Both the position numbers and the translations under genes were made by a program. A stretch of DNA of 64,000 nucleotides. Source: Clostridia bacterium (GTDB lineage Bacteria > Bacillota > Clostridia > TANB77 > CAG-508). Below are positions 1 to 64,000 of this stretch, piece after piece. The notes under the pieces were generated by a model that had not been told where the DNA came from, ran no database searches, and was given only the letters and a program-made list of their open reading frames with translations. Positions within the stretch are counted from its first letter, which is position 1. Every line of letters begins with the position of its first letter. Where the stretch lies: the NCBI GenBank assembly GCA_017511265.1, contig JAFWKV010000017.1:7312-71311 (forward strand). The letters are read 5' to 3'.

Positions 1-266
1 TTCTATTGCATATTTAATCGTTGCAACTACTTTTGCTAAAAAGTATATGTTTAAAGAAAGTAAACATTAGTAAGCAAAATACACTCAGATAAAACTTGAA
101 GTCCTATTTGAGAAAATTGTTACTATTTAGACTCAACATTTAGGCGGAGATAATTATAATCTAGTCTGAACAGTAACAGAAAATTAGGTAAAATAATCGG
201 ATTTGATTGAAAATAGTAAAAAGAAATGATATAATGTTAAACAGTAATAAAAAAGGGGGAAATAAA

Positions 267-728
267 ATGAGCCAAGAAAAGAAAGTAAATATTGACAAAG
301 ACGAACTACTAAACAAGGGAAAAGGAGTTTTTTCAGACTTTAAAGATTTTATTTCACAAGGAGATGTTATAGACTTAGCAGTTGGTGTAATTATAGGTGG
401 AGCATTTGGAAAAATAGTAACATCATTAGTAAATGATATTATAATGCCAATAATTGGAACACTAATAGGAGGAGTTGACTTTACAGGATTAAAAGCAAAA
501 ATAGGTGAAGCAACAATAACATATGGAGTATTTATTCAAAATGTACTTGACTTTTTAATAGTAGCTTTATGTATTTTCTTCTTTGTAAGAGGAATAGAAA
601 GAATGAAAAAGAGAATGGAAGAAGCATTCAAAAAAGAAGAAGAAGAGGTTGCTGCAGAAGAGGAAGAAAAGAAAGACGAGCAAATTGTACTACTTGAAGA
701 AATTAGAGACTTATTAAAAAATAAATAA
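267..728 (+). CDS. mscL: Large-conductance mechanosensitive channel MscL. ORF track starts at 207; the start at 267 (MSQEKK) is preferred because of the GGGGGA ribosome-binding site.
   Basis: Conserved TM1 motif DFKDFISQGDVIDLAVGVIIGGAFGKIV, a second TM segment and a charged C-terminal helix. Length is typical. Confidence 0.85.
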   Translation: MSQEKKVNIDKDELLNKGKGVFSDFKDFISQGDVIDLAVGVIIGGAFGKIVTSLVNDIIMPIIGTLIGGVDFTGLKAKIGEATITYGVFIQNVLDFLIVALCIFFFVRGIERMKKRMEEAFKKEEEEVAAEEEEKKDEQIVLLEEIRDLLKNK

Positions 729-740
729 AAAATGAAAAAA

Positions 741-778
741 GGATAATATACAAAATCTTTATATTATCCTTTTTTATT
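741..778 (+). terminator. Rho-independent terminator after mscL
   Basis: Hairpin ggataatata / atattatcc followed by a T-run. Confidence 0.6.
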
Positions 779-823
779 GAAATTTATTTAATTTTATGGT
801 ATAAAAAGTTTGGAGGCGATAAT

Positions 824-1201
824 ATGAATAAAGAATTAAAAATAAAAAAATGTTTTAAATGTGGTGCAGTTATAAAAGTAATAGATGACTGCAATTGCAC
901 ATGTGGTTTTCAATGCTGTGGTGAAGAAATGAAAACATTAGTACCAAATTCAGTAGATGCAGCAGTAGAAAAACATGTACCAACTTATGAAATTAAAGAT
1001 GGAAAAATATTTGCAAGAGTAAATCATGTAATGGAAGAAAATCATTATATTGAATGGATTAGTATAGTATTTGATGGTGAAGAAAAAACTACATATTTTA
1101 AACCTGGGGACGAACCGGTTGCACATTGCAAATATGTACCAGGTTCTATAATATATGCATATTGTAATACACATGGTCTATGGAAAAAAGAAGTTGACTA
1201 A
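824..1201 (+). CDS. dfx: Desulfoferrodoxin / superoxide reductase
   Basis: N-terminal desulforedoxin-like Cys cluster (CFKCGA..CCGEEM) and C-terminal SOR motifs (EKHVP, HxxxH, CNTHGLW). 125 aa. Confidence 0.8.
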   Translation: MNKELKIKKCFKCGAVIKVIDDCNCTCGFQCCGEEMKTLVPNSVDAAVEKHVPTYEIKDGKIFARVNHVMEENHYIEWISIVFDGEEKTTYFKPGDEPVAHCKYVPGSIIYAYCNTHGLWKKEVD

Positions 1202-1228
1202 TAGCAAAATTGGAAGGATAAAGGATAT

Positions 1229-1702
1229 ATGAAAAAAGTATTATTTATCTCAAGTACTGGCGGGCATTTTAATGAACTAACGCAATTATCTCCATTATTT
1301 GAAAAATATGATTATCACATAATAACAGAAAAAGATAAAACAAACGCAAATTTAAAACAAAAATATGGTGATAAAATTTCATATTTGCCGTATGGCACAC
1401 GTAGCAAGCTCTTTAGCTATATTTTTAAATATTTTTATTTATGTTTAAAAACAATTTATTTATATATAAAAATAAGACCTAAATATATTATTACAACTGG
1501 AACTCATACTGCAGGACCAATGTGCTATTTAGGAAAGCTTTTTGGAAGTAAAGTTATTTACATTGAAACATTTGCAAATAAAAATACTAAGACAGCTACA
1601 GGCAGACTAATTTACCCTATAGCTGATTTATTTATTGTTCAATGGGAAGATATGCTAAAACTATATCCTAAAGCTGTATATGGTGGCTCAATATATTTGT
1701 AA
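1229..1702 (+). CDS. Alg14/PssD/Cps14F-like oligosaccharide biosynthesis glycosyltransferase accessory subunit
   Basis: N-terminus MKKVLFISSTGGHFNEL is typical of the Alg14-like family. About 157 aa. Confidence 0.5.
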   Translation: MKKVLFISSTGGHFNELTQLSPLFEKYDYHIITEKDKTNANLKQKYGDKISYLPYGTRSKLFSYIFKYFYLCLKTIYLYIKIRPKYIITTGTHTAGPMCYLGKLFGSKVIYIETFANKNTKTATGRLIYPIADLFIVQWEDMLKLYPKAVYGGSIYL

Positions 1703-1709
1703 AAAGTAC

Positions 1710-1738
1710 TTGATTTTTATAAAAAAATATAGTACAAT
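1710..1738 (+). promoter_or_regulatory. SigA-type promoter for rpsO
   Basis: ttgatt, 17-nt spacer, tacaat. Confidence 0.45.
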
Positions 1739-1835
1739 ATATGAGTAACAAAAGTATACCTTATACTTGGCATTAAGATTAAACACCTTATCTTATGCTC
1801 AGTTTAAGGAGATAAACAAAATAGGAGGTGTTAAT

Positions 1836-2099
1836 ATGACAAAGGAAAGAAAGCAAGAAATCATTAATACATATAAAAGAGACGAAAAAGATACTGGTTC
1901 TCCAGAGGTTCAAATAGCTCTTTTAACAGAAAGAATTAATGAATTAACAGAGCACTTAAAAATCCACAAAAAAGACAATCATTCAAGACGTGGACTTTTA
2001 AAAATGGTTGGTAAGAGAAGAAATCTATTAAACTACTTATCTAAAAAAGACTTACAAAGATACAGAGACATAGTTGAAAAACTAGGATTAAGAAAATAA
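1836..2099 (+). CDS. rpsO: 30S ribosomal protein S15
   Basis: [42 protein letters not shown] is the canonical S15 sequence. AGGAGGTG ribosome-binding site. Confidence 0.95.
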
Positions 2100-2107
2100 A
2101 CAAATCA

Positions 2108-2144
2108 AGGATGTTTAGCTATGACCTAAACATCCTATTTTTTA
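2108..2144 (+). terminator. Hairpin terminator/attenuator between rpsO and pnp
   Basis: aggatgtttag..ctaaacatcct followed by a T-run. Confidence 0.55.
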
Positions 2145-2157
2145 TTAGCATTATAAT

Positions 2158-2273
2158 GTCTTAAATATATAAAAATTTTGAATCCAAAACCGGATAGGAA
2201 GACCCTAGCTATGTTTTGCAACGAAGTTGCAAGACCCAGGTTTTGAGTGAAAAATTTTCTATATATTTAAGAC
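2158..2273 (+). repeat. MITE-like palindromic intergenic element, family R1 copy A
   Basis: Terminal inverted repeats cttaaatatataaaaattttg / aaaattttctatatatttaag flank the core ggaagaccctagctatgttttgcaacgaagttgcaagaccca. A second copy lies at 12669-12790 on the opposite strand. Confidence 0.6.
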
Positions 2274-2306
2274 ACATATAATGTAATATTTTAATAGGAG
2301 GAAAAA

Positions 2307-4430
2307 ATGTTTAAAGTATACGAAACAGAATTAGCAGGAAGAAAACTAAGTATTGAAACAGGAAAAATAGCAGGATTAGCAAATGGAAGTGTAATGGTAA
2401 GATATGGTGATACAGTTGTAATGGTAAATGTAACAGCATCAAAAGAACCAAGAGAAGGAATAAACTTTTTCCCATTATCAGTTGATTACGAAGAAAAATT
2501 ATATTCAGTAGGAAAAATACCAGGTGGATTCTTAAAAAGAGAAGGAAAGCCAGGAGACAAAGCAATACTTACATCAAGAGCTATAGACAGACCATTAAGA
2601 CCATTATTTCCAAAGGACTTTAGAAATGACGTTGTAGTAGTAGCAACAGTATTATGTGTAGATCAAGATAATTCACCAGAAGTTGCAGCAATGATTGGAG
2701 CATCAGCAGCTCTTTCAATTTCAGATATTCCATTTGGAGGACCAACAGCTGCAGTAAATGTGGGATTAGTTGATGAAGAAATTGTAATAAATCCAACAGA
2801 AGCACAAAGAGAAAAAAGTGATTTAACATTAACAGTTGCTGGAACTGAAGAAAAAATAGCAATGATAGAAGCTGGAGCAAATGAAGTATCAAATGAAACT
2901 ATGTTAAATGCAATAAAAGCAGGACACGAAGAAATTAAAAAAATGTGTAAATTTATATCTCAAATGAAGGAAGAAATAGGAAAGCCAAAATTTGAGTACA
3001 AATCATTTGCAATTCCAGAAGAAATAAGTGAATTTCTTGAAAGCTTTAAAGACGAAATGAAAGTTGCTGTTTTTGAAAAAGACAAACAAACAAGAGACAA
3101 CAATGTAGCAGAATTAACAGAAAAAATAGAAGTAGCATATGCAGAAAAATTTGGAGAAGAAAAGATTGAAGAAAATAAAGCAACAATAGGTGAAGCAGTT
3201 GAAAAACTAGAAAAAAAATGTGTTAGAGAAATGATTTTCAATGAGCATAAAAGAGTAGATGGAAGAGCAATAGATGAAATTAGACCATTATCATGTGAAG
3301 TAGGTATTTTACCACGTACACATGGAAGTGCAATTTTTACAAGAGGACAAACACAAGTAATGTCAATTGCAACACTTGGAATGATTAGTGAAGAGCAAAT
3401 ACTAGATGGTATAGATACAGAAGAATCAAAAAGATATATGCATCACTATAATTTCCCTGCATATAGCGTAGGAGAAGCAAGAGCCTCAAGAGGACCAGGA
3501 AGAAGAGAAATTGGTCATGGAGCTTTAGCAGAAAAAGCATTAGTTCCAGTAATACCATCAAAAGAGGAATTCCCTTATGCAATAAGAGTAGTATCTGAAA
3601 CACTTTCTTCAAATGGATCTACATCACAAGGAAGTATATGTGGAAGCACTTTAGCGTTAATGGATGCAGGAGTTCCTTTAAAAAGACCAGTTGCAGGAAT
3701 TTCAACAGGATTAGTATCAAACCCAGATAATCCAGATGACTATGTAATGATTTTAGACATTCAAGGAATAGAAGATTTCTTCGGAGATATGGACTTCAAA
3801 GTAGGAGGAACAGAGAAAGGTATTACAGCAATTCAAGTTGATATCAAAGTAGATGGTTTAACATATAAAATAATTGAAGAAGCATTTGAAAGAACTGAAA
3901 AGGCAAGAAAATATATTCTAGATGAAATTATGCTTAAAGAAATTGCAAAACCAAGAGATGAGATTTCTAAATATGCGCCACATATAGTTAGCACAAACAT
4001 AAAAGTAGAGAAAATCAAAGATGTAATTGGAAAAGGTGGAGAAACAATCAACAAAATAATAGATGCTACAGGGGTAAAAATTGACATTGAAGAAGATGGA
4101 CAAGTTATGATTTATTCAGTAGACAATGACAAAGCACAGGAAGCATTAGATATGGTTGAAGACATTGTTAGAGAAGTTGAAGTTGGTGGAATCTACTTAG
4201 GTACAGTTACAAAACTAATGGCCTTTGGAGCATTTGTTGATTTAGGATTTGGAGGTAAAGAAGGACTGCTTCATATTTCTAAAATTTCTAACGAAAGAAT
4301 TAAAAACATTGAAGATGTACTTCATGTTGGAGATAGAGTAACAGTTAAAGTACTTAACATTGATGAACAAGGAAGAATAAACTTAACTGCAAAAAATTTG
4401 AATGAAGAATCAGAGAAAAAAGATGATTAG
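2307..4430 (+). CDS. pnp: Polynucleotide phosphorylase
   Basis: 707 aa with RNase PH domains, KH domain and C-terminal S1 domain. Conserved rpsO-pnp synteny. Confidence 0.95.
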   Translation: MFKVYETELAGRKLSIETGKIAGLANGSVMVRYGDTVVMVNVTASKEPREGINFFPLSVDYEEKLYSVGKIPGGFLKREGKPGDKAILTSRAIDRPLRPLFPKDFRNDVVVVATVLCVDQDNSPEVAAMIGASAALSISDIPFGGPTAAVNVGLVDEEIVINPTEAQREKSDLTLTVAGTEEKIAMIEAGANEVSNETMLNAIKAGHEEIKKMCKFISQMKEEIGKPKFEYKSFAIPEEISEFLESFKDEMKVAVFEKDKQTRDNNVAELTEKIEVAYAEKFGEEKIEENKATIGEAVEKLEKKCVREMIFNEHKRVDGRAIDEIRPLSCEVGILPRTHGSAIFTRGQTQVMSIATLGMISEEQILDGIDTEESKRYMHHYNFPAYSVGEARASRGPGRREIGHGALAEKALVPVIPSKEEFPYAIRVVSETLSSNGSTSQGSICGSTLALMDAGVPLKRPVAGISTGLVSNPDNPDDYVMILDIQGIEDFFGDMDFKVGGTEKGITAIQVDIKVDGLTYKIIEEAFERTEKARKYILDEIMLKEIAKPRDEISKYAPHIVSTNIKVEKIKDVIGKGGETINKIIDATGVKIDIEEDGQVMIYSVDNDKAQEALDMVEDIVREVEVGGIYLGTVTKLMAFGAFVDLGFGGKEGLLHISKISNERIKNIEDVLHVGDRVTVKVLNIDEQGRINLTAKNLNEESEKKDD

Positions 4431-4452
4431 CATAATCATCTTTTTTCTGCTT

Positions 4453-4536
4453 TGGGGAACTTTTGGGGACAGGTCCAAAAAGTCTTCGAACTATCATAAA
4501 CTTTTTGGACCTGTCCCCAAAAGTTCAAAAGTTCCC
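4453..4536. repeat. GGGGAC-type palindromic intergenic element
   Basis: Inverted arms ggggaacttttggggacaggtccaaaaag / ctttttggacctgtccccaaaagttcaaaagttcccc. Confidence 0.5.
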
Positions 4537-4597
4537 CATTGACAACATTCAACTCTATTGGTAAAATAAACAAAAAGAGAAAAGGAGGAACTCCGAA

Positions 4598-6259
4598 ATG
4601 ACAGATATAGAAATAGCAAGAAATACAAAACTAGAAGACATAAAGGTCATAGCAAAAAAGCTAGACATAGCAGAGGAAGACATAGAGCAGTATGGAAAAT
4701 ACAAAGCCAAAATATCTAACAATGTATATGAAAACGTAAAAGAAAAAGAGAACGGAAAATTAGTTTTAGTTACAGCAATGAGTCCAACACCATTAGGAGA
4801 AGGTAAAACAACAGTATCAATAGCAATTGCAGATGGATTAGCTAAAATAGGTAAAAAGCCAGTTTTGGCATTAAGAGAACCATCACTAGGACCAGTATTT
4901 GGAATCAAAGGTGGAGCAACAGGAGGCGGACAAACTCAAATAGCACCAATGGAAGATATCAATCTTCACTTTACTGGAGATATTCATGCAATTACATCAG
5001 CAAATAATCTACTATCAGCTTTAATTGATAATCATATATACAATGGTAATGAATTAGGCTTTGATAAAGTAGTATGGAAAAGATGTGTGGATTTAAATGA
5101 TAGACAATTAAGAAGGGTAAATACAGGTTTATCAGAAGAAAAAAATGTAGTACCAAGAATGGATGCATTTGATATAAGTGTAGCTTCAGAGATTATGGCA
5201 ATTTTCTGTCTAGCAACTGATACAAATGATTTAAAAGAAAGATTAGGAAATATAGTTGTAGGATATAATAAAGAAAATAAAGCAATTTATGCAAGAGATT
5301 TGAAAGCAGAGGGAAGCTTAACAGTATTATTAAAAGATGCAATAAAACCAAATTTAGTACAAACATTAGCACATACACCATGTATAGTACATGGTGGACC
5401 ATTTGCAAACATAGCACATGGATGTAACAGTGTTATAGCAACAAAACTTGCTTTAAAGCTTGGAGATTATACAGTAACAGAAGCAGGATTTGGAGCAGAT
5501 CTTGGAGCAGAGAAATTTTTAGATATAAAATGCAGAAAAACAGGGTTAAAGCCAGATGCAGTTGTAGTAATTGCTACAATTAAAGCACTAAAATACCATG
5601 GAGGAACACCAAAAGCTGACATATTGCACGAAAACATGGAAACACTAGAAAAAGGAATGGGAAATCTATATCAACATATAGACAACATTAAAAATAAATT
5701 TGGACTAAATGTAATTGTTGCATTAAATAAATATAATACAGACATGCAAAAAGAAATTGACTTTGTAATGAAAAAATTAAATGAAAAAGGCATTCCTGTT
5801 AGCTTGTCAGAAGGATGGGCTAAAGGAGGAGATGGTGCTACAGATTTAGCTCAAAAAATAGTAAATGAATGTGAAAAAGAAACAGAGCTTAATTTTATGT
5901 ATGAACTTGAAGATAGTATTCAAGATAAAATAAAAAGTGTTGCTCAAAAGATTTATGGCGCTGAAGATGTTGACTATTCAGCTGAAGCAATAGAAAGTAT
6001 TAAAAGAATAGAAAATTTAGGTTATGGTAATTTACCTGTTTGTATTGCAAAAACACAGTATTCTTTCTCAGATGATGCAAAAAATATAGAAGGCATTACA
6101 CCATACAATATTACAGTAAGAGATGTAGAACTTAAAGCAGGAAGCGGTTTTATTGTAGTTTTATGTGGCAAAATATTTACAATGCCGGGCTTGCCAAAAG
6201 TTCCAGCAGCTGAAGGTATAGATATAGATGAAAATGGCAATGTAGTAGGGATATTTTAA
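4598..6259 (+). CDS. fhs: Formate--tetrahydrofolate ligase
   Basis: 553 aa. P-loop PTPLGEGKTT and full-length FTHFS similarity. Confidence 0.95.
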   Translation: MTDIEIARNTKLEDIKVIAKKLDIAEEDIEQYGKYKAKISNNVYENVKEKENGKLVLVTAMSPTPLGEGKTTVSIAIADGLAKIGKKPVLALREPSLGPVFGIKGGATGGGQTQIAPMEDINLHFTGDIHAITSANNLLSALIDNHIYNGNELGFDKVVWKRCVDLNDRQLRRVNTGLSEEKNVVPRMDAFDISVASEIMAIFCLATDTNDLKERLGNIVVGYNKENKAIYARDLKAEGSLTVLLKDAIKPNLVQTLAHTPCIVHGGPFANIAHGCNSVIATKLALKLGDYTVTEAGFGADLGAEKFLDIKCRKTGLKPDAVVVIATIKALKYHGGTPKADILHENMETLEKGMGNLYQHIDNIKNKFGLNVIVALNKYNTDMQKEIDFVMKKLNEKGIPVSLSEGWAKGGDGATDLAQKIVNECEKETELNFMYELEDSIQDKIKSVAQKIYGAEDVDYSAEAIESIKRIENLGYGNLPVCIAKTQYSFSDDAKNIEGITPYNITVRDVELKAGSGFIVVLCGKIFTMPGLPKVPAAEGIDIDENGNVVGIF

Positions 6260-6346
6260 TTTGTTGACTTTTATTTATAAACGTTCTGACTAATGAACAT
6301 GAATAAAACTTCTTATTTTTAACATAATAAAAATAGGAGGTTTTTT

Positions 6347-7282
6347 ATGTATAATTTTAGAACAGACTTAGCAGTTGAAAGACATGACATATACAGAAAA
6401 GCAAATAAAATAGAAAATAAAATAGATGGAATTGATGTAGAAGAGCAAGCTATAGATGACAAACTAAAAGTAACTAGAGTAAAAGTCACAAACGAAAATG
6501 GAGAACAAGCAATAGGAAAGCCAATTGGAAGTTATATAACAGTTGATGTAAAAGACTTAAAAATGGCTGATGAAGAAGACATACAAAAGTCGGCAGAAAT
6601 ATTATCAAAAGAATTAGTACCTTTATTAGATAAGCACATAGACAAACAGGGAGAAATACTAGTTGTAGGACTTGGAAATTTATATGTAACGCCAGATAGT
6701 TTAGGACCAAAGGTAATCAATGACATAGATGTAACAAGGCACCTAATAAAATATGTACCTCAATATGTAGAAGAGGGCACAAGAATGGTAAGTGCAGTAT
6801 CACCTGGAGTACTTGGAACTACAGGAATAGAGACAATGGAAATTTTAAAAGGGATAGTCGAAAATGTACATCCAAAGTTAGTAATAGTAATAGATGCATT
6901 AGCATCAAGAAGTATTGAAAGAATTAGTAGTACAATTCAGCTCTCAGATACCGGAATTGTGCCAGGTGCAGGAGTAGGAAACAGTAGAAAAGAAATAAGT
7001 CAAAGAACATTAGGCATTCCTGTTATAGCAATGGGCATACCAACAGTTGTAGAAAGTGCAGTTTTGGTAAATGACTGCTTAGATTTATTTATAACCAAAT
7101 TACAAACGCAAGCCAAGTCAAATGATTACTTAAACAAACTAAAGGAGCAAGATAATTATGAAGAAATTAAAGAAGCATTAGTTCCAAATGATTATAATAT
7201 GATTGTAACACCAAAAGAAATAGATGATTTAATTGAAAATATGAGTAGTATTGTTGCTAGAGGGATTAATATGAGCTTGTAG
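6347..7282 (+). CDS. gpr: Spore germination protease GPR
   Basis: N-terminus MYNFRTDLAVERHDI and a length of 311 aa are typical of GPR endopeptidase. Confidence 0.85.
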   Translation: MYNFRTDLAVERHDIYRKANKIENKIDGIDVEEQAIDDKLKVTRVKVTNENGEQAIGKPIGSYITVDVKDLKMADEEDIQKSAEILSKELVPLLDKHIDKQGEILVVGLGNLYVTPDSLGPKVINDIDVTRHLIKYVPQYVEEGTRMVSAVSPGVLGTTGIETMEILKGIVENVHPKLVIVIDALASRSIERISSTIQLSDTGIVPGAGVGNSRKEISQRTLGIPVIAMGIPTVVESAVLVNDCLDLFITKLQTQAKSNDYLNKLKEQDNYEEIKEALVPNDYNMIVTPKEIDDLIENMSSIVARGINMSL

Positions 7283-7526
7283 TAAGATTTACAAAATTGA
7301 AAAAATGTATAATCTTCATTCCTATAGGATAAAGGATTTTATATCTTTTATCCTATTTTTATACTATAGATAAGCTCTGTTTAAATTGTCATAATACTGT
7401 TGCAAAAATGTAATGAAATTGAAATATTAAATACAGCCCAATATGGTATAATAAAAAAGGAAAATAGAGAAAAATAGAATCTAGATGACACATTAAAAAA
7501 CAAAAAGATTGAGCAATTTACATAAA

Positions 7527-7555
7527 TTGACATAAATTTGTAAAAATGGTATAAT
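7527..7555 (+). promoter_or_regulatory. Consensus SigA promoter upstream of a small ORF
   Basis: ttgaca, 17 nt, tataat (perfect consensus). Confidence 0.6.
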
Positions 7556-7594
7556 ATAAGTGTATTATACCCAATCAAAGATTGGAGGCATATT

Positions 7595-7834
7595 ATGGAA
7601 GTTGAAAAGATAAAAGAGGAAATTGAAAAGGTAATTGAGGAAATTCAAGATTTTACAAAATTTAGTCCAAATGGAGAAGTTGATTCAATAGAATACCTCT
7701 ATACTGCAAGAGAAGTAGCAAATTGCTATGACCGAATAATGACATCGAATCTAGATGAGAAAACGCTTAAAGAAATAACTTATCTTCGTCATTGCCTGAA
7801 ACAAAATCCGCAATATCTTAGCTTTCATAAGTAA
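7595..7834 (+). CDS. Small hypothetical protein (79 aa)
   Basis: ORF with an upstream consensus promoter and GGAGG ribosome-binding site. No recognisable family. Confidence 0.4.
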   Translation: MEVEKIKEEIEKVIEEIQDFTKFSPNGEVDSIEYLYTAREVANCYDRIMTSNLDEKTLKEITYLRHCLKQNPQYLSFHK

Positions 7835-7930
7835 TAATTCTTTATAATTAAGAATTATTAAAAAGAAAAAGACACAGAGGATAAGTAAAATCTTCTGTGT
7901 CTTTTATTTAGAATGGGGGTATAATAGATA

Positions 7931-9796
7931 ATGTCAGCATTACCATTTGAAACAATAGAAAAAATGAGAGATAATTTATTAATAGAAATGCAAAACATAT
8001 ATAAAAATCAGCCAGTTTTAGATTCAGAAATAGAAATTGAAATAAATAAAAATTGGAGTTTACCAATAAAAGCCATTGTAAATAATGCTGTAGAACTTTG
8101 TACGAGAGATTTAGAAAGTTCATTTAAAAAATTAACAAAAAGCATAAAAGATAATAATGCATATATAGAAGAATGGGAACAACAAAAAACTGAAATAGAA
8201 AATAGTAATGCATCAGAACAACTAAAAAGAAAGAAAACCGAACGAATAGATAAAAAAATAAGGGAAATACAAGCAGCTAATGAACAAGAAAAGATAGAAA
8301 TTATGAAAAAAATACATAGAATATATGCTGACTTTTATGCAAAAACGGGATGGATCAATAACAAATTAAAACATCAAGAGATGGATATGCGATGGGACAA
8401 TAAAAATACATGTATGAGAAAAGCCTTTTTTTATGAATTAATGGGAGAGTATGAGGGATTTAATATACGATTGGATGAATATGGGAATAAATGTTTTTAT
8501 ACACCAGTTTTATTACCAATTCAAGGTGGACATTTTTTGCCTATATCTTTACATTTTGGTAGTGAACGTAATTATCAAGAATTTATGATAAAAACGGATG
8601 CAGAATTAGACAATTATAGAGAAGATTTACCAGAACTTGTATATAGAGCTAAATTAAGATTAAGATATCAAAATAAACAATCAAAATTAAAAAAAGATGA
8701 CAAAAATATACCTACAGAATTATCAGAACCTATTAGTGGTTCTGATATAGAAAAAATACAGATATTAGTGCTTAAATATTCAGATGCTAAAAATAAATAT
8801 GATGGAAAAAAAGAAGAATATAATAAAGCAAGCAAAAGATACAAAAAAGAAGCTTGTATTCAAGAAATAAAACAAATACAAGCAGAATTAGATGAAATCG
8901 AGAGTGAATTAATAAGACTATGCTCTAGTGATAAACAATTTTTAGAGTGCATTAAAGAAGCACCTACACTTGGATACACAGAGGAAGTAAATAAAAATGG
9001 ATTAATAAAGGAAATAGGGCATTTGCTAGAAATAAAATCAAAAAAAGACGTTATAGAATTTATAAAAAAGAATCCTAGCAAAACTGAAATGGTAAAAGTT
9101 TTATTTGAAGACGATTCAGACGTTGTGAAATTCATCGAATTAGTTCAAGATATACAATCAGCAGAAGATATTGAAAAAAGAAATGAATTAGCTCAAAAGT
9201 TAATGTACAGATGTGTAGGAATGGGAACTGAAGGTGAAGACGCATTCTTTCCAACAGAAGACAGCAAAGAATCACAAATTGAACCAATAAAAGAATTTAT
9301 AGAATCTCAAGGAATAAAAATACCAGAATTGGATCAACAAATTCGAGAAGCATTCGATGAAAAAGAATTATTGAAAAGTGAAGAATGGGACATAGGAACA
9401 GAACCACTTACTCCACATAATTTTGCAAAGATACTAAAAAAAGGAATGATTGATCATAATTTGGATTTTGATTCTGCAGATGAAGCTATAGATATTTATT
9501 TAAAATTAGATATGTTATATGGGAGAGATGGTGAAAAATCCATCCGAATGATTAAAAATAAAATTGATAATTCATTAGGCAAAGAAGAACCAGCAAATTA
9601 TGAAGAAAATAAAGAAATATATGATGAATTATATGAAGATGCATTGGAGGGGAGAGTAGCAAAATTTTTTGAAAAACTTCCATTAACATTTTCGCCAGCA
9701 GAACTAGCAGAATATTACCAAGAGACAAATGAGTTTGAGAGAGAATGGAACCAGTATAAAGAAAGAGATCAAGACATAAAAGGGATACATAATTAA
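7931..9796 (+). CDS. Hypothetical K/E-rich coiled-coil protein (621 aa)
   Basis: Long ORF with a GGGGG ribosome-binding site, biased toward charged residues. No motif recognised. Confidence 0.5.
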   Translation: MSALPFETIEKMRDNLLIEMQNIYKNQPVLDSEIEIEINKNWSLPIKAIVNNAVELCTRDLESSFKKLTKSIKDNNAYIEEWEQQKTEIENSNASEQLKRKKTERIDKKIREIQAANEQEKIEIMKKIHRIYADFYAKTGWINNKLKHQEMDMRWDNKNTCMRKAFFYELMGEYEGFNIRLDEYGNKCFYTPVLLPIQGGHFLPISLHFGSERNYQEFMIKTDAELDNYREDLPELVYRAKLRLRYQNKQSKLKKDDKNIPTELSEPISGSDIEKIQILVLKYSDAKNKYDGKKEEYNKASKRYKKEACIQEIKQIQAELDEIESELIRLCSSDKQFLECIKEAPTLGYTEEVNKNGLIKEIGHLLEIKSKKDVIEFIKKNPSKTEMVKVLFEDDSDVVKFIELVQDIQSAEDIEKRNELAQKLMYRCVGMGTEGEDAFFPTEDSKESQIEPIKEFIESQGIKIPELDQQIREAFDEKELLKSEEWDIGTEPLTPHNFAKILKKGMIDHNLDFDSADEAIDIYLKLDMLYGRDGEKSIRMIKNKIDNSLGKEEPANYEENKEIYDELYEDALEGRVAKFFEKLPLTFSPAELAEYYQETNEFEREWNQYKERDQDIKGIHN

Positions 9797-9934
9797 TAAT
9801 GATGCTGAAATGGTTGAAATCACATAAAATTGCCAAATAGATGTTATATTTATATAACATCTATTTGACTTAATGGATAGTAAAATTATTTTAAATCAAC
9901 TTGAATTTTTTCTTCCATAATTGCTTGGCAAAGT

Positions 9935-10747
9935 TCACAGCCGTTTGCAAATTTCCACTCTATTTTCAAAAATCAAAAGAAGTGTATTTATAAACTCATT
10001 AATATTTTTATCAGCTAAATGAACATAAATTTTTTGAGGCAAAATATCTAGTAAAGTGTTTAAAGCATAGTCATTTGAAGAAAAAGAAATATCAGATAAA
10101 TATCTTGCTTTAAACATATTTTTTTTTATATCTATAACATTTTGCTTTTCATCCAATAAAAAAGACTGGTTATTATTATAGACTAAATGAACAACTTTTA
10201 CAGAAGATATTTCAGAACTTACATATACTTTTAATAATGAAATGAATTCCCAATATTCTCTTTCAACAATATACTGATTTACAGCTTCATCTATTAATTC
10301 ACTCAAATATTTAATATATTTTTTTAGCCTAAAATTAACAAAACCTTCTAAATTAAGTTGCTTTTTTTCGAGCAAGTATGAATTAAAACAATCTAATAAT
10401 AATTTATATCTATCATTAAAATGGTATATACTATTTTCAGATAAATTTTCTAAACATATTTTAAAAACAGTATTTCTTTCATGAATATCAAAGTAAAAAT
10501 AATTTAAAAATATTAATCTTTTTATGAGCCTTTCTTCATAAAAATCAATTACTAAGCAGGAAAGGAGTTCAGATGTAGTAGAAATAAAAGATTCCAAGTC
10601 AATACCTGTATAATGAATGATTATATTGTCATAATGTTTGAAAGAATTACATGAAAAACAAATATTTTCTTGCTGGGTATTTTCTAGTAAATTTAGTAGA
10701 TAATTTATTTTATCTAAATCATTTGTTTTAATGCATATTGATTTCAT
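9935..10747 (-). CDS. Hypothetical protein. The start was moved to the MKSICIK ATG, which has an AAAGGAGA ribosome-binding site.
   Basis: ORF track 9935..10801. The internal start has a strong ribosome-binding site. Possibly YtxC-like sporulation protein (low confidence). Confidence 0.45.
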   Translation of the reverse strand: MKSICIKTNDLDKINYLLNLLENTQQENICFSCNSFKHYDNIIIHYTGIDLESFISTTSELLSCLVIDFYEERLIKRLIFLNYFYFDIHERNTVFKICLENLSENSIYHFNDRYKLLLDCFNSYLLEKKQLNLEGFVNFRLKKYIKYLSELIDEAVNQYIVEREYWEFISLLKVYVSSEISSVKVVHLVYNNNQSFLLDEKQNVIDIKKNMFKARYLSDISFSSNDYALNTLLDILPQKIYVHLADKNINEFINTLLLIFENRVEICKRL

Positions 10748-10865
10748 TTTAGAATCTCCTTTCGTAATTTTATTATCTACTAAAAAGCAATTATTATTCA
10801 ATTTATTAGATAACTTATATTATGCGAAAAAGAGATTAAATGAAACTTGTCAAGAAGAATCAAAT

Positions 10866-11031
10866 GGAACTGCTGTCAATGTCAATGGGGACGTGTCAAT
10901 GGGGACGGGCTTAAATGACACACTGATGCCTTGATGATGTTTTTTTGCCCCGTCCCAAAAGACAGCAGCTACATCTTCAAGGCATCAGTGTGTCATTTAA
11001 GCCCGTCCCCATTGACATTGACAGCAGTTCC
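10866..11031. repeat. Large imperfect palindrome (arms about 55 bp) downstream of the GH57 gene
   Basis: ggaactgctgtcaatgtcaatggggacg...cgtccccattgacattgacagcagttcc. Same GGGGACG motif family. Confidence 0.55.
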
Positions 11032-11046
11032 ATTTGATTCTTTCAG

Positions 11047-12636
11047 TTATGAATAAATTCTATAATCAATTTCGGGAAAAACACAATCTTTCTTAGAAAT
11101 ATCCTTTAAAAAGACTTCATCAATTTCATCAGATTTTATTTGATCATACAATTTAGTAAATCTACCAATATGGTCTTTTATACGTTTCTTAGCATAATCT
11201 ACCATAGTACCATTTGTAATAATAAACAGCCAATCACTGCTTTGTGCAAGAAGTAATTCACGTGCACATTGATTCAATGCTTTTTTCTTTAATCCTTTGG
11301 CGTTTGGATATAAATAAGCAAGTTCACACATTTTGTCTCCAGCAGTATGCAAATGTCTATGTACATAGTCATTAGTTTGATTAAGCCATACTTCGCTATA
11401 TCCATTAGCACCCCAACTTGAACGACATGGTGAAGCAATTTGAATTTCAGGATATTTATCAATATATTCAGAAGGAGTAATTAGTTTAAAATTACAATCG
11501 TCATAATAAATCTTTTTAAATAAAGTGTAAATCCAATCTGGACCTTCATACCACCAATGACCGTACAATTCTGCATCATAAGGACATAAAATAATAGGGG
11601 GAGTATCCATAAATTTAGACAAACTTTCTATTTGCTCATTTCTGCAATCAAAAAAGTGACCAGATTGCATATTTACAGAGTCTTGAGCCCATTGCAAATC
11701 ATAATAATCCTTTTCACAATCCTTACCTGTAATTCGATAATATTTTATTCCTGTATGTACTCTATCTCCATTAGGAGCAATATACGGTTTTATATATTCA
11801 TAATCATCTACATCATATCCAATATCACGATAGAACTCTCTATAATTAAAATCTCCAGGATAGCCATTTATTGAACTCCAAACTTGTCTTGAAGATTCTA
11901 TGTCACGACCAAATGCTATAACACCTTCTGGTGAAACTATAGGGGCAAATGTGCCATAAACAGGTGTTGGGTCAGCATATAATATTCCATGTGATTCTGT
12001 AATAATATATTCTATACCAAATTCTTTTAAATATTTATCAGCTTCTGGAACGTAACCACATTCAGGTAGCCAAATACCACGAGGCTTTTTTCCAAAATAT
12101 TTTTCATAGGTCTGAACTCCAACTGCTATCTGTGCTTTAACAGTTTTTTCATTCACATATAGAATAGGAAAATATCCATGTGTTGCACCACAGGTTATTA
12201 TTTCTAAAACACCTAAATCTTGAAACTTTTTAAATTGTTCTATTAAGTTTTTATTATATACATCCTTAAATAAGTGTAAATCATTTGAATATCTATCATA
12301 GTAATATTTTGCAAGTTTATTTAATCGCTCATCATACGAAGTTCTTTTTATTTCTTTTTTTGATAATTCAATAAGTCTTCTTAAATATTTTATATATTTT
12401 CTTTGCAATAATTTATTGTCAAGCATAGAAAGTAAAGGTGGAGTCATAGACATTGTTATTCTAAAATCAACACCTTCATCAATTAATTTTTGAAATTTAG
12501 TAAGCAATGGCATGTAGGTTTCTGATATTGCTTCATATAACCAAGATTCTTCCAAATAATCATCACTTTCAGGATGATGAATAAATGGAAGATGTGCGTG
12601 CAATACAAAGCTTACATATCCTTTTTTTTCTTTCAT
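11047..12636 (-). CDS. GH57-family 1,4-alpha-glucan branching enzyme
   Basis: N-terminus YVSFVLHAHLPFIHHPE is characteristic of GH57. 529 aa. Confidence 0.75.
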   Translation of the reverse strand: MKEKKGYVSFVLHAHLPFIHHPESDDYLEESWLYEAISETYMPLLTKFQKLIDEGVDFRITMSMTPPLLSMLDNKLLQRKYIKYLRRLIELSKKEIKRTSYDERLNKLAKYYYDRYSNDLHLFKDVYNKNLIEQFKKFQDLGVLEIITCGATHGYFPILYVNEKTVKAQIAVGVQTYEKYFGKKPRGIWLPECGYVPEADKYLKEFGIEYIITESHGILYADPTPVYGTFAPIVSPEGVIAFGRDIESSRQVWSSINGYPGDFNYREFYRDIGYDVDDYEYIKPYIAPNGDRVHTGIKYYRITGKDCEKDYYDLQWAQDSVNMQSGHFFDCRNEQIESLSKFMDTPPIILCPYDAELYGHWWYEGPDWIYTLFKKIYYDDCNFKLITPSEYIDKYPEIQIASPCRSSWGANGYSEVWLNQTNDYVHRHLHTAGDKMCELAYLYPNAKGLKKKALNQCARELLLAQSSDWLFIITNGTMVDYAKKRIKDHIGRFTKLYDQIKSDEIDEVFLKDISKKDCVFPEIDYRIYS

Positions 12637-12668
12637 TTATAGTTCTCCTTTGTAATAATCTAAAATAC

Positions 12669-12790
12669 AGTCTTAAAGATATATAGAAATTTTTCCTTTC
12701 AAAGACTGGGTCTTGCAACTTCGTTGCAAAACATAGCTAGGGTCTTCCTTCCCGTCTTTGAAGTTCAAAATTTTATATATCTTCAAGACT
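12669..12790 (-). repeat. MITE-like palindromic element, family R1 copy B
   Basis: Reverse complement matches 2158-2273, including the core ggaagaccctagctatgttttgcaacgaagttgcaagaccca and the AT-rich terminal inverted repeats. Confidence 0.6.
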
Positions 12791-12799
12791 GAAATTGAT

Positions 12800-13639
12800 T
12801 TATTTAAATGTAGAAGAAGTAGGTAAATCTTCTAATGTTTCATCTTCATAAATAGTCTTGTATAAATCATAAATGTTATAGATTTTTCCCATATTTTTAA
12901 TAAATGATATACTTCTAGTAGAAGTAACATTAGTCTTTACATTCCTGAAGTAAACCTTGTGCTCATCAGTATTAAATAAAATTTTATCATTAGGTGATTC
13001 AATATCATTAGAAGAAGAAACATAAATATAATTTGTTTCAATATGACTGACTGAAGGAATAGGGCGTCTACCTAGTTCAACACTATAATCACATTTACTA
13101 TCATTTACATGAATATACCAACTATTTGCAAAGTCATTAATTTCGACTTCAAAACTATAGTTTAAAGTTTTATTATGTATAATTAAAATTGGTTTGGTTT
13201 CTTCAAAGAAATTCTCTCCATAAATTCTTTTATAATTTTCTCTGTCTTCATCTGATATATCCCAATAAACAAATAGATTTTTAGGAGTTTGAGCTAAAAG
13301 TTTTACAATAGTTTGATTATATCTATAAGGTAAATCATAATATTCAACAATAGGAACAGCTTTAACTTTTGCAGCTTTTTTCCTTGTTCTTGAAGTTGAT
13401 GCTTTTTTGGCAACTACTTTAGCTTTACTATTTACGTTTTTTGAAGCAGAGCCTTTAGTACTACTATTTTTTTTAGTTTTAGAAGCAGCTTTTTTGGCTT
13501 TTATGGTCTTTGATAATGCTGCTGCTTTTGACACTGCTGTTTTTTTAGTTGTAGTTTTACTTGCTTTTTTGGTAATAGCTTTTGTTTCTTTCTTTTCGAT
13601 TTTTTCTTCATTTGTTATTTCTTTTGTTTTTCTAGGCAT
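12800..13639 (-). CDS. Hypothetical protein with a Lys/Ala/Thr-rich basic N-terminus (DUF4912-like partner of GH57)
   Basis: 279 aa. Basic low-complexity N-terminus followed by a conserved C-terminal domain (VEYYDLPYRYNQT..FVYWDI). Confidence 0.45.
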   Translation of the reverse strand: MPRKTKEITNEEKIEKKETKAITKKASKTTTKKTAVSKAAALSKTIKAKKAASKTKKNSSTKGSASKNVNSKAKVVAKKASTSRTRKKAAKVKAVPIVEYYDLPYRYNQTIVKLLAQTPKNLFVYWDISDEDRENYKRIYGENFFEETKPILIIHNKTLNYSFEVEINDFANSWYIHVNDSKCDYSVELGRRPIPSVSHIETNYIYVSSSNDIESPNDKILFNTDEHKVYFRNVKTNVTSTRSISFIKNMGKIYNIYDLYKTIYEDETLEDLPTSSTFK

Positions 13640-13837
13640 TTTATCCCTCCATTAGTAAAAATAATTTTCCTGCATATATATTATATTAAAATAGAAATAA
13701 TTTCAATAGTAAAATTAAAATTTCTTATTAAGTTGTTTTTTTTCTGTTTAGCAAATTTAGAATTTGCCATTTCTATTTTATTATGTTACAATTGAATAAG
13801 TTTATTAATATTAACTGTGAAAATTGGAGGAGAAACA

Positions 13838-14680
13838 ATGTTTTCAATAAATAAAATCAAAGTATATGCTTTTGTAGGACCATCTGGAACAGGAAAAAGC
13901 TATAGAGCACAGATGGTAGCAGGAGAAAAAAATATAGATTTTATAATTGATGATGGACTTTTAGTAAAAGACAATGAAATAATTGCTGGTAATTCTGCAA
14001 AAAAAGCACCAACAAAAATCGAGACAGTAAAACACGCATTATTTTTAAGTGATGAAGAAAAAGAAGAAATACACAAAGCAATTAGAAAATATAAACCACA
14101 AAGCATACTTATCTTAGGAACATCAGATGGAATGGTAGAAAAAATTGCAAGTAATTTGGGTTTACCTAAAATAATCGAAACAACATATATTCAAGACGTT
14201 GCAACAGAACAAGAAATGGAAACAGCAAGAAGAATAAGAGTTACAGAAGGAAAGCATGTAATACCTGTTCCAACTTTTGAATTAAAAAAAGATTTTTCTG
14301 GGTATTTACTAGATCCTCTTCAAATATTTAAATCGAAAGGAAAAGGACAAAAACCATACATATCAGAAAAATCTATAATAAGGCCAACATTTAGCTATAT
14401 GGGAAAATTCACGATATCTGATTCTGTATTTAGGCAAATTTCTGAGCATTTAGCCACAAAATCACCTGCAATTTATCGTATTTTAAAAACAAGAGTAGAT
14501 AATTACGAAGAAGGTCCAACAATTTATATGGAAGTAATGGTTGTTTATGGATATAACGTAATTGAAGAATTAAAAAAATTTAAGCAAAGAGCTAAAAAAG
14601 AAATAGAAAATTTAACGGCAATGAATGTAGTTTCAATGGAAGTTGTAGCAAAAAGTGTATATGTACCAGAAGAGAAATAA
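13838..14680 (+). CDS. P-loop NTPase domain protein, function unknown
   Basis: Walker A VGPSGTGKS and a GGAGGA ribosome-binding site. The C-terminal half is unassigned. Confidence 0.5.
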   Translation: MFSINKIKVYAFVGPSGTGKSYRAQMVAGEKNIDFIIDDGLLVKDNEIIAGNSAKKAPTKIETVKHALFLSDEEKEEIHKAIRKYKPQSILILGTSDGMVEKIASNLGLPKIIETTYIQDVATEQEMETARRIRVTEGKHVIPVPTFELKKDFSGYLLDPLQIFKSKGKGQKPYISEKSIIRPTFSYMGKFTISDSVFRQISEHLATKSPAIYRILKTRVDNYEEGPTIYMEVMVVYGYNVIEELKKFKQRAKKEIENLTAMNVVSMEVVAKSVYVPEEK

Positions 14681-14695
14681 AAAGGAGTGAAAGAG

Positions 14696-15361
14696 ATGCC
14701 ATTTGTAGTAGCAATAGATGGACCAGCAGGAACAGGAAAAGGAACTGTTACAAAAATTATAGCAGATAGACTAAATCTAATTTATATTGATACAGGTGCA
14801 ATGTATAGAGCAGTTGCATTAAAAGCACTTAAGAACAATATTAAGCCAGAAGAAACAGAAAAAATAGAAGAAATATTGAAAGATATTTCAATAAAATTAA
14901 ATAGAATAAATGAAAAACAACAAATATTATTAGATGGCATAGATGTTACACAAGAAATAAGAACACCAGAAGTAGATGATGTTGTTGCAAAATTTGCAGC
15001 AGTAAAGCAAGTTCGTGAAAAAATGACTCCACTACAAAGAAAAATGAAAAGTGAAGGAAATATAATAATGGAAGGTAGAGATATTGGTACAGTTGTATTT
15101 CCTGATGCAGATGTTAAAATATATTTAGATGCAACAGTTGAAGAAAGGGCTAAAAGACGTTATAAACAAAATCTAGAAAATGGTATTAAATGTACGTTTG
15201 AAGAAATTTTAACAAGCATAAAAGAAAGACATATTCTTGAAACCACTAGAGAAATTGCTCCGCTAAAACAGGCTGAAGACGCTATTTATGTAGATTCAAC
15301 AGAACTTTCTATTGAAGAAGTTGTACAAAAAATTATTGCAATTATTGAAGAAAAAATTTAA
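14696..15361 (+). CDS. cmk: Cytidylate kinase
   Basis: IAIDGPAGTGKGTV...DTGAMYRAV. Confidence 0.9.
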   Translation: MPFVVAIDGPAGTGKGTVTKIIADRLNLIYIDTGAMYRAVALKALKNNIKPEETEKIEEILKDISIKLNRINEKQQILLDGIDVTQEIRTPEVDDVVAKFAAVKQVREKMTPLQRKMKSEGNIIMEGRDIGTVVFPDADVKIYLDATVEERAKRRYKQNLENGIKCTFEEILTSIKERHILETTREIAPLKQAEDAIYVDSTELSIEEVVQKIIAIIEEKI

Positions 15362-15364
15362 ATT

Positions 15365-15472
15365 TTACACATTGACTAACAAATATAAAAATTTTTATAG
15401 CATTACATTTTCTATTCGAATGTAATGAACAGGAGACGATTAAAAATTTTTATATTTGTTAGTCAATGTATA
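15365..15472. repeat. AT-rich palindrome (32-bp arms) between cmk and plsC
   Basis: tacacattgactaacaaatataaaaattttta / taaaaatttttatatttgttagtcaatgtata. Confidence 0.45.
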
Positions 15473-15495
15473 AAAATAAAAGGAGTTGCTTAAAT

Positions 15496-16095
15496 ATGAA
15501 AGAATTTTTTACAAAAATAGAAAGAGGCTTTGTAAAAGGAATAATAAGATTTTACACAAAAATACTATATAGAACAAAAATAATAGGCACAGAAAATATT
15601 CCGCTGGAAGGACCACTAATTTACTGTGGAAATCATAGAACATACTTAGACCCACAGCTAATTGTAGTTACTGCAAAAAGACATGTACGATTTATGGCAA
15701 AAGAAGAATTAGGAAAAAATCCATTATTTGATGTATTAGGAAATGTATTTGATGTAATTAGAGTTAAAAGAGATTCAAAAGATATTATAGCATTAAAAGA
15801 AGCCTTAAAAACATTAAAACAAGGAGAAGCTATTGCACTTTTCCCTGAAGGGACAAGAAATGGATTAGAAAAAGGCGAGAAAGTTAAAGAAGGAGCTGCT
15901 TTTTTTGCATTAAGAACAGGTGCGAAAGTTATGCCAGTTGGAATTAATGGAGGAGACAAGTTATTTAAAAAAACAATAGTAAAATATGGCAAACCATTAG
16001 ATTTTAGTGAGTATAAAGGACAAGAAAAAGATAAAGAGGCTTTAGAAAAAGTTACAGAAGAAATTATGAATAACATTCTAGAACTTGCAAAGTAA
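15496..16095 (+). CDS. plsC: 1-acyl-sn-glycerol-3-phosphate acyltransferase
   Basis: Acyltransferase motifs NHRTYLD and FPEGTRN. Confidence 0.8.
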   Translation: MKEFFTKIERGFVKGIIRFYTKILYRTKIIGTENIPLEGPLIYCGNHRTYLDPQLIVVTAKRHVRFMAKEELGKNPLFDVLGNVFDVIRVKRDSKDIIALKEALKTLKQGEAIALFPEGTRNGLEKGEKVKEGAAFFALRTGAKVMPVGINGGDKLFKKTIVKYGKPLDFSEYKGQEKDKEALEKVTEEIMNNILELAK

Positions 16096-16186
16096 AAATA
16101 GAAACAAAAAAGACATATAATTGTAATAATTATGTAATAATCATATGATAAAATATAATATATAAATTTAGAAAAGAGAGATACAA

Positions 16187-17218
16187 ATGAATATAAAAAT
16201 TGAAAGTATGATGGAAAGATTTAATTCAATAGATAAAAGAATTCGCAGAATTAAGAATGAACATAGATATGAAGAGTCTCAATTTGAGACAGCTGAATTA
16301 AATATGAATAAATGTTTAAATTCTCTAGAACAAATTTTGCAAGAAATAGATACTGAAAGAGAAGAACTTACTAAAAATGAAAAAAGAATTTTTACTGAAT
16401 TTAGACAAGAATTTCCAAATGTAAGTGATGAGGACATTTATTCTAGTATGGAATATGAAGATGCAAAACAAAGTATAGTAGAGGACAGAAATTTATGTGA
16501 CAAATTAGAAAATCAAATTCACGAATACATTAGTAAATATGCTGATGAAATAGAAAAAATAAAACAAGATGAAACTGAATTTAAAGAAAAACAGGAAAAT
16601 TTAAAAAATGAGATAAAATTAAAAATACTTAACTCTTATGAAAAATATGGTGATGAGCTAGGGATTATTAGAAGCGTTGTTAAAGTAAATAATAAAGTAG
16701 TAGAAAATATTTTTGATGCTGGAACAAAGGCAGAATTTGAGCTATCAAAAGAATTGAAAGTACCATATAATTTTTATGAAGATGATAGTATTTATAGTGT
16801 TACACAAAAAGGTATGATATTTGAAGGTGGAAATTCTTTCAAAATAGCAGAAAAATGTACTTTATTAAGAGAAAAAGATGCAATTGCAAAAAGAAAGAAA
16901 AGAATGAGTCAATTAAAGCAGTTACTAGAAGAAAATGAAGAAGTATTTAATAAAGATGGAAAAATTATTGTTAAAGGTCTTGAAATACCTATAACTCAAA
17001 AAGAATTAATTGATATAGAATTATTACCTGAAAAATTTGGCTGGAAACCATTAGAACCAGAAATAGAAAATACTTCAAAAATAGATGACTCAAACAATAA
17101 AAGTGAAGAACAAGAAGACAATACAGACAACACGAAAGGTTCATCATTTTATATGATTGAATATAAACCAAAAAAAAGTAGTAAATTAAAAAACTTCTTA
17201 AAAAGAATTTTTGGATAA
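16187..17218 (+). CDS. Hypothetical coiled-coil protein (343 aa)
   Basis: ORF with charged heptad-like composition. No family recognised. Confidence 0.45.
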   Translation: MNIKIESMMERFNSIDKRIRRIKNEHRYEESQFETAELNMNKCLNSLEQILQEIDTEREELTKNEKRIFTEFRQEFPNVSDEDIYSSMEYEDAKQSIVEDRNLCDKLENQIHEYISKYADEIEKIKQDETEFKEKQENLKNEIKLKILNSYEKYGDELGIIRSVVKVNNKVVENIFDAGTKAEFELSKELKVPYNFYEDDSIYSVTQKGMIFEGGNSFKIAEKCTLLREKDAIAKRKKRMSQLKQLLEENEEVFNKDGKIIVKGLEIPITQKELIDIELLPEKFGWKPLEPEIENTSKIDDSNNKSEEQEDNTDNTKGSSFYMIEYKPKKSSKLKNFLKRIFG

Positions 17219-17223
17219 ATAAA

Positions 17224-17601
17224 TTGATTTTATTTATGGAGATAGTTAAAATGGAGCATTGGAGTATAGAAGAATATAAAGAGTACACAGATAGAACTGT
17301 AAAAAAGAGTAAATATAGAGCACAAAAAACATCTATAGATGGACATGTTTTTGACAGTAAAAAAGAGGCAGAGTATTATTGTGAGTTAAAAAATAGATTA
17401 CGTGCAAATGATATTAGTGGCTTTTGTTTACAACCGGTTTTTATTTTAGCTGATGGATTAAAGTATAAACCAGATTTTATAATTTTTAACAATGATAATA
17501 CGACTGAAGTTATTGATGTTAAGGGTGTAAAAACCAAGGAGTATATTGCTAAAAAGAAAATGTTTGAAGATAAGTATAATTTGAAAATAGTTGAAATTTA
17601 A
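17224..17601 (+). CDS. DUF1064-like (phage-associated) protein
   Basis: KYRAQKTSIDGHVFDSKKEAEYY motif, typical of DUF1064. Confidence 0.45.
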   Translation: MILFMEIVKMEHWSIEEYKEYTDRTVKKSKYRAQKTSIDGHVFDSKKEAEYYCELKNRLRANDISGFCLQPVFILADGLKYKPDFIIFNNDNTTEVIDVKGVKTKEYIAKKKMFEDKYNLKIVEI

Positions 17602-17724
17602 GTATGAGTCATAAGCGTTTCGTTTATGGCTTTTTATTTTTTCATAAATTTAGAATTATTATAATATGTTTATACAAAAGTATGATTCAAAAAAATTTAG
17701 CAATAGATACATATATAAATAAAG

Positions 17725-17874
17725 GAAATCTGCGTAAGCGACCAGCTAACGCATACTGCCACTGTAACAGGCAAAGCCTTAACAGTGGACAGCAAAACGA
17801 GCGGAGCGAGTGCGATTGGAGCAAGCTACAGACTAGTTATTTTTGTTCGTAGCTTGCGACACACAAAGATTTCC
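17725..17874 (+). repeat. Intergenic repeat family R3, copy A
   Basis: aaatctgcgtaagcga...gagtgcgattggagcaagctac...gtagcttgcgacacacaaagattt. Reverse complement recurs at 27081-27182. Confidence 0.55.
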
Positions 17875-17938
17875 GTATTTATATATTTATCATAGTGCTA
17901 AAAAATTTTGGATTGTAATAATATAAAGGAGGATTAAA

Positions 17939-18691
17939 GTGAAAAAATTTATGAAAAAAAATAAAAAAGCCATAATAGTTGGGGCAATCTGCTTACTTTT
18001 GATATGTTCAATTGTAACATTTTCATTTGGAATGCAGAGTTATTATAAATTAGATTTTTCTACAGGCTTAGTTACTGCAACCACATTAAATGTTAGAAGT
18101 GGTCCAGGTGTGCAATACAAGATTGTTGCTACAGTTAATAAAAATGAGTACGTTCGTGTATTTGCTGGAGTAGGTGATTGGTATATAATACAAGTTGAAG
18201 GTGATTACATAGGAGCTGTTAGTAAGAAATATATAAAACCTATATATCCAAAAGGTACATCAAATACAGGAAACACAAATAATAATACTGTTACAAATAC
18301 GTCACAGATGAATGCTGATGAGCAAGAAGTTTTTAATTTAATAAATAACCAACGAACCAATAACGGGTTGTCTGCATTAAAAAATGATAGTGAATTACAA
18401 AGGGTAGCAAGAATAAAGGCTCAAGACATGGTAAATAATAACTACTTTTCGCATCAATCACCAACTTACGGATCACCATTTGATATGATGAAAAGCTTTA
18501 AAATATCTTATAATACTGCAGGTGAAAACATTGCTGCCAATTCAAGCAATAGTGGAGCTGTAAATGCGTGGATGAATTCATCAGGTCATAGAGCAAATAT
18601 TCTAAATAGTAGTTTTAATTATACTGGAGTAGGAGTAGTAAGCAGTCCTAAATATGGGAAAATGTATGTACAGATGTTTATAGGTAAATAA
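17939..18691 (+). CDS. Secreted SH3b + CAP/SCP (YkwD-like) domain protein. Probable GTG start.
   Basis: Signal/TM segment, then SH3_3-like TTLNVRSGPG..WYIIQ, then CAP motifs NYFSHQSP and SSGHRANIL. Confidence 0.7.
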   Translation: MKKFMKKNKKAIIVGAICLLLICSIVTFSFGMQSYYKLDFSTGLVTATTLNVRSGPGVQYKIVATVNKNEYVRVFAGVGDWYIIQVEGDYIGAVSKKYIKPIYPKGTSNTGNTNNNTVTNTSQMNADEQEVFNLINNQRTNNGLSALKNDSELQRVARIKAQDMVNNNYFSHQSPTYGSPFDMMKSFKISYNTAGENIAANSSNSGAVNAWMNSSGHRANILNSSFNYTGVGVVSSPKYGKMYVQMFIGK

Positions 18692-18752
18692 ATATTTGTA
18701 CTTGACAGCAGGAATATGTGAGTATAAAATATAATTGAAAAGAGGGATACAT

Positions 18753-19727
18753 ATGAAAAAAAGGAAAAGAAGAAATAATTCAAATAGCTTAAAACCTTTT
18801 ATTATTCTGCTGTTTATAATTATAATAGCCTGTAGCACATGGCTAATAATAAAAAATGGTTCAAAAAGTGATAATACAAACATAGAGAATGAGTCAGAAG
18901 TAAAAGAAACAGCAACTCATGAGGAAGAAGAACAGCCAAAAGAAGAAGAGCAAAAAGTTTCAAAATTAAATGATTTAGCTGAAGATGAAGCTTCTTTTGG
19001 AAAGCTAGAGGAACCTGTATATAAGATAAATGAAAAAAATATAAAAGTGCCTGTGCTAATTTATCATGGCTTTTCAACACCAATGCTTTCAAATGAAGAT
19101 GATCCCTACAAGTTAATGTGTTCTACAGATTTATTTGAAGATCAAATAACTACACTTAAAGATGCAGGATATACTTTTATAACATTAGAAGATATGTATA
19201 AATATAAAAATGGCAAAATTGGTTTACCTGAAAAAAATATAACTATTACTATGGATGATGGATGGGAAGGAAACTATACAGAAGCATTTGATGTAATAAA
19301 AAAATATAATGTACCAGCAACTATTTTTATTGTAGAAGAGTTAGTTGGCACGTCAGGTTACTTTGATTGGGATCAAGCTAAAGAAATGTATGATTCTGGA
19401 TTAGTAAAAATTCATGTTCATGGTAGAAAACATTCATCTGCAACAGGGTATAATAGCAAAGATAAATTGATAGAAGATTATAACCATACACATTCTATGA
19501 TTGAGGAAAAGTTGGGGGCAAAAATACAAAAAATTATGGCTTATCCTGCTGGTGATAGTTCGGCAGATACGATTAAATGGTTAAAAGAAGCGGGCTTTGA
19601 AGTACAAGTACAAACTAAATATGGTACGGTAAATAAAAGTAATTCTTTGGACTTAACAGGCTTAGGAAGAATTCGTGCAGAGAAAGCTTCAGGTGCATCA
19701 ATACTAAAAACAATTAACAGTAAGTAG
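18753..19727 (+). CDS. Polysaccharide deacetylase (NodB homology) with N-terminal TM anchor
   Basis: ITMDDGWEGNY...ATIFIV and histidine motifs. Confidence 0.8.
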   Translation: MKKRKRRNNSNSLKPFIILLFIIIIACSTWLIIKNGSKSDNTNIENESEVKETATHEEEEQPKEEEQKVSKLNDLAEDEASFGKLEEPVYKINEKNIKVPVLIYHGFSTPMLSNEDDPYKLMCSTDLFEDQITTLKDAGYTFITLEDMYKYKNGKIGLPEKNITITMDDGWEGNYTEAFDVIKKYNVPATIFIVEELVGTSGYFDWDQAKEMYDSGLVKIHVHGRKHSSATGYNSKDKLIEDYNHTHSMIEEKLGAKIQKIMAYPAGDSSADTIKWLKEAGFEVQVQTKYGTVNKSNSLDLTGLGRIRAEKASGASILKTINSK

Positions 19728-19740
19728 ATTTGGGCGATGA

Positions 19741-19946
19741 TTTTGGGGTTCGAGGTGAAAAAGCATCAACTAGGGGAGCATTATTATTGTTAAACATTAC
19801 GACCTTGTTGTCGCTTTCTTTCATTGAAATGTATTAATGAAAGGAAAGCTCCAGCCGACTACGCTTCGCTCCGCCTACGCGGTCTTCATTTTTTAACAAT
19901 AATAATGCTCCCCTAGTTGATGCTTTTTCACCCCGACCCCAAAATC
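19741..19946. repeat. Large palindrome (about 53-bp arms) between convergent genes. Likely a bidirectional terminator or repeat element.
   Basis: ttttggggttcgaggtgaaaaagcatcaactaggggagcattattattgttaaa ... reverse complement at the 3' end. Confidence 0.55.
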
Positions 19947-19950
19947 ATCT

Positions 19951-20580
19951 TTAATAAAGCAAAGTAATCGTGTTTCCAACTTTACGAATAAAGCCTTCTT
20001 CTTTTAAATGGCCAAGCTCACGAGTCATTGCACTTCTGTCTACACTCAAATAATCCGCCAAATCAGTATAAGAAAAAGGAATGGTAATAGTTTTATTTAA
20101 TCTATTAGAAGAAAGTATGTCAAAATAAGAAAGCAACTTATCTCTAGTATTTCGTTTAGTTAAAAGTTCAATACGTGTATTTAACTCAATTACTTTTTGT
20201 AAAACCATATCAGCCATACCCGAGTATAATTCATCATGAAAAGGGCAAGTTTTTTTACATCTATTTAAAACGTTTTCATAAAGAATAAAAAGTATTTCAG
20301 AATTTTTTTTAGCTTCGACAAATAATTCATTATTTGTATTTGCTGGATAAAATACTTCACCAAAAATATCATTTTCAGTAAAGTGTCCAATAATTGTTTT
20401 ATTTCCATTAAAATCATAACGAATCAAGTCAACTTCACCTTTTAGTACAATGCAGAGCTGATTTCTATTTTCTATATATGTTGTGACATTTTCACCTTTA
20501 GAAAATTTCTTTATATTGATTCTATCACAATTTGCTTGAATTTTTTGAATGAATTCGCTTTTATTAAAGTTGGTTATCAT
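19951..20580 (-). CDS. Crp/Fnr family transcriptional regulator
   Basis: cNMP-binding fold plus C-terminal HTH (TDLADYLSVDRSAMTRELGHLKEEGFI). Confidence 0.8.
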   Translation of the reverse strand: MITNFNKSEFIQKIQANCDRINIKKFSKGENVTTYIENRNQLCIVLKGEVDLIRYDFNGNKTIIGHFTENDIFGEVFYPANTNNELFVEAKKNSEILFILYENVLNRCKKTCPFHDELYSGMADMVLQKVIELNTRIELLTKRNTRDKLLSYFDILSSNRLNKTITIPFSYTDLADYLSVDRSAMTRELGHLKEEGFIRKVGNTITLLY

Positions 20581-20725
20581 ATATTTTCCTCCGAATATAA
20601 TATTACAGTTAAATTACAATAATATTACATTTGAATTATACAACCAATCTGTTGCAAATGCAACAGAAAAAAGACATATTATACATATAATTAGTATGTA
20701 TATTAATGTAAAATGGAGGACACAA

Positions 20726-22183
20726 ATGAAAGTTATAAAAAGAGATGGAAGAGCAGTGGACTTTAAAAGCGAAAAAATTTCTATTGCAATTGAAAAAGCA
20801 AATACAGAAGTTAAAGGCAAAGAAAAAGCAACAAAAAAAGAAATAGAAGAAATAATAAAATATATTGAAGATTTAGATAAAAAAAGAATACTTGTTGAGG
20901 ATATACAAGATATAATTGAACAAAAATTAATGGAAATACAAAAATATAATCTTGCAAAAAAATATATTGTTTATAGATACACAAGAGCATTAGTAAGAAA
21001 ACAAAATACTACAGATGAATCAATACTAGGATTAATAAAAAAATCGAATAGAACTATATCACAAAAAGGAGATAATCATAATGCTGTTATATCATCAATG
21101 CAAAGAGATTTAATTGCCGGAGAAGTTTCAAAAGATTTAACTAGAAGAATTTTACTACCTGAAAAAATAATTAAAGCCCATGATGAAGAAATCTTATATT
21201 TTCATGATGCAGAATATTTTTTACAGCCAATAGTTAATTCATGTGTAATAAATCTTAAGGATATGTTAGACAATGGCACTGTAATAAATGGAAAAATGAT
21301 AGATACGCCAAAAAGCTTTCAAGTTGCATGTACAGTAATGACACAAATTGCATTAGCTGTCGCAAGTAGCCAATATGGAAAACAATATATAGACGTAAGC
21401 TGTCTTGGTAAGTATTTAAGAAAAAGTCACGAAAAGTATACCAAACAGCTAGAAAGTAAATATAAAAATAAAATTAGCACAAATATAATAAAAGAAATTG
21501 CAATTGATAGAGTAAGGCAGGAATTAAATAATGGAGTACAAACAATTCTAAATCAAATAAATACCTTAATAACAACAAATGGAAAACCTCCATGTACTGT
21601 TTTATTATTAGACACACAAGAAGGAGACTTATATAAAGAAGAAAATGCTATGATAACAGAAGAAATAATTCGTCAAATAAACCAAGGAATAAAAAACGAA
21701 AAAGGAGAATATGAAAAAGTAGTATTACCTGAATTAATTACAGATACAAAAACAATACATAAAATTTTAGACCATAAATTTGACCAAGGAAAAGTAAGTA
21801 TTAATTTAGAGCAAATAGCAAAACTTGCAGAAAAAAATGAAGAAAGGTTTTGGACTTTGCTAGATGAAAAATTAGAAATATGCCATGAAGCCTTAATGTA
21901 TAGACATTATGCATTACTTGGAACACCAGCAGACATTAGTCCGATTCAATGGAGATATGGAGCAATAGCACGACTTGAACAAGGAGAAACAATAGATAAG
22001 TTGTTAAAAGATGGAAATTCAACACTTACTTTAGGATATAAGGGAATACAAAAAGCAATAGAGTTATTTACAGGAGAAGAAAGTAACAAAGAAGGTATAG
22101 CTTTTGAAAAAAACATTTTAAAAATTTTAAAAGAAAAAATACAAAAATGGAGAAAAGAATCTGGAATTGATTTTATTATATAA
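20726..22183 (+). CDS. ATP-cone + class III (anaerobic) ribonucleotide reductase-like protein, truncated or divergent (486 aa). No glycyl-radical C-terminus.
   Basis: N-terminus MKVIKRDGRAVDF (ATP-cone) and an NrdD-like AHDEEILYFHDAEYF segment. ORF ends at ESGIDFII with no RVCGY-type motif. Confidence 0.5.
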   Translation: MKVIKRDGRAVDFKSEKISIAIEKANTEVKGKEKATKKEIEEIIKYIEDLDKKRILVEDIQDIIEQKLMEIQKYNLAKKYIVYRYTRALVRKQNTTDESILGLIKKSNRTISQKGDNHNAVISSMQRDLIAGEVSKDLTRRILLPEKIIKAHDEEILYFHDAEYFLQPIVNSCVINLKDMLDNGTVINGKMIDTPKSFQVACTVMTQIALAVASSQYGKQYIDVSCLGKYLRKSHEKYTKQLESKYKNKISTNIIKEIAIDRVRQELNNGVQTILNQINTLITTNGKPPCTVLLLDTQEGDLYKEENAMITEEIIRQINQGIKNEKGEYEKVVLPELITDTKTIHKILDHKFDQGKVSINLEQIAKLAEKNEERFWTLLDEKLEICHEALMYRHYALLGTPADISPIQWRYGAIARLEQGETIDKLLKDGNSTLTLGYKGIQKAIELFTGEESNKEGIAFEKNILKILKEKIQKWRKESGIDFII

Positions 22184-22280
22184 ATATGATATAATATCAT
22201 TATTAAGCTTAATAGCTTATATGTAAGTCCTATATTGATAATCAGTATAGGTTAGGCAACCTTGACGAAAGGGGAGAATT

Positions 22281-22679
22281 ATGAGTTTTATTCACTTGCC
22301 AGATAGGGAACTTTTCGAGGAAGGAGTACTTCTTACAAGCGAATATAATGAAGATGTACGGTGTGATTTGTTTGGACTACGTAGGTTAAGTGATAATACA
22401 GACATTATTCCATGCGTGTATAAAAGTATACTTAGCTATAGAAATGGATTTGCAAGAGTTATAGACTTAGCTGGGAATCTTCGATACGTAAATGAAACGG
22501 GAGATTTCCTATTTGACAGAGAACTGCCATTTATTCCAGAACTTTGTGATGACTTTAATGAGGATGGCAAAGCAATTATTGCTTGCCTTGTTGAAGGCTG
22601 TTTCATCGTAAAAGGGCATATGAATACTGATGGTGAGATGTTCCTCAAAGGGTATAACGATAGAAATGTAGTCCTCTAG
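22281..22679 (+). CDS. Hypothetical protein, possibly WG-repeat-like
   Basis: 132 aa. Segment YRNGFARVIDLAGNLRYVNETGDFLF resembles WG/KWG repeats. Confidence 0.3.
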   Translation: MSFIHLPDRELFEEGVLLTSEYNEDVRCDLFGLRRLSDNTDIIPCVYKSILSYRNGFARVIDLAGNLRYVNETGDFLFDRELPFIPELCDDFNEDGKAIIACLVEGCFIVKGHMNTDGEMFLKGYNDRNVVL

Positions 22680-22743
22680 CAACTGTAAACTAACTCATAA
22701 TATCAGGTAAAAAGGAGACTGTTCTTAATTGAACAGTCTCCTT

Positions 22744-23184
22744 TTACAAGTATTTTTTTAAAGTTTCAACACTATCTTCTTGCATTGTTACAAAATCACT
22801 TAAAAGTTGCTTAACTTCGTCATTTATTTGTCCATCCTGATTTTGATTTATCAATCTTCTTCCTTCAATAATTCCCATATTAGTACCTTGCATTAAAAGC
22901 TCAGAAACCTTAGAATTACTTTTGTCAGACATAGTGTTCATCTGAATTCCGTACCAAGTCATCATTTTTTCCATTTTGTTAGGCTCATGAGGCTCTTTAT
23001 CTCCATACTTTGGATACATTTGCTCAATTCTTTTAGAGATATCACTATATTTGTCATATTCAATATTTAATACATCTCTAAATTGAGGGTCACCTACTTT
23101 GGGTGATACATATTCAATCGCATTCATTCCCATAGTCGCACCTTTACTAATTTCATCTAAAACATTAACATTATTTTGTTCCAT
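22744..23184 (-). CDS. Hypothetical protein (146 aa). Start reset to MEQNNVN, which has an AGGAGG ribosome-binding site.
   Basis: Strong ribosome-binding site ttaggaggaatttt upstream of the ATG. No family recognised. Confidence 0.5.
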   Translation of the reverse strand: MEQNNVNVLDEISKGATMGMNAIEYVSPKVGDPQFRDVLNIEYDKYSDISKRIEQMYPKYGDKEPHEPNKMEKMMTWYGIQMNTMSDKSNSKVSELLMQGTNMGIIEGRRLINQNQDGQINDEVKQLLSDFVTMQEDSVETLKKYL

Positions 23185-23247
23185 AAAATTCCTCCTAATT
23201 TTTATATTGTTCTTATTATTAACAAATTTTTGAAAAATATTCTTTGA

Positions 23248-23280
23248 AGTTGTCAATGTGGACGGTTCTAATTGACAACT
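23248..23280. repeat. 33-bp palindromic element agttgtcaatgtggacggttctaattgacaact
   Basis: Near-identical copy at 44051-44083 and a variant at 23342-23374. Confidence 0.55.
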
Positions 23281-23389
23281 TGACAAATTTAAATTATAAA
23301 ATATAATTAATTAAAACGAAACTGCCAATAGTGAGAAAAAAGGTTGTCAAAGGGGACGTAGCAAACTGACAACCTTCAAGGAGGTAAAT

Positions 23390-26300
23390 ATGCCAAAAGT
23401 TAATTGGACCAAAGAACAAGAACAAGCAATATATGAAAAGGGATCAAATATATTAGTTGCAGCAGCAGCACGGAAGTGGAAAAACTGCTGTATTAGTTGA
23501 GCGTATAATAAATAAAATAATAAATGAAAACATAGATATAGACAAATTATTAGTTGTAACATTCACAAATGCAGCAGCTTCTGAAATGAGAGAAAGAGTG
23601 TTAGATGCAATTTATAGCAAATTAGAAGAAAATCCAGAAAACGAAAGACTACAAAGGCAAATTACATTAATAAACAAAGCAAGTATCTGTACAATAGACT
23701 CATTCTGTTTAGATGTTATAAAAAATAACTTTTATGAAATAGACATTTCACCCAACTTCAGAATAGCAGATACAGCAGAAATAAATCTATTAAAACAAGA
23801 CGTACTTGAAGAACTATTTGAAAATAAATATGAAAATCAAGACAAAGATTTTACAAAACTAATAACCACATATACAGGTTATAGAGATGATACACCACTA
23901 AAAGAACTAATACTTAAAATATATGATTATATCCAAAGTAATCCATTTCCATCAAAATGGCTAAACGAAAAAATTGAAATGTTTAATTTAGAAAAAAGAC
24001 TTGAAAAAGACTTTGCAACAACAGTATGGGGAGAAAAATTATTACAAGAACTGGGAGAAGAACTAATTGATGATATATTAATGTTGCAAGAAGCAAAGCT
24101 TATATTAGCAAGAGAACCAGAATTAGACAAATTCGAAAAAGTAATAGATGATGACATAGATAGTTTACAAATGCTAAAAATAAATTTAGATTCGTGGGAC
24201 AAATCATATGAAATTGCAAGTAACATAAAATTCAGTAAATGGCCAACAGATAGAAAACTAAATTACCAAGAAAAAGATGATGCTAAATCAATTAGAGACA
24301 TAGTTAAGAAAAAACTAAAAAAGAAAACAGACAAAATACTTATCTTTAATTCAAAAGAAGCAAATCAAGATATTTATGATATGTATGAAGTACTTAAATT
24401 ACTCAAAAATCTAATATTGGAATTTGATGGTGTATTTAATAAGGCTAAAAGAGAAAAAAACATATTAGACTTCAACGATATAGAGCACACAGCACTTAAA
24501 ATACTGCTAAAAGAAAATGAGGACGGAAAACAAGTTCCAAGTGAAGTTGCAAAAATGTATCAAGAAAGATTCTGTGAAATTGCAATAGATGAATATCAGG
24601 ACAGCAATTTAGTACAAGAATATATACTAACATCAATTCAAAAAAACAATAACATATTTATGGTTGGTGATGTAAAGCAAAGCATATACAGATTTAGACA
24701 AGCAAGACCAGAACTATTTTTAGAAAAATATGCTAAGTACAAATTAAAAAACGAAAAGAAGGAAAAAGATAATTTAAAAATAAAATTATTTAAAAACTTT
24801 AGAAGTAGAGAAAACATTTTAAACTTTACAAATATAATATTTGAAAATATCATGAGTAATGTATTAGGAGACATAAACTACAACCAAGAAGAATATTTAA
24901 ACCTTGGTGCAGATTATGAAACTGAAAAAAATGCAAATCTAAAAACAGAAATAAGTATAATTGATGTTTTTGGGGACGGGGCAAAAAAACATCACGAAGA
25001 AAATAATGCTGAAGCTATAAGTGAAAGTTTTCAAGAAAACGAAGAAGAAATACAATTAATAGAAAACACTGAAATAGAAGCAAAATTTGTTGCAAATAAA
25101 ATAAAAAAATTAATAAACAACCATACAAAAGTATATGATGCTAAAAACAAAGAATTTAGAAATATAAAATATAAAGACATTGTAGTATTACTCAGGTCAA
25201 CTAAAGATATTGCAAACGTATACGAAAAAGAAATCTTAAATTTAAATATGCCAGTGTTTTGTGACACCTCAGCAGAATATTTAGACTCAATAGAAATTCA
25301 AACAATAATGTCTGTGCTAAAAATTATAGATAATCCATTAAATGATATTGCATTAATTACGTGCTTGCGTTCACCAATCGGAAATTTTACAGACAATGAT
25401 TTAGTCCAAATACGACTTTCAGACAAATATGATAATTTTTATAATACAATGTTAAAAGCAAAATTAAATGTTGATAAAAGTCTAAAACAAAAAATAGATA
25501 ACTTTATAAATAATATCAATACCTGGAGAGAAGAAAAAGAATATTTATCCCTAGATGAACTAATATGGAAAATCTATACAAAAACTGGTTATTACAACTA
25601 TGTAGGACTTATGCCAAATGGTAATTTAAGACAAGCAAACTTGAAAAAACTATTTGAAAAGGCAAAGCAGTATGAATCAGCAAGCTTTAAAGGTTTGTTC
25701 AATTTTATAAACTTTATAGAAAAGTTACAATTAAGTAGTGGAGATTTAGGAGCAGCAAAACTAATAGGAGAAAATGAGGATGTCATAAGAATAATGAGTA
25801 TACACAAAAGTAAAGGGCTTGAATTTCCTATAGTTTTTCTAGCTGGTACAGGAAAACAATTCAATTTGATGGATTTGAATGATAGCATACTTATGCATCA
25901 TGAAATGGGATTTGGTGTAAAATACATAGACTATGAAAAACAAATCCAATATGATACCTTATCAAAAGCTGCTTTAAGAGATCAACTTTTACAAGATACT
26001 TTGTCAGAAGAAATGAGAATACTTTATGTTGCACAAACAAGAGCAAAAGAAAAATTATATATTACTGCAACAAGCAAAGATGCAGAAAAAGAAATTAACG
26101 ATTTAAAACAAATTGTAAATATGTATCCAAAAACAGAAGGAAAAATAAATCCTGTTATTATAAAAAAATATAAAAGATTTATTGATTGGATTTTACTTAC
26201 AAGCATATATGAAAAAGAACAATTTGAAAAATTAGCAACAATTGAAGTTGTACAAGCTAAAGACATACAAACTACAGCTAATGAAGAAAAAGAAAAGATT

Positions 26301-27074
26301 GATGTTATCAAAATTTTAGAAAATCAGGACGAAAATATAGTTGACTTAAAGAGGGTGAAAGAATTGCTTGAGAGTAATTACAAATATATTTCATCAATAG
26401 ATATACCAACAAAAACATCTGTTACAAGATTAAAACAAGCAAACCAAGAACCTTTAAATAAAAATACAGATGAAATTAGCTTTGCAAAGCCTGAATTTTT
26501 AAGGAAAGATAAAGATGAACATATAACATCTGCACAAAAGGGAACTCTAGTACATTTATGTATGCAGAGATTAGACTACAAAAAGAATTATAGTGTAAAT
26601 GATGTAAAAGAATTAATACAAGAATTACAAGCCAAACAAATCATAACAGAAAAAGAAGCGAAGTGTATAAATCCTGATAAAATTTATAAATTTACACAAT
26701 CTTCTATATGGAAAGAAATGCAAGAAGCTAAAGAAGTTCATCAAGAAAAAACTTTTTATATAAATATTCCTGCAAAGAATATTTATGGAGAAAATATAGA
26801 TGAAGACATTTTGGTACAGGGAATAATTGACTTATATTTTATAGATAAAAATGATAATTTAATTTTAGTTGATTATAAAACTGACTATGTTGAATTTGGC
26901 AAGGAAGCTGAACTTGTGAATAAATATTCAGAACAATTAAATTTGTATAGTCAAGCATTAGAAGGAGCTTTGAATAAAAAGGTTTATAAAAAATATATTT
27001 ATTCAACATATTTAAATAGGGAATTACAATTAACAGATAATAATACTGATTCTAGCAATATGATAAATATATAA
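23390..27074 (+). pseudogene. addA: ATP-dependent helicase/nuclease AddA (RexA) with a +1 frameshift inside the Walker A motif
   Basis: The 23390 frame gives MPKVNWTKEQEQAIYEKGSNILVAAAA. The next frame (ORF 23457) continues GSGKTAVLVERI. The sequence gcagcagcagcaCggaagtgga carries an extra C relative to the expected AAAAGSGKT. The C-terminal RecB-type nuclease motif GIIDLYFIDKNDNLILVDYKTD is intact. Confidence 0.8.
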
Positions 27075-27080
27075 ATACGA

Positions 27081-27182
27081 AAATCTTTGTATGTCGCAAG
27101 CTACAAACTTAATTATTACTAGTAGGTAGCTTGCTCCAATCGCACTCGCCAAAGGCTCGTTTGATCGCTTACGCAGATTTTC
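27081..27182 (-). repeat. Intergenic repeat family R3, copy B
   Basis: Reverse complement shares gaaaatctgcgtaagcga...gagtgcgattggagcaagctac...agcttgcgaca with 17725-17874. Confidence 0.55.
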
Positions 27183-27278
27183 TTTATTTATATATTTACC
27201 TATTGCTAATATAATTTTTCAAAACGGTGAATTGTAACAATAAGAGAATGCTGTTAGAAAGTTTTTGCTAAAAAAGAA

Positions 27279-27307
27279 TTGACAATAGTTTTAATCTATG
27301 TTACAAT
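27279..27307 (+). promoter_or_regulatory. SigA-type promoter of the rplU-rpmA operon
   Basis: ttgaca, 17 nt, tacaat. Confidence 0.5.
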
Positions 27308-27309
27308 TA

Positions 27310-27405
27310 ATAACTGTAATCCGCTTAATCAAGGTAGATAAGAGGTAATTTTAAACCCACCTTAAATTAAGGATTAGCGAGTATACATATAAGGGAGGTG
27401 CATTT
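27310..27405 (+). ncRNA. Putative L21 ribosomal-protein leader (5' UTR structure) upstream of rplU
   Basis: About 95-nt structured leader between promoter and ribosome-binding site. Firmicute rplU operons commonly carry an L21 leader element. Confidence 0.3.
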
Positions 27406-27408
27406 TAA

Positions 27409-27783
27409 ATGTACGCAATAATCGAAAGCTGTGGAAGACAATACAAAGTAGCAGAAGGAGATGTTGTATTTTTTGAAAAATTAGATGCAGAAGAAGGGAA
27501 AAAAGTTAAATTTGATAATGTAATTTTATTCTCAGACGGAAAAAAAGTACAAGTTGGAAATCCTTATGTTAAAGGTATTAAAGTTGAAGGTAAAGTAGTT
27601 GCCCATGGTAAAGGCAAAAAAATAATAGTTTACAAAATGAAACCAAAAGCAAACTATAGAAGAAAATATGGTCACAGACAACCATATACAAAAGTTGAAA
27701 TAACAGCAATAAAGTTACCTACAGCAAAAAAAGCAGAACCAGCAAAAGCTGAAAAAAAGACTGCTGAAAAAAAAGAAGCATAA
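27409..27783 (+). CDS. rplU: 50S ribosomal protein L21 with a Lys/Ala-rich C-terminal extension
   Basis: [20 protein letters not shown]... is canonical L21. Confidence 0.9.
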
Positions 27784-27835
27784 ATTAGAAATTTATTTAA
27801 ACGGTATAAATAAATAACCGAAAGGAGTGAGAAGA

Positions 27836-28108
27836 ATGGCTCATAAGAAGGGGCAAGGATCAAGTCATAATGGTAGAGAGAGTGAATCAAAAAGACTTGG
27901 TGTAAAAAGAGCTGACGGTCAATTTGTTCTTGCAGGAAATATTTTAATTAGACAAAGAGGAACAAGCACACATCCAGGTATTAATGTAGGAAAAGGTAAA
28001 GATGATACCTTATTTGCATTAGTTGATGGAATAGTTAAATTTGAAAGAAAAGGTAAAGATAAAAAACAAGTTAGTGTTTATCCTGTTGAAGAAGCTAAAA
28101 AAGCCTAA
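27836..28108 (+). CDS. rpmA: 50S ribosomal protein L27. No N-terminal propeptide and no prp gene between rplU and rpmA.
   Basis: [31 protein letters not shown]. Confidence 0.95.
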
Positions 28109-28131
28109 ATCATTTGATTTGGGCTTTTTTG
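28100..28131 (+). terminator. Rho-independent terminator after rpmA
   Basis: aaagcc...gggc followed by tttttt. Confidence 0.55.
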
Positions 28132-28155
28132 CTTATGGGATTAAAGGAGAGAAAT

Positions 28156-29514
28156 ATGCCAGTAGAAAAAAATAAAGAATATATAGTTGATATTATAGAC
28201 AATGGTTTTAAAGGAGAGGGTATAGCAAAAATCGATGATTTTACTATATTTATTAATGGTGCAATAAAAGGTGAAAGAGTAAAAATTCTTATTGTAAAAG
28301 TACATACTTCTTATGCATTTGGCAAAATAATTGAATTTATGAAAAAAGCTTCATTTAGAGTAGAAGAGGACTGTGCAACTTATAAAAGATGTGGAGGCTG
28401 TAGCTTGAGACATGTAGATTATAAAGAAACTTTAAAAATAAAGCAAAATGCAGTGCAATCATTAATTGATAAAACTTTAAAAGACAAGATAAAAGTTGAA
28501 GAAACACTTGGAATGGAAAGACCTTTTTATTATAGAAATAAATTACAATACCCAATTGGTTTAAATAAAACAGGAGATCCTATTATGGGAGTTTATGCAA
28601 ATAGAACTCATGAAATAATTCCAGTAGAAAAATGTTTAATTCAAAATAATGAAGCTGAAGAAATAGCAAAAGATATTTTTGATTTTATAAAAGAGAATAA
28701 AATAACTATATACAATGAAAGCAATGGCAAAGGCCTAATTAGACATATAATTGTGAAAATTGGAGTCAAAACAAATGAAGTAATGTGTGTAGTAGTTATT
28801 AATGGTAGTAACTTTCCAAAGCAAAATGAGTTTATTAAAAAGACAACTGAAAAACATAAAAATATTAAATCAATTGTAGCTAATATTAATACTAAAAATA
28901 CAAATGTAATACTTGGAAATGAAAATATTAATTTATATGGAAATGGATATATACAAGATGTTTTAGGAAAATATACTTTTAATATTTCACCGATGTCATT
29001 TTATCAGGTAAATCCAGTGCAAGCAGAAAGATTATATAATATAGCAATTGAAGGAGCTAATATAAATAAGGATAACATTGTTTTTGACCTGTATTGTGGA
29101 ATTGGGACTATTTCTTTATTTGTGTCTGAATTTGCAAAAAAGGTTTATGGGGTTGAAATTGTAGAAGAAGCGGTAAAAATGGCAAAAGAAAATGCTAAAA
29201 TTAACAATGTATATAATACTGAATTTCTTGCAGGTGACGTAGAGTTGATTTTAGATGATTTAGTTAATAAGAAAAAAATTAATCCTGATGTTGTAATTGT
29301 TGATCCTCCTAGACGAGGATTAGACAATGAAAGTATTAATAATTTACTTAGAGTAAAAACAAAGAGAATTGTATATATTAGCTGTAATCCTGCAACTTTA
29401 ATACGTGATTTAGCTAAACTAGAGAATTACTATAAAGTAAATTTTATTAAACCTGTTGATATGTTTCCTTACACAAGCCATGTGGAATGCGTTGCGTTGC
29501 TATGTTTGAGATAA
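28156..29514 (+). CDS. 23S rRNA (uracil-5)-methyltransferase RlmD/RumA family
   Basis: TRAM domain, 4Fe-4S Cys cluster CGGCSLRH, SAM-MTase motifs DLYCGIGT and VDPPRRG. Confidence 0.8.
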   Translation: MPVEKNKEYIVDIIDNGFKGEGIAKIDDFTIFINGAIKGERVKILIVKVHTSYAFGKIIEFMKKASFRVEEDCATYKRCGGCSLRHVDYKETLKIKQNAVQSLIDKTLKDKIKVEETLGMERPFYYRNKLQYPIGLNKTGDPIMGVYANRTHEIIPVEKCLIQNNEAEEIAKDIFDFIKENKITIYNESNGKGLIRHIIVKIGVKTNEVMCVVVINGSNFPKQNEFIKKTTEKHKNIKSIVANINTKNTNVILGNENINLYGNGYIQDVLGKYTFNISPMSFYQVNPVQAERLYNIAIEGANINKDNIVFDLYCGIGTISLFVSEFAKKVYGVEIVEEAVKMAKENAKINNVYNTEFLAGDVELILDDLVNKKKINPDVVIVDPPRRGLDNESINNLLRVKTKRIVYISCNPATLIRDLAKLENYYKVNFIKPVDMFPYTSHVECVALLCLR

Positions 29515-29601
29515 TCGCTAAACCCTGTATATTGTAGATGCTTCGAGAAATTAAACAAGGAATTTTTAGGCATAAAAAATGAAATAGGAGATGGAGAATA
29601 A

Positions 29602-30186
29602 ATGAAAAAAACAATCGTAATTGCGTCTAATAATGAACATAAATTAAAAGAATTTAAGGAAATATTAACAGAATACAATATAGTTACCTTAAATGATATT
29701 AGTTATTATGATGATATAGAAGAAACAGGAACAACATTTGAAGAAAATGCTCTGATAAAAGCACAAACAATTCATAAGTATTTAAAAAGTAGAGGTTTAG
29801 ATTATATTGTTATAGCTGATGATAGTGGATTATGTGTAGAATCTTTAAATGGAGCTCCTGGGGTATATAGTGCAAGATATGCAGGAGGGCACGGAGATAA
29901 TGAAGCAAATAGAAGTAAACTTCAACAAGATTTAATAGGTAAAGAAAGAGATGCATATTTTATATGTACTATTGTTGTAGTTTATACCAATGGAGAGCAT
30001 AAAACATTTGAAGGTAAAACATTTGGAAAGATTACTGAAGAAGAACTTGGAAAAAAAGACTTCGGATATGATTGTATCTTTTATTCAAATGATTTAAATA
30101 AGACATTTGGAGAAGCAACAGAAGAAGAGAAGAATAGTGTATCACACAGAGGAAGAGCTATAAAAGAAATGATAAAATGGTTTTAA
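29602..30186 (+). CDS. rdgB: Non-canonical purine NTP pyrophosphatase (RdgB/HAM1)
   Basis: MKKTIVIASNNEHKLKEFKEIL... Confidence 0.85.
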   Translation: MKKTIVIASNNEHKLKEFKEILTEYNIVTLNDISYYDDIEETGTTFEENALIKAQTIHKYLKSRGLDYIVIADDSGLCVESLNGAPGVYSARYAGGHGDNEANRSKLQQDLIGKERDAYFICTIVVVYTNGEHKTFEGKTFGKITEEELGKKDFGYDCIFYSNDLNKTFGEATEEEKNSVSHRGRAIKEMIKWF

Positions 30187-30225
30187 ATGATATCGGAATA
30201 GGTTTTACAAACAAAGAAATAAATG

Positions 30226-30254
30226 TTGACATAACGAGAAAAATATGGTAATAT
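30226..30254 (+). promoter_or_regulatory. SigA-type promoter
   Basis: ttgaca, 17 nt, taatat. Confidence 0.45.
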
Positions 30255-30393
30255 TATTATTGTAAGGGAGTAATTACCTAAAAATAGGAACAAGGTCAAC
30301 ATTCGACCAAAAGTCTAGCTTTGTTTTAAAAAATGAGACTTACTAATCAAGTATTAGGTAAGTTTCAAAACCAAAATTAAATAAGAAATTAAT

Positions 30394-30430
30394 TAAGACT
30401 TACTTAATACAAAATTAAGTAGGTCTTTTT
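30394..30430 (+). terminator. Perfect hairpin terminator about 170 nt downstream of the promoter. Delimits a possible small RNA or leader.
   Basis: aagacttacttaat acaaa attaagtaggtctt tttg. Confidence 0.55.
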
Positions 30431-30482
30431 GTATGCTTAAAATTAAGAAACAAAAAGACCAAATGGAAAGGAGGTATAATTA

Positions 30483-30647
30483 ATGCAATTTGTATTAGAA
30501 CAAACAAGAACAGCTAACACATATGATAAAAAACCTGATACAGCCAACTATGACGTAAATATAAGAAATATATCTTATACAACATTAAGATTACCTAAAC
30601 GAGAGATTGAGAACATAAAATGGCTATTTTCAGGAGATATAAGCTAA
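30483..30647 (+). CDS. Small ORF (54 aa) with a strong ribosome-binding site. Not in the ORF track.
   Basis: ggaaaggaggtataattaATG. Product MQFVLEQTRTANTYDKKPDTANYDVNIRNISYTTLRLPKREIENIKWLFSGDIS. Confidence 0.35.
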   Translation: MQFVLEQTRTANTYDKKPDTANYDVNIRNISYTTLRLPKREIENIKWLFSGDIS

Positions 30648-30944
30648 AAGAAAAATACAACACAAATAATATTTTTAATAAAAAATAAACAAGTAAATAA
30701 TAACACCAAATCTATGATAATATGTTACCGAAATGTTACCAAATTGTAATGAAAAAGAAATATTATACAGCATTATGTATGATATAATAAAAAAGAAATT
30801 TACTATGATGAAATGAGGAAAAAATGTTTATTATGACAAAAAGAAAAAGCAGTAAGCTTATATAATAAAATGATTCTTTGCATAGTTATCATACATTGTT
30901 AACATAAAACTGAAAAGCAGACTAAAACAAAAAGGAGTAAATTT

Positions 30945-32043
30945 ATGGAAAAGAAATTAGGATTTGGATGTATGCGACTTCCTATGAATGGAGGGGAGGT
31001 TGACTATACTGAATTTAATAAAATGATAGATTATTACATGAATCAAGGTTTTAATTATTTTGATACAGCACATGGATATTTAGGAGGAAAAAGCGAAATA
31101 GCAATTAGAGAATGTTTAGCTAAAAGATATTCTAGAGAAAGTTACATATTAACGAACAAATTAACTTTACCCTATTTTAAATCACAAGAAGAAATAAAAG
31201 ATTTTTTTGAAAGACAATTGGAATGGTGTGGAGTAGAATATTTCGATTATTATCTAATGCATGCACAAGATAGAAATACATATCCTCATTTTCAAAATAC
31301 AAATGCTTATCAAGAGTGCTTAAAACTTAAAAAAGATCGGTAAAATAAAACATTTAGGTATTTCATTTCATGATACTGCAGAAATGTTAGAACAAATATT
31401 AACTGAACATCCAGAAGTAGAAATTGTTCAAATACAATTTAATTATGCAGATTATTTATCGGCAAGTGTTCAATCTAAAAAAGTATATGAAGTATGTCGC
31501 AAGTTTAATAAACCTATATTGGTAATGGAACCAGTTAAAGGAGGAGGATTAGTAAACCTTCCTAATGAAGCTAAAAAAATGTATGATGAATTAAGTCAAA
31601 ATGTAAGCTTAGCAAGTTATGCAGTAAGATTTGCAGCTAGTTTTGATGGAATGTATAAAGTTTTATCAGGTATGAGCAATTTCGAACAACTTAAAGATAA
31701 TGTTGATTATATGAAAGATTTTGTTCCATTAAATGATAAAGAAATGGAAACAGTATTAAAAGTAGGAGAATTATTAAGAAGGATGGGAGGAATACCATGT
31801 ACTGCTTGTAGGTATTGTGTAGATGGATGTCCTATGAACATATCAATTCCAGATTTATTTTCTTGCTATAATACAAAAGTTCAATTTCAAGATTGGAATG
31901 CAGGTTACTACTATAATGTTCATACACAAAATGGACATGGAAAAGCATCAGATTGTATAAAATGTGGTAAATGTGAAAAAATCTGTCCACAACATTTAGA
32001 AATTAGAAATTTATTAACAAAAGTATCAGAAACTTTTGAGTAA
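30945..32043 (+). pseudogene. Aldo/keto reductase with C-terminal 4Fe-4S ferredoxin domain, split by a +1 frameshift
   Basis: ORF 30945-31343 ends LKLKKDR*. The next frame continues GKIKHLGISFHDTAEML. The sequence aaagatCggtaaaata has an extra C. The C-terminus carries two Cys clusters CTACRYCVDGCP and CIKCGKCEKICP. Confidence 0.7.
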
Positions 32044-32121
32044 TATTAAAGCATTGTAAGATGAGTTATTATTAATCGATATGGATACATTAAAATATTA
32101 AGAAATACAAGAGGTAAGAAT

Positions 32122-32634
32122 ATGTTAAATGCATTAATAGTTCAGGGGATTGGAGCAATAGGATATACATTACTTGCTTTAAGCTATTTTAAAAAAGAAA
32201 AAAGACAAATATTATTTATGCAAATTATTTCTTATATATTCTTTGTAGTACATTATTATTTATTAAATGGTATTACAGGAGCTATATGTAATTTAATTGG
32301 ATTATTTGCATTAATAACTATTTATATATTTGAAAAATACAAGTTAAAAAACAAGATACTTGTTTCAACATTTTTTATAGTATTGCTTTTAGCAGTTAAT
32401 GCACTGACATTCCAAAATATATATTCTATATTTCCTATGGTAGCTTCAGTCATTGTTGTAATATCATTTTTAGAAAATAACGAAAATGATATAAGAGGAA
32501 TTGGAGTATTAGCAGCAATATGTTGGCTTATATATGCAATAGTATATAAATCATATATTGCGATAATTTTTGAAGTAATAACACTTATAAATGTAGTTAT
32601 AGCATTTTCTAAGAATTTATCACACAAGAAATAG
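32122..32634 (+). CDS. YgjV-like small inner-membrane protein
   Basis: 170 aa with multiple hydrophobic helices. Confidence 0.45.
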   Translation: MLNALIVQGIGAIGYTLLALSYFKKEKRQILFMQIISYIFFVVHYYLLNGITGAICNLIGLFALITIYIFEKYKLKNKILVSTFFIVLLLAVNALTFQNIYSIFPMVASVIVVISFLENNENDIRGIGVLAAICWLIYAIVYKSYIAIIFEVITLINVVIAFSKNLSHKK

Positions 32635-32710
32635 AAGAAAATAAAGATAGAAAACATAAATTGATAAATTATGACTTATAAAGAGCAAAAAAAGACTGGC
32701 AATGATTTTG

Positions 32711-33322
32711 CTAGTCTTTTTTAGTTAAAATAGTAACTATTTCAGCCATTACAATATTAGTCATTACATCATAATCTAGCTCGTTATGCTTATGATAAAC
32801 AATTTCGTGGCAAAGATTATCAATTAATCCAATAACAATATGCACTTTCTCATTGATGTTAGTAATACTAAATCCACTTTCAGTAAGTGCAGATGCAATT
32901 TTAAAAGTCATATCCATTTCTCGTTTATAGAAAAAATAAGCTACGTCTTTATCAGAATGAGCCATAGCTGTAATTTCTTCATGAGCGGTTTTAGATAATT
33001 TGTGATTACTAATATATTTATTTATCATATTTTTTATTATATCAATAAAATTTTCTTTATCAAATTTTACATTAGATATATTAAGCATTGGATAAAAAAT
33101 ATCATCAGCATATTTATCAAGACCACTTAGTAAAATGTCTTTTTTATCTTTAAAATATTGATATATAATTCCTGTTGATACACCAGCTTTTTTGGCAATT
33201 TTAGAGGTGTTAGTTTTATAGTATCCATCATTACAAATTAAATCAAAACCTGCTTCAATAATTTTTTCTTTTGTTTCAATAGAACGCTTTTGAATAGGCT
33301 CTCTTATTTCAGATTCAGACAT
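32711..33322 (-). CDS. TetR/AcrR family transcriptional regulator
   Basis: N-terminal HTH TNTSKIAKKAGVSTGIIYQYFKDKKDIL. Confidence 0.8.
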   Translation of the reverse strand: MSESEIREPIQKRSIETKEKIIEAGFDLICNDGYYKTNTSKIAKKAGVSTGIIYQYFKDKKDILLSGLDKYADDIFYPMLNISNVKFDKENFIDIIKNMINKYISNHKLSKTAHEEITAMAHSDKDVAYFFYKREMDMTFKIASALTESGFSITNINEKVHIVIGLIDNLCHEIVYHKHNELDYDVMTNIVMAEIVTILTKKD

Positions 33323-33483
33323 ATAAGTAACCCTCCGATTTTTTTATTATTAATCAATTATAGCACAATAAAATTCCAAGTCAATAAATATGATAAAGAC
33401 TTCATATTCTATTGACAATATATAATCAAATATATATAATAAAACAAATGTGACAATTATGTCATATTTAAAAAGGAGGAATT

Positions 33484-34194
33484 ATGGAAAAAATAGTAGA
33501 ATTAAAAAATGTAAGCAAAGTTTATAAAATAGGAGAAAATGAATTTAAGGCACTAGACAATATAGACTTATCTTTAAATAAAGGAGAAATGATTGTTATT
33601 CTTGGCCCATCAGGTGCAGGAAAATCAACATTATTAAATCTGATTGGAGGTATGGATACACCTACAAATGGAAATGTAATTATCGATGGAGAAAATATTT
33701 CAAAATATAATGAAAATAAACTTTCAGATTATAGAGCAGAAAATGTAGGGTTTATATTTCAATTTTATAATATTCTTCCTAGTCTAACAGTTAAAGAAAA
33801 TGTTGATATAGTAAAAGATATTGTAAAAAATCCAATAAGCACAGAAGAAGCATTAAAAGGTGTTGGACTTTTTGAACATGCTAAGAAATTTCCAAACCAA
33901 CTATCAGGTGGTGAACAACAAAGAGTAAGTATAGCAAGAGCAATAGCAAAAAATCCTAAATTATTATTATGTGATGAACCAACAGGAGCATTAGACAGTA
34001 AAACTGGTGTAGAAGTGTTAAAACTATTAAGAAAGCAATGTGATGGTAATAATGGATCTAATACAGTTATAATTGTTACACACAATAATTTAATTGCAGA
34101 TATTGCAGATACTGTAATAAATGTGAAAAATGGAAAAATAGAAAGTGTTATTACTCACCAAAATCCAAAGAAAATAGAAGAGGTGGAATGGTAA
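33484..34194 (+). CDS. ABC transporter ATP-binding protein (MacB/LolD type)
   Basis: Walker A GPSGAGKST, signature LSGGEQQRVSIARA, Walker B LLLCDEPT. Confidence 0.85.
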   Translation: MEKIVELKNVSKVYKIGENEFKALDNIDLSLNKGEMIVILGPSGAGKSTLLNLIGGMDTPTNGNVIIDGENISKYNENKLSDYRAENVGFIFQFYNILPSLTVKENVDIVKDIVKNPISTEEALKGVGLFEHAKKFPNQLSGGEQQRVSIARAIAKNPKLLLCDEPTGALDSKTGVEVLKLLRKQCDGNNGSNTVIIVTHNNLIADIADTVINVKNGKIESVITHQNPKKIEEVEW

Positions 34195-36519
34195 ATGTTA
34201 AACAAAAAAATACTTCGTGATATATGGAAAAATAAATCACAATTTATAACTATATTTCTTATGGCTTTTTTAGCTGTTTTTGCATTTGCAGGAGTTCACG
34301 CTTACATGGATGGAATGAAAGAAAGTAGTGAAATTTATTATAACAATCAAAATTTGCAAGATATATGGTTAACATCAAAGAATTTTAAAACTGATAAATT
34401 AGATGAAATAAAGAAAATAGATAATGTGAAAAATGCAGAAAGATTACTTACTATAAATGCAAACGTAAGCGAACCAGAAAGATTTGTTAATCCTGATACA
34501 AATAAAAAATTATCAGATTTAGTTATTGAATGCAATTTCATAGAAACAAATGAAATAAATAAAATGTATCTAATTGAAGGAGAAGAATATTCAAAAGAAA
34601 AAAGTGGTTTATGGCTTGACTTCTATCTAGCAAAAAAATTGAAAATTAAAGTAGGAGATGAATTAGAACTTTCTATTGAAGGAAACAGCTTTAAGGAAAA
34701 AGTGAAAGGTTTAGTAGAAGTGCCAGACCATGTTTATTTTATAAAAGATGATACAGCAATATTTCCAACACATACAGATTATGGCTTTTGTTATCTATCA
34801 ATAAATGAATTTCCTAATAACGTCCAACCTACATTTCCTTATGCCATTGTAGATGTAAATGATACTTCAAAAGCTCTTGAAACTAAAAACAAAATAAAAG
34901 AAACTACAAACGATATTATAACTGCTACATTAAGGGAAGATAATCTTTCTTATGATGGCTATAAAAGAGAAGCAGAAGAAGGAGAAACGTATTCAGGTGT
35001 ATTTTCAGGATTATTTGTTTTCATAGCAATACTATCAGTTGTAACAACAATGAATAGATTTGTAAAAAAAGAAAGAACTCAAATAGGAACATTAAAAGCA
35101 CTTGGAATAAAAAGAAGCAAAATAACAAAAATGTATGTCAATTATGGATTTTTTATATCCGTAATTGCGAGTATTTTAGGTATTATATTAGGCAATTTAT
35201 TAATAGGAAAATTCTTTTTAGAAATGGAAATGGAATACTATGAAATTCCATATTACAATATAACTACAATTCCTTTAGTTTATGGCGTTGCAATTGGAAT
35301 AATTATAGTAATTACTCTTGTTACATATTTATCTTGCAGAAAAATACTAAAAGAACCTGCAGCAACAGCATTAAGAATTGAAAGACCTAAAGTTAAAGTA
35401 AAAGAAAATAGCTTTACAACTAAAAAAGCATTTAATAAACTATCACTATCTACAAAATGGAGCCTACGCGATATAGTTCGTTCTAAAGGTAGAACTTTAA
35501 TGGCTATTGTAGGAATTGCAGGCTGTACAATGTTGGTTGTTACTGCATTTGGAATGTTAGATTCAATGAAATCTTATGTGTCTTGGGAATTTGAAACAAT
35601 TAATAATTTTGAATATAAATTAAGTTTATCTACTGATTATACAGAGAAACAATATGATGATATAATATCAAAATATGGAAATGCAACAAGTCAAACAACA
35701 GGAGTTGAATTTAAAAGTAATTCTGAAATAATTGTAAAACCTTTAACAATAAATGACACTAATAGATTATTACAAGTTACAGACCATAATCGAAATCCAT
35801 TTACAATGAAAGATGATGGATTATACATAACTGAAAAAATGTCGAAAGTAAACAATTTAAAAATTGGAGATATTGTAGAATGGCACATAATTGGATCAGA
35901 TAAGTGGTATAAAACAAAAATAGTAGGATTAAACAGAGATCCACAAGCACAGCAGTTTAATTGTACAAAAAACTTCTTTGATACTTTAGAGGAAGAGTAT
36001 AAAGCAGACAGTGTTTATACAAATGAGAATTTAAGTGGTATAAAAGAAATAGCAGGAGTAAATACAATTCAAACAATAAAAAATTTAGAAGATGGAATGA
36101 ATAGCATGCTTAATATGATGTATTCCTTAATTGCATTGCTTATTGTTGTATCTGTTATTTTAGCAATTGTAATTATTTATAATCTAGGAATTTTATCATT
36201 TTCAGAAAAAGAATATCAATTTGCAACATTAAAGGTTTTAGGCTATAAATATAAACAGATAAAAAAGATATTTATAAAACAGAATATATGGATTGGTATT
36301 TTTGCAATAGCAATAGCTTTGCCACTTGGAAACTGTATGACAGATTATATATTTAAAAATGCTATTGGAGATACATACGATTTTGAAGCAATGATAAAAC
36401 CTATAACATTTATAATATCAAGTATAGGAACATTTGTGGTTGTTTATATTGTTAATCAATTTTTGGCAAGAAAAATCAAAAAAATAGATCTGGTATCAAG
36501 TTTGAAAGGAAATGAGTAA
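34195..36519 (+). CDS. ABC transporter permease, FtsX/MacB-type with duplicated FtsX domains
   Basis: 774 aa, two 4-TM FtsX-like modules. Its start immediately follows the ATPase stop. Confidence 0.75.
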   Translation: MLNKKILRDIWKNKSQFITIFLMAFLAVFAFAGVHAYMDGMKESSEIYYNNQNLQDIWLTSKNFKTDKLDEIKKIDNVKNAERLLTINANVSEPERFVNPDTNKKLSDLVIECNFIETNEINKMYLIEGEEYSKEKSGLWLDFYLAKKLKIKVGDELELSIEGNSFKEKVKGLVEVPDHVYFIKDDTAIFPTHTDYGFCYLSINEFPNNVQPTFPYAIVDVNDTSKALETKNKIKETTNDIITATLREDNLSYDGYKREAEEGETYSGVFSGLFVFIAILSVVTTMNRFVKKERTQIGTLKALGIKRSKITKMYVNYGFFISVIASILGIILGNLLIGKFFLEMEMEYYEIPYYNITTIPLVYGVAIGIIIVITLVTYLSCRKILKEPAATALRIERPKVKVKENSFTTKKAFNKLSLSTKWSLRDIVRSKGRTLMAIVGIAGCTMLVVTAFGMLDSMKSYVSWEFETINNFEYKLSLSTDYTEKQYDDIISKYGNATSQTTGVEFKSNSEIIVKPLTINDTNRLLQVTDHNRNPFTMKDDGLYITEKMSKVNNLKIGDIVEWHIIGSDKWYKTKIVGLNRDPQAQQFNCTKNFFDTLEEEYKADSVYTNENLSGIKEIAGVNTIQTIKNLEDGMNSMLNMMYSLIALLIVVSVILAIVIIYNLGILSFSEKEYQFATLKVLGYKYKQIKKIFIKQNIWIGIFAIAIALPLGNCMTDYIFKNAIGDTYDFEAMIKPITFIISSIGTFVVVYIVNQFLARKIKKIDLVSSLKGNE

Positions 36520-37297
36520 TATGGATGTTTTTTGGGGATTAGCAATTCCATTCTTAGGCACAACTTTAGGTTCAGCAATGGTTTTCTTTATGAAAAACAA
36601 AATTAATAATAAAATAGAAAAACTTTTATTAGGATTTGCTTCAGGAGTTATGATTGCAGCGTCAATATGGTCTTTACTTATGCCTTCAATAGATATGGCA
36701 GATGAACAAGGAGTAATTAGCTGGGTACCTGCTACAATAGGATTTTTACTTGGAATATTTTTCTTGCTAATACTAGACAGCATAATTCCACATTTACATT
36801 TAAATAGTGATGAACCAGAAGGAGTGAAAGCAAAAATAAAGAAAACAACAATGATGGTGTTAGCAGTAACATTGCACAATATTCCAGAAGGAATGGCTGT
36901 TGGAGTTGTTTTTGCAGGTGCTATTTCTGGAAATACAGGAATTACAATAGCAGGAGCCTTTGCTCTAGCGATAGGTATAGCTATTCAAAACTTTCCTGAA
37001 GGTGCAATTATTTCAATGCCATTAAAAAGCGAAGGAATGTCAAAATTAAGGGCCTTTTGGTATGGCACTTTATCAGGCATAGTTGAACCAATAGGAGCAA
37101 TTTTGACTATTGCCTTGACTAATCTTGTTGTTCCAGTTTTACCATATTTTTTATCTTTTGCAGCAGGTGCAATGATTTATGTTGTTGTTGAAGAGCTTAT
37201 ACCTGAATCACAAACAGGAGAACACTCAAATATTGGAACTATTGGTGTAGCAATAGGCTTTGTTATAATGATGGTTTTAGATGTTGCATTTGGATAA
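36512..37297 (+). CDS. ZIP family divalent metal transporter (ZupT-like)
   Basis: HNIPEGMAVG and QNFPEG motifs. Confidence 0.8.
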   Translation: MSNMDVFWGLAIPFLGTTLGSAMVFFMKNKINNKIEKLLLGFASGVMIAASIWSLLMPSIDMADEQGVISWVPATIGFLLGIFFLLILDSIIPHLHLNSDEPEGVKAKIKKTTMMVLAVTLHNIPEGMAVGVVFAGAISGNTGITIAGAFALAIGIAIQNFPEGAIISMPLKSEGMSKLRAFWYGTLSGIVEPIGAILTIALTNLVVPVLPYFLSFAAGAMIYVVVEELIPESQTGEHSNIGTIGVAIGFVIMMVLDVAFG

Positions 37298-37528
37298 ATA
37301 AAATACAATACATTTTTACATCGAATTCGTTTACATGAAGAATTTTTTGTCATTTTCATAGACAAATACATATATAAGAGAATAAAAAATTTGTATTTTA
37401 AAAACTTTTATGATACAATTTCTAATATAAGATGTAAAATTAAGTACAAAAGCAGACATTAAAAATTATCAATGTCTGCTTTTACATTCATATATGTACA
37501 ACAAAAGCAGAGGAGAAATTTTAAAACT

Positions 37529-38245
37529 ATGAAAAAAACAAGAAAAGTTATATTTATTATATTAGAGATTATATTTGTACTTTTGACTATATATTCGTTA
37601 TATAACATATATCAATGGTATACAGAAAACAGAAAAACAAGTGAAATCTTACAAAGCATTTCAAATAGCATTACTGTTGATGAAGATAACAAAACAGTTG
37701 TGGATTTTGATAGATTAGAAGAAAATAATTCTGATATAATTGCATACATAAAAGTAAATGGAACTGAAATAAATTATCCTGTGGTTAAAGCAGATGATAA
37801 TGATTATTATTTAAGTCATAGCTTAGACAAGACAGTAAATGGAGCTGGATGGATATTTGCTGATTATAGAAATAAGCTAGATGGAACTGATAAAAACTTA
37901 ATAATATATGGACATAACCGAAGAGATGGGAGCATGTTTGGCACATTAAAAAATATTTTAAACAAAGAATGGTATGAAGATAAAAATAATCTTAAAATTT
38001 CTTTACATACAGAAAATGAAGAATCAACTTATGAGGTATTTTCTGTGTATCAATTAGAAGAAGAAGATTATTATTTACAAACATCTTTTAAGGATAAAGA
38101 ATTTTTAAGCTTTGTAAATACACTACAAGGAAGAAGTATAAAAAATTTTAATGTAGAAGTATTAGATCATGACTCTATTCTTACTTTGTCTACTTGTGCT
38201 AATGATAATAGATACAGAGTCGTATTGCACGCAAAAAAAATATAA
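37529..38245 (+). CDS. srtB: Class B sortase
   Basis: N-terminal TM anchor, catalytic TLSTC motif and conserved His. Lies immediately upstream of the dockerin gene cluster. Confidence 0.7.
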   Translation: MKKTRKVIFIILEIIFVLLTIYSLYNIYQWYTENRKTSEILQSISNSITVDEDNKTVVDFDRLEENNSDIIAYIKVNGTEINYPVVKADDNDYYLSHSLDKTVNGAGWIFADYRNKLDGTDKNLIIYGHNRRDGSMFGTLKNILNKEWYEDKNNLKISLHTENEESTYEVFSVYQLEEEDYYLQTSFKDKEFLSFVNTLQGRSIKNFNVEVLDHDSILTLSTCANDNRYRVVLHAKKI

Positions 38246-38350
38246 AAATATACTGTTATTTGTAGCCAAAAATATAATTTATTGATATAATGTAGATATT
38301 AAATAGAGGAGTGAGCATAAAAAAATAAATAATAAAAGGGTGATTAGTAA

Positions 38351-41300
38351 ATGAAAAACATTATAAAACAATTACTTATAAGTCTGATAGCATTTATCTC
38401 CTTAGCTGAATGCATAGTACCGCTATCAAGCTATGCTACAGAAAACAACATAGGTACAGATGGACTAATCAGACTAAACATAAAAGGAACAGACAGAACA
38501 ATAACAAAAACAACAACAATAGAAGAAATAAAAAGCTGGTATACAGGTGAGCATATATTTGAAACACCATCATTATATGGTGGAAAAGCATATAGCTTTT
38601 ATGTTGGCAACAATTTTGATGACTATTTATACATTGAAACAATTGCAGATGGAACAATATTTAGCTATGGTTCAGTAGACCCTAGTTATAAAACAAATAC
38701 ATATAGCTTTGACGATAATTATCCATATGGAAAACTTACAGTACTTTCTGGATGCTTATTAAGTGATGAAGGTATTATAAAAGGTGGAGTTTATTACAAC
38801 AAAAATGCTTACTTAAAAGGAAAATTTAGTGACATAAAACAAGCATACAAAGATGCATTTGAAGAAGAATATTGCAAGGCAAATAATATAGAAAAATCAG
38901 AAATAGGTACAGAAAAAGACAAAGGCAGACAATCAAAAGCAATGCTAGATTTGTCCAAGCATGCAGTACTAATGTATAACGGGCTGATTAATTATTATGG
39001 CAGAACAGAAAGTTTTATGGAAACAGATAAAGATAAGAACGGAACAGATACATTCAAAACTTTTGAAGAATTCTTTGACATAAACAATCAATTGATTGAG
39101 AACGGTTCAAATTTATTTTCATATTTAATAAAAAAGGGATATGGCACAAGCTATTACTATTCATTAGGAACAAAAGCAGGTTGTGATTTATATGATAATT
39201 CGTATTCAATTTTTAGTCCGTTACAACTAGCCGGGATGGCTAAATTACAAAAAAATGCAGATCTAAGTACAAGAAACAATCCAGTTTGGACGTATAACTA
39301 TAAAAATAAAGTCTTGTTTGGAATATCTTTCAAAAAAGATTGTTTAAAAAGAGAAGATACTATACAATACACAGATGATGAACTAAATAAATTAAAACAG
39401 GCAAGAGGATACTATAAGGATGCAATTGCAGAATTAAATAAAGAAAAAGACATATATAAAATACAGCCAGTATTAACTCCACCAGAAAATATGCAAGCTG
39501 GGGAATTAGTGGATTCTAAAAAGAAAGGAATACTAAATTATTTCAATGCAATTCGTTCTGCAGCAGGTTTAGGAACGTTAAAAGGTGTGGAAAAAGGATA
39601 TGACACAGCACAGCATTTAACAACATTGCTTGCATATAGACTTAGGTATTTAGGACTTGGACCTACTCATTATCCTGAACAGCCAGAAGGAGTAGATAGA
39701 GATTACTGGAAAAAAGCAGTTCGGTTGGGAAACATCATGGGGAAATTCATTATCTTATGCCTCAATATCAGTAAATGAAGCAAATATGATGAGACATATA
39801 AACAACCTACTAAATGACAATGATGGTAGTCTTGACTTCGGACATAGACGTCATTTATTGCATCCTGGATATGCAGAGTTTGGATATGGAATTACTGAAT
39901 CTTTTGCAGAAGTTAATTTAAATGGATACCAAGATTATAAGTATATATTTAATGGATGGCCAGCTCCAAATGGAATTACATTTATGGAATCTTTAACTTA
40001 CAGAAAATTTATTTGGTCTGTAGCTTTCGATAGAAGCAAATACCTAGTTCAAAATTCTTGTACTGCTGAAATTAAATGCTTAAATACAGGTGAAAAATAT
40101 ATTTTTAATGAAGAAGAGGGAGAAGCTGATTCTAATCGAATTTATCAAAATATTGTAGAAGGTGAACAAATAGATTCTTTAATTAATAAAGTGGTTATTC
40201 GTGATAATAACATAGAACCTGTTGCAGGATATGCTTATGAAGTAACTATTCATGGACTTAAAAATGTAAGAACAGGAAAAATAGAAGATTATACATATAG
40301 AGTTAGATTTGACTATGCAGATGCAGCTTCTTATGGTAATTTACCAACAGGAATAACTATTGAACCTGATGCAAAACTTGAAAAGCTTTCAAATACAAAT
40401 AATACATATAGTGCAAAAGTAGGAGAAACATATAAATTAAATGCAATATTGGAAGGAATAGATGAAAACGTAATAGAAAGAAAAATCACTTGGGAGTCTT
40501 CAAACCCTGAATTAGTTACAGTTAAACAAGATGGAACTATAAAAATAAATAAAGATACCAATGACAAAAGTGCTACCATTACAGTATATCTTGATGCAAA
40601 TAAAAGCATACAAGAAGAAATAATAATAAAACCCCAAGATGTAACATTGATTTTAGATACTGAAAATTATACATTCACTAGTTTAGATGATACCTTACAA
40701 CTCTCACCACACCTAAGCAATAATGAAGAAACAACATTTACATATAAATCAAGTAATGAAAATATTTTAAAGGTAGATAAAAATGGAGTAGTAAAACCAA
40801 CAGCTCCTGGATTTGCTGATGTTTCTATAACAGATACAAAATATAATAAATCTGTTATATGCAGATTTTATGTTGCAACATTAGTAACATTATCAGATGG
40901 AAGCAAAGCCTATGTAGGTGATATGAATAGAGATGGAATGTTCAATTCAGTAGATAGTTCATTAATTATAGGTGCTTATAATAGAACTCCAACAGAAGAT
41001 GAAGCATTAATTGGTGATGTAAGTGGCGATGGATACTTAAATGCTGTTGACAGTAGTATCATTTTGAAATTGTTTAGTGAAGACGTTTTTTCACCAGGAA
41101 AATATTTCCCAATAACAAGTGTAAAACTTAGTAAAAATGAATTAACACTACAGCCAAATAAAAGTGAAACTTTAAAAGCAACAATAGAACCCAAAAATAC
41201 AACAGATAGTCCAAAAATAACATGGAAATCTAGTGATGAAGGCATAGCAAAAGTTGATGAAAATGGAAAAATTACCGCAATAGCAAAAGGATCTACAGAA

Positions 41301-41573
41301 ATAGTTGCAACATCTACAAATGGAAAAGAAGACAAATGCACTGTAACAGTTGCAGAAAACACAGATAAACCACAAACACTAAAAGGCGATGTAAATGGAA
41401 ACGGAATAGTAGAGTTAACAGATTATTCAATGATTTTAAAACATGTAAAAGGAATAAAATTACTTGAAGGAGAACAATTAAAAAGAGCAGATGTAAACGG
41501 TAATGGAACAATTGAACTTACAGACTACTCAATGGTATTAAAACATGTTAAAGGAATAAAATTATTATTTTAA
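38351..41573 (+). pseudogene. G1. Secreted protein: unknown N-domain + CAP + Big_2 repeats + internal dockerin + C-terminal dockerin. Frameshifted paralog of G3.
   Basis: ORFs 38351-39778 and 39786-41573 align end-to-end with the 1080-aa G3. Relative to the G3 segment AVRTGTSWGD, the run ggaaAcatca has an extra A, shifting the frame. Confidence 0.75.
41376..41570 (+). repeat. Dockerin-coding DNA repeat (G1 3' end)
   Basis: About 195-bp segment, roughly 85-95 % identical among eight genes. Encodes GDVNGNGIVELTDYSMILKHVKGIKLL twice. Confidence 0.7.
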
Positions 41574-41601
41574 TGATGTTAAATATTAGGGGGGAAAATT
41601 T

Positions 41602-44046
41602 ATGGAAAAAACGAGAATAAAGAAAATACTATCTACTGTACTAATTTCAATATTTTTATGTAGCAACATGGTTTTTGCAATAAATGAAAACAATAATAAC
41701 ATTGAATTGCCAAATGAAGCACCAGCTGTAAATTTTGAAGAAAATAATAAAATTGATGAAATTGAACAAAAAATAAAAATAGAAGATTTAGAAAAATCGA
41801 AGAAAAGTAATCAATACACTGAGAAAAAAATTACTCCCTCAAAATCAAAAAAATTTTTAAAATCTACTACAAAATCTACAGACAAATATGAAGGACATTT
41901 AGTTGAAAGCAAAAACGACATATCATCAACTTTTGTCGTAAGAGATGGAAAACATTATTCATATTTGATTGACGAAACTGTTTTGCCAGTAGTTTCTATT
42001 TATAGATATTGCTTTGAGACACAAGAAGAAAAAGAAATATATCATAATGAAGAATTAATGGTAAATGATTATTCATATTATATTCATAACAATGTATATT
42101 TAAAAGACAAAATGATATATTTTGCAGCCTTTTCAAAGAATGATGATAATCATATACACATAGTAGGCTATAATACACAAACTGAAACAATAAGCTATTC
42201 AAACATATTTAATATATCAAAAGATAGCTATGCTGAAAGCTTTTGTATAGATGATAGCGAAAATGCATACATTGTTATTAAAGGACAAACTGAAGGTACA
42301 TTTAGAATTAATTCATATGATAAAAATGGAACATTAATAAGTAAATTAAATAATGACATATTTGATAGTTTTTATTCTATAAAAATAACAAATTCAAATA
42401 ATAATATGATTTGGATAAAAGCATATGTTGAAAATGGAGATTATGTTAGCCCTAGAGATATTGCAATGAGAGTAAATAAGGGAGTTTTTATTACAGAAAA
42501 TTATGATATATTACGCAAGAAGGGAATAGAAATAAAATTTCTAAATGATGAGAAAAATATTGCATATGACAATTATGGAGAAATATTAAAATTCAATTAT
42601 ACTGATACAAGTGTAAGCTTTTCAGTGATAAACTATATTACAATCGATAAACAAAAAACAGTTACTGTTCCTTTCGAAAATACAGTAGAAGATTCATATT
42701 TATATGCAGGTGGAGAAAAGGGAACAATACTTAAATATAATTGGGATACATTTAAAATAGAACGATTTATTTCAATTGGAGAAAACAAAGATGTTATAGG
42801 AACATTTAAAGATGGAGACAAATTATATATTGAATATATGGATCCTAATACATATGATGTGTATGCTCTTATACTTGATTATGAAGATTTTATGACACCA
42901 CAGCAGACAATAGAACTAACAAATAATACGACTTTAAACAGAACAAAAGATGATATAAAGAGTAAGTACAATGAGCTTAAAATAGTAAAAGCAAATAATT
43001 ACAAAAATATTTACTCTGAAGCACCTTCAGTTACTGCACCTTATAAAGCAGGTGTACTTAATGAACAAGCTAAAAATGATACCTTAAATCAAATAAATTA
43101 TTTTAGATGGCTTGCTGGAGTAAATGAAGTAACTATAAATGAAAAGTACATGGAAAATGCACAGTGCGGAGCAGTTCTTTTGACAACAAGCAAAGAATTA
43201 ATGCACAATCCTGCTAAGCCAAGTGATATGACAGACGAATTTTATAATAAGGCATTAGGTGCTATATATGCAAAATTAGGAATACCTATGTCAGCAAATA
43301 TATCTAGATATTCGCCATTAGCTGAATCTATAAAAGGATATGTAGATGATACCAATAATATGGAACCAAATGTAGGACACAGATTAAGCATACTTGACTA
43401 TCAAGCTACAACTACATCTTTTGGATTTGCAGAAAAAAATGGAACAGTTGAAATGTTTACAGATTGGAGTAAAACACCAGACAATGCATTTTATGCATGG
43501 CCATCACCAGGAAACTTTCCAATAGAATCAATTGCAAGTCAAGCAATGTGGTCAATTAGATATGACCAAACGATATGCTTTGTGTCAGATAATGTTGATA
43601 TAAAATTAAAGGCTAATGGCAAAGAATACTCGTCTGCTAATAATGATTTTGAAGTATTCCACGATGAAGATTATAGTGCATTATATTACAAATTACCAAA
43701 TGAGTTACTAACTTATTTAACAGATGGAAAAAATACCATTCAAGCAAATAAAAAGGTTGAAGTTGAATTAAGTGGTCTAGCTGACCTTCAAGGAAATGCT
43801 TATATAATAAAATATCCAGTTGAATTTATGAGTGTAAAAGAAAAAGCATATCTTAAAGGTGATGTAAATGGGAACGGAATAGTTGAATTAACAGATTATT
43901 CAATGATATTAAAACATGTAAAAGGAATAAAATTACTTGAAGGAGAACAGAAACAAAGAGCAGATGTAAACGAAAATGGTAGAATTGAACTAACAGATTA
44001 CTCAATGGTATTAAAACATGTAAAAGGAATAAAATTATTATTTTAA
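41602..44046 (+). CDS. G2. Secreted protein with an unknown N-terminal region, a CAP/SCP-like domain and a C-terminal dockerin.
   Basis: Signal peptide. CAP-like NYFRWLAGVNEV...GHRLSIL. C-terminal GDVNGNGIVELTDYSMILKHVKGIKLLEGEQKQRADVNENGRIELTDYSMVLKHVKGIKLLF. Confidence 0.7.
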   Translation: MEKTRIKKILSTVLISIFLCSNMVFAINENNNNIELPNEAPAVNFEENNKIDEIEQKIKIEDLEKSKKSNQYTEKKITPSKSKKFLKSTTKSTDKYEGHLVESKNDISSTFVVRDGKHYSYLIDETVLPVVSIYRYCFETQEEKEIYHNEELMVNDYSYYIHNNVYLKDKMIYFAAFSKNDDNHIHIVGYNTQTETISYSNIFNISKDSYAESFCIDDSENAYIVIKGQTEGTFRINSYDKNGTLISKLNNDIFDSFYSIKITNSNNNMIWIKAYVENGDYVSPRDIAMRVNKGVFITENYDILRKKGIEIKFLNDEKNIAYDNYGEILKFNYTDTSVSFSVINYITIDKQKTVTVPFENTVEDSYLYAGGEKGTILKYNWDTFKIERFISIGENKDVIGTFKDGDKLYIEYMDPNTYDVYALILDYEDFMTPQQTIELTNNTTLNRTKDDIKSKYNELKIVKANNYKNIYSEAPSVTAPYKAGVLNEQAKNDTLNQINYFRWLAGVNEVTINEKYMENAQCGAVLLTTSKELMHNPAKPSDMTDEFYNKALGAIYAKLGIPMSANISRYSPLAESIKGYVDDTNNMEPNVGHRLSILDYQATTTSFGFAEKNGTVEMFTDWSKTPDNAFYAWPSPGNFPIESIASQAMWSIRYDQTICFVSDNVDIKLKANGKEYSSANNDFEVFHDEDYSALYYKLPNELLTYLTDGKNTIQANKKVEVELSGLADLQGNAYIIKYPVEFMSVKEKAYLKGDVNGNGIVELTDYSMILKHVKGIKLLEGEQKQRADVNENGRIELTDYSMVLKHVKGIKLLF
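43849..44043 (+). repeat. Dockerin-coding DNA repeat (G2 3' end)
   Basis: Same repeat family. Confidence 0.7.
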
Positions 44047-44050
44047 ATGA

Positions 44051-44083
44051 AGTTGTCAATGGGGACGGTTCTAATTGACAACT
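44051..44083. repeat. 33-bp palindromic element agttgtcaatggggacggttctaattgacaact between G2 and G3
   Basis: One mismatch relative to 23248-23280. Confidence 0.55.
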
Positions 44084-44101
44084 CATATGAAGGGATATAA
44101 A

Positions 44102-47100
44102 ATGAAAAACATATTAAAACATATTATATCAATACTAATATCAAACATAATACTAATACAAGCATTTATGCCTATAGTAAGTTATGCAGAAGATTCAAAA
44201 ATTGGGGCTGATGGTTTAATAATGCTAAATATTAAGGGTACAGACAGAACAGTAACTAAAACAACAACAATAGACGAGATAAAAAACTGGTATGCAGGAG
44301 AGCATATATTTGAAACACCATCATTATATGGTGGAAAAGCATATAGCTTTTATGTGGGCAGCAATTTTGACGACTATTTATACATCGAAACAATAGCAGA
44401 TGGAACAATATTTAGTTATGGTTCAGTGGACCCTAGCTATAAAACAAATACATATAGTTTTGGAGATGAATATCCATATACCGAAAGAAATGTTTTATAT
44501 GGATGCCTTTTGTCAGATGATGGTAAAATAATTGGTGGAGTTTATTATAATAAAAAAGCTTATTTAAATGGTAATACAAACAAAATAAAACAAGCATATA
44601 AAGATGCTTTTGAAGAAGAATATTGCAAAGAAAACAAAATAGAAAAATCAGAAATAGGGACAGAAAAAGATACAGGTAGACAACCAGAAATTATTCGTAA
44701 TTTATCTAAACATGCAATACTTATGTATAATGGATTAATACATTATTACAATCGTGATGAGAGCTTTATGCAAACTGATAGAGATGAAAATGGAGATACA
44801 TCTTTTACGACATTTGATGAATTTTTTGACATTAATAATCAATTTATTGAATTTAAAACAACAGCCTTTAACTATATTGATGATATGAATTATAATTCAG
44901 ATTATTATTATGTTTTAGGTGCAAAATCCGATTGCGAAATATATAATTCATATTATATTTTTAACCCATTACAAATGGCAGGAATGGCAAGAATACAAAA
45001 AAATACGAACTTAAGTAATAGAAATATTCCAGTATGGACATATAATTATAATGAAAAAAAATTACAAGGTATATCTTTTTGGAAAGATTGTTTTAAAAGG
45101 ATAGAAAAAGTTGAATTAACGCAAGAACAACAAGAAAGATATAAAAAATTAAGAGAATATTATGCTAAAGGTGAAGAAAAATTAAATAAAGAAGAAGGAA
45201 TGTATAAAACATTACCTTATTATGATGAGCCAGAAAAAATGGTCGCAGGTGAATTATTACAATCAAAAAAAGAAGGAATTAGAGATTACTTCAATGCAAT
45301 AAGAGCTGGATGTGGGCTAAAGCCAGTGCAAATAGGAGAACAAGGATTTGACATAGCACAACATATGACTACACTTTTACAATATAGATTTGAAAAGTTT
45401 GGAACAGGACTATCACATCATCCAGATAAGCCAGAAGGTGTTAGTCAAGAATACTTTGATATAGCGGTTAGAACTGGTACATCATGGGGAGATTCACTAT
45501 CGTTTATGGCAAGAACAGCGAATTCAGAAGGGATGAAACAACATATAAATAACATGTTGTTTGATGATAACAAAGATTATCAATATGGACATAGACACCA
45601 TTTATTAACATCATTTTATTCAGACTTTGGATATGGAATAACTGGATTTTTTGCATCTTTACAATTAAAAGGAGCAAATGGAGATTATGCTCCGTGTGTA
45701 GCATGGCCAGCTTGTAATGGGGTTACTATGATGGAATCTTTGGGACAAAGAAATTTCGCTTGGACAATTAAGTTTTATGAACTTTACTATGAAATATTAG
45801 ACTCGTGCAAAACAGAAATAAAAAATTTAAATACAGGCAAAGTATATACATTTGATAAGGAAGAAGGTGATGTTGATTCTAGGCGCTTATATCAAAATCT
45901 TACTTTTGATGATATAACATATTCGTTTGCAAATAAAATATTACTTAAAGAACCTGAAATAAAGCCCATGGCTGGAGAAGTATATGAAGTAACTGTAAAG
46001 GGTATAAAAAATGTAAAAACAGGAAATATTGAAGATTACACATACAGAACGGCGTTTGTGTACGGAGACTCAAGCAAAGATATAGAAACACCAAAATCTA
46101 TAGACATAGAAGTTGATGAAAATTTAGAAAAAACATCAGCTAATACTTATACAGGAAAAGTAGGCAATGAATATAAATTAAATGCAATAATTGACGACTT
46201 AAATGCTGTAGACAAAAAAATTACATGGTCATCTTCAAATAGTGAATATGTATCAGTTAATCAATATGGAAAAATAAAAATAAATAAAGAAGGTAAAGAT
46301 GCTATAATTACCGTTTCACTAGATGCAGATAAAAACATACAAAAAAAGATAAAAATAACACCAGAAGATTTTAAAATAATTATTGACAATGATAAAATAA
46401 AGAACAACACTTATACATTTACAAGTCTAAATGAAATATTACAATTGCCTGTATATTTAAGTAATGGGGAAGATACAACATTTACATATAGCTCAAGCAA
46501 TGAAAAAGCAATAAAGATAAATGAAAATGGAACTGCAACATCTGTAGCAGGAGGATTTGCTAATATAACAGTTACAGATACTAAATCAGGTAAAAGTGTA
46601 ATATGTGATTGCTATGTACAAGTTCCTGTGATATTAAGTGATGGAAGTAAAGCTTATGTTGGAGATATGAATAGAGATGGAATATTTAATGCATTAGATA
46701 CTGCTAATATTTTAGATTCTTATAAAAATAATCCGAGTACTGACCAAATATTAGTAGGAGATATAAATGGAGACGGCAATTTGACTTCACTAGATGCATC
46801 TAAAGCAATTGACTTATTTAAAGCAGGTATATTTTTACCTGGTAAATATTATCCTATAACAAAGGTAAGCTTAAATAAAACAGAATTAACACTACAGCCA
46901 AATAAAAATGAAACCTTAAAAGCAACAATAGAGCCAGAAAATACTACAGATAGTCCAAAACTAACATGGAAATCTGGTGACGAAAGCATAGCAAAAGTTG
47001 ATGAAACCGGAAAAGTTACCGCAATAGCAAAAGGCTCTACAGAAATAACTGCAACATCTGCAAATGGAAAAGAAGACAAATGCAATATAACAGTTATAGA

Positions 47101-47317
47101 AAATATAGATAAACCACAAAAACTAAAAGGCGATGTAAATGGAAATGGAATAGTAGAGTTAACAGATTATTCAATGATTTTAAAACATGTAAAAGGAATT
47201 AAATTACTTGAAGGAGAGCAAAAAGAAAGAGCAGATGTAAACGAAAATGGTACAATTGAACTAACTGATTACTCAATGGTACTAAAACACGTAAAAGGAA
47301 TTAAATTATTATTTTAG
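44102..47317 (+). CDS. G3. Secreted protein: N-domain + CAP-like + Big_2 x3 + internal dockerin + C-terminal dockerin.
   Basis: Signal peptide. YGHRHHLL CAP motif. Big_2 (ITWSSSNSEYVSVNQYGKIKI; KLTWKSGDESIAKVDETGKVTAIAKGSTEITA). Internal GDMNRDGIFNALD...GDINGDGNLTSLD. C-terminal dockerin pair. Confidence 0.75.
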   Translation: MKNILKHIISILISNIILIQAFMPIVSYAEDSKIGADGLIMLNIKGTDRTVTKTTTIDEIKNWYAGEHIFETPSLYGGKAYSFYVGSNFDDYLYIETIADGTIFSYGSVDPSYKTNTYSFGDEYPYTERNVLYGCLLSDDGKIIGGVYYNKKAYLNGNTNKIKQAYKDAFEEEYCKENKIEKSEIGTEKDTGRQPEIIRNLSKHAILMYNGLIHYYNRDESFMQTDRDENGDTSFTTFDEFFDINNQFIEFKTTAFNYIDDMNYNSDYYYVLGAKSDCEIYNSYYIFNPLQMAGMARIQKNTNLSNRNIPVWTYNYNEKKLQGISFWKDCFKRIEKVELTQEQQERYKKLREYYAKGEEKLNKEEGMYKTLPYYDEPEKMVAGELLQSKKEGIRDYFNAIRAGCGLKPVQIGEQGFDIAQHMTTLLQYRFEKFGTGLSHHPDKPEGVSQEYFDIAVRTGTSWGDSLSFMARTANSEGMKQHINNMLFDDNKDYQYGHRHHLLTSFYSDFGYGITGFFASLQLKGANGDYAPCVAWPACNGVTMMESLGQRNFAWTIKFYELYYEILDSCKTEIKNLNTGKVYTFDKEEGDVDSRRLYQNLTFDDITYSFANKILLKEPEIKPMAGEVYEVTVKGIKNVKTGNIEDYTYRTAFVYGDSSKDIETPKSIDIEVDENLEKTSANTYTGKVGNEYKLNAIIDDLNAVDKKITWSSSNSEYVSVNQYGKIKINKEGKDAIITVSLDADKNIQKKIKITPEDFKIIIDNDKIKNNTYTFTSLNEILQLPVYLSNGEDTTFTYSSSNEKAIKINENGTATSVAGGFANITVTDTKSGKSVICDCYVQVPVILSDGSKAYVGDMNRDGIFNALDTANILDSYKNNPSTDQILVGDINGDGNLTSLDASKAIDLFKAGIFLPGKYYPITKVSLNKTELTLQPNKNETLKATIEPENTTDSPKLTWKSGDESIAKVDETGKVTAIAKGSTEITATSANGKEDKCNITVIENIDKPQKLKGDVNGNGIVELTDYSMILKHVKGIKLLEGEQKERADVNENGTIELTDYSMVLKHVKGIKLLF
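47120..47314 (+). repeat. Dockerin-coding DNA repeat (G3 3' end)
   Basis: Same repeat family. Confidence 0.7.
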
Positions 47318-47336
47318 ATAATTATTGGAGAAGAAT

Positions 47337-49511
47337 ATGGAAAAAATGAAAATTTTAAAAAATACATTAGCTATTTTATTTGTTTTAACAATAATAATAA
47401 ATTCAATAAATATACCTAAAACAATGGCATATACAGATCTTTTTATACAAGAAACAAGTGATAGACCCAATATTATAGAAGGGTCAGTTAGACTTAACCC
47501 TGAAACAAAAAGAGTTGCAGACTATGCTGGAAAAGATGCCTATTGTACTGGTGATGAAATAAAATTAGATGTATATATCGAGACACCTTATATAAATTTG
47601 AACACATTATCAGTAGGTGTAGGACTAAGCACAAATGCATTTGAATTTGTTGGTTATGAATTAGGAGAAGAAATACCAGAGGAATATAAAAATAAATTTT
47701 CAAAAAGAACAACTTATAATCAATTTATAGATTATTCCTCTGGAAAAGCTGATTACTCCCCAGATGGAGTTATACTTGAATATGAAGACTCAACAAATCG
47801 CATAAATAATTCTGGAGAATTCAAGGTTTTTACAGCAACATTCAAAGTAAAAAAAGCATTTATGGATTTAAAAACATTTAAAGACTATATAAAAAATGTT
47901 AAACCATGTACTACATATTCAAATTATAGAAATGATGAAAATAGACAGACTTGCTTTCCAAGAATGCAATTTAATAGTATCTATGACTTTTATGTAATGT
48001 CAGAGCCGAATCAAGTTTTAATTTATGATACAACAGCAAAAATGAAAATAAATGAATACAAAAAATTTAGTGTAAAAGTAAACCCAGAAACTGCATATCA
48101 AGGAGTTAAATGGAGTTCAAACAATCCAGATGTAGTCAGTGTTAGTGATGATGGAGTAGTCATTGCAAAAAAAGAAGGCAAAGCAACAATAACTGCAAAA
48201 GCAACTGCTAAAGAGAGTGTAAAATGCAATTACAATATTACAGTGAATGGTTTGTCTGATAATGTTTTGATTGAAAAAATAACAATTGATAATAAAGAAA
48301 AAATAAACAATTTATATCCTGGAAAATATGCAAATGTATTAGCTACTATTTTACCAGAAAATACTAATCAAGACAAAACAATTACATATTCTAGTTCAAA
48401 TCCAGAAGTAGCTACCATAGATAGTGATGGTACGATAAGAGCAATATATCCGGGAACAACAAAAATAACTGTAAAAACAACAAATGCAAAAACAGACGAA
48501 TATACAATAACTGTAAAGAATCCAGTTTCAAAAGTTAAGATAAAAAATAAAACAGCAGGAATTTATTTATATGATTATATGGGATATCCATTAGATATTG
48601 AAACAGAACCTGAAGGATATGAAGAATTAGTAAAACTTAGCTCATCAAATGAAAACGAAGTTATAGTAGATAATACATATAAAAGTATAAGAGCATTAGA
48701 TGTAGGAGACGTAAAAATAACAGCTCAAGTAGGAGACGTAAAAGATAGCTTTATGGTAGGAGCATTTACTAAAGAAATGCCGGCAACAAGTGTTAAAATA
48801 AATAATAAAATAGAAGAAATGGAATTAAAAGAGGAGATACAACTAGATGTTACGATAGAGCCTAACCCAGAAACTAATCCTGTAAGTAAACTAGCATTTA
48901 AAGTTGATGATACATCAATTGCAGATATTAGTACATTTGGAATTTTAAAAGCAAAAAAGGGAGGAAAAGTTAAAGTTACAGCATATTCAGCAACTACAGA
49001 GGATTCATTTATAGTAAATATTAATGCCGAAAGTGGTATAGAAGACTTTGAAATAATAGATTTTAATGGCAAAGTAGAAGAATATGCATCATCGTGTTAT
49101 GCAGTTAAAATAACACCTGAAAATGCTGATGGAAAAAATTTTTGGGAAGCAAGTAGTTCAAATCTGGATATACTTGATGCGTATAAATGGAATGATGATG
49201 AAATTGTAATCGATGGTATTTCTCCAGGAGAAGCAGATATAATAATAACTGCAGGAAGCGACTATAAAAAGATAATTCATGTAAAAGTTTTTGAATACGG
49301 AAGCCAAGATAATTACTTAAAAGGTGATGTAAATGGCAATGGAATAGTAGAACTAACAGATTATTCAATGATATTAAAACATGTAAAAGGAATAAAATTA
49401 CTTGAAGGAGAACAAAAAGAAAGAGCAGATGTAAATGGCAATGGCACAATAGAACTAACAGATTACTCAATGGTATTAAAACATGTAAAGGGAATTAAAT
49501 TATTGAATTAA
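47337..49511 (+). CDS. G4. Secreted protein: putative cohesin-like N-terminal module + multiple Big_2 + C-terminal dockerin. Candidate adaptor scaffoldin.
   Basis: After the signal peptide, a roughly 125-aa segment (GDEIKLDVYIETPYINLNTLSVGVGLSTNAFEFVGYELGEEI...GEFKVFTATFKVKKA) matches the cohesin beta-sandwich pattern, as I recall it from CipA-type cohesins (GDTV.V.V...YD...LE.V...G....DGVFA.I.FKVK). At least four Big_2 repeats follow, then the dockerin. Confidence 0.6.
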   Translation: MEKMKILKNTLAILFVLTIIINSINIPKTMAYTDLFIQETSDRPNIIEGSVRLNPETKRVADYAGKDAYCTGDEIKLDVYIETPYINLNTLSVGVGLSTNAFEFVGYELGEEIPEEYKNKFSKRTTYNQFIDYSSGKADYSPDGVILEYEDSTNRINNSGEFKVFTATFKVKKAFMDLKTFKDYIKNVKPCTTYSNYRNDENRQTCFPRMQFNSIYDFYVMSEPNQVLIYDTTAKMKINEYKKFSVKVNPETAYQGVKWSSNNPDVVSVSDDGVVIAKKEGKATITAKATAKESVKCNYNITVNGLSDNVLIEKITIDNKEKINNLYPGKYANVLATILPENTNQDKTITYSSSNPEVATIDSDGTIRAIYPGTTKITVKTTNAKTDEYTITVKNPVSKVKIKNKTAGIYLYDYMGYPLDIETEPEGYEELVKLSSSNENEVIVDNTYKSIRALDVGDVKITAQVGDVKDSFMVGAFTKEMPATSVKINNKIEEMELKEEIQLDVTIEPNPETNPVSKLAFKVDDTSIADISTFGILKAKKGGKVKVTAYSATTEDSFIVNINAESGIEDFEIIDFNGKVEEYASSCYAVKITPENADGKNFWEASSSNLDILDAYKWNDDEIVIDGISPGEADIIITAGSDYKKIIHVKVFEYGSQDNYLKGDVNGNGIVELTDYSMILKHVKGIKLLEGEQKERADVNGNGTIELTDYSMVLKHVKGIKLLN
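49314..49508 (+). repeat. Dockerin-coding DNA repeat (G4 3' end)
   Basis: Same repeat family. Confidence 0.7.
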
Positions 49512-49528
49512 AGGATAGAAGGAGAAAA

Positions 49529-51715
49529 ATGATAAAAGTAAAAAAGATACTATCTATACTTATGATAATTTCTATATTCATTTCTTTTGTATTACCAATT
49601 AATATAGCTAATGCAACATATACAATTAAACAATTGAGAAATATGTACCCTAGTAACATGCAATGGAATGATAAATACAAAGATGGATCATCTGAATGTG
49701 CTGGATTTGCATATTTAATTTATGATAGTTATTATGGAATAGGACCTAAAGAATATGGTAATAAAATAACAGATGTAGAACAAGCACAGCCTGGGGATAT
49801 TGTAAGATACAATGGCCATTCTGTATTTATTTTAACAAGAAATGGCGAGTCAACAACAGTAGTAGAATGTAACTATGATCGTCAAAATCATGTTAGATGG
49901 GATCAACCTAAAAATATGAGCGAATATAGAAATAGTTTTGAATATATTTATAAAGCACCATATATTTTAGAAACACCAGCGCCAGTAGTAGGAGTCCCTA
50001 CAAATGTGACTGTAGATACATCTAAATGGGTGCAAGCCAGTTGGAGTAAACCAAGTAACTGTTATGGATACTTATTGCAAGTTTATAATCAGGAGGGAAC
50101 TAAAGTCAAAGAAATAAAAATAAATAAAGCAGATACCACAGAACAAGCCATAGCAGGGTTAGAAACAGGTAATTATACACTTAGAGTATATGCTAAGGGA
50201 TTAGCTGGAGACTATTCTTCAGAATACGGAAGTGCAAAATTTTCATGCAAAAAGGAAGCAACTACATGTACTTTAAAAACAAAAAGTAATGTAATTGAAG
50301 TAGGACAAACCTACGAATATGAAGTAGTATTTCCAGAAGGGACTACAGCATATACAACACTTTTTATAGATTCGGAAGGAGATAAAAGTGTTTTAGAGAT
50401 TGAAAACCAAATGACAGTTAGAGGATTAAAAGAAGGAAATACAAAAGTATTTTTTATGATGAGAAGTAGTAATACAACTAGAACAGAGTCTTTTCAAATA
50501 AGTGTAATGAATCCATTAAGATTTAAAGATAACGAAGCAAAAACACTGAAAATAGGAGATAAATATCAATTAGAATTAAAATCAAAATCAGAAATTGCAA
50601 ATTCTGTTAAGTGGAACAGTTCGAATACAAGTGTAGCAACGGTTGACGAGCATGGTAATATAACAGCCTTAAAGGCAGGGAAAACGACAATAACTGCAAG
50701 TCAGAGTATGTGGACTACTGACCATAATGCATCTGGAACAACCCAAGATAAATGTACCATAACAGTAATAGACCCTAATATATATGCGACCAGTATAAGT
50801 TTAAACAAAACAGAAATGACATTAGAGAATATTGGAGATACAGATATTTTAAAAGCAACTATTTTACCAGAGAATACTACAAACAAAACAGTAACTTGGA
50901 CATCAAGTAATACAAATGTAGCAACAGTAGATGAAAACGGTAAAGTAAAAGTAAAAGGAGAAGGTAAGACGAAAATTACTGCAAAAACTTCAAATGGAAA
51001 GAGCACATATTGCATGGTTACTGTTCCAAAGCAAATTAAATGTAGTCTAAATTATACAGATTATACTTTTTCAAATTTGAACGAAACGATTCAAATACAA
51101 GCAAAATTAACAGATGGGTATAGCTCAACATTTAGTTACAAATCCACAAGGGACAGCATTTTAAAAGTTGATAAAAATGGAAAAGTAACTCCTGTAAAGG
51201 GTGGATTTGCAGATATTGTTGTAACAGACAATGTTTATGGAAAAAAGGCAACACTAAGTTGCTATGTACAAGTACCAGTAGTACTAAGTGATGGAAGTAA
51301 AGCGTATGTAGGAGATTTAAACAAAGATGGTTACTTTAATGCAACTGATGCTGCAATTATTTTAGATGGCTATAAAAATGGAGCTACATCAGATGATGTT
51401 TTGTTAGGAGACATAAATGGTGATGGATTTTTAAATGCTTCTGATAGTGCAATGTTACTAGATATATATAAGATGGGTCTTTTTTCGCCGGGAAAATATG
51501 ATAAAATAACAGAAAAAGTTGTAAAAGGTGACATTAATGGCAACGAAATAGTAGAACTAACAGACTATTCAATGATTTTAAAACATGTAAAGGGAATTAA
51601 ATTACTTGAAGGAGAACAAAAAGAAAGAGCAGATGTAAATGGCAATGGCACAATAGAACTAACAGATTATTCAATGGTACTAAAACATGTAAAAGGAATT
51701 AAATTATTGAATTAA
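49529..51715 (+). CDS. G5. Secreted papain-like (CHAP/NlpC-P60-type) peptidase + FN3-like + Big_2 + internal dockerin + C-terminal dockerin.
   Basis: SSECAGFAYLIY...GDIVRYNGHSVFIL...VVECNYD (Cys/His). Internal GDLNKDGYFNATD...GDINGDGFLNASD. C-terminal dockerin. Confidence 0.7.
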   Translation: MIKVKKILSILMIISIFISFVLPINIANATYTIKQLRNMYPSNMQWNDKYKDGSSECAGFAYLIYDSYYGIGPKEYGNKITDVEQAQPGDIVRYNGHSVFILTRNGESTTVVECNYDRQNHVRWDQPKNMSEYRNSFEYIYKAPYILETPAPVVGVPTNVTVDTSKWVQASWSKPSNCYGYLLQVYNQEGTKVKEIKINKADTTEQAIAGLETGNYTLRVYAKGLAGDYSSEYGSAKFSCKKEATTCTLKTKSNVIEVGQTYEYEVVFPEGTTAYTTLFIDSEGDKSVLEIENQMTVRGLKEGNTKVFFMMRSSNTTRTESFQISVMNPLRFKDNEAKTLKIGDKYQLELKSKSEIANSVKWNSSNTSVATVDEHGNITALKAGKTTITASQSMWTTDHNASGTTQDKCTITVIDPNIYATSISLNKTEMTLENIGDTDILKATILPENTTNKTVTWTSSNTNVATVDENGKVKVKGEGKTKITAKTSNGKSTYCMVTVPKQIKCSLNYTDYTFSNLNETIQIQAKLTDGYSSTFSYKSTRDSILKVDKNGKVTPVKGGFADIVVTDNVYGKKATLSCYVQVPVVLSDGSKAYVGDLNKDGYFNATDAAIILDGYKNGATSDDVLLGDINGDGFLNASDSAMLLDIYKMGLFSPGKYDKITEKVVKGDINGNEIVELTDYSMILKHVKGIKLLEGEQKERADVNGNGTIELTDYSMVLKHVKGIKLLN
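51518..51712 (+). repeat. Dockerin-coding DNA repeat (G5 3' end)
   Basis: Same repeat family. Confidence 0.7.
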
Positions 51716-51718
51716 ATA

Positions 51719-51758
51719 AAGAACAGACAATTAATTTAATCTAATTGTCTGTTCTTTA
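51719..51758 (+). terminator. Hairpin after G5
   Basis: aagaacagacaattaa...ttaattgtctgttctt. Confidence 0.45.
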
Positions 51759-51842
51759 TATGAAAAATTTTAGTATATAGATTGTAATTAAAAAAAGTTT
51801 ATGATAAAATTTGACCATAAAATAAAAGGAGGAAAATTTGTA

Positions 51843-54599
51843 ATGAAAAAATTTATTTCATTTATAATCATAGCAATATTATTGATACAAATGTATTTAC
51901 CAGTTTTATCATTTGCTACAAATGACAAAGTAGCATTAGACAATCACATAATAAAAGCTCTAAATGAAGGTAATTATGACAAAGATGAAGATGGAGAATT
52001 TACAATAGAGGAATTGTCAAAAGTATATTGGCTATATATAGACTGTGACGATGAATTTGTTGATTTAACAGGAATTGAAAACATGACCAATCTTTCAACA
52101 ATTGGATTTAATAGTGCAACATCTGATATGGACTTTACAGTATTAAGCCAATTACCATTAGACACATTATTTTTATCAGGATTTTTAAATGATATATCAT
52201 TTTTACAAAATCTTAATAGCTTGTCAGAGCTTTCAATATCATTTTACAATGAAGATGTACCATTAGACATACTTTCAACACTAACAACATTACAGAGTTT
52301 AAGAATAAGTTGCAATGGCGACATAGACATAGATAAATTAAACAACTTAACAGAATTAAAATATCTTACAATACAAGTTAGAGATGGAGTGGAAGTAACA
52401 CCAGAACTTATAGAAAATATAAATAGCTTAAAAGTTAAGAATTTTGCTTTAGAGGGAAAAGTTATTTACAATGTAGGAAATCTTGTATCAAATAAGCAAG
52501 CAGAAATCCCATTTGACAATATTCCATTAATAAAAGAAATGCAAAATCCAGGTAGTAAATTATACTATGAAGATTTTACATACAGCAAAAAAGATGATTT
52601 AATTACAGTAGATAATGCAAATAAAAAATTTCTTTTAAACCTAAAAAATGATGATACTAGAAGTGCAACAATTGAATTTGATAATGATATTACACTTGAA
52701 ATACAATGGAGTACTGCTGAAGATGATGAAGAACCAGAATTAAGCAACAAAATTAAAAATGCCTTACAAAAAGTAGGTGCAGACAAAGATAATAATGGTA
52801 AATATACAATAAGTGAATTAAAAAATGTACATTCTTTGGATTTAAACTTCTCATACAATGACAAATTTGACTTAACAGGAATTGAAAAGATAACAAATTT
52901 AGAGGGACTAACTATTACTGCAACATGTCCAGAAGTCGATTTATCACTATTAAAAGAGCTTCCAAATTTAACATATTTAAGTTTAAATGGAAATTTTAAT
53001 AGCATGGATTCTTTGGAGGGAGTAACAAATTTAGTTTCTTTAAGAATAAGTACATATAATAAAGATTTTTACTTTAATTTTGGGATAATAAACAGAATGA
53101 CAAATCTAGAAGCACTAGATATATACGGAATAAATGAAAATAATTTAAATAACATTAACAAATTAACAAATTTAAATAAATTAAAACGCCTAACTTTAAA
53201 CTTTGGAACAGAACCAAATGAATTAAAATTACCTAATTTAACAAATTTAGAAGAATTAAATTTGTCTTATATTAAAACAGATAATTTAAAAGATTTAGAA
53301 AAATTAACAAAATTAAGAAAATTATATATTCAACCAGTATTAAATAAAGATAATAGTGATGTTGACACAGAAGCTATAAAAAAATTAACAAATCTTGAAC
53401 AGCTAAAAATTACTTTAACAGATGATCCAAGTTGGGTTAATAGCTTATCAAAACTGAAACAAGTAGTTCTTGTAGCAAACACTACAGAAGATAACTATGA
53501 AAACCCACAAAAGATCCAACAAATGGTAAATGGAATTAATACTATTAAGGCAAATGTAAAATTAATAGGTCAATTTAACTTTAATATCGGGAAACTTACA
53601 GTTGGTGAAGAAAGAGATATAAATATAGGTGACAATATTTTAGTGAGAGAATTTAAAGACCCAAATAGCAAATTATATAGCCCTAATATCAATATAAATG
53701 TAGGTCATAACAATTTTATAAATGAATGGAATTATAATGAGAAAACTAAAATTGCACATTTAAAAGTTACTGAATTTGGTAATGATTATGCTTATGCTAG
53801 TGCATCAGAATATGAGGAAGATGGAATGTCGGTTAGCATAAATTTTAAATGGAAAGGCATCATAGATGATGACAAAGAAACAGAAATACCTATTAATGAT
53901 GAAAACTTAAAAAAAGCATTATTAGAAAAATATGATATAGATGGAAATAAAAAAATCACAAAACACGATTTATTAAATATTGACGAATTAGACCTAGACA
54001 ATAAAGGAATAGAAGATATTACAATTTTAGCATCTATGCCAAATCTTGAAAGAATTATTCTTCCAAATAATAAAATAAAAAATATTAAGGTAATTGAAGA
54101 ACTATCAAACAGCAGAAAAATACAATATATAAATTTAAAAAATAACGAAATTGAAGATATACAGCAAATAAAAGATGCAAATTTTGAAATTATTAATTTA
54201 AGTGAAAATTATATTGACTTTTCTGAAAATTCAGCAAATAGAAAAATAATAGTAGATTTTGGAATTGAAAGATGGGGAAATGAATATGATTTTTATTCAC
54301 AATATATGCCACTAAATCAAACAAGAGAAGAATTTATAAATGAAAATATAGATAATTATTTTAAAACCTATGCAGCAAATCAAAAAACGAAAACAACATA
54401 TAAAAAAGGCGACGTAAATGGAAACGGAATAGTAGAACTAACAGACTATTCAATGATTTTAAAACATGTAAAAGGAATAAAATTACTTGAAGGAGAGCAA
54501 AAAGAAAGAGCAGATGTAAATGGCAATGGCACAATAGAACTAACAGACTACTCAATGGTACTAAAGCATGTAAAAGGAATTAAACTATTAGATGAATAA
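51843..54599 (+). CDS. G6. Secreted leucine-rich-repeat (internalin-like) protein with C-terminal dockerin.
   Basis: Many LxxLxxLxLxxN repeats (LTNLEELNLSYIKTDNLKDLEKLTKLRKLYIQ) and a C-terminal dockerin pair. Confidence 0.7.
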   Translation: MKKFISFIIIAILLIQMYLPVLSFATNDKVALDNHIIKALNEGNYDKDEDGEFTIEELSKVYWLYIDCDDEFVDLTGIENMTNLSTIGFNSATSDMDFTVLSQLPLDTLFLSGFLNDISFLQNLNSLSELSISFYNEDVPLDILSTLTTLQSLRISCNGDIDIDKLNNLTELKYLTIQVRDGVEVTPELIENINSLKVKNFALEGKVIYNVGNLVSNKQAEIPFDNIPLIKEMQNPGSKLYYEDFTYSKKDDLITVDNANKKFLLNLKNDDTRSATIEFDNDITLEIQWSTAEDDEEPELSNKIKNALQKVGADKDNNGKYTISELKNVHSLDLNFSYNDKFDLTGIEKITNLEGLTITATCPEVDLSLLKELPNLTYLSLNGNFNSMDSLEGVTNLVSLRISTYNKDFYFNFGIINRMTNLEALDIYGINENNLNNINKLTNLNKLKRLTLNFGTEPNELKLPNLTNLEELNLSYIKTDNLKDLEKLTKLRKLYIQPVLNKDNSDVDTEAIKKLTNLEQLKITLTDDPSWVNSLSKLKQVVLVANTTEDNYENPQKIQQMVNGINTIKANVKLIGQFNFNIGKLTVGEERDINIGDNILVREFKDPNSKLYSPNININVGHNNFINEWNYNEKTKIAHLKVTEFGNDYAYASASEYEEDGMSVSINFKWKGIIDDDKETEIPINDENLKKALLEKYDIDGNKKITKHDLLNIDELDLDNKGIEDITILASMPNLERIILPNNKIKNIKVIEELSNSRKIQYINLKNNEIEDIQQIKDANFEIINLSENYIDFSENSANRKIIVDFGIERWGNEYDFYSQYMPLNQTREEFINENIDNYFKTYAANQKTKTTYKKGDVNGNGIVELTDYSMILKHVKGIKLLEGEQKERADVNGNGTIELTDYSMVLKHVKGIKLLDE
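54402..54596 (+). repeat. Dockerin-coding DNA repeat (G6 3' end)
   Basis: Same repeat family. Confidence 0.7.
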
Positions 54600-54632
54600 A
54601 TTAATACTCATTAATAAATAGAGGGAAAATAA

Positions 54633-56315
54633 ATGAAAAATAAAAATAGTATTTTAATAAAATTTATATTTACTTTTGTATTAATAGCAACAATAACTCA
54701 AACAAACTTTATCTATGCAACTGCTTTAGAAGATGAAGAAGTATATGAAAGTTTACTTACAACAAATGAGCAAGAAGAGACAGACACAGGAAACCTAACT
54801 TATGCCTCTGGAGTTACAGATGAAATGTGCAAGCCAGAATATTGGGCAAGCAAAATAAAAGATGCAAGTAAGGTATTAATGACAAAATCAGAAATATCAA
54901 AGCTAAACCAAGATATTATAGACGGAGCTGGAACAAATGTATTTGATTTAACTAAAATTAACGAAACAAAAACTCCATCTGAAAGAGCGCAAATATTAGC
55001 AAACAGTGAAGACATTCCAATAAGAAATCTCTATATAGATGGTACATTAATAGATAATAATACATATTTTACAAAACTAAAAAATGCAATGATAGAAACT
55101 GGGTTTGATGGTGATGAAACAGTTCAAAAGTATGCAGTAGCTGTAAAAAGAGCAGATGTAAGAGTATGGCCAACAAATGATGTAATAGGCTATAGTGAAA
55201 CAGATCCAGATGACGAAATTGAAAATTCAATATTAAATGTAAATGAACCATTTGTAATAAGAGGAAAATGTGAAGTAGATGGCAAAACATTTTATTGGGG
55301 AAATTCAAATGTTTGCCCAGGATGGGTAGATGCAGAAAATTTAGCAATATGTGAAAGCAAAGAAGAATGGATAGATGCATGGCAAGTAGATGTATCAGCA
55401 AAAGACTTTCTTGTTGTAACACAAGATAAAATTACGCTAGAGCCATCTCTTTCAGTGCCAGAAACATCTGAAATAAAATTGATGATAGGAACAACTTTAA
55501 AATTAGTTTCAAAAAGTGATTTGCCTAAAAACATAGGTGAAAGAGGAACTTGGAATAATTATGTTGTATATTTACCAACAAGAGATGAAGATGGAAACTA
55601 TGTTAAACAATATGCATTAATATCACAGCACTATGATGTAAGTATTGGATTTTTACCAATGACACAAGAAAACATATTAAAAGTTGCATTTTCATGTTTA
55701 GGAAACAGATATGGCTGGGGTGGAATGTTAGGTGCAATGGATTGCTCATTATATAGTAGAAGTATTTATGAATGCTTTGGCTTAGAACTACCTAGAAATA
55801 CTACTTGGCAGATGAAGGTACCAGGAAAAGTTACAGATGTTTCAGAGAAGAATGATGAAGAAAAAGAAGCATTTTTAGAAAAACAAGCAGTAGGAGCAAT
55901 TCTCTTCTTCCCAGGACATGCAATGGTCTATACTGGCAATGAAAATAACACAAGCTATACAATAAGCGCAACAGGATCACTTTCTGATAGTATTGGTGAG
56001 CTAAATGTACAAAGTATGTATTCAGTAATTTTAAATCCATTAACAACCAGAAGAAGAAATGGAAGAACATGGCTAAATAATTTAACTTATGTATTGAGCT
56101 TTGGTGAAAACAATGAAGAGCTAATAGGTGACGTAAATGGAAACGGAATAGTAGAACTAACAGACTATTCAATGATATTAAAACATGTAAAAGGAATAAA
56201 ATTACTTGAAGGAGAACAATTAGAAAGAGCTGATGTAAACCAAAATGGAAACATAGATTTAACAGATTATTCAATGGTATTAAAACATGTAAAGGGAATT
56301 AAATTATTGAATTAA
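54633..56315 (+). CDS. G7. Secreted SH3b + NlpC/P60 (YkfC-like gamma-D-Glu-diamino acid endopeptidase type) with C-terminal dockerin.
   Basis: NRYGWGGMLGAMDCSLYSRSIY...PGHAMVY (Cys-His NlpC/P60). Dockerin at the C-terminus. Confidence 0.75.
   Translation: MKNKNSILIKFIFTFVLIATITQTNFIYATALEDEEVYESLLTTNEQEETDTGNLTYASGVTDEMCKPEYWASKIKDASKVLMTKSEISKLNQDIIDGAGTNVFDLTKINETKTPSERAQILANSEDIPIRNLYIDGTLIDNNTYFTKLKNAMIETGFDGDETVQKYAVAVKRADVRVWPTNDVIGYSETDPDDEIENSILNVNEPFVIRGKCEVDGKTFYWGNSNVCPGWVDAENLAICESKEEWIDAWQVDVSAKDFLVVTQDKITLEPSLSVPETSEIKLMIGTTLKLVSKSDLPKNIGERGTWNNYVVYLPTRDEDGNYVKQYALISQHYDVSIGFLPMTQENILKVAFSCLGNRYGWGGMLGAMDCSLYSRSIYECFGLELPRNTTWQMKVPGKVTDVSEKNDEEKEAFLEKQAVGAILFFPGHAMVYTGNENNTSYTISATGSLSDSIGELNVQSMYSVILNPLTTRRRNGRTWLNNLTYVLSFGENNEELIGDVNGNGIVELTDYSMILKHVKGIKLLEGEQLERADVNQNGNIDLTDYSMVLKHVKGIKLLN
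56118..56312 (+). repeat. Dockerin-coding DNA repeat (G7 3' end)
   Basis: Same repeat family. Confidence 0.7.
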
Positions 56316-56332
56316 TAAAAGGGAGAAAACTA

Positions 56333-59300
56333 ATGAAGAAATTTATTTCAGTAATCGTTTTAGCTATTTTTCTAGCAAATTTAAACTTACCAATTGTATC
56401 ATTTGCTGTGGAAGAAACAGAACAAAGCACAGAAAAAAATGAGCAACAACAAGAGGCTGTTCAAGAAGAACAAAAACAGCAAGAAGAAAATAATATAATA
56501 GAAGTAGAAAGTGAGACAAATGAGCAAAATGAGATGCAAGCTAAGCAGGAAAAGGAAGAACAAGACGAGCAAGTAAAAGAAGAAATAAACAAAAGTGAAG
56601 AGACAAAAGGAACAGAAAATAAAGAAAATCAAGAAGAACAACAAGAACCAGAACGTAATTTAGATTCAGAAGACGAAATAGTAGAATTAGACGAAAAAGT
56701 AAAAAATGCTATTTCAACATATTATGATATAGATGATAATGATGATGGAGAATATTCTAAAAAAGAATTAGCAAATCCAAACTTAACTTCTATAAATATA
56801 GATTGCAATCAAGACACTGTAGATTTATCAGGAATTCAATACATGACATATTTAACTGGTATTGATATGTACAATATAAATGGAAGTATTGATTATACAT
56901 ATTTAGTAGAAACAGAAAACTTAAGAAGAATTTCATTGAATGGTAACGTAAAAAATATCAGTAAAATTGCTGAGATAAGCAATTTAGAAACACTTAGTAT
57001 AAATTTATATAATTACGAAGATGATTGTATAGAAGAATTATATAGTGATATTAGTAAAATGACAAATATAAACGAACTTGATTTGTTAAATTGTGATTGT
57101 AATAATTTAAAAGCACTAGAAAATTTAGATAACATAAAGAGGTTGTGGCTAGATCAAAAGTATGGCACAACTTTAGATATTGAAACTTTGTCAAAAATGA
57201 AAGCACTAGAATATTTAACAATACAATACAATGGTGAAAACATTGCATGGTTGGAAAATTTAAGTAATCTTAAAGATCTTAGGCTTCTAGGTTATAATGA
57301 CAGAGTTGAATTTACAGAAGATTTTTTTGAAGATATAAAAAAATTATCAATAGAAAGTGTTCATACTGATTCTCGCTCCATATTGAATTTTGGAAAAATA
57401 GAAATAGGACAAACCAAAGAATTAAAATTTGAAGATTTTCCAATATTGAAAGAGATGTGTGATGAAAATAGTATTTTTCATGAATCAGATTGGAATTTAA
57501 TTGTTTCAGAAAATCAAGAAGAAGGAACTAATACAGATTGTATTCATATAGATAATGAAAACCGCAAAATTTCTATAACACCAACAGAGGAAAGTCGAAA
57601 AGAAATTTATATAGATAAGAACAAATTTGCATGGGGACTAGGAAATCATTTTATTATAACTTGGGAAGAACCAGAGGATAATGAAATAGTAGAAATAAGT
57701 AGTGAATCTATAAAAAATGCATTAGAGAACAAATACATAGATAAGAATGGAGACGGAAAATATACAAAAGGTGAATTAGCAGATATAAACTTACAATCAA
57801 TTGCTATATTTATAAATGAAGACCAAATTGACTTATCACCATTAGAATATATGAAAAATTTGAACTATGTAGATATTAACCTCAATTATTACAACAACAG
57901 TAAAATAGATTTATCAGTATTAAAAAAATTAAATAAATTGGAATGGCTGAGTGTATTTAATTTAAAAGATGTAACATCTTTAAGTGTACTAACTAATATA
58001 AAAAAACTAAGCATAGAAACAACTAGCGAAAATTTTGAAGAAAAATTAAAAATAATAAGCAGACTAAGTAATCTTGAGTATTTATACATATATGATATAA
58101 ACACAGATGTTGATATAGATGAATTAACATCACTAAATAATCTAAAACAATTATCTTTAGATAGTTCAGGTAGTAATATTAAGATAAATTTAGATAATAT
58201 AGAAAAATTAAACAACTTGACTGAACTAAGTTTAAGAAATTTTAATTATGAGAATTTTAACAGCATAGAAAAACTTTCAAAATTAAAAAGCCTAACCCTA
58301 TCTACAAGATTTGATGAGAAATTAGATATTGATACAATATCTAAACTGAACAATTTAGAACAATTAAGTATAGAAGAATTTGTAGACGACGTAAATTGGC
58401 TTTCTGACTTAACAAATTTAAAATCTTTAACATTATATATAAAAAATAATCAAAAAGGTTTAGATGAAAAGTTTTTTAACGTAATAGATAGTTTGAATTT
58501 GGAAAATCTTAACATACAGGGGGATTATTCAATAAATCTTGGAGAATTAGAACCTGGTGTAATGACGGAATTTGACTTTGCTGATATACCACTATTAAAA
58601 AAAGCAATGGATCAAGAAAGTACATTTTATACTGAAAATTTAAGATTAGATGTTAACGAATACCAAGATAATAGAGTTGATAAAAACTGTATTCAAATAG
58701 ACAATGAAAATCATAAAATATATATAACAGCTCCAGAAGACCCAAAAGCAAAAAAACAAATTACTATTAGTCAAAATACGGGACAATTTTATAATATTAA
58801 ATTTACATGGTCTAACCCAGGTGATGATGAAATAATTGAAATAGACGATAAAATTGCTGAAGCTATAAAACAAAATAATTCTAATACTGATGAAAATGGA
58901 GATGGAAAATTTAGCAAAGGAGAGCTTGCTAATATAGAAAATTTATATATTAATTGTAATTCTAACAAAATTGACTTATCAGCCCTTGAATATATGATTA
59001 ATCTTGAATATCTTTCTATTTATAGTATGTCAGAAGGAACTGACCTATCACCGCTAATAAAATTGAAAGAACTAAAAAATCTTACTATATATGGCAATTT
59101 TAAAGACTTTAATCAAATTACAGAATTAACTAATCTAGAAACACTTAATATATATGTATACAATGGGTTAAATACGCTTGATGGATTAAATAAACTTAAT
59201 CACTTAAATAATCTTACTTTACAAGGATTTGATTGTAAAGATTTAAGTGGAATAGAAAATATACCAAATTTAAAACAGTTAAGCATAAGAATTGGAAATG

Positions 59301-61651
59301 CCAATGACATAGTAGATGTAAATAGTATTTCGAAAATAGAAAATTTAGAAACACTAACGGTAGAAAACTTTAATCCAAATAATATAGAATGGATACGAAA
59401 TATTGATGGCTTAAATGAATTAACTTTAACACACTATTCATATTCTGAAAGTAATGAAATGGAGTTAGACAGCCAATTTTTTGATACATTAAAAACGTTT
59501 AATATTCAAAAAATAAAACTAAATGGAAGCTATATTGTAAATTTAGGAGAACTAGAAAATGGTGTAGAAAGAACATTTAATTTTGCAGATATACCAATAT
59601 TAAATGCCTGTACAGATAAAAACAGTAAAATATATAATGTAGAGTATGAAAAGTTTTATATTAATAAAGATGGCAAAAATCAACTAACAATAAATGATAA
59701 TAAATCTTTTACACTAACGCCAACTGATAGTAATGAAAAAACAAAAGAGATATATAATTATTCTGTTAATGTAAAACTAAAGTGGTCAAATCCTGGAGAT
59801 AATGACATAGTACCTTTAAGTGAACCAATAAAAAGATCGATTGGCACATATTATGACAAAAATGGAGATGGAGAATTTACAAAATTAGAATTAGAATCTC
59901 AGAATCTTACAAATTTAAGGATTAGCTTTAGAGACAATGAAGAATGTGATATAACAGGAATAGAACACTTGAAAAATTTAACATACCTATCTATCAATTC
60001 TAATAAAAACACAGATTTTTCAGAACTTAAAAAATTGGATAAATTAGAAGAGATATCAATAAGTGGAGATTTCAATGACATTTCAACATTAAAAGACGTA
60101 ACACAGTTAAAAATAGTTAACTTAAGCCAATACAATGATAATATAATAAATTTAAGCATACTTAAGAATTTGACTAATTTGGAAAGCTTAAGAGTAAACT
60201 CAAATGTTACTAATATTACTGAATTGAAAGATTTAGCTAAATTGAAAAAACTTGAGATTTCATATAATTATGACAGCAATAAGGTTAAATTAAGTGAAAT
60301 AACACAATTAATTAATATAGAAAATTTAAGACTTTCAAATATAGATGAAAAAGACTTAACAGGACTAGAAAAAATGACAAATGTTTCAACATTATACATA
60401 ACACTTAAGAACGAAATAATTGATAAATTAGATACAAATACATTGGTAAAAATGAATTCCATAAAAGAGCTTAGTATAAACGCTATGAATGATATAAGCT
60501 GGATAGAAAACATTCCTACATTAGAAAAACTAACTTTAAGTGGATATTATAATTTTGAGATTACACAAGATTTAATAAATACGATTAATAATAGCCAAAT
60601 AGATATTATACTAACAGGGTCATTTTATACTAATTTAGGAAGTATTTATTTAGGAAATACTTTAGAGTATGAATTAAACAATGTTTTATTACTAAAAGAA
60701 TTAACAGATAAAAACAGTAAATTATATGACGAAAGATTTAACATAGAGTATAGTAAAACAGAAGGCAGAATATCAGATATAGAAGTAACTCCAACAGAAG
60801 GAAAAATAAAAATAAAGGCAAGAGAATTTGGTACAGATAGTAAAAGGTTCAGTACTTATTATAGTTCAGAAAATAAATTTACAGGACAAATCTATATAAA
60901 ATGGCAAAACATTATGCCAGGAGATACTACAAAAGAAATAGAGTTCAAAGATGAAAACCTAAGACAAGCTTTACTTGAAAATTATGACTGTGATGATGAC
61001 AAAAGAATCACAGAACAAGACATGATTAATATAGAAAGCTTAAATTTATATAATAAAGGAATAAAAGATATTTCAGGTTTAGAAAAGGCAATAAATGTTA
61101 GGTATGATATAAACTTATCAAATAATAAAATTAAAGATGCCACAATTGCAGCTCAAATGCTAAATCTAAATGATGAAGTATACATATATTTGGATAATAA
61201 CGAAATTGAAAATGTTACACATATAAAAGATGCTAATTTTGATAGAATTAATTTAAATGGAAATTATATTGATTTTTCAGAAAATTCTGAAAATAAAAAA
61301 ATAGTAGTAGATAAATTAACAGTACTATATTCAAAAGTTTATGATGAATTTACTGAAGAACTACAAGATTATTTTGGTAGCAAAGAAGAATATATAAATG
61401 AAAGGATATCAGAATATTTTGAATATTCTGCAGGAAATCAAAAAACAAAACCATATCTAAAAGGTGATGTAAATGGCAATGGAGCTGTTGATTTAACAGA
61501 CTATTCAATGATATTAAAACATGTAAAAGGTATTAAATTACTTGGAGGAGAACAAAAAGAAAGAGCAGATGTGAACGGTAACGGAACAATAGAACTTACA
61601 GATTATTCAATGGTATTAAAACATGTAAAGGGAATAAAACTACTATTTTAA
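56333..61651 (+). CDS. G8. Giant (1772 aa) secreted LRR protein with an acidic E/Q-rich N-terminal region and C-terminal dockerin.
   Basis: Signal peptide. EEQ-rich low-complexity stretch. Four similar LRR super-repeats, each ending in a WSNPGD-like segment. Dockerin pair. Confidence 0.7.
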   Translation: MKKFISVIVLAIFLANLNLPIVSFAVEETEQSTEKNEQQQEAVQEEQKQQEENNIIEVESETNEQNEMQAKQEKEEQDEQVKEEINKSEETKGTENKENQEEQQEPERNLDSEDEIVELDEKVKNAISTYYDIDDNDDGEYSKKELANPNLTSINIDCNQDTVDLSGIQYMTYLTGIDMYNINGSIDYTYLVETENLRRISLNGNVKNISKIAEISNLETLSINLYNYEDDCIEELYSDISKMTNINELDLLNCDCNNLKALENLDNIKRLWLDQKYGTTLDIETLSKMKALEYLTIQYNGENIAWLENLSNLKDLRLLGYNDRVEFTEDFFEDIKKLSIESVHTDSRSILNFGKIEIGQTKELKFEDFPILKEMCDENSIFHESDWNLIVSENQEEGTNTDCIHIDNENRKISITPTEESRKEIYIDKNKFAWGLGNHFIITWEEPEDNEIVEISSESIKNALENKYIDKNGDGKYTKGELADINLQSIAIFINEDQIDLSPLEYMKNLNYVDINLNYYNNSKIDLSVLKKLNKLEWLSVFNLKDVTSLSVLTNIKKLSIETTSENFEEKLKIISRLSNLEYLYIYDINTDVDIDELTSLNNLKQLSLDSSGSNIKINLDNIEKLNNLTELSLRNFNYENFNSIEKLSKLKSLTLSTRFDEKLDIDTISKLNNLEQLSIEEFVDDVNWLSDLTNLKSLTLYIKNNQKGLDEKFFNVIDSLNLENLNIQGDYSINLGELEPGVMTEFDFADIPLLKKAMDQESTFYTENLRLDVNEYQDNRVDKNCIQIDNENHKIYITAPEDPKAKKQITISQNTGQFYNIKFTWSNPGDDEIIEIDDKIAEAIKQNNSNTDENGDGKFSKGELANIENLYINCNSNKIDLSALEYMINLEYLSIYSMSEGTDLSPLIKLKELKNLTIYGNFKDFNQITELTNLETLNIYVYNGLNTLDGLNKLNHLNNLTLQGFDCKDLSGIENIPNLKQLSIRIGNANDIVDVNSISKIENLETLTVENFNPNNIEWIRNIDGLNELTLTHYSYSESNEMELDSQFFDTLKTFNIQKIKLNGSYIVNLGELENGVERTFNFADIPILNACTDKNSKIYNVEYEKFYINKDGKNQLTINDNKSFTLTPTDSNEKTKEIYNYSVNVKLKWSNPGDNDIVPLSEPIKRSIGTYYDKNGDGEFTKLELESQNLTNLRISFRDNEECDITGIEHLKNLTYLSINSNKNTDFSELKKLDKLEEISISGDFNDISTLKDVTQLKIVNLSQYNDNIINLSILKNLTNLESLRVNSNVTNITELKDLAKLKKLEISYNYDSNKVKLSEITQLINIENLRLSNIDEKDLTGLEKMTNVSTLYITLKNEIIDKLDTNTLVKMNSIKELSINAMNDISWIENIPTLEKLTLSGYYNFEITQDLINTINNSQIDIILTGSFYTNLGSIYLGNTLEYELNNVLLLKELTDKNSKLYDERFNIEYSKTEGRISDIEVTPTEGKIKIKAREFGTDSKRFSTYYSSENKFTGQIYIKWQNIMPGDTTKEIEFKDENLRQALLENYDCDDDKRITEQDMINIESLNLYNKGIKDISGLEKAINVRYDINLSNNKIKDATIAAQMLNLNDEVYIYLDNNEIENVTHIKDANFDRINLNGNYIDFSENSENKKIVVDKLTVLYSKVYDEFTEELQDYFGSKEEYINERISEYFEYSAGNQKTKPYLKGDVNGNGAVDLTDYSMILKHVKGIKLLGGEQKERADVNGNGTIELTDYSMVLKHVKGIKLLF
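61454..61648 (+). repeat. Dockerin-coding DNA repeat (G8 3' end)
   Basis: Same repeat family. Confidence 0.7.
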
Positions 61652-61657
61652 AAGAAC

Positions 61658-61872
61658 ACAAAAATCAACCAAAATGAATTGGTTACTATTCAGACTAAGC
61701 TTTTATAGAGTAGCCTAAATGTTGATATATAAATATATTGAAAGAACAAGACCAGTAGGAAGACCCCAGCTATGTTTTGTTCAAAATATATTTATATATC
61801 AACATTTAGGCGGAAATAATTATAATCTAGTCTGAATAGTAACATGAATTATCCTTTTTGGTTGATTTTTGT
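61658..61872. repeat. Nested palindromic MITE-like element after G8, related to R1. Its right arm also matches 117-180.
   Basis: Outer arms caaaaatcaaccaaaa.../...ttttggttgatttttg. Inner arms cctaaatgttgatatata.../...tatatatcaacatttagg. The core ggaagaccccagctatgttttg resembles R1. The segment catttaggcgga.ataattataatctagtctgaa.agtaaca recurs at 137-178. Confidence 0.55.
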
Positions 61873-61928
61873 TGAAAGAAGAAATTACTTTTGATATAAT
61901 ATAGATGTTTAATTAAGGAGGTGTTTAA

Positions 61929-64000
61929 ATGACAAATAAAAGACTTTTAATCATCACACTACTAATAACAATACTACTAGAAATAATTTATTCAACAATT
62001 AATCCAATAGTACTTGCAACAGAAGCAAATACAATAAAACTTAATTTTACAAAATACAAATTTGAAAACTTAAATTCAAACATCCAACTTCAAGCATCAT
62101 TTACAGGTGAAACAGAAAAAATCACATGGAAAAGTGACAATGAAAATGCTGTAGCAGTTGACCCAAATGGTAAAGTTACACCAAAATCAGCAGGATTTTC
62201 ATACATAAGAGCAAAAGGAACAACATGTTCAGCTGAATGCATGATATATGTTGCAACACCAGTACAATTAAGTGATGGTAGCTATGGATATGTAGGAGAC
62301 TTAGACAGAAATGGAATATTAGATGCAAATGATGCATCACTAATAAGTGAAATATATAGAACAGAACAAGGAAATAAAGAAATTGCAGACATTGATGGTA
62401 ATGGTGTAATAGATGTAAATGATTCAAGCTTGCTAATGGATATATTCCGTTTTTATGAATTCACAGTTCCTGCTACTAAACCAAACGAACAAAATAATGA
62501 TGACGAAAACGAGCAAGGAAATCAAGGCGAAAAGCCAACGAATCCTGCAGAAGAACAGCAACAAGAACAAACATATACAAACGACTTAGAAGAAACAGAC
62601 CTAATTCGTATATATAATTCAAAAACTGGATTTGACTTTAAAATAAATAAAGATACAACAATTAATGAAGTTATAGCAAAATACGGAGAGCCAAAAATAA
62701 AAACAGAAAGTGCCTTTGGCGGATCTGCATATACATTTTATACAGACGACAAATATAGCAATTATCTATACCTTGAAACAACAGTAAATGATGCAACAAT
62801 AATATCTTATGGAACTGTATGGAATGAGTACTTTACATATAATTCAGGATATGGTGAAAAAGAAGACGTTACTGATAATTTACTATTACATGGCTATTTT
62901 ATAAATAATGGCATTGATTTAATAATTAGAGGAGGAATGTATTATAATACACAAAAATTAATAGAAAATAATTATGACAAAACAGTAGGAACATATAAAA
63001 CAAACTATAAAAACAACCCGTCATTATACTTAAAATCAATAGCAAAACATGCAACAACAATGTATAATGCAATATGTACAATAAATGGATGTACATGTAA
63101 CTTACAATTTAATGAAGACATATTTTATACAAATGAGCAACTAAAGCAAAATGACTCATCAATAAAAATTTATGCAGAAAATAATGGAAAAATGCCATAT
63201 TTAAAAGGCATAGGCGCTAGAGATAATGTGCAAGTTACAAGTAGATATTATGTATTATCTCCTATATATTTTGCAGATATGTTCTTTTCTGAGCCATTAA
63301 ACAAAATTGATATGCCAGAAAGATATAAATACGCTGTTTTTGACTATAATCAAGACAACCAAGTAATTGAAGCATATGTTATAGAAGAAGACATGTTTAA
63401 AATTTGGAATAAAGTAGCATTAACAACAGAAGAAACAACAAAATTAAATGAAGCAAGAAACTATTATAATACAGCAATGGATTTATTTAACAACAATACA
63501 GGAAGCATCTATAAAAGTGAGCCAATTGATAATCCGGCGGAAAGTTTATATGCAGGTGAACTAAAAGAAACGATGAAACAAGCTGCAACAGCATACTATA
63601 ATGCTATTAGAGCAGGACAAGGATTATCTAGTGTAGTACAAAATGAAACAGGAAGAAAACAAGCACAAGCAATGTCAATACTACAAAGCTATAGATGGCA
63701 CCAATTAGGACTTGGAATTACGCATACTCCTGAACAACCAGCAGGTGTATCTGATAACTTTTTTAATACTGCTACAGGATATGGACAAGTAAGTCTTGCA
63801 GAAAATATTGCAATGTCAAATAATTTAGAACCATCAATATATTCTATTCAAAAATATATTAAACAGTTTATGGATGATAGTTCAGAAACGCCTTTTAGAC
63901 TAGGACATAGAACATCATTATTAATGCCATCAAATGCTAATATAGGTTATGGAATTGCAAAATCTATAGGCGTTATGGAGATAGGGCATAATACAAAATT
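61929..64000 (+). CDS. G9 (partial, runs off the window). Secreted protein: Big_2 + internal dockerin + linker + N-domain + CAP-like domain, a permuted order relative to G1/G3.
   Basis: AGGAGGTG ribosome-binding site. Open frame from 61929 to the window end with no stop. Absent from the ORF track because it has no stop. Contains YVGDLDRNGILDANDASLISEIY...ADIDGNGVIDVNDSSLLMDIF and GHRTSLL. Confidence 0.7.
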   Translation, partial: MTNKRLLIITLLITILLEIIYSTINPIVLATEANTIKLNFTKYKFENLNSNIQLQASFTGETEKITWKSDNENAVAVDPNGKVTPKSAGFSYIRAKGTTCSAECMIYVATPVQLSDGSYGYVGDLDRNGILDANDASLISEIYRTEQGNKEIADIDGNGVIDVNDSSLLMDIFRFYEFTVPATKPNEQNNDDENEQGNQGEKPTNPAEEQQQEQTYTNDLEETDLIRIYNSKTGFDFKINKDTTINEVIAKYGEPKIKTESAFGGSAYTFYTDDKYSNYLYLETTVNDATIISYGTVWNEYFTYNSGYGEKEDVTDNLLLHGYFINNGIDLIIRGGMYYNTQKLIENNYDKTVGTYKTNYKNNPSLYLKSIAKHATTMYNAICTINGCTCNLQFNEDIFYTNEQLKQNDSSIKIYAENNGKMPYLKGIGARDNVQVTSRYYVLSPIYFADMFFSEPLNKIDMPERYKYAVFDYNQDNQVIEAYVIEEDMFKIWNKVALTTEETTKLNEARNYYNTAMDLFNNNTGSIYKSEPIDNPAESLYAGELKETMKQAATAYYNAIRAGQGLSSVVQNETGRKQAQAMSILQSYRWHQLGLGITHTPEQPAGVSDNFFNTATGYGQVSLAENIAMSNNLEPSIYSIQKYIKQFMDDSSETPFRLGHRTSLLMPSNANIGYGIAKSIGVMEIGHNTK

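Follow-up and report, generated by a model that had tools for sequence, protein, structure and literature searches.

A candidate wall-anchored cohesin-dockerin display system in an uncultured gut Clostridia bacterium

What would nine consecutive dockerin-bearing proteins dock to, and to what end, if none of them carries a glycoside hydrolase? The question is raised by a locus from an uncultured low-GC gut Clostridia bacterium, found in a window (the whole stretch of DNA analysed) of 64,000 nucleotides; the genome extent examined was 71.6 kb. The answer that we favour is that the locus is probably a self-contained cohesin-dockerin system for cell-surface protein display.

Nine predicted secreted proteins with a common dockerin

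Positions 38351-64000 contain nine ORFs, G1 to G9, all on the plus strand (Table 1). Their N-termini open with basic residues and continue into a hydrophobic segment of 12 residues (hydropathy 2.7-3.4), and hence read as predicted signal peptides, in line with the initial annotation of a consecutive same-strand run of secreted-protein genes. Intergenic gaps within G1-G8 are 7-85 bp, and a scan of this stretch detected no plus-strand terminator-like site, which together suggest that these genes may be co-transcribed. A +1 frameshift near 39727-39733 breaks G1, a single gene, into two reading frames, and gene calling on an independent public scaffold gave the same split; G1 is a paralog of G3 (60-63% identity). 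The rest of G9, previously seen as a partial gene with only an internal dockerin visible, was read from a public contig that matches the locus without a mismatch over 17,668 bp; the full protein has 1205 aa and the same C-terminal dockerin as G1-G8.

Table 1. Gene coordinates and domain layout of the locus (signal peptides, SP, are predicted)
Gene	Coordinates	Strand	Layout	Internal dockerin	C-terminal dockerin
Class B sortase	37472..38245	+	105 bp upstream of G1
G1	38351-39778 plus 39786-41573 (38351..41573)	+	SP, ~340-aa domain without family, CAP-like, Big_2 domains, two dockerins; frameshift-split	40917-41075	41385-41567
G2	41602-44046	+	SP, ~450-aa N-terminal region without family, CAP-like (about 43084-43443), dockerin		43858-44040
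G3	44075-47317	+	SP, domain without family, CAP-like (about 45284-45640), Big_2 domains, two dockerins	46661-46819	47129-47311
G4	47325-49511	+	SP, orphan ~200-aa N-terminal domain, Big_2 array, dockerin		49323-49505
G5	49529-51715	+	SP, Cys/His-patterned N-terminal domain, Big_2 domains, two dockerins	51311-51469	51527-51709
G6	51801-54599	+	SP, LRR blocks each after an EF-hand-like loop, dockerin		54408-54590
G7	54633-56315	+	SP, NlpC/P60 peptidase domain (55701-55946), dockerin		56127-56309
G8	56333-61651	+	SP, acidic linker, four LRR blocks, dockerin (1772 aa)		61463-61645
G9	61929-64000, runs off window; end 65546 in continued numbering	+	In window: SP, Ig-like domain with internal dockerin, domain without family, CAP-like (63594-63965); beyond: weak-scoring Ig-like (Big_2/Big_15) domains, dockerin	62295-62447	Beyond window
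G10 cohesin anchor	Extended 65629-68472 = L005:19297-22140	+	SP, single N-terminal Cohesin, Big_2 and Cys-rich repeats, SPKTG sorting signal; outside window
DUF5640 gene	L005:22206-22604		After G10

The C-terminal module has 61 residues and scores above the Pfam Dockerin_1 gathering threshold (22.9) in each of the complete genes G1-G8 (44-69 bits, E about 2e-11 to 4e-19) and in the completed G9. Its near-identity across eight proteins had been pointed out before and amounts to 87-97% at the protein level. Both 12-residue loops match D-x-N-x-N-G-x-x-x-x-x-D (in G5, Gly6 of the first loop is Glu), and the two halves agree at 21-23 of 26 positions, as expected from the earlier description of two EF-hand-like loops in near-symmetric halves. 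That description went on to call the module a type-I dockerin; the dockerin assignment stands, but the Pfam model covers every dockerin type and gives no ground for "type I". G1, G3, G5, and G9 possess an additional, internal dockerin, whose sequence is of another type.

Selection on the dockerin modules is strongly purifying, with dN/dS about 0.06 at a mean dS of 0.71. For several pairs the dS of the dockerins reaches that of the passengers, and passenger identity is only 30-63%. This pattern suggests that the dockerins are kept alike by a constraint common to all of them, for instance a single binding partner, rather than by recent copying.

A predicted cohesin anchor and a class B sortase flank the cluster

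A genome devoid of cohesins would have refuted the initial annotation, but this one does encode a cohesin. G10 (947 aa) starts 82 bp past the end of G9 and carries an N-terminal domain that matches Cohesin (PF00963, 34.4-35.1 bits, cut-off 24.1, E 3e-8) over profile positions 1-138 of 139, followed by a stalk of Big_2 and RYYR-CCHC repeats. Nine of 12 diverse members of the G10-like family also match Cohesin. Among PDB profile matches of the domain, six of eight are cohesins (best E 3e-4), covering the first ~40 residues only; these weak matches come from ScaB, the adaptor scaffoldin of A. cellulolyticus, whose cohesins are classed as type II, and they too give no ground for a type-I reading.

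The first ~55 residues of the same domain also pass the cut-offs of DUF11-type repeat models (TIGR01451, 32 bits; PF01345, 25 bits), the other two PDB profile matches are non-cohesin DUF11-like domains, and two AlphaFold predictions gave no confident model (pLDDT 34 and 37). These results would suit an arrangement in which the dockerins do not bind G10: its N-terminal domain would be a DUF11/Ig-like adhesin, the adjacency would reflect shared surface localisation only, and the dockerins would be calcium-stabilised modules for another partner (a cohesin elsewhere, a wall polymer, or a host ligand). We consider this unlikely, since DUF11 is matched at positions 4-64 of 114 only, against the full length of the 139-position profile for Cohesin, and since the pairing of dockerin and cohesin genes persists in related loci. 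Of 54 related metagenome loci, many of which are repeated samples of the same species (about 15 clusters remain at 80% identity), 43 have a dockerin gene whose end lies 67-214 bp upstream of a same-strand gene for a G10-like cohesin protein, and this adjacency holds across genomes of 25% to 61% GC. DUF5640 and sortase genes often come next; the low-GC relatives L100 and L117, for example, have the order dockerin cargo (LRR-dockerin), cohesin anchor (TPKTG), DUF5640, and sortase. In GC-rich relatives the protein with the G10-like domain has a dockerin at its own C-terminus, and next comes an anchor with a canonical cohesin (E 3e-12) and an SPPTG signal, a three-tier arrangement typical of scaffoldin hierarchies, which also argues for a cohesin.

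The C-terminus of G10 (SSSPKTGDN, a hydrophobic stretch, and RRKRNK) passes the LPXTG anchor model TIGR01167 (19 bits, cut-off 15.9). The sortase gene beside G1 encodes a class B enzyme (NCBIfam TIGR03064 sortase_srtB, E 1.1e-55, 188.6 bits, cut-off 153.75; Pfam Sortase, E 6e-16); its public gene call has 238 aa, and its true start is likely the ATG at 37529. C. difficile SrtB cleaves SPKTG, PPKTG, SPSTG, and SPQTG (PMC4155245), and the same four motifs recur across the G10-like family.

Cargo domains and the lack of carbohydrate-active enzymes

The passenger domains named in the initial annotation fared unevenly. LRRs are clear in G6 (LRR_14 E 1.5e-15, LRR_4, EF-hand_1 E 7.7e-8, Dockerin_1 E 1.6e-13) and G8 (LRR_14 E 2e-29, Dockerin_1 E 9e-13), which share 36% identity. 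Big_2 is above the Pfam cut-off in G1, G3, G4, and G5 and marginal in G9, where the complete protein scores 21.8 bits and the window fragment 17.8 (cut-off 22.8). Of the two proposed papain-like peptidases, G7 is confirmed by NLPC_P60 (E 1.7e-8, 34.9 bits, cut-off 23; Dockerin_1 E 2.3e-11); the Cys/His pattern of the G5 N-terminus is papain-like by eye only, with no match in Pfam, NCBIfam, PHROGs, or a PDB sequence search. CAP is the sole Pfam family that matches all four of G1, G2, G3, and G9, and it does so over nearly the whole profile with borderline scores (15.7-22.4 bits around a cut-off of 21.1; G1, frame-repaired, E 6e-4; G2, E 1.4e-3, 19.9 bits, under the cut-off, beside Dockerin_1 at E 8e-12; G3, E 0.028 only), which weakly supports a CAP assignment. 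For the N-terminal domain of G4, a search of 1.84 billion representatives gave only one homologous cluster, and Pfam, PDB, and hhalign comparisons showed no link of this domain to cohesin.

The claim that no passenger is a glycoside hydrolase is upheld. Family searches of G1-G9 found no glycoside hydrolase, esterase, lyase, or CBM family, and no CAZyme or CBM family exceeds its cut-off in G1-G10 (G10 has a sub-threshold CBM_X2 match, 18.8 bits, cut-off 28.9). The scanned cargo of related loci contains only Big_2, Big_3, LRR, and one adhesive beta-helix domain, with no glycoside hydrolase or other enzyme family. The cluster might still be the non-enzymatic part of a larger cellulosome- or amylosome-like system, with dockerin-tagged glycoside hydrolases and multi-cohesin scaffoldins elsewhere in the genome. 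R. flavefaciens FD-1, which makes a genuine cellulosome, has transglutaminase-like/LRR dockerin clusters as well as the sortase-anchored single-cohesin ScaE (PMC2930009), many ruminococcal cohesins escape sequence detection (PMC13463774), and our view of this genome spans 71.6 kb. The lack of CAZymes in the cluster and of any enzyme family in the scanned cargo of relatives nevertheless makes such a system improbable, as does the rarity of this dockerin subtype in public data, where it occurs in nine short fragments, none with an enzyme domain. The window's sole glycoside hydrolase, a GH57 branching enzyme, is on the opposite strand and probably not secreted, because its Pfam match begins at residue 9. 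A mainly offensive or host-directed assembly, in which surface NlpC/P60 and CAP proteins would attack neighbouring bacteria or host structures in the manner of Clostridium perfringens cohesin-dockerin toxin/glycosidase complexes, could draw on the similarity of the G7 catalytic region to phage tail-associated lysin regions (phrog_329, E 1e-5) and on CAP domains and LRRs, which are common in host-interaction proteins, but is very unlikely given that the cluster has no toxin, immunity, or secretion-system genes and devotes most of its coding capacity to Ig-like and LRR repeats.

A proposed surface display system and its known relatives

In the display system that we propose, G10 would be exported, cut at SPKTG by the neighbouring class B sortase, and linked covalently to peptidoglycan. 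Its single N-terminal cohesin would project from the wall, with the Ig-like and Cys-rich repeats serving as a stalk. G1-G9, each with the same two-fold symmetric, predicted calcium-binding dockerin, would compete for this single cohesin type, presumably in a calcium-dependent manner, and the wall would bear a non-covalent mixture of LRR/Ig-like adhesin-like proteins, at least one NlpC/P60 peptidoglycan peptidase, and CAP-domain proteins. The second dockerin, which lies by an Ig-like domain in four cargoes, could recruit a further layer via another cohesin. The likely role would be gut adhesion and cell-wall or matrix remodelling rather than polysaccharide breakdown. It is unusual for a single cohesin to serve nine cargoes, and we count this against the proposal. 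The dockerin scores, the nearby cohesin and sortase, and the lack of a CAZyme in the cluster (71.6 kb examined) support the earlier reading of a non-cellulosomal cohesin-dockerin assembly.

Cohesin-dockerin pairing outside plant-cell-wall degradation was reportedly described in Clostridium perfringens, likewise a low-GC gut Firmicute, by Adams et al. in 2008; its modules are said to join secreted glycoside hydrolase toxins to one another, whereas in the system proposed here the cohesin would be anchored to the wall and its cargo would be adhesin-like proteins and peptidases. Non-cellulosomal cohesins and dockerins were surveyed by Peer et al. 2009 (as cited in PMC2930009). The sortase and sorting motif resemble those of Clostridioides difficile SrtB, and SSSPKTGDN in G10 compares with the tested peptide SDSPKTGDN, but none of the (S/P)PXTG substrates is described as a cohesin protein in PMC4155245. 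The amylosome of Ruminococcus bromii and the R. difficilis-like assembly are non-cellulolytic cohesin-dockerin systems of gut Firmicutes (PMC4611034, PMC13463774), and the Ig-like and LRR domains of R. difficilis scaffoldins are proposed to promote adhesion (PMC13463774); those systems organise amylases and CBM26, whereas no starch-active module was found in ours.

Further close counterparts come from ruminococci. ScaE of Ruminococcus flavefaciens and R. champanellensis is a single-cohesin, LPXTG, sortase-anchored protein (PMC2930009, PMC13463774, PMC7456326) and, as predicted for G10, receives dockerin proteins at the surface through an N-terminal cohesin held covalently. G10 differs in its SPKTG signal and locus-encoded class B sortase, in its Big_2 and RYYR-CCHC stalk, in its marginal similarity to solved cohesins, and in its putative partners, which are nine non-enzymatic or peptidase cargoes instead of the X-Doc of a CAZyme-carrying scaffoldin. 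The group 4b cluster of R. flavefaciens FD-1 (ORF01263-01267) is a head-to-tail array of genes, four for transglutaminase-like proteins and one for an LRR protein (PMC2930009), and RflaF_05439 is an NlpC/P60-like X-Doc protein (PMC3573020). Like our cluster, group 4b consists of tandem same-strand signal-peptide proteins with near-identical C-terminal dockerins and papain-like and LRR passengers; unlike ours, which is bracketed by a cohesin anchor and a sortase with no CAZyme seen, it has neither flanking gene and belongs to a genome with >200 dockerins, most of them on CAZymes. The initial annotation thus overstated its case in not recognising a described system: CAP or LRR modules on scaffoldins and head-to-tail dockerin clusters with LRR and papain-like modules have been published in ruminococci (PMC2930009, PMC3573020, PMC13463774). 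Every part has a precedent, from ScaE-type anchors to the cohesin or dockerin proteins of ruminococci that carry LRR, NlpC/P60, or CAP modules, and the whole looks like cellulosome-style docking put to use without carbohydrate enzymes.

Organisation of the locus

The nine plus-strand genes G1-G9 are separated by 7-85 bp across G1-G8 and by 277 bp before G9, and the N-terminus of every product, basic at first and then strongly hydrophobic over 12 residues, reads as a signal peptide. A +1 frameshift within a GGGAAA run divides the single gene G1 into ORFs of 475 and 595 aa. The gene calls of ENA scaffold_375 are split in the same way, and the interruption may be genuine (a pseudogene), a site of slippage, or an error of assembly. 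Because the window and this metagenome scaffold (ERZ28654795) are exactly identical across 17,668 bp, the 7.6 kb beyond the window end could be read, and 71.6 kb of DNA were examined in total (see the table of coordinates).

The GC content is ~28%, and the upstream genes include those of housekeeping proteins (among them PNPase, FTHFS, an AddA-like helicase, and NrdD). Compared with GTDB species representatives, the PNPase best matches that of an uncultured Clostridia MAG from rabbit gut (83%), with human-gut MAGs next, which places the locus in an uncultured gut Clostridia species absent from that set. One acidic protein among the housekeeping genes is coiled-coil-rich by eye and has neither a Pfam family nor a signal peptide. 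A mobile-element origin found no support: GC is uniform at 25-30%, the scanned flanking genes are housekeeping genes, and no integrase or phage protein occurs among the scanned proteins, which cover part of the upstream ORFs. Rfam and tRNA scans of the window returned no matches.

Between the genes for the ZIP transporter and the sortase there is a palindrome, and extended -10 promoter-like sites precede G1 and G9. As pattern matches, these sites would suggest two transcription units, G1-G8 and G9-G10. Promoter and terminator scans of the locus were uninformative because the DNA is AT-rich and the counts were not clearly above those of shuffles.

Coordinates of the features discussed. Positions without a prefix refer to the window; L005 is the public contig (ENA scaffold_375), and L100, L115, and L124 are related metagenome loci.
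Feature	Position	Strand	Remarks
Acidic protein	7931-9796		621 aa
Palindrome	37445-37486		18-bp stem
Extended -10 promoter-like site before G1	38263-38291
G1-G9	38351-64000	+	nine consecutive genes
G1 frameshift	~39727-39733		GGGAAA run
Internal dockerin of G1	40917-41075		second sequence type
Internal dockerin of G3	46661-46819		second sequence type
G4 N-terminal domain	47421-48050		residues 33-242
Internal dockerin of G5	51311-51469		second sequence type
First Ca loop, G5 C-terminal dockerin	51527-51562		Gly6 to Glu
G6	51801-54599		LRR
G8	56333-61651		LRR
Extended -10 promoter-like site before G9	61872-61900
Internal dockerin of G9	62295-62447		second sequence type
G10	L005:19297-22140		947 aa; cohesin anchor
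DUF5640 small membrane protein	L005:22206-22604 (extended 68538-68936)		after G10
LPKAG protein	L100:10305-11036		adjoins sortase
Three-tier human-gut relative	L115:3470-8031		GC-rich
Three-tier human-gut relative	L124:10001-16056		GC-rich

A shared, symmetric C-terminal dockerin

The initial annotation had taken the C-terminal module of these proteins for a dockerin, and all eight modules in the window, together with the one ending the completed G9, score 44-69 bits on Pfam PF00404 (Dockerin_1; gathering threshold 22.9). As a dockerin we counted two tandem segments of ~22 residues, each with a 12-residue Ca2+ loop (Asp/Asn at positions 1, 3, 5, and 12) and a helix, and the C-terminal modules have both predicted EF-hand-like segments. 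The symmetry of the two halves, whose loops are DVNGNGIVELTD and DVNGNGTIELTD, was confirmed, with agreement at 21-23 of 26 positions; each D-x-N-x-N-G-x-x-x-x-x-D loop is followed by YSM(I/V)LKHVKGIKLL. Only one of the 18 C-terminal loops is degenerate, the first Ca loop of G5 (DINGNEIVELTD), in which Gly6 is replaced by Glu.

The modules are indeed nearly identical, with 87-97% protein identity vs 30-63% for the passengers. Across the 36 pairs of C-terminal dockerins, mean dS is 0.71 and mean dN 0.041 (dN/dS ~0.06), and passenger dN/dS is 0.4-0.85. Since dockerin dS averages this much and matches passenger dS in several pairs (it is equal to or above it in G6-G8, G3-G9, and G2-G9), we rejected recent gene conversion as the main cause of the dockerin identity. 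Some exchange is possible within the pairs G1-G3, G4-G5, and G5-G7, which have a lower dockerin dS of 0.3-0.4. The simplest reading of these substitution patterns is a common constraint on the dockerins, for example one shared binding partner. A search of the dockerin profile against GTDB species representatives, among which this species is not included, gave no confirmed relative.

A predicted cohesin anchor gene follows the cluster

A search for cohesin genes identified G10, a cohesin-domain gene that starts 82 bp past G9, outside the window. It encodes a signal peptide, an N-terminal domain (residues 31-164) matching Cohesin, three Big_2 domains, at least four RYYR-CCHC Cys-rich repeats, and a sorting signal. 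The N-terminal domain scores 34.4-35.1 bits on Pfam Cohesin PF00963 (cut-off 24.1; E 3e-8) over profile positions 1-138 of 139, and the same profile matches nine of 12 members of the G10 family. The ortholog in the related locus L100 scores 28.5 bits. DUF11-type repeat models also exceed their cut-off on this domain, over the first ~55 residues only. A PDB profile search returned mostly cohesins, matched over the first ~40 residues only (best E 3e-4), and structure prediction of a G10 homolog (P0002) from a five-sequence alignment reached a pLDDT of 37, too low to recognise the nine-stranded jelly-roll beta-sandwich of a cohesin. Word-indexed protein searches gave few and fragmentary matches for both the G10 domain (5) and the dockerin (9). 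The G10 domain is the only cohesin-type domain found in the 71.6 kb.

G10 ends in SSSPKTGDN, a hydrophobic stretch, and RRKRNK, and scores 19 bits on the LPXTG-anchor model TIGR01167 (cut-off 15.9). It combines a single predicted cohesin with a C-terminal sorting signal, as do ScaE-type anchors. The sortase encoded directly upstream of G1 is of class B (TIGR03064, 188.6 bits vs an equivalog cut-off of 153.75; E 1.1e-55); SrtB of C. difficile cleaves SPKTG, PPKTG, SPSTG, and SPQTG (PMC4155245). A gene for a DUF5640 small membrane protein and one for an FAD-dependent oxidoreductase follow G10, the latter at the end of the cluster. DUF5640 is not mentioned in the literature searched.

Gene order in related loci

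Scanning metagenome contigs with the G10 domain yielded 80 loci, many from human gut; of the 58 that clearly have the domain, 54 have upstream sequence. The set is redundant, grouping into ~15 clusters at 80% identity. In 43 of the 54 loci the cohesin gene is preceded on the same strand by a dockerin gene ending 67-214 bp before it, and a C-terminal SPQTG, SPSTG, SPKTG, TPKTG, PPKTG, or near variant is present in 24 of 47 complete cohesin proteins. DUF5640 follows the cohesin gene in 10 of 40 loci, and a sortase gene is often next. This conserved context favours taking the G10 domain for a functional cohesin, with the neighbouring C-terminal dockerins as its candidate partners.

In the low-GC loci L100 and L117 the order is dockerin cargo (LRR-Doc or unknown-Big_3-Doc), Cohesin (E 2e-6) with TPKTG, DUF5640 (E 8e-19), and sortase. 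Another secreted protein of L100, small and encoded next to the sortase, bears the sorting signal LPKAG; it has no Pfam match, and its N-terminal half is cohesin-like by eye. GC-rich relatives from human gut have three tiers: dockerin cargo of 1000-1800 aa, an adaptor combining a G10-like domain with a dockerin, and a protein with a canonical Cohesin (E 3e-12), Listeria-Bacteroides repeats, a Shr-like domain, and an SPPTG signal. No enzyme family was found in the dockerin cargo of these GC-rich relatives.

Internal dockerins and passenger domains

Within G1, G3, G5, and G9 the Pfam search gave a second matched stretch, an internal dockerin of another sequence type (for example DMNRDGIFNALD...DINGDGNLTSLD); a local dockerin HMM, whose training set included these modules, gives them 68-83 bits. 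Each is preceded by an Ig-like domain, in a cassette located N-terminally in G9 and towards the C-terminus in the other three proteins. The motif LSDGS(K/Y)xYVGD precedes all four, which resembles an X-Doc dyad. Read directly from the sequence, residue 18 differs between the two types, being Lys in C-terminal modules and Asp in internal ones, which makes a distinct binding specificity plausible. No cohesin partner for the internal dockerins was found in the 71.6 kb.

The passenger domains proposed by the initial annotation fared unevenly. Pfam bears out LRRs in G6 and G8 and Big_2 domains in G1, G3, G4, and G5; Big_2 is marginal in the complete G9 (21.8 bits vs a cut-off of 22.8). The two proposed papain-like peptidases divide: G7 matches NlpC/P60 (PF00877, 34.9 bits vs a threshold of 23), and G5 gave no match to any papain-like peptidase in Pfam (E up to 10), NCBIfam, PHROGs, or PDB sequences. 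A Cys...His...Glu-Cys-Asn pattern can be seen by eye at the G5 N-terminus. Support for a CAP domain in G1, G2, G3, and G9 is weak but consistent: CAP (PF00188, threshold 21.1) is the sole family matching these regions, over profile positions ~1-105 of 117, with 22.4 bits for G9 as a window fragment and 21.0 when complete, 21.0 for frame-repaired G1, 19.9 for G2, and 15.7 for G3. The best PDB profile match of the candidate regions is PrgA (E 0.38), a CAP-domain protein.

A single EF-hand-like loop (DKDEDGEFTIEEL or DIDGNKKITKHDL, for example) precedes each ~330-aa LRR block of G6 and G8, and Pfam EF-hand_1 matches G6 residues 707-726 (E 7.7e-8). G8 has an acidic Glu/Gln-rich linker of ~100 aa after its signal peptide.

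Several regions have no family assignment, namely a ~340-aa N-terminal domain shared by G1, G3, and G9 (no PDB match by profile search), the first half of G2, and the first 200 aa of G4. Exhaustive HMMER searching of 1.84 billion representative proteins found one homologous cluster only for the G4 domain, and a word-indexed search found one match. As a second cohesin it was rejected: there was no match in Pfam (E up to 10), PDB phmmer, or PDB profile searches, hhalign against the G10 family gave a probability of 0.1%, and its AF2 model has a pLDDT of 34. Its strand pattern is cohesin-like by eye, and calling it a cohesin is speculation.

A proposed surface-docking system and its relation to known systems

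Cohesin-dockerin pairing has been studied mainly as the glue of cellulosomes, and C. perfringens uses it outside them. The present locus is short and seems complete, comprising genes for a sortase, nine cargoes, and a single anchor; the cargoes resemble adhesins, peptidases, and CAP proteins instead of carbohydrate-active enzymes. It probably encodes a wall-anchored cohesin for the display of dockerin cargoes. G10 would be attached to peptidoglycan by the sortase and present its single cohesin, on which the nine cargoes could dock interchangeably and in a presumably calcium-dependent manner through the shared two-fold symmetric dockerin. Symmetry in type I dockerins is tied to a dual binding mode, and the two-fold symmetry here suggests that mode as well. 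The internal dockerins may add a second layer through a cryptic cohesin, and the assembly would serve adhesion and wall remodelling.

Alternatively, dockerin-tagged enzymes might be encoded elsewhere in the genome, outside the 71.6 kb read, making the cluster part of a cellulosome-like or amylosome-like system. We regard this as improbable, as the cluster has no CAZyme, CBM, or multi-cohesin scaffoldin, and no dockerin-borne glycoside hydrolase, esterase, lyase, or CBM is present in G1-G10 or in the scanned related-locus cargoes. The initial annotation's statement that no passenger is a glycoside hydrolase likewise holds, with no carbohydrate-active family above cut-off anywhere in the cluster.

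Returning to wall-anchored display, related anchor cassettes are present in many human-gut metagenome contigs, and the order of dockerin cargo, anchor, DUF5640, and sortase occurs in genomes of 25% to 61% GC and is not mentioned in the literature searched. We tentatively propose, as a possibility we would not yet favour, that dockerin cargo, a single-cohesin (S/T/P)PxTG anchor, DUF5640, and a class B sortase form an unnamed, widespread gut-Firmicute module that displays giant adhesins and wall hydrolases, held non-covalently, on a stalk anchored by sortase. The present locus would be its most expanded form, with nine interchangeable cargoes and a second tier in which the internal X-Doc-like dockerins would pair with a sequence-cryptic cohesin, possibly the G4 N-terminal domain. 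Such a spread would make cohesin-dockerin docking a general route by which gut Firmicutes take on and swap surface proteins, which would bear on colonisation, aggregation, and interbacterial interactions. The locus also supplies a dockerin that is naturally orthogonal and highly symmetric, together with one candidate for its cognate cohesin, both directly testable.

The initial annotation considered the gene set unlike any described system, a view that goes too far, since every element has precedent (PMC2930009, PMC3573020, PMC13463774). In Ruminococcus flavefaciens, ScaE-type anchors present a single cohesin and are attached by sortase, and LRR or transglutaminase-like modules occur on dockerin proteins encoded head to tail in clusters (PMC2930009). 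An NlpC/P60-like module is combined with X-Doc (PMC3573020), and ruminococcal scaffoldins carry CAP and LRR modules, with adhesion-type domains in R. difficilis, and many ruminococcal cohesins are missed by sequence methods (PMC13463774). Unlike ScaE-type anchors, the cohesin here has no CAZyme-bearing scaffoldin as a dockerin partner in the cluster, and unlike cellulosomes and amylosomes, the locus has no carbohydrate-active dockerin proteins within the DNA read. The locus differs in being compact and flanked by a sortase and a cohesin anchor of its own, in a wholly non-CAZyme cargo set expanded to nine genes, in its predicted SrtB/SPKTG anchoring, and in a conserved cassette with DUF5640.

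Follow-up and report, generated by a model that had tools for sequence, protein, structure and literature searches.

A second, internal dockerin type in four secreted Clostridia proteins

In an uncultured gut Clostridia bacterium, four secreted proteins have a genuine second dockerin, an internal one, in addition to the dockerin at their C-terminus. Such an arrangement is rare, though it has been described before. We refer to the internal module as DocB and to the C-terminal one, common to all nine genes of a cluster (G1–G9), as DocA. The cluster has a sortase gene on its 5' side and a further gene, G10, on its 3' side. The window, meaning the whole stretch of DNA that was analysed, is 64,000 nucleotides long; G10 lies beyond its end, at window-equivalent positions 65629-68472. 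The features are as follows.

37472..38245, + strand: gene for a class B sortase, bordering the cluster on its 5' side (Pfam Sortase, 58.8 bits)
38351..41573, + strand: G1, a paralogue of G3, with CAP-like region, Big_2, DocB, Big_2 and DocA
40911..41075, + strand: DocB of G1 (Pfam Dockerin_1, 30.6 bits; translation)
41382..41570, + strand: C-terminal DocA of G1 (Pfam Dockerin_1, residues 533-588; loops at aa 535 and 569)
41602..44046, + strand: G2, secreted, DocA only (Pfam Dockerin_1, residues 752-807)
44075..47317, + strand: G3, 1080 aa, with signal peptide, CAP-like region, Big_2, DocB, Big_2 and DocA
46658..46825, + strand: DocB of G3 (Pfam, 28.1 bits; translation)
47126..47314, + strand: C-terminal DocA of G3 (Pfam, residues 1018-1073)
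47325..49511, + strand: G4, candidate monovalent adaptor, with signal peptide, cohesin-like N-terminal domain, Big_2 repeats and DocA
47436..47849, + strand: N-terminal all-beta domain of G4, predicted cohesin-like fold, candidate DocB partner
49529..51715, + strand: G5, 728 aa, with signal peptide, N-terminal domain, Big_2 repeats, DocB, 17-residue linker and DocA
51308..51478, + strand: DocB of G5 (Pfam, 31.2 bits; translation; three helices in the AF2 model)
51524..51712, + strand: C-terminal DocA of G5, in tandem with DocB, matching PDB 8X39
51801..54599, + strand: G6, leucine-rich-repeat protein, DocA only (Pfam LRR_14, Dockerin_1)
54633..56315, + strand: G7, NlpC/P60 protein, DocA only (Pfam NLPC_P60, Dockerin_1)
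56333..61651, + strand: G8, large leucine-rich-repeat protein, DocA only
61929..64000, + strand: G9, running past the window end (complete gene 1205 aa, L002:15597-19214)
62292..62453, + strand: N-proximal DocB of G9 (Pfam, 20.6 bits, E 5e-4; translation)

Pfam matches to Dockerin_1 fall in two stretches in both G3 and G9, and G4 is matched by Big_2 and Dockerin_1. G2 has no strong match in a search with the DocB profile. In G9 the order is signal peptide, Big_2-like domain, N-proximal DocB, CAP-like region (21.0 bits, cut-off 21.1), Ig-like domains and a C-terminal DocA; this last module lies beyond the window and was checked on an identical metagenome contig (0 mismatches over 17,668 shared bases). 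The domains found in the cargo of the cluster are Big_2, weak CAP, NlpC/P60 and LRR. The dual-dockerin proteins themselves showed no peptidase domain. Within the window, tRNA and Rfam searches gave no matches, and promoter and terminator scans stayed at chance level.

The initial annotation had drawn attention to dockerin-like segments inside G1, G3, G5 and G9, and all of the peptides that it quoted are present in the translations. For G1 it had placed the start at 40910, which is one base early and out of frame; read from the correct 40911, the module at 40911-41075 translates as YVGDMNRDGMFNSVDSSLIIGAYNRTPTEDEALIGDVSGDGYLNAVDSSIILKLF. DocB consists of two repeats of about 22 residues, each an EF-hand-like Ca2+ loop followed by a helix, as is expected of a dockerin. 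All eight DocB loops in the window have D, N, S or T at Ca positions 1, 3, 5, 9 and 12, and the loops are intact in 16 of 16 cases when four copies from related loci are considered along with those of G1, G3, G5 and G9. When the internal segments were scanned alone with Pfam Dockerin_1 (PF00404, cut-off 22.9 bits), three of the four passed the cut-off: G1 with 30.6 bits (E 3.9e-7), G3 with 28.1 and G5 with 31.2. The G9 copy falls just below it (20.6 bits, E 5e-4), and the C-terminal dockerin scores 50.8 bits. Against a DocB profile in which the G9 copy is itself included, G9 DocB scores 128-129 bits, and the best matches of the DocB profile among PDB sequences are all dockerins. In every case DocB stands directly behind an Ig-like (Big_2-type) domain, and it has conserved flanks, LSDGSKAYVGD and F-PGKY-PI. 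The preceding Big_2 domain had been described as ending in CYVQVPV each time; this is so in G3 and G5, but the corresponding residues are FYVATLV in G1 and IYVATPV in G9.

The predicted structure points the same way. The AF2 model covers residues 500-728 of G5 (pLDDT 85.2), so that it includes the DocB of this one protein. Both DocB and DocA show a three-helix dockerin pattern in the model, with the DocB helices at model residues 105-117, 121-127 and 137-149 and mean pLDDT values of 82-90 in 10-residue blocks. The best Foldseek match of the model is 8x39_A (E 1.7e-7), and the single dockerin 4uyp_B is matched with a TM of 0.77; the pTM of 0.62 leaves the arrangement of the domains uncertain. 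For G5, then, the prediction that the internal segment folds as a dockerin held. Taken together, sequence and predicted fold support the view that the internal segments are true dockerins and belong to a second sequence type.

One of the four copies sits in a split gene. By comparison of its frame with that of G3, to which it is 60% identical overall, G1 has a 1-nt indel near 39716-39722 that breaks it into the open reading frames 38351-39778 and 39786-41573. The indel therefore puts the flagged DocB in the 3' half, which has no signal peptide. The orthologue of G1 in a related locus (L006) is a split gene too.

The two dockerins were said to be clearly different in sequence, and they are. DocA is 93% identical between paralogues, whereas the DocB copies are 45-54% identical among themselves, and the DocB profile gives the C-terminal modules just 12-22 bits. 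An alignment of the two types, as the initial annotation had proposed, shows them to differ at all canonical recognition positions. These positions also vary among the four DocB copies of this genome. The two repeats of DocA are nearly symmetric, with 18-21 of 22 positions alike and identical recognition residues, in contrast to the asymmetric repeats of DocB (8-12 of 22 alike), and this difference in repeat match suggests that the two modules may differ in their style of binding.

Comparison with related loci adds to this picture. Between species the C-terminal anchor has been exchanged, its place being taken by dockerins of three further types or by ChW repeats, which suggests that the C-terminal module acts as an anchor. 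In L006 the orthologue of G1 ends in a dockerin of another type. Its DocB is nevertheless 87-90% identical to that of G1, surface-exposed helix positions included, and is the best-conserved stretch of the protein (57-87% in the other aligned segments). The syntenic locus L004 has C-terminal dockerins that are all of another type; the cohesin of its G10 orthologue is 30-40% identical and most of the remaining protein 70-88%. The Big_2-DocB-Big_2 cassette recurs in L003, where six ChW cell-wall repeats come after it in place of a dockerin, and the L003 homologue of G5 is most like G5 in its Big_2-DocB part. Intact Ca loops and conservation between orthologues support the view that DocB has been kept by selection. 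The repeat symmetry, together with a G10 cohesin that diverged along with the C-terminal dockerin while DocB stayed constant, likewise argues indirectly that DocA and DocB probably have different specificities. Homologues outside these loci are few. A search with Big_2-DocB-Big_2 returned 11 weak or partial matches, the informative ones being P0001 and P0002, and a search with DocB returned two short dockerins; a scan of genome contigs found one locus, L003, and two scans of metagenome contigs with DocB alignments gave no match.

What the dockerins may bind is suggested by G10 and G4, neither of which the initial annotation had recognised as a candidate cohesin. The N-terminus of G10 matches Pfam Cohesin with 35.2 bits (cut-off 24.1) over profile positions 1-138 of 139, though among PDB sequences it finds a marginal cohesin match only (E 0.18). 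At its C-terminus SPKTG precedes a TM segment and RRKRNK, with a score of 19.0 for LPXTG_anchor (cut-off 15.9), and the sortase of the cluster is of class B by NCBIfam TIGR03064 (sortase_srtB, 188.6 bits, cut-off 153.75). The locus thus holds a cohesin with a sorting signal and a sortase, as in sortase-anchored cohesin-dockerin display. It does not have the make-up of a cellulosome: the proteins have single cohesins only, and Pfam found no GH or CBM domain in G1-G10. In G4 the N-terminal domain has cohesins as its best structural matches in a low-confidence model, and a profile comparison with the G10 cohesin showed no similarity. Homologues of this G4 domain number one by word search and one by an exhaustive HMMER search over 1.8 billion representatives; the lineage is very sparsely sampled.

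In the reading that we favour, with moderate confidence, DocB is a functional second dockerin type: DocA would dock on G10, and DocB would bind another partner, for which G4 is the best candidate. The cluster would then be a non-cellulosomal cohesin-dockerin display system on the cell surface, in which the class B sortase links G10 to the cell wall via SPKTG and the cohesin of G10 receives the nearly invariant, symmetric DocA of all nine cargo proteins. Consistent with this docking are the Cohesin match and LPXTG anchor of G10, the class B sortase, and the joint divergence of cohesin and C-terminal dockerins in L004. DocB, with its two unlike repeats, would bind a different, evolutionarily stable partner. 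Within the locus the best candidate for this role would be the divergent cohesin-like domain of G4, and since G4 itself ends in DocA, it would serve as a monovalent adaptor. Proteins with DocB might thereby be fixed at two sites or become cross-linked with other proteins on display. The analysis directly shows the DocB and DocA sequences and predicted fold, the cohesin and anchor signal of G10, the sortase class and the evolutionary patterns; the binding relationships in the model are all inferred.

Some observations weigh against parts of this model. A regular co-occurrence of G4 and DocB is doubtful: the 22 kb of L004 contain an orthologue of G4 and no DocB protein, and L003 has DocB proteins and no visible G4. 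Double dockerins in the literature have in part bound none of the cohesins offered to them (PMC5590126). The differences among the four DocB at the recognition positions would be awkward if all of them bound one G4 domain, and the place of the flagged copy in the split gene G1 also counts against the model. A tentative and rather unlikely proposal is that DocB pairs with the divergent N-terminal domain of G4, which would give this operon-sized locus a second cohesin-dockerin pair, orthogonal to the first. Were it true, the dual-dockerin proteins would sit on G10 via DocA and at the same time be tied to the G4 adaptor via DocB. The outcome would be a non-enzymatic, cross-linked layer on the surface, built from CAP-like proteins and a candidate Ig-domain adaptor, with the DocA-only NlpC/P60 and LRR proteins sharing the same G10 anchor, and double dockerins would gain a function for a second module that has so far had no clear partner.

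DocB could also be a Ca2+-stabilised structural module that has no cohesin partner and acts as a rigid spacer or packing partner, packing on the neighbouring Ig-like domain or, in the tandem of G5, on DocA. We consider this unlikely, though several observations favour it. The constant position behind an Ig-like domain, the conserved flanks and the variable recognition positions would all suit such a module, and the identity of 40-50% between the DocB of G1 and G3 is no more than the background of the protein body. There are published parallels as well: the paired dockerins of C. thermocellum pack together, one of them having no clear partner (PMC12484212), and two-dockerin ORFs of P. cellulosolvens bound nothing (PMC5590126). 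Against a spacer speaks an orthologue conservation of 87-90% that extends to surface-exposed helix positions. In L003, moreover, the two copies of DocB hardly differ, as would be expected of modules with a shared ligand, and a candidate second cohesin is present, in G4, in the same locus.

Nor do we find it probable that DocA and DocB share the G10 cohesin as their partner, for avidity or to allow different orientations at the cell surface. Sequence profiles detect no cohesin other than that of G10 within the locus or beside it, and DocA and DocB both belong to Pfam Dockerin_1, but the two differ in repeat symmetry and at every canonical recognition position. DocB has moreover kept its 87-90% identity despite different C-terminal dockerins, as opposed to the 30-40% of the G10 cohesin between species, and in L003, where no system of the DocA type is seen, ChW repeats anchor the DocB proteins. 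Very improbable is a decaying relic, a former C-terminal dockerin buried by a recombined Big_2-DocA cassette: this cassette is 80-97% identical between paralogues and far more uniform than the remaining protein, which suggests recent spread or homogenisation, lineages do swap their C-terminal modules, and not only G1 but also the orthologue in L006 is a split gene, but we rank the idea low because eight of eight copies examined have intact Ca ligands and DocB is among the best-conserved segments between orthologues, and it also has a confident predicted fold and, in G9, an N-proximal position that simple C-terminal accretion does not explain.

The locus offers an unusually compact setting in which to study the second dockerin, with two dockerin types, one clear and one candidate cohesin, and a sortase in about 31 kb of the genome of an uncultured, spore-forming gut Clostridia lineage. 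Natural comparisons are possible because relatives exchanged the C-terminal anchor yet kept DocB. The locus would also extend cohesin-dockerin assembly to non-carbohydrate cargo, namely CAP-like, NlpC/P60 and leucine-rich-repeat proteins.

Several known systems resemble parts of this one. In the X-module-dockerin dyads (type II, or the X-Doc of R. flavefaciens) an Ig-like domain stands directly before a dockerin with unlike repeats, and dissimilar dockerin repeats are associated with a single binding mode. DocB is like X-Doc in having an Ig-like domain in front and two unlike repeats; the domain before it is Big_2-like, unlike the recognised X module. With its N-terminal cohesin and C-terminal sorting signal, G10 is similar to cSca5 of the Limousia mucinolysome (PMC12997984) and to the sortase-anchored single-cohesin scaffoldins of Ruminococcus, of the R. 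flavefaciens ScaE type (PMC11557425). G4, with one cohesin-like module (in a low-confidence model) and a dockerin, would fit the definition of a monovalent adaptor (PMC11557425). Here the cargo consists of CAP-like, NlpC/P60 and leucine-rich-repeat proteins, as against the carbohydrate-active enzymes of those scaffoldin systems.

Among the parallels are other proteins with two dockerins. The initial annotation called the dual-dockerin arrangement rare, and the review PMC12484212 agrees in calling such proteins rare, but precedents exist in 8X39 and in Pseudobacteroides cellulosolvens. Double and multiple dockerins are scarce, with a C. thermocellum module that has no clear partner and P. cellulosolvens examples that bound nothing (PMC12484212, PMC5590126), and the second dockerin has been called "functionally ambiguous" (PMC12484212). 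In P. cellulosolvens the two-dockerin ORFs WP_036940956.1 and WP_036945116.1 bound none of the cohesins tested; one of the two is fused to a putative peptidase and is described with two similar dockerins, and the other consists of dockerins only (PMC5590126). These share with our proteins the presence of two dockerin modules, but P. cellulosolvens is a cellulosomal host, and here the two modules are clearly of different type.

In C. thermocellum, Clo1313_0689 is an S8 protease with a cellulosomal double-dockerin module (PDB 8X39/8X3A; Chen et al. 2024 Protein Sci 33:e4937, as cited in PMC12484212) whose dockerins pack together, one of them having no clear partner. Modules of this type are marked by a stable inter-dockerin interface and an intramolecular clasp in the first dockerin. 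The DocB-DocA tandem of G5 aligns with 8X39 from end to end (E 5.6e-11; query 10-140, chain 4-133), so that the arrangement can be taken as a variant of a known rare one. As in Clo1313_0689, two different dockerins are present in one polypeptide, DocB being most like the first dockerin of 8X39 and DocA most like the second (59.2 bits, where the next dockerin reaches 29.7). The cargo of Clo1313_0689 is a peptidase and not a glycoside hydrolase, and here the DocA-only G7 has NlpC/P60. The differences lie in layout and setting. Clo1313_0689 has a strict tandem in a cellulosome-making host, whereas a tandem is found here in G5 only, with its 17-residue linker; in G1 and G3 the dockerins are separated by a Big_2 domain, and in G9 the two stand about 970 residues apart, at opposite ends of the protein. 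Unlike in Clo1313_0689, the second module, DocA, is common to all proteins of the cluster, in a locus that has neither glycoside hydrolase nor CBM.

In the 3' third of the window (37.4–64 kb), G1 to G9 form an array on one strand and code for secreted proteins; 5' of this array lie genes with housekeeping and sporulation functions (PNPase, formate-THF ligase, germination protease, YtxC, an AddA-like helicase and NrdD). The G+C content is about 28%; the window is chromosomal, from a spore-forming, low-GC Firmicute. A 67.8-kb metagenome scaffold (ENA ERZ28654795, XIEF21-1_SAMN15830017 scaffold_375) has no mismatches to it over 17,668 shared bases, and owing to this identity the sequence past the window end can be read as well.

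Features of the locus (window coordinates unless stated otherwise)
37472-38245, class B sortase (TIGR03064, 188.6 bits against a cut-off of 153.75)
38351-39778 and 39786-41573, G1, split into two ORFs
47436-47849, N-terminal domain of G4, predicted fold closest to cohesins in a low-confidence model
61929 to past the window end, G9, complete on the metagenome scaffold (1205 aa, with the C-terminal dockerin)
19297-22140 of L002, on that scaffold (window-equivalent 65629-68472), G10, the gene after G9, just outside the window

The product of G10 consists of a signal peptide, an N-terminal cohesin, three Big_2 domains, several Cys-rich RYYR-CCHC repeats, the motif SPKTG, a hydrophobic segment and RRKRNK. 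Its N-terminus matches Pfam PF00963 with 35.2 bits (cut-off 24.1) over profile positions 1-138 of 139, as the sole Pfam-detectable cohesin of the locus, and its C-terminus passes the cut-off of the LPXTG-anchor model. The initial annotation had named neither this cohesin nor the candidate in G4. The domains carried by the cluster are Big_2, CAP-like (weak), NlpC/P60 and leucine-rich repeats, a cargo that is not carbohydrate-active. Given the cohesin and the SPKTG anchor of G10 together with the class B sortase, the cluster is a sortase-anchored cohesin-dockerin display system. Each leucine-rich repeat block in G6 (51801-54599) and G8 (56333-61651) has a single EF-hand-like loop in front of it (e.g., DKDEDGEFTIEEL and DKNGDGKYTKGEL); four of those in G8 fit the search pattern and a fifth, at aa 134, deviates. 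G9 is preceded by a 277-bp gap with a good sigma-70-like match at 61872-61900 (TTGAAA, 17-nt spacer, TATAAT, upstream TG); promoter-like sites across the region are no more frequent than chance.

The four internal segments that the initial annotation had taken for a second, divergent dockerin in G1, G3, G5 and G9 (here DocB) were found after slight adjustment of frame and coordinates, G1 starting at 40911 rather than 40910. The CYVQVPV said to precede each of them occurs in G3 and G5 only. Taken alone, the segments score 30.6 (G1), 28.1 (G3), 31.2 (G5) and 20.6 bits (G9) against Pfam Dockerin_1 (cut-off 22.9); a profile made from the four ranks dockerins first when run against all PDB sequences, and all Ca-binding positions are intact. 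In an AlphaFold2 model of G5 aa 500-728 (mean pLDDT 85.2), DocB has the three-helix dockerin pattern, with mean pLDDT of 82-90 in its blocks, and so does the C-terminal dockerin; the best Foldseek match of this model in the PDB is the double dockerin 8X39 (E 1.7e-7, 135 columns, 30% identity). Together these results speak against segments that do not fold as dockerins, and DocB is very probably a genuine one. Near 39716-39722, a GGG run with a 1-nt indel interrupts G1, which leaves its DocB copy in an ORF that has no signal peptide. The G1 orthologue at the related locus L006 is likewise split, at another site (L006:403-451); the two splits could mean that this paralogue has become a pseudogene more than once, or that the assemblies contain errors.

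The C-terminal dockerin, DocA (KGDVNGNGIVELTDYSMILKHVKGIKLL..., Pfam Dockerin_1 50.8 bits), ends G1 to G8 in nearly identical form, its copies being on average 93% identical to one another as protein and 88% as DNA. The unusually uniform Big_2-DocA cassette is 80-97% identical between G1 and G3. Across all nine copies (41382-61648, the ninth outside the window) the coding DNA is 81-93% identical and the paralogue bodies are far more divergent; such uniformity indicates that the copies have been homogenised or are strongly constrained, and repeats of this kind may give rise to recombination or misassembly. The first loop of DocA in G5 (51530-51547) reads DINGNE, with Glu at loop position 6, where Gly is otherwise invariant.

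Relatives number only a handful in the searched collections. The syntenic locus L004, from another sample, has orthologues of G10 and G4 and seven dockerin proteins, all with another C-terminal dockerin (GDVNGDGKVNAGDYVAILNYVRKKI); no DocB protein was seen at this locus. Most of the G10 protein is 70-88% identical between the two orthologues, but the cohesin only 30-40%; cohesin and C-terminal dockerin type have thus changed together. Chiefly on this ground, we consider it probable that DocA docks on G10. The L006 protein ends in a third type of dockerin, with three repeats (GDVNGDGKVNGKDWIRLYEHI). Two Big_2-DocB-Big_2 proteins of L003 (a GTDB MAG of an uncultured Clostridia member; L003:5376-11413), one a homologue of G5, have near-identical DocB copies and, after the cassette, six ChW cell-wall-binding repeats and no dockerin. 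A homologous protein fragment, P0002, has a fourth C-terminal dockerin type following the cassette. Since the anchors differ and the cassette is kept, the C-terminal position is an exchangeable cell-surface anchor and DocB a conserved separate element.

That the two dockerins of one polypeptide may have different specificities, as the initial annotation proposed, finds indirect support in the recognition residues and the repeat symmetry, and the interpretation is supported in part. At positions 10, 11, 17, 18 and 22, both DocA repeats have the same residues (LTLKG/LTLKG), and over their whole length they agree at 18 of 22 positions; the C-terminal types of the other species likewise have equal recognition residues and 18-21 of 22 identical positions. 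Identical recognition residues in both repeats are a pattern linked with a dual binding mode. The two repeats of DocB are unlike each other, agreeing at 8-12 of 22 positions (SVIGR/AVLKE in G1). These differences tilt us towards a DocB partner other than that of DocA; a rival is that DocB binds the same cohesin. One weak point is that DocB recognition positions are heterogeneous between paralogues within the genome. The candidate for a separate partner is the N-terminal domain of G4, a sequence orphan for which a single homologue turned up among 1.8 billion representatives. Divergent cohesins can evade sequence profiles (PMC11557425), and by its predicted fold the domain is probably a cohesin; with its C-terminal DocA, G4 would then be what the literature defines as a monovalent adaptor scaffoldin (PMC11557425). 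The domain is 60-78% identical to that of the L004 orthologue and does not track the C-terminal dockerin. Further weak points are the low confidence of its model and that G4 and DocB have no visible co-occurrence in L003 or L004; G4 as the partner of DocB is a tentative, rather doubtful proposal. In the G4 orthologues the C-terminal dockerin lies in another frame, after a stop codon (L004:11946-12155 and L005:2423-2632), a frameshift that looks real since two independent samples have it. A purely structural role for DocB is a further rival; between G1 and G3, DocB is 40-50% identical and so diverges no faster or slower than the protein body in general. The weakest rival holds DocB to be an evolutionary relic. 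Big_2-DocB of the L006 orthologue is 87-90% identical to that of G1, and no other stretch of the protein is as well conserved.

Double- and multi-dockerin proteins are described as rare (PMC12484212), as the initial annotation had stated, and those of G1, G3, G5 and G9 are of a rare kind already known. The tandem of G5, with 17 linker residues between DocB and DocA, aligns without a break (E 5.6e-11) with the double dockerin of Clo1313_0689 of Clostridium thermocellum, the protein of 8X39; its first module is the closest to DocB, and its second is by far the closest solved dockerin to DocA (59.2 vs 29.7 bits). Of the two modules of this protein, the first favours ScaD, a cohesin bound to the cell, whereas the second is called "functionally ambiguous" (PMC12484212); the two-dockerin ORFs of P. 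cellulosolvens bound none of the cohesins tested (PMC5590126). The locus is a compact, testable system for the question of what a second dockerin does. It differs from the known double dockerins in its non-cellulosomal context, in a variable spacing (the two dockerins are in tandem in G5, have one Big_2 between them in G1 and G3, and sit at opposite ends of G9), and in having both candidate partners within one locus.

Follow-up and report, generated by a model that had tools for sequence, protein, structure and literature searches.

What is the role of a protein that ends in a dockerin and begins with a module resembling a cohesin? This question is raised by G4 (deposited at NCBI as MBR3249541.1, 'Ig-like domain-containing protein', from a Clostridia bacterium metagenome-assembled genome), which is encoded among other dockerin proteins within the 64-kb stretch of DNA that was analysed as a whole (hereafter, the window). 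Cohesin–dockerin systems are usually found by sequence profiles. From residue patterns, a preliminary description had read residues ~45–170 of G4 as a cohesin and had proposed that the protein may be either the scaffoldin of the system or an adaptor. Here, we take up these two roles in turn, combining the gene neighbourhood with profile comparisons and fold searches.

A sortase-headed cluster of dockerin proteins

The window has a G+C content of ~28% and contains clostridial housekeeping and sporulation genes. From position 37472 on, a sortase gene is followed by nine secreted dockerin proteins (one of which is divided by a frameshift, while the last runs past the end of the window; Table 1), whose heads comprise LRR, NlpC/P60, Big_2-rich and unknown domains; no glycoside hydrolase was found among the dockerin proteins of the cluster. 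Eight of the cluster proteins, G4 among them, are closed by a near-identical dockerin (type A), the coding DNA of which is 83–93% identical between G4 and six other genes, with unrelated flanking DNA. A second, clearly different dockerin (type B) is located internally in four proteins (g39786, g44075, g49529 and g61950). Three of these four also have a type-A C terminus (g39786, g44075 and g49529); the C-terminal dockerin of g61950 lies beyond the window. The dockerin of G4 is of type A only. A 475-amino-acid open reading frame after the sortase gene was considered as a scaffoldin and ruled out, as it is the 5′ half of the frameshifted g44075 paralogue.

The G4 gene is part of a tight same-strand array (19 nt to the preceding gene and 17 nt to the next). 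Its outline in the preliminary description holds throughout: the open reading frame begins at an ATG with a GGAG Shine–Dalgarno sequence 6 nt before it and has a stop codon at its end, the peptide stretches quoted for the N-terminal module are found verbatim in the translation, and the plan of signal peptide, N-terminal module, Big_2 spacers and dockerin is correct. Pfam recognizes Big_2 (PF02368; E = 3.1e-27, 94.8 bits against a cutoff of 22.8) in four stretches, plus Big-like, and the fifth Ig-like repeat and the domain boundaries were set by eye. Dockerin_1 (that is, dockerin type I, PF00404) covers residues 662–717 (E = 4.9e-12), with both F-hand repeats intact. Sequence and Pfam inspection show neither a sorting signal nor an SLH domain or membrane anchor in G4, whose C terminus is the dockerin; a dockerin at the C terminus of a polypeptide that bears a cohesin-like module is a feature of the adaptor type. 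The number of cohesin-like modules in G4 is at most one, and no paralogous copy of the N-terminal module (G4_N) was found in the window or in 43 loci.

Table 1 Features of G4 and of the surrounding cluster (window coordinates; Anc in window-equivalent coordinates)
Feature	Position	Strand	Details
Sortase gene opening the cluster	37472–38245	+	Pfam Sortase, E = 6.1e-16
Frameshifted dockerin protein g38351 + g39786 (g44075 paralogue)	38351–41573	+	Type-B and type-A dockerins
Dockerin protein g41602	41602–44046	+	814 aa; type A only; remainder without assigned domain
Dockerin protein g44075	44075–47317	+	1080 aa; Big_2; internal type-B dockerin (nt 46652–46843, residues 860–923); C-terminal type A
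G4 ribosome-binding site GGAG	47327–47330	+	6 nt 5′ of ATG; read directly from the sequence
G4 gene	47337–49511	+	724 aa; ATG at 47337; stop codon 49509–49511
G4 Sec signal peptide, residues 1–31	47337–47429	+	MEKMKILKN, hydrophobic core, PKTMA, then YT; sequence reading, cleavage site (between PKTMA and YT) inferred
G4 N-terminal orphan module (G4_N), residues 32–225	47430–48011	+	All-beta core and poorly modelled tail
G4 cohesin-like core, residues 65–173	47529–47855	+	hhalign to cohesin profile columns 18–115
G4 stalk, five Ig-like (Big_2) domains, residues 226–653	48012–49295	+	Pfam and inspection
G4 C-terminal type-A dockerin, residues 654–724	49296–49508	+	F-hand repeats GDVNGNGIVELTDYSMILKHVKG / ADVNGNGTIELTDYSMVLKHVKG; Pfam Dockerin_1; typing
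Dockerin protein g49529	49529–51715	+	728 aa; Big_2; type-B dockerin (nt 51302–51493) and type A
LRR dockerin protein g51801	51801–54599	+	Type A
NlpC/P60 dockerin protein g54633	54633–56315	+	Type A
LRR dockerin protein g56333	56333–61651	+	1772 aa; type A
Dockerin protein g61950, 5′ part	61929–64000	+	1205 aa; type-B dockerin (nt 62286–62471); gene cut by window end
Anc, anchoring cohesin protein (NCBI MBR3249547.1)	65629–68472 (L005 19297–22140)		947 aa; 1.6 kb past window end; follows g61950

The anchoring scaffoldin lies past the window end

An ENA metagenome scaffold (ERZ28654795 scaffold_375) that is 100% identical to the window over a 17,668-nt overlap was the basis for walking past the window end, just outside which lies a bona fide cohesin. 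The protein that carries it, Anc, is composed of a signal peptide, one cohesin (residues 27–173; PF00963, E = 1.6e-8, 35.3 bits against a cutoff of 24.1, covering profile positions 1–138 of 139), four Big_2 domains, RYYR-CCHC-type Cys-rich repeats and a cell-wall sorting signal (that is, SPKTG, a hydrophobic helix and RRKRNK) that matches the sortase heading the cluster. Like G4, it was deposited as a plain 'Ig-like domain-containing protein'. A sister cluster (L003) closes alike, with a protein (a17172) that has TPKTG and a cohesin 37% identical to that of Anc (E = 6e-20), and the same DUF5640 and FAD-enzyme genes are located downstream of both. Further relatives of the Anc cohesin are found in Clostridia of the rumen and gut (the uncultured Ruminococcus RUG11889 and RUG14607, an Acutalibacteraceae metagenome-assembled genome and Butyrivibrio sp. 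CAG:318) and on metagenome contigs, and an xPxTG signal terminates nearly all complete open reading frames among them. The family profile of this anchor lineage aligns to classical cohesins over 127 columns, at 96%.

Given the Pfam-recognized cohesin together with the sorting signal, the relatives ending in xPxTG and the agreement of the family profile with classical cohesins, Anc is a ScaE-like anchoring scaffoldin, and the proposal that G4 is 'the scaffoldin' of the system falls, as Anc fills this role. That G4 could be the primary or anchoring scaffoldin was suggested by its being the sole cohesin-like candidate inside the window, but a protein that has at most one such module, lacks any anchor and itself ends in a dockerin, in a cluster closed by Anc and with a sister cluster that ends in the same way, makes this reading highly improbable; we regard it as almost certain that G4 is neither an anchoring nor a primary scaffoldin.

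Sequence searches with the N-terminal module

Whether G4 is an adaptor depends on its head. As every protein of the cluster follows the plan of functional head, Ig spacers and dockerin, G4 would by default be expected to have a head domain, and it is an appreciable possibility, though one short of even, that G4 is an ordinary passenger docked on Anc. Its N-terminal module would then be a beta-sandwich head that is specific to this lineage and unrelated to cohesins, either an adhesin or a ligand-binding domain (of pilin-like, CBM-like or novel type), and its cohesin likeness would reflect no more than the similarity shared by beta-sandwiches in general, exaggerated by models of low quality.

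The sequence searches agree with such a passenger, being negative in all forms. PF00963 gave no match at E ≤ 10 to the whole G4 protein, to five trimmings of its module or to three trimmings of the orthologous module, and Pfam, NCBIfam and PDB sequence searches with G4_N likewise gave no match. A word-indexed search across 5.8 billion clusters yielded a single fragment, and exhaustive HMMER over 1.84 billion representatives returned a single match (P0002, a 655-amino-acid G4 orthologue from another sample of the same study); G4_N is a near-orphan with two known sequences. BLASTP against CipA cohesin-2 (identical in sequence to 1ANU) found nothing. A homologue search with this cohesin returned only 10 close relatives, and hhalign of G4_N against a CipA-only profile gave 0.4%; this narrow profile was judged underpowered and was therefore replaced by one of 35 experimentally curated cohesins (types I, II, 'R' and ruminococcal; Fig. 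S2 of PMC5590126). With our own HMM from the 35 cohesins (--max), G4 was absent at E ≤ 50 and no six-frame piece of the window matched. Searches for the two look-alike families were blank as well, with no match at E ≤ 10 for Pfam CBM_3 and none for pilins in Pfam at the same threshold, nor a pilin motif in G4.

On this sequence-profile evidence, G4 is not to be filed as a member of the cohesin family (PF00963). A missing PF00963 match was one of the outcomes that the preliminary description took to speak against its cohesin reading, and no match was found; however, that search is a weak criterion in this lineage, as only two of seven anchor-type cohesins score above the gathering threshold, another three fall below it (E = 1.4e-4 to 1.2e-3, the latter being the trimmed N-terminal module of a17172) and two are missed completely.

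Profile–profile comparison and fold searches

Against the 35-sequence profile, hhalign places residues ~65–173 of G4 on columns 18–115 of 157 (score 28.9–31, P = 1.4e-4 to 4.5e-4, probability 33–53%), in an alignment of 90–93 columns with the correct strand order; the probability is 63% (score up to 33) once the cluster's own cohesins join the profile. In this register, GDEIKLDV falls on the G..V.vPV strand, LSTNAFEFVGYELGEEI on YD...L......G.iv, GVILEYEDST on g.i.flf.d and FKVFTATFKVKK on GvfA.i.FkVk. By comparison, 120 column shuffles scored ≤20.0 (median 12.3), the reversed sequence 12.8, and the best of 88 other 200-amino-acid segments of cluster proteins (many of them Big_2 sandwiches) without overlap with the G4 module 18.8. 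Segments from the sister cluster and the cluster continuation contained no outliers except the two anchor cohesins. G4_N is thus the sole non-anchor outlier among more than 150 real segments, which, with 93 columns in strand order, speaks against an unrelated head. The claim that G4 has the only cohesin candidate within the window is borne out, given the absence of a PF00963 match (most open reading frames of at least 150 amino acids were scanned), the blank HMM search and this sole outlier.

For calibration, held-out classical cohesins scored 49–100 (probability 95–99%) against the 35-sequence profile, the seven anchor-lineage cohesins (run as single sequences, none being included in the classical profile) 29.3–44.0 and a non-cohesin (L017, DUF11-like) 15.9. 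As judged by this score, G4_N (30.9 over 93 columns) falls within the range of true divergent cohesins, near its lower limit. On the side of a passenger head, the module of the orthologue P0002 alone scores as noise (17.2, in the same register over 47 columns), and G4_N has no similarity to the anchor-lineage cohesin profile that includes the cluster's own cohesin (0.5%). The C-terminal third of G4_N departs from the cohesin profile. The cohesin pattern seen by the preliminary description is therefore above chance and in the proposed register, but it stays below accepted thresholds.

The cohesin fold is a nine-stranded beta jelly roll. AF2 models G4_N at a pLDDT of 52.7, and the model trimmed to the beta core is worse (45.3), which is what a head unrelated to cohesins could give. 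When these two low-confidence models were searched against 350,542 chains with Foldseek, a cohesin ranked first each time, and it was cohesins, not Ig, FN3 or generic sandwiches, that topped both searches (the ScaC cohesin 5lxv being among the top matches), which speaks against generic sandwich similarity. Beta-sandwich look-alikes, that is, CBM3 and Gram-positive pilin (RrgB/SpaA) domains, were interleaved with the cohesins, as a passenger head would allow; both ranked below them, an identity of G4_N as CBM3 was rejected on this ranking together with the blank CBM_3 search, and pilins differ further in that G4 has neither sorting signal nor pilin motif. The fold comparison thus favours a cohesin, with models of low confidence (pLDDT 45–53), and we consider it somewhat probable that G4_N has a cohesin-type fold.

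A model for two-tier surface display

Assuming that the sortase links Anc to peptidoglycan, the type-A dockerins of the cluster proteins, including that of G4, would dock on the Anc cohesin; that G4 docks on Anc in this manner is quite likely. G4 would then be on the cell surface, with its five-Ig stalk holding the N-terminal module away from the wall, at the tip. We suggest, tentatively and at a little under an even chance for the statement as a whole, that G4 serves as a subunit in the second tier of a non-cellulosomal cohesin–dockerin surface display (that is, a monovalent, ScaC-like adaptor), whose N-terminal module would be a highly sequence-divergent cohesin capturing a second dockerin specificity. 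The adaptor half of the preliminary proposal therefore remains alive, carried by the C-terminal dockerin and the cohesin-like profile and fold matches and burdened by the blank PF00963 search.

The best candidate for the ligand of G4_N would be the internal type-B dockerin of the four cluster proteins. The whole cluster has two dockerin types and exactly two cohesin or cohesin-like outliers (the N-terminal modules of Anc and G4), a parity that would pair them, and the cluster offers the type-B dockerins no other partner, which argues against G4 being a mere passenger. The order of assembly would accordingly be sortase, Anc cohesin, type-A dockerins, G4 cohesin and type-B dockerins. A possible extension, though less likely than not, is that G4_N is the founding member of a new cohesin group that sequence searches do not see (with only two known sequence clusters among ~15 billion proteins) and that specifically captures the type-B dockerins of its four sister proteins, giving a two-tier, non-cellulosomal 'surfaceome'.

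Comparison with the sister cluster bears on this model. Between the two orthologous clusters, identity is 68% for G4_N, 45% for the type-A dockerin and 37% for the anchor cohesin. The latter two appear to have changed in step, as expected of cognate partners, and the higher conservation of G4_N, judged from these sequences, fits a ligand other than the type-A dockerin. Against the adaptor model, the sister cluster has a G4 orthologue, and a type-B dockerin was not found there; moreover, the dockerin of this orthologue is out of frame in two samples, which could reflect the decay of a partnerless adaptor or a module unrelated to dockerins. Both the conservation of G4_N and the lack of type-B dockerins in the sister cluster are compatible with a passenger head. 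They would equally suit a module that is derived from a cohesin and retains the fold but has lost dockerin binding, serving as a head for a host, dietary or bacterial surface ligand: such a module shares the profile and fold evidence with an adaptor, would account for the departure of its C-terminal third from the profile and for conservation far above that of a fast-evolving cohesin–dockerin pair, and could be kept in a cluster without type-B dockerins. Yet nothing positive points to another ligand, and a cohesin-fold module on a dockerin protein in a dedicated cluster is most simply a working cohesin; we consider this loss of binding unlikely.

Relation to known systems and implications

The adaptor model has a counterpart in Ruminococcus flavefaciens, where ScaC is a monovalent adaptor scaffoldin, as given in the citation of Rincon et al. 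2004 by PMC5301203 (cohesin structure 5LXV). Like ScaC, G4 is a secreted protein that begins with one cohesin or cohesin-like module and ends in a dockerin, its gene shares a cluster with that of a single-cohesin scaffoldin anchored by sortase, and it would change one dockerin specificity for another through putative dockerin binding by G4_N. In contrast to G4_N, which fails PF00963, the ScaC cohesin is recognizable by sequence (type-I-like); G4 further differs in its five-Ig stalk, and the cargo of its cluster is made up of LRR, NlpC/P60 and Ig-rich proteins, with no glycoside hydrolases among them. The counterpart of the sortase-anchored single-cohesin scaffoldin ScaE (PMC5301203) is Anc, not G4, given its signal peptide, single cohesin and LPXTG-type sorting signal, although Anc also has four Big_2 domains and Cys-rich repeats of the RYYR-CCHC type, and its sorting motif is SPKTG. 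By analogy, the G4 system would work like the ScaE/ScaC arrangement of R. flavefaciens, with non-enzymatic cargo displayed.

Several elements of this model are already known. Ruminococcal cohesin groups too divergent for Pfam and CDD profiles have been found by AlphaFold-based screening, and several of these cohesins belong to adaptor scaffoldins, whether monovalent or polyvalent (PMC13463774, mBio 2026). G4_N, if real, would be Pfam-invisible in the same way, but those cohesins have confident AF2 models, whereas G4_N has two sequences and a pLDDT of 45–53. In R. flavefaciens FD-1, dockerins are found on non-cellulosomal proteins with LRR, peptidase, serpin and transglutaminase domains (PMC2930009); this precedent for dockerins on non-carbohydrate-active heads such as LRR also fits G4 as a passenger, although here the whole cluster is without glycoside hydrolases and four proteins have two dockerin types. 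With dockerins on LRR and peptidase proteins (PMC2930009) and Pfam-invisible cohesins (PMC13463774) on record, G4 is at most a very divergent variant.

In summary, the most useful concrete outcome is that the scaffoldin role moves from G4 to Anc. Profile detection works badly outside model cellulosomes, as illustrated by the small fraction of anchor-lineage cohesins that pass PF00963 (two of seven) and by the deposition of both Anc and G4 as Ig-like proteins. If G4_N is not a cohesin, G4 is a dockerin-tethered passenger with an orphan head, and the useful result is the scaffoldin just outside the window. If, on the other hand, the head of G4 is a working cohesin, it would represent a new divergent cohesin group and a new orthogonal cohesin–dockerin pair of possible use in protein engineering, and the cluster would provide an uncultured rumen or gut Clostridia bacterium with a compact, self-contained system that displays non-enzymatic proteins (LRR, NlpC/P60 and Ig-rich) on the cell surface in two tiers.

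Anchoring cohesin proteins

In each of the two anchoring cohesin proteins, that is, the one encoded past the window end (L005) and its sister-cluster counterpart (L003), a long run of Cys-rich RYYR-CCHC-like repeats (...CxxEGNxxYYxCSxCxKxF...HDW...) separates the Big_2 domains from the sorting signal. The sole annotation of both proteins is 'Ig-like domain-containing protein'. A lineage of sortase-anchored single-cohesin proteins was found in rumen and gut Clostridia (loci L022-L025 and L006-L013), with hosts among Ruminococcus RUG MAGs, Acutalibacteraceae and Butyrivibrio sp. CAG:318; its cohesins match PF00963 marginally or not at all, and their N-terminal strand cross-matches DUF11.

Possible CAP-like heads and interrupted reading frames

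The dockerin proteins g44075, g38351 and g61950 have in common a head of approximately 450-650 amino acids, for which a Pfam search gave no match. Its motif ...NAIRAG.GL...GHRHHLL...FGYGI is reminiscent of CAP/SCP domains, making the head a candidate member on sequence likeness. The sister cluster encodes a CAP protein with a dockerin (L003 12174-13496), and the window a CAP+SH3 protein (17939-18691). The 621-aa ORF at 7931-9796 (+) matched no Pfam family at E<=0.001.

Window 38351-41573 holds one g44075 paralog broken into two ORFs. The frame changes at approximately 39,700-39,790, past which g44075-like sequence ('...WGNSLSYASISVNEANMMRHINNLL...GHRRHLL...') resumes in frame +1; the break reflects either decay into a pseudogene or a mistake in the assembly. 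In P0002, the 655-aa ortholog of G4 (cohesin-like module, Big_2 stalk and type-A dockerin) in the sister cluster, the ORF ends 'VVKQRKSR*' and a full dockerin (QDDYLRGDVNEDGKVNAGDYVAVLNYV...GDGKVNAGDYVTILNIVRGKI*) follows downstream in a different frame (L003 11963-12158), a frameshift identical in contigs from two samples (L003 and L004).

Type-A and type-B dockerins

Four proteins bear a second, internal dockerin of type B on top of the C-terminal one, which is type A in all three members typed; two dockerins of differing type in one polypeptide are unusual. Across seven genes, type-A coding DNA is 83-93% identical and the flanking sequence is unrelated (25-40%). Given this likeness confined to the module, the sequences suggest homogenisation or gene conversion of the type-A dockerin DNA inside the cluster.

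Coordinates of the features discussed (window positions unless a locus is named)
Feature	Position	Strand	Remarks
ORF, 475 aa, first half of split gene	38351-39778	+	paralogy to g44075
ORF, 595 aa, second half of split gene	39786-41573	+	paralogy to g44075
Anchoring cohesin proteins	L005 19297-22140 (window-equivalent 65629-68472); L003 17172-20285		
Common head region	44075-~46000; 38351-39778; ~62500-64000		in g44075, g38351 and g61950, respectively
Type-A dockerin DNA	last ~192 nt of genes ending 41573, 44046, 47317, 49511, 51715, 56315, 61651	+	83-93% identity
Internal type-B dockerins	40908-41099; 46652-46843; 51302-51493; 62286-62471		pattern YVGDMNRDG.FNA.D...GDINGDG.L...D

What the first reader, a model, noticed from the sequence alone, without database searches (positions are those of the whole stretch)
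49529..56315. Two peptidoglycan-peptidase-type enzymes (papain-like G5, SH3b-NlpC/P60 G7) delivered via dockerins
G7 has the classical NlpC/P60 catalytic core (Y-x-WGG...DCS...H) preceded by SH3b-like domains, as in YkfC-type gamma-D-glutamyl-L-diamino-acid endopeptidases. G5 has a Cys/His papain-like amidase domain (CAGFAYLIY..H..). Fusing cell-wall hydrolases to dockerins suggests they are targeted to a scaffold, either for the cell's own wall remodelling or for attacking competitors.
Basis: partly seen in the sequence, partly recalled or inferred. Interest (0 to 1): 0.6.

Follow-up and report, generated by a model that had tools for sequence, protein, structure and literature searches.

The report
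Wall-cutting enzymes docked on a surface anchor
Two secreted cysteine enzymes of the kinds that cut bacterial cell-wall peptides each carry a dockerin "plug", and the same gene cluster supplies the matching socket: a wall-anchored cohesin protein and a sortase. This is a cellulosome-style display system that carries wall-cutting and adhesin-like proteins instead of cellulases; a single close precedent exists in a rumen bacterium.

Summary
G5 (49529-51715) and G7 (54633-56315) are secreted proteins that end in Pfam-significant type I dockerins.

- **G7:** it is an NlpC/P60 peptidase whose closest solved relatives are the four-domain lysins DvLysin and PnpA, not the YkfC recycling enzymes. Its L-Ala/D-Glu pocket residues are conserved. 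The canonical third catalytic His is replaced by an invariant Ser.
- **G5:** its head matches no Pfam model itself. It belongs to a family of at least 621 proteins with an invariant Cys57, His97 and Asn115 and an acidic residue 113. This is a CHAP signature, and a high-confidence model best matches CHAP lysins.
The genes lie in a co-oriented cluster that opens with a sortase and holds about ten dockerin proteins. It ends 1.6 kb beyond the window with a single-cohesin protein carrying an SPKTG sorting signal. This layout recurs in other metagenomes.
- **A sister cluster** carries NlpC/P60, CHAP-like and M23 heads, all on dockerins.
- **Precedent:** Ruminococcus flavefaciens RflaF_05439, an NlpC/P60-like dockerin protein that binds the sortase-anchored ScaE cohesin.

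Whether the enzymes cut the producer's own wall or foreign walls is unresolved. Verdict: new variant of a known kind, moderate interest.

The parts
37472..38245 (+). Sortase gene that opens the cluster (257 aa)
   Evidence: Pfam Sortase PF04203, E 6e-16. Homologous sortases sit directly next to anchor homologues in L048 and L049.
38351..41573 (+). Split (frameshifted) paralogue of the 1080-aa gene: 38351-39778 plus 39786-41573. The second piece carries an internal and a C-terminal dockerin.
   Evidence: Translations. Nucleotide repeats D3 and D4 are 85-86% identical to 44179-44478 and 46814-47113. Pfam Dockerin_1 E 3.7e-19 with two stretches.
41602..44046 (+). 814-aa dockerin protein with a CAP/SCP-like region. 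The CAP assignment is by eye only.
   Evidence: Dockerin_1 E 8e-12. Sequence.
44075..47317 (+). 1080-aa protein with Big_2 domains and two dockerins
   Evidence: Big_2 E 2.4e-29; Dockerin_1 E 2.5e-16 with two stretches.
47325..49511 (+). 728-aa Big_2 and dockerin protein. Its N-terminal ~200 aa are unassigned.
   Evidence: The idea that the N-terminus is a cohesin was tested and not supported.
49529..51715 (+). G5: signal peptide, CHAP-like head, FN3-like domain, Big_2 domains and a tandem double dockerin
49613..49978 (+). G5 catalytic head (residues 29-150). Catalytic codons: Cys57 = 49697-49699, His97 = 49817-49819, Glu113/Asn115 = 49865-49873.
   Evidence: 621 relatives. Invariant C, GD, H and N. 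14 of 42 relatives match CHAP PF05257. AlphaFold2 model with pLDDT 95.8, with Cys at the N-terminus of the helix. Best fold matches are CHAP or NlpC/P60 lysins.
51296..51712 (+). G5 double dockerin: inner module about residues 593-652, outer module residues 666-723
   Evidence: Pfam reports two stretches. Residues 593-723 align to the C. thermocellum double dockerin 8x39 at E 6e-10. 8x39 is identified as that module only by matching its depositor label 'Serine protease' and its double-dockerin alignment to the S8-protease double dockerin dDoc_0689 described in review PMC12484212; no paper naming 8X39 was found.
51801..54599 (+). LRR and dockerin protein lying between G5 and G7
   Evidence: LRR_14 E 1.5e-15; Dockerin_1 E 1.6e-13.
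54633..56315 (+). G7: signal peptide, conserved N-terminal region, SH3b1-like domain, NlpC/P60 domain and dockerin
55218..55328 (+). G7 residues 196-232: core of an SH3b1-type domain
   Evidence: This stretch aligns to the PF12913 matches (27.5-28.3 bits, cut-off 27) in homologues P0066, P0076 and P0110.
55701..55946 (+). G7 NlpC/P60 domain as matched by Pfam (residues 357-438). Cys371 = 55743-55745, His429 = 55917-55919.
   Evidence: PF00877 at 34.9 bits. Motif-by-motif alignment to DvLysin. Family invariants.
56127..56291 (+). G7 C-terminal type I dockerin (residues 499-553)
   Evidence: PF00404 E 2.3e-11. Member of nucleotide repeat family D1.
56333..61651 (+). 1772-aa LRR and dockerin protein
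   Evidence: LRR_14 E 2e-29; Dockerin_1 E 9e-13.
61929..64000 (+). Start of a 1205-aa protein that runs off the window. It has an inner-type dockerin near its N-terminus, a weak CAP match and a C-terminal dockerin. The cohesin anchor gene follows at window-equivalent 65629-68472, outside the window.
   Evidence: Frame-1 translation. Full protein and anchor read from L002. Anchor: Cohesin PF00963 E 1.6e-8, 35.2 bits against a cut-off of 24.1; C-terminal SPKTGD, a hydrophobic stretch and RRKRNK.

Best explanation
G5 and G7 are Sec-exported cysteine hydrolases of the CHAP / NlpC-P60 superfamily, displayed on the producer's surface by a cohesin-dockerin plug and socket.

How it works, step by step (shown or inferred):
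1. The cluster encodes a sortase, about ten dockerin-tailed cargo proteins and one protein with an N-terminal cohesin and a C-terminal SPKTG sorting signal. This is shown, by domain matches and by gene order.
2. The sortase links the cohesin protein covalently to the wall. This is inferred from the sorting signal and from conserved sortase-anchor adjacency.
3. Each cargo protein binds the single cohesin through its near-identical, internally symmetrical C-terminal dockerin in a calcium-dependent way, so the cargoes compete for the same socket. This is inferred.
4. G7 cuts the gamma-D-Glu-diamino-acid bond of stem peptides that are still attached to glycan, which is lysin-type behaviour. This is inferred from conserved S2/S1 pocket residues and Asn389.
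5. G5 cuts an amide or peptide bond of peptidoglycan through Cys57, His97 and Asn115. This is inferred from the CHAP signature and the fold; the bond is unknown.

Which wall is cut is unresolved. I lean towards peptidoglycan outside the producer's own sacculus, meaning neighbouring cells or wall debris (about 45%), over the producer's own outer wall layers (about 35%).
For: Domains:
- Dockerins are present on all cluster proteins.
- G7's NlpC/P60 match is above threshold. Its best solved relatives are DvLysin at E 8e-19 and PnpA at E 8e-10.
- G7 Y360, W362, C371-S372, R388-N389-T390 and G428-H429 align with DvLysin Y322, W324, C333-S334, R350-N351-S352 and G391-H392. Those residues bind L-Ala and D-Glu (PMC4600125). 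They are invariant or nearly so in 38 homologues.
- In G5, C57, H97 and N115 are invariant, residue 113 is always E or D, and residue 56 is Q or E in 38 of 42. This mirrors Gln29-Cys30/His97/Asn115 of the CHAP lysin Ply2741, with the same 18-residue His-to-Asn spacing (PMC11740692).
- The G5 model has pLDDT 95.8. Its top fold matches are CHAP or NlpC/P60 lysins.

Scaffold:
- The anchor has Cohesin PF00963 at 35.2 bits against a cut-off of 24.1, plus an SPKTG signal. The sortase matches PF04203.
- An anchor orthologue follows dockerin genes in L047. More distant anchor homologues sit next to a sortase in L048 and L049.
- No + strand terminator-like site lies between 44000 and 63900.

Anchor swapping:
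- G7 homologues carry SLH, choline-binding, LysM, FN3 or dockerin tails.
- G5 relatives carry dockerin or ChW tails.
- So the dockerin occupies the slot of a surface-retention module.

Docking code:
- The nine dockerins of this genome are 83-97% identical to one another.
- G7 and its orthologue in L043 are 81% identical in the catalytic part but only 58% identical in the dockerin.

Lean towards foreign walls:
- The sister cluster L043 puts NlpC/P60, CHAP-like and M23 heads on dockerins, two of them with ricin-B lectin modules.
- PnpA attacks competitors' peptidoglycan (PMC7860986).
- The other cargoes are LRR and Ig-like proteins.
Against: - No activity, binding or localisation data exist.
- G7's third catalytic residue is not the canonical His, Asn or Gln; an invariant Ser445 is at the expected spot. 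The A2pm-binding residues of DvLysin (Trp411, Arg423) could not be aligned.
- G5 itself matches no Pfam model, and its fold matches are only marginal (E about 1e-3, TM 0.47-0.6).
- The partner of G5's inner dockerin is unknown.
- The cohesin-dockerin pairing rests on co-location only.
- No immunity gene is evident, and the G7 family is broadly conserved (about 50% identity across Clostridia). Both points fit a housekeeping autolysin as well as a weapon.
Confidence: 0.7

Rival explanations
1. G5 and G7 are ordinary autolysins that act on the producer's own wall (growth, cell separation, turnover of outer layers). In this lineage the cohesin-dockerin pair simply replaces the SLH, ChW, LysM or choline-binding anchors used elsewhere.
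For: - The G7 catalytic region is conserved at 45-57% identity across Lachnospiraceae, Pseudobutyrivibrio, Eubacteriaceae and Ruminococcaceae. Its tails there are typical own-wall anchors.
- G5 relatives swap the outer dockerin for ChW repeats.
- There is no immunity gene in the cluster.
- The cluster sits in an ordinary chromosomal context with uniform GC.
Against: - The enzyme is held at the tip of a 947-aa stalk rather than on wall polymers.
- G5's head lies about 450 residues of FN3-like, Ig-like and unassigned sequence away from its dockerins.
- Cargo content differs between closely related clusters (window versus L043).
- The sister cluster combines three lytic head types with lectin modules.
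Confidence: 0.35
2. The domains are peptidases with non-peptidoglycan substrates. Examples are processing of other complex components, cleavage of host or dietary peptides or gamma-glutamyl polymers, or nitrogen scavenging. Similar roles have been proposed for dockerin-borne proteases of cellulosomes.
For: - Review PMC12484212 reports such proposals for cellulosomal peptidases.
- The function of RflaF_05439 is still unknown (PMC3573020).
- G7 lacks the canonical third residue and recognisable A2pm-binding residues.
- CHAP-fold enzymes include the non-wall glutathionylspermidine amidase, which also appears among the matches.
Against: - G7 conserves every DvLysin residue that contacts L-Ala and D-Glu of the stem peptide.
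- The fold neighbours of G5 are overwhelmingly phage and bacterial lysins.
- An M23 peptidase accompanies the homologues in L043.
Confidence: 0.12
3. The dockerins do not dock on the cluster's cohesin. They bind another partner elsewhere in the genome or on other cells, or they act only as calcium-binding stabilising modules, and the gene neighbourhood is coincidental.
For: - Pairing was not tested.
- There is only one cohesin for about ten cargoes.
- A second (inner) dockerin type exists with no identified partner.
- Cross-species and promiscuous dockerin binding is known (PMC12484212).
Against: - The order dockerin genes, then cohesin/SPKTG anchor, plus a sortase, recurs in independent metagenome contigs at 66% and 41-42% anchor identity.
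- Dockerins are homogenised within a genome yet diverge faster than catalytic domains between genomes, as expected for co-evolution with one partner.
- There is a direct precedent in ScaE of R. flavefaciens.
Confidence: 0.15
4. One or both heads are catalytically dead binding modules (pseudo-enzymes) that serve as wall-peptide adhesins.
For: G7's third catalytic residue is non-canonical. The co-cargoes are adhesin-like.
Against: The Cys-His pairs are invariant in 38 and 42 homologues, and so are the oxyanion and substrate residues. A dead enzyme would not be expected to keep its nucleophile.
Confidence: 0.06

Closest known systems
Ruminococcus flavefaciens RflaF_05439 with the ScaE anchoring scaffoldin (Levy-Assaraf et al. 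2013, PMC3573020)
   Same: A papain-like NlpC/P60-superfamily module is fused to a dockerin that binds a single-cohesin scaffoldin anchored by a sortase. [quoted passage not shown]
   Different: - RflaF_05439 has two tandem, sequence-cryptic NlpC/P60-like modules with a Cys/His/Gln triad and an X-dockerin dyad. It belongs to a large cellulosome.
- Here the heads are a sequence-recognisable DvLysin-like C40 peptidase and a CHAP-like domain.
- No carbohydrate-active enzyme is in the cluster.
- The anchor signal is SPKTG.
- Sortase, cargoes and anchor form one self-contained cluster.
DvLysin (PDB 3M1U), PnpA (6SQX) and EcgA: four-domain c-clip-SH3b1-SH3b2-NlpC/P60 gamma-D-Glu-mDAP endopeptidases
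   Same: These are G7's best solved relatives. G7 shares the YGWG, DCS, PRN(S/T) and GH motifs that form the L-Ala and D-Glu subsites, has Asn at the lysin/recycling switch position, and has an SH3b1-type domain upstream.
   Different: - These are Gram-negative periplasmic or secreted enzymes without dockerins.
- The third catalytic residue is His in DvLysin and Asn415 in PnpA; the G7 family has an invariant Ser445 at the expected place.
- The A2pm-binding Trp411 and Arg423 are not alignable in G7.
- The c-clip domain is not detected by Pfam in G7.
YkfC / AvPCP peptidoglycan-recycling endopeptidases (PDB 3H41, 3NPF, 2HBW)
   Same: SH3b and NlpC/P60 architecture, and the gamma-D-Glu-diamino-acid bond as target.
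   Different: These act only on free stem peptides, using an Asp (PRD) and a Tyr from SH3b1. G7 has Asn389, and by a weak alignment Cys228, at these positions. Sequence similarity to 3H41 is marginal.
CHAP domains of phage and bacterial lysins (Pfam PF05257; for example Ly7917 5D74, Ply2741, PlyGRCS)
   Same: G5's head has the same fold class, with Cys at the N-terminus of the helix. It carries the (Q/E)-Cys...His...(E/D)-x-Asn signature, with the same 18-residue His-to-Asn spacing as Ply2741.
   Different: - G5 itself does not match the Pfam model; only a third of its relatives do.
- The Cys-to-His spacing is shorter (40 residues against 67).
- The domain is N-terminal in long Ig-rich surface proteins with dockerin or ChW tails.
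- Many relatives carry an extra Cys-rich insert before the catalytic Cys.
C. thermocellum S8-protease double dockerin dDoc_0689 (Chen et al. 2024), which I take to be PDB 8X39
   Same: G5 residues 593-723 align across both modules of PDB 8X39. As in G5, a peptidase carries the double dockerin, and dDoc_0689 was proposed to anchor its protease at the cell surface. The identification of 8X39 as dDoc_0689 is my inference from the depositor label 'Serine protease' and the description in that review.
   Different: The enzyme class differs (serine against cysteine). G5's two modules are two clearly different sequence types. In paralogues the same two modules are separated by a Big_2 domain.

Membership tests
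NlpC/P60 (Pfam PF00877, MEROPS C40) - G7 | Profile match above the curated threshold | tested here: met
   34.9 bits against a cut-off of 23, residues 357-438. All 38 homologues match.
NlpC/P60 (Pfam PF00877, MEROPS C40) - G7 | Catalytic Cys-His dyad with the nearby Tyr | tested here: met
   Y360, C371 and H429 align with DvLysin Y322, C333 and H392. They are invariant in 38 of 38 sequences.
NlpC/P60 (Pfam PF00877, MEROPS C40) - G7 | Third polar catalytic residue (His, Asn or Gln) | tested here: inconclusive
   The profile and PDB alignments stop before this position. An invariant Ser445 lies 16 residues after the His, and a conserved Asp452 lies 23 residues after it. No structure model was available for G7.
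DvLysin/PnpA-type four-domain lysins - G7 | S2/S1 subsite residues for L-Ala and D-Glu (Trp324, Arg350, Ser334, Ser352, Tyr322) | tested here: met
   G7 has W362, R388, S372, T390 and Y360, conserved in at least 34 of 38 homologues.
DvLysin/PnpA-type four-domain lysins - G7 | SH3b1 and SH3b2 domains upstream of the catalytic domain | tested here: inconclusive
   There is no Pfam match in G7 itself. PF12913 (SH3b1) matches 6 of 38 homologues, and those matches map to G7 residues 196-232. SH3b2 was not shown.
DvLysin/PnpA-type four-domain lysins - G7 | N-terminal c-clip (N_NLPC_P60) domain | tested here: inconclusive
   No Pfam match was found. G7 has a conserved region of about 110 residues (56-165) in the right place. 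It aligns only weakly to PnpA residues 19-219 (E 11).
DvLysin/PnpA-type four-domain lysins - G7 | A2pm-binding Trp411 and Arg423 in the beta4-beta5 hairpin | tested here: inconclusive
   This region is not alignable. The family has its own invariant residues R474 and W480.
YkfC-type recycling endopeptidases - G7 | Asp after the Pro-Arg motif, which binds the free N-terminal amine of L-Ala (BoYkfC Asp221) | tested here: not met
   G7 has Asn389, and 36 of 38 family members have Asn. This matches DvLysin Asn351.
YkfC-type recycling endopeptidases - G7 | Bulky Tyr from the SH3b1 distal loop that blocks the S3 site (BoYkfC Tyr80; Ala211 in DvLysin) | tested here: inconclusive
   The weak alignment places Cys228 opposite Ala211. 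The alignment is not significant on its own.
CHAP domain (Pfam PF05257) - G5 head | Profile match | tested here: not met
   G5 gives no CHAP match even at E up to 10. 14 of 42 relatives match, with a best E of 4.7e-8. G5 is therefore filed as CHAP-like, not as a PF05257 member.
CHAP domain (Pfam PF05257) - G5 head | Conserved Cys, His and Asn (or Glu) catalytic residues | tested here: met
   C57, H97 and N115 are invariant and residue 113 is always E or D, in 42 sequences. The His...E-x-N segment aligns to Ly7917.
CHAP domain (Pfam PF05257) - G5 head | Papain-like alpha+beta fold with Cys at the N-terminus of a helix | tested here: met
   The model has pLDDT 95.8. Cys is residue 29 of helix 28-41, and His starts strand 69-77. 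Foldseek's top matches are Ly7917, a S. saprophyticus CHAP domain and MepS, with probability 0.99-1.0 but E only about 1e-3. BFVD matches are lysins.
Type I dockerin (PF00404) - G5 and G7 | Profile match and two calcium-binding loops (D-x-N-x-N/D-G...D), each followed by a helix | tested here: met
   E 4.8e-16 and 2.3e-11. The loops DVNGNGIVELTD and DVNGNGTIELTD can be read directly.
Sortase-anchored cohesin-dockerin surface display (ScaE-like) | A cohesin-bearing protein with a cell-wall sorting signal, and a sortase | tested here: met
   Cohesin PF00963 at 35.2 bits against a cut-off of 24.1; SPKTGD, a hydrophobic stretch and RRKRNK. Sortase PF04203. The arrangement is conserved in L047-L049.
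Sortase-anchored cohesin-dockerin surface display (ScaE-like) | Physical, calcium-dependent cohesin-dockerin binding | not testable with these tools
   No complex prediction or binding assay was available.

The most novel reading that the evidence does not exclude
The cluster encodes a cellulosome-like lytic machine. A sortase-anchored stalk carries one cohesin socket, and the cell plugs interchangeable wall-degrading heads into it, together with LRR/Ig adhesins. The heads are NlpC/P60 and CHAP-like here, plus M23 with ricin-B lectins in the sister cluster. The purpose would be to hold and lyse neighbouring bacteria on contact, with a species-specific dockerin code that keeps each species' arsenal on its own cells.
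Probability: 0.25. Interest if true: 0.75.

Novelty: new variant of a known kind. Interest (0 to 1): 0.45.

Why it matters
Cohesin-dockerin assembly is understood almost entirely as a way to organise plant-fibre-degrading enzymes. The dockerin-borne peptidases and LRR proteins of ruminococci have been catalogued, but their function is unknown.

This locus is a compact, self-contained version: sortase, cargoes and a one-cohesin anchor, with no carbohydrate-active enzyme. Its cargo includes recognisable peptidoglycan hydrolase families. That makes the open question directly testable with a handful of recombinant proteins: what do non-cellulosomal dockerin proteins do on the cell surface?

If the enzymes target other cells, this would be a new delivery route for bacteriolytic enzymes in gut Firmicutes. 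It would also be a natural modular display scaffold for lysins.

Separately, the G5 head defines a family of several hundred secreted CHAP-like domains that current Pfam models largely miss.

Tried and rejected
- **Word-index search for the G5 head:** it found nothing. Only the exhaustive HMMER search found the family.
- **Pfam and NCBIfam on the G5 head:** no match.
- **Single-sequence AlphaFold2 of G5 residues 29-238:** unusable, pLDDT 50.7. It used one of the two prediction slots, so no model could be made for G7.
- **N-terminal ~200 aa of the 47325-49511 protein as a second cohesin (possible partner of the inner dockerin):** no Pfam, PDB or BLASTP support. Rejected for lack of evidence.
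- **Aligning G7's C-terminal 82 residues to solved structures to place the third catalytic residue:** nothing relevant was found.
- **phmmer with this genome's dockerin against other loci:** it missed the different dockerin types of rumen homologues. A regular expression for the calcium-binding loops was used instead.
- **Phage or mobile-element origin:** considered and rejected. Composition is uniform, the neighbours are housekeeping and sporulation genes, and there are no phage genes.
- **YkfC membership:** rejected on the Asn389 test.

Full report
**What is at the coordinates**

The interval 49529-56315 holds three co-oriented ORFs:
- G5, 49529-51715, 728 aa.
- An LRR-dockerin protein, 51801-54599.
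- G7, 54633-56315, 560 aa.

Both G5 and G7 begin with a typical hydrophobic signal sequence, read directly from the translations. Both end in a Pfam-significant type I dockerin: PF00404 at E 4.8e-16 with two stretches for G5, and E 2.3e-11 for G7. The window is a 25-32% GC chromosomal segment of an uncultured spore-forming member of Clostridia. It carries PNPase, formate-tetrahydrofolate ligase, a germination protease and AddA-like genes. The exact proteins occur on ENA metagenome scaffolds and in an NCBI MAG labelled 'Clostridia bacterium'.

**G7**

Sequence matches:
- Pfam NlpC/P60 matches residues 357-438 at 34.9 bits against a cut-off of 23.
- The protein has hundreds of homologues sharing 45-80% identity over about 90% of the non-dockerin part.
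- In 38 aligned homologues Tyr360, Trp362, Asp370-Cys371, Arg388, Gln393 and His429 are invariant.

Solved relatives:
- The best are DvLysin (3m1u; E 8e-19 with the family profile) and PnpA (6sqx; E 8e-10).
- YkfC (3h41) matches only 41 residues at E 6e-4.
- The HMMER alignments pair G7 Y360-G-W362-G, D-C371-S372, P-R388-N389-T390 and G428-H429 with DvLysin Y322GWG, RDC333S, PR350NS and GH392.
- Xu et al. (PMC4600125) show that these residues form the L-Ala (S2) and D-Glu (S1) subsites. They also show that Asn351 and Ala211 (Asp and Tyr in the YkfC enzymes) decide whether the enzyme accepts glycan-linked stems, as a lysin does, or only free peptides, as a recycling enzyme does.
- G7 and 36 of 38 relatives have the lysin-type Asn.

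An SH3b1-type domain is supported indirectly. PF12913 matches 6 of 38 homologues above threshold, and these matches map to G7 residues 196-232.

Two caveats apply:
- The canonical third catalytic His is not found. An invariant Ser445 lies 16 residues after His429, and Asp452 is also conserved.
- The prime-side residues that bind A2pm in DvLysin could not be aligned.

G7 is therefore a DvLysin-like gamma-D-Glu-diamino-acid endopeptidase candidate with an unresolved third residue and unresolved P1' specificity. It is not a YkfC-type enzyme.

**G5**

The N-terminal head (residues 29-150) has no Pfam, NCBIfam or PDB sequence match and no word-sharing homologues. Exhaustive HMMER finds 621 relatives, 53 of them at E below 1e-10.

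In 42 aligned domains:
- Cys57, Gly89-Asp90, His97 and Asn115 are invariant.
- Residue 113 is always Glu or Asp.
- Residue 56 is Gln or Glu in 38 of 42.

Links to CHAP:
- Fourteen of the 42 match Pfam CHAP, with a best E of 4.7e-8.
- The family profile aligns its His...E-x-N segment to the CHAP lysin Ly7917.
- The mutationally proven triad of the related CHAP lysin Ply2741 is Gln29-Cys30/His97/Asn115, with the same 18-residue His-to-Asn spacing (PMC11740692).

Structure:
- With the alignment, AlphaFold2 gives a model of pLDDT 95.8. The Cys sits at the N-terminus of the main helix and the His and Asn lie on consecutive strands.
- Foldseek's best PDB matches are Ly7917, a bacterial peptidase (7v6t), a staphylococcal CHAP domain, MepS, a C. 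innocuum NlpC/P60 domain and phage endolysins. Probabilities are 0.98-1.0, E values are only 1e-3 to 1e-1 and TM scores are 0.47-0.59.
- In the viral library the matches are lysins and CHAP proteins.

I therefore call the head a divergent CHAP-like cysteine hydrolase. It fails formal PF05257 membership but carries the defining residues and fold. The bond it cuts is unknown.

The rest of G5 comprises an FN3-like domain, Big_2 domains and a tandem double dockerin (residues 593-652 and 666-723). The double dockerin aligns across both modules of PDB entry 8x39, deposited as 'Serine protease'. I take this to be the S8-protease double dockerin dDoc_0689 of C. thermocellum described in review PMC12484212. 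That match is inferred from the label and the alignment; no paper naming 8X39 was found.

**The surroundings change the picture**

From 38351 to the window's end, every gene is on the + strand and ends in the same dockerin. The genes are:
- A frameshifted gene, 38351-41573.
- Proteins of 814, 1080 and 728 aa.
- G5, an LRR protein, G7 and a 1772-aa LRR protein.
- A 1205-aa protein that runs off the window.

The 3' ends form an eight-copy nucleotide repeat, 81-88% identical over 218 nt. The nine dockerins are 83-97% identical in protein sequence. Each has two nearly identical halves, which is the hallmark of dual-binding-mode type I dockerins (established knowledge).

A sortase gene (37472-38245; PF04203, E 6e-16) opens the cluster.

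Reading the same metagenome scaffold beyond the window shows the closing gene at window-equivalent 65629-68472. Its 947-aa product has:
- A signal peptide.
- A domain matching Pfam Cohesin end to end (positions 1-138 of 139, 35.2 bits against a cut-off of 24.1).
- Three Big_2 domains and repeated Cys-rich RYYR-CCHC units.
- A C-terminal SPKTGD motif, a hydrophobic segment and RRKRNK.

That C-terminus is a sorting signal of the (S/P)PXTG type, known from clostridial sortases (established knowledge). No + strand terminator-like site lies between 44000 and 63900. This is weak support for co-transcription.

**Conservation elsewhere**

- An anchor orthologue (66% identity, cohesin plus the same SPKTG signal) directly follows dockerin genes on a JGI contig, L047.
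- More distant anchor homologues (41-42% identity) are immediately followed by a homologous sortase (L048, L049).
- In L049 the anchor has an N-terminal domain that looks like a typical cohesin by eye, although it did not match the window anchor's cohesin at E 1e-4. It also has an NSPKTGD signal, and it is preceded by dockerin proteins of another dockerin type.
- An 81%-identical G7 orthologue lies in a sister cluster (L043 and L044). That cluster is downstream of an aldo-keto reductase gene, as the window's cluster more loosely is. It encodes NlpC/P60-Doc, an 806-aa dockerin protein resembling the window's 814-aa protein, a G5-family CHAP-like head with ricin-B lectin and Doc, an M23 peptidase on the identical ricin-B-Doc body, and LRR-Doc.
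- Within that cluster the dockerins are 84-90% identical to each other but only about 52% identical to those of the window. The G7 orthologues are 81% identical in the catalytic part and 58% identical in the dockerin. Homogenisation within a genome, together with accelerated divergence between genomes, is what co-evolution with one cognate cohesin predicts.

**Anchor swapping**

- Homologues of the G7 catalytic region end in dockerins, FN3, SLH, choline-binding repeats or LysM.
- Among the ten closest cluster representatives of G5, eight have dockerins and three carry ChW repeats at the C-terminus; two of those three keep an inner dockerin.
- The outer dockerin therefore occupies the slot of a cell-surface retention module.

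**Mechanism**

- Shown: the domain content, the conserved catalytic and substrate residues, and the cluster architecture with its recurrence.
- Inferred: sortase-mediated wall attachment of the cohesin protein; calcium-dependent docking of one cargo at a time; and hydrolysis of stem-peptide bonds by G7 (after D-iso-Glu) and by G5 (bond unknown).
- Unresolved: the target.
  - Favouring foreign peptidoglycan: the stalk geometry, the adhesin-like co-cargo, the three-enzyme lytic set with lectins in the sister cluster, rapid cargo turnover between related clusters, and the competitor-directed activity of PnpA (PMC7860986).
  - Favouring the cell's own wall: the broad conservation of the G7 family with own-wall anchors, and the absence of any immunity gene.
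  - I put these at roughly 45% and 35%, with the remainder on non-wall substrates or other outcomes.

**Comparison with what is known**

- The closest precedent is R. flavefaciens RflaF_05439. It is an NlpC/P60-like protein whose dockerin binds the sortase-anchored single-cohesin ScaE, and its function is still unknown (PMC3573020).
- That organism also has peptidase-, transglutaminase-like- and LRR-dockerin genes in head-to-tail arrays (PMC2930009).
- A literature search for dockerin together with NlpC returned six papers; only this one concerns a dockerin-borne NlpC/P60-like protein.
- The present locus differs in four ways. It is self-contained (sortase, cargoes, anchor). It has no carbohydrate-active enzyme. 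It carries sequence-recognisable peptidoglycan hydrolase families. It uses an SPKTG signal.
- I rate it a new variant of a known kind, of moderate interest.

Noticed in passing
window 38351-39778 and 39786-41573: These two adjacent ORFs together are a frameshifted copy of the 1080-aa gene at 44075-47317. The nucleotide repeats are 85-86% identical, and the reading frame breaks near '...RLGNIMG'. This is either a pseudogene or an assembly error.
   Followed up: partly
window 41356-41573, 43829-44046, 47100-47317, 49294-49511, 51498-51715, 54379-54596, 56098-56315, 61434-61651: The dockerin-coding 3' ends form an eight-copy repeat, 81-88% identical at the DNA level and 83-97% at the protein level. 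Between related genomes the dockerin diverges faster (58%) than the catalytic part of the same protein (81%). This suggests concerted evolution with a species-specific docking code.
   Followed up: partly
window 40768-40985, 46512-46729, 51162-51379; also about 62250-62430: A second, different dockerin type (YVGD(M/L)N(R/K)DG...GDINGDG...) sits inside four cluster proteins. It is retained in G5 relatives that have swapped the outer dockerin for ChW repeats. Its cohesin partner was not found.
   Followed up: partly
window 47325-47950 (N-terminal ~200 aa of the 728-aa protein): This is an unassigned domain. By eye it resembles a cohesin (GDEIKLDVYIE...), but it gave no Pfam, PDB or BLASTP support.
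   Followed up: yes
L002 19297-22140 (window-equivalent 65629-68472): The stalk of the cohesin anchor contains about five repeats with paired CxxC motifs (Pfam RYYR-CCHC, E 3e-10). A Cys-rich, possibly zinc-binding repeat is unusual in an extracellular, wall-anchored protein of an anaerobe.
   Followed up: no
L043 14264-15847 and 15864-17429: Two neighbouring genes encode a G5-family CHAP-like head and an M23 peptidase head on an otherwise almost identical body (unknown domain, ricin-B lectin, dockerin). This looks like a recent swap of catalytic heads.
   Followed up: partly
window 55965-55967 (G7 Ser445): Across the whole G7 family the position where NlpC/P60 enzymes have their third catalytic His, Asn or Gln appears to hold an invariant Ser, followed by Asp or Ala. 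The neighbouring Asp452 is also conserved.
   Followed up: partly
window 41602-44046, 44075-47317, 61929-64000: Several dockerin cargoes contain a region with a 'GHR..(L/I)L' motif. In the 1205-aa protein this region weakly matches the CAP/SCP family (E 6e-4). A separate SH3_3 and CAP protein (17939-18691) and a polysaccharide deacetylase (18735-19727) lie upstream in the window.
   Followed up: no
window 30945-32043 compared with L043 8753-9877: The window's 219-aa ORF at 31384-32043 matches only the C-terminal half of an aldo-keto reductase plus a ferredoxin domain. The sister locus has an intact 374-aa gene directly upstream of its dockerin cluster. The window gene may be split. The shared neighbour suggests the two clusters occupy related chromosomal sites.
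   Followed up: no
P0141, P0148, P0151 and other relatives of the G5 head: Many relatives carry a Cys- and His-rich segment just before the catalytic Cys (for example PCTHHGNCSYSGSCGCNSF), which G5 lacks. It may be a metal-binding or disulphide-rich insert.
   Followed up: no
window 7931-9796: A 621-aa ORF with no Pfam match at E 1e-3.
   Followed up: no
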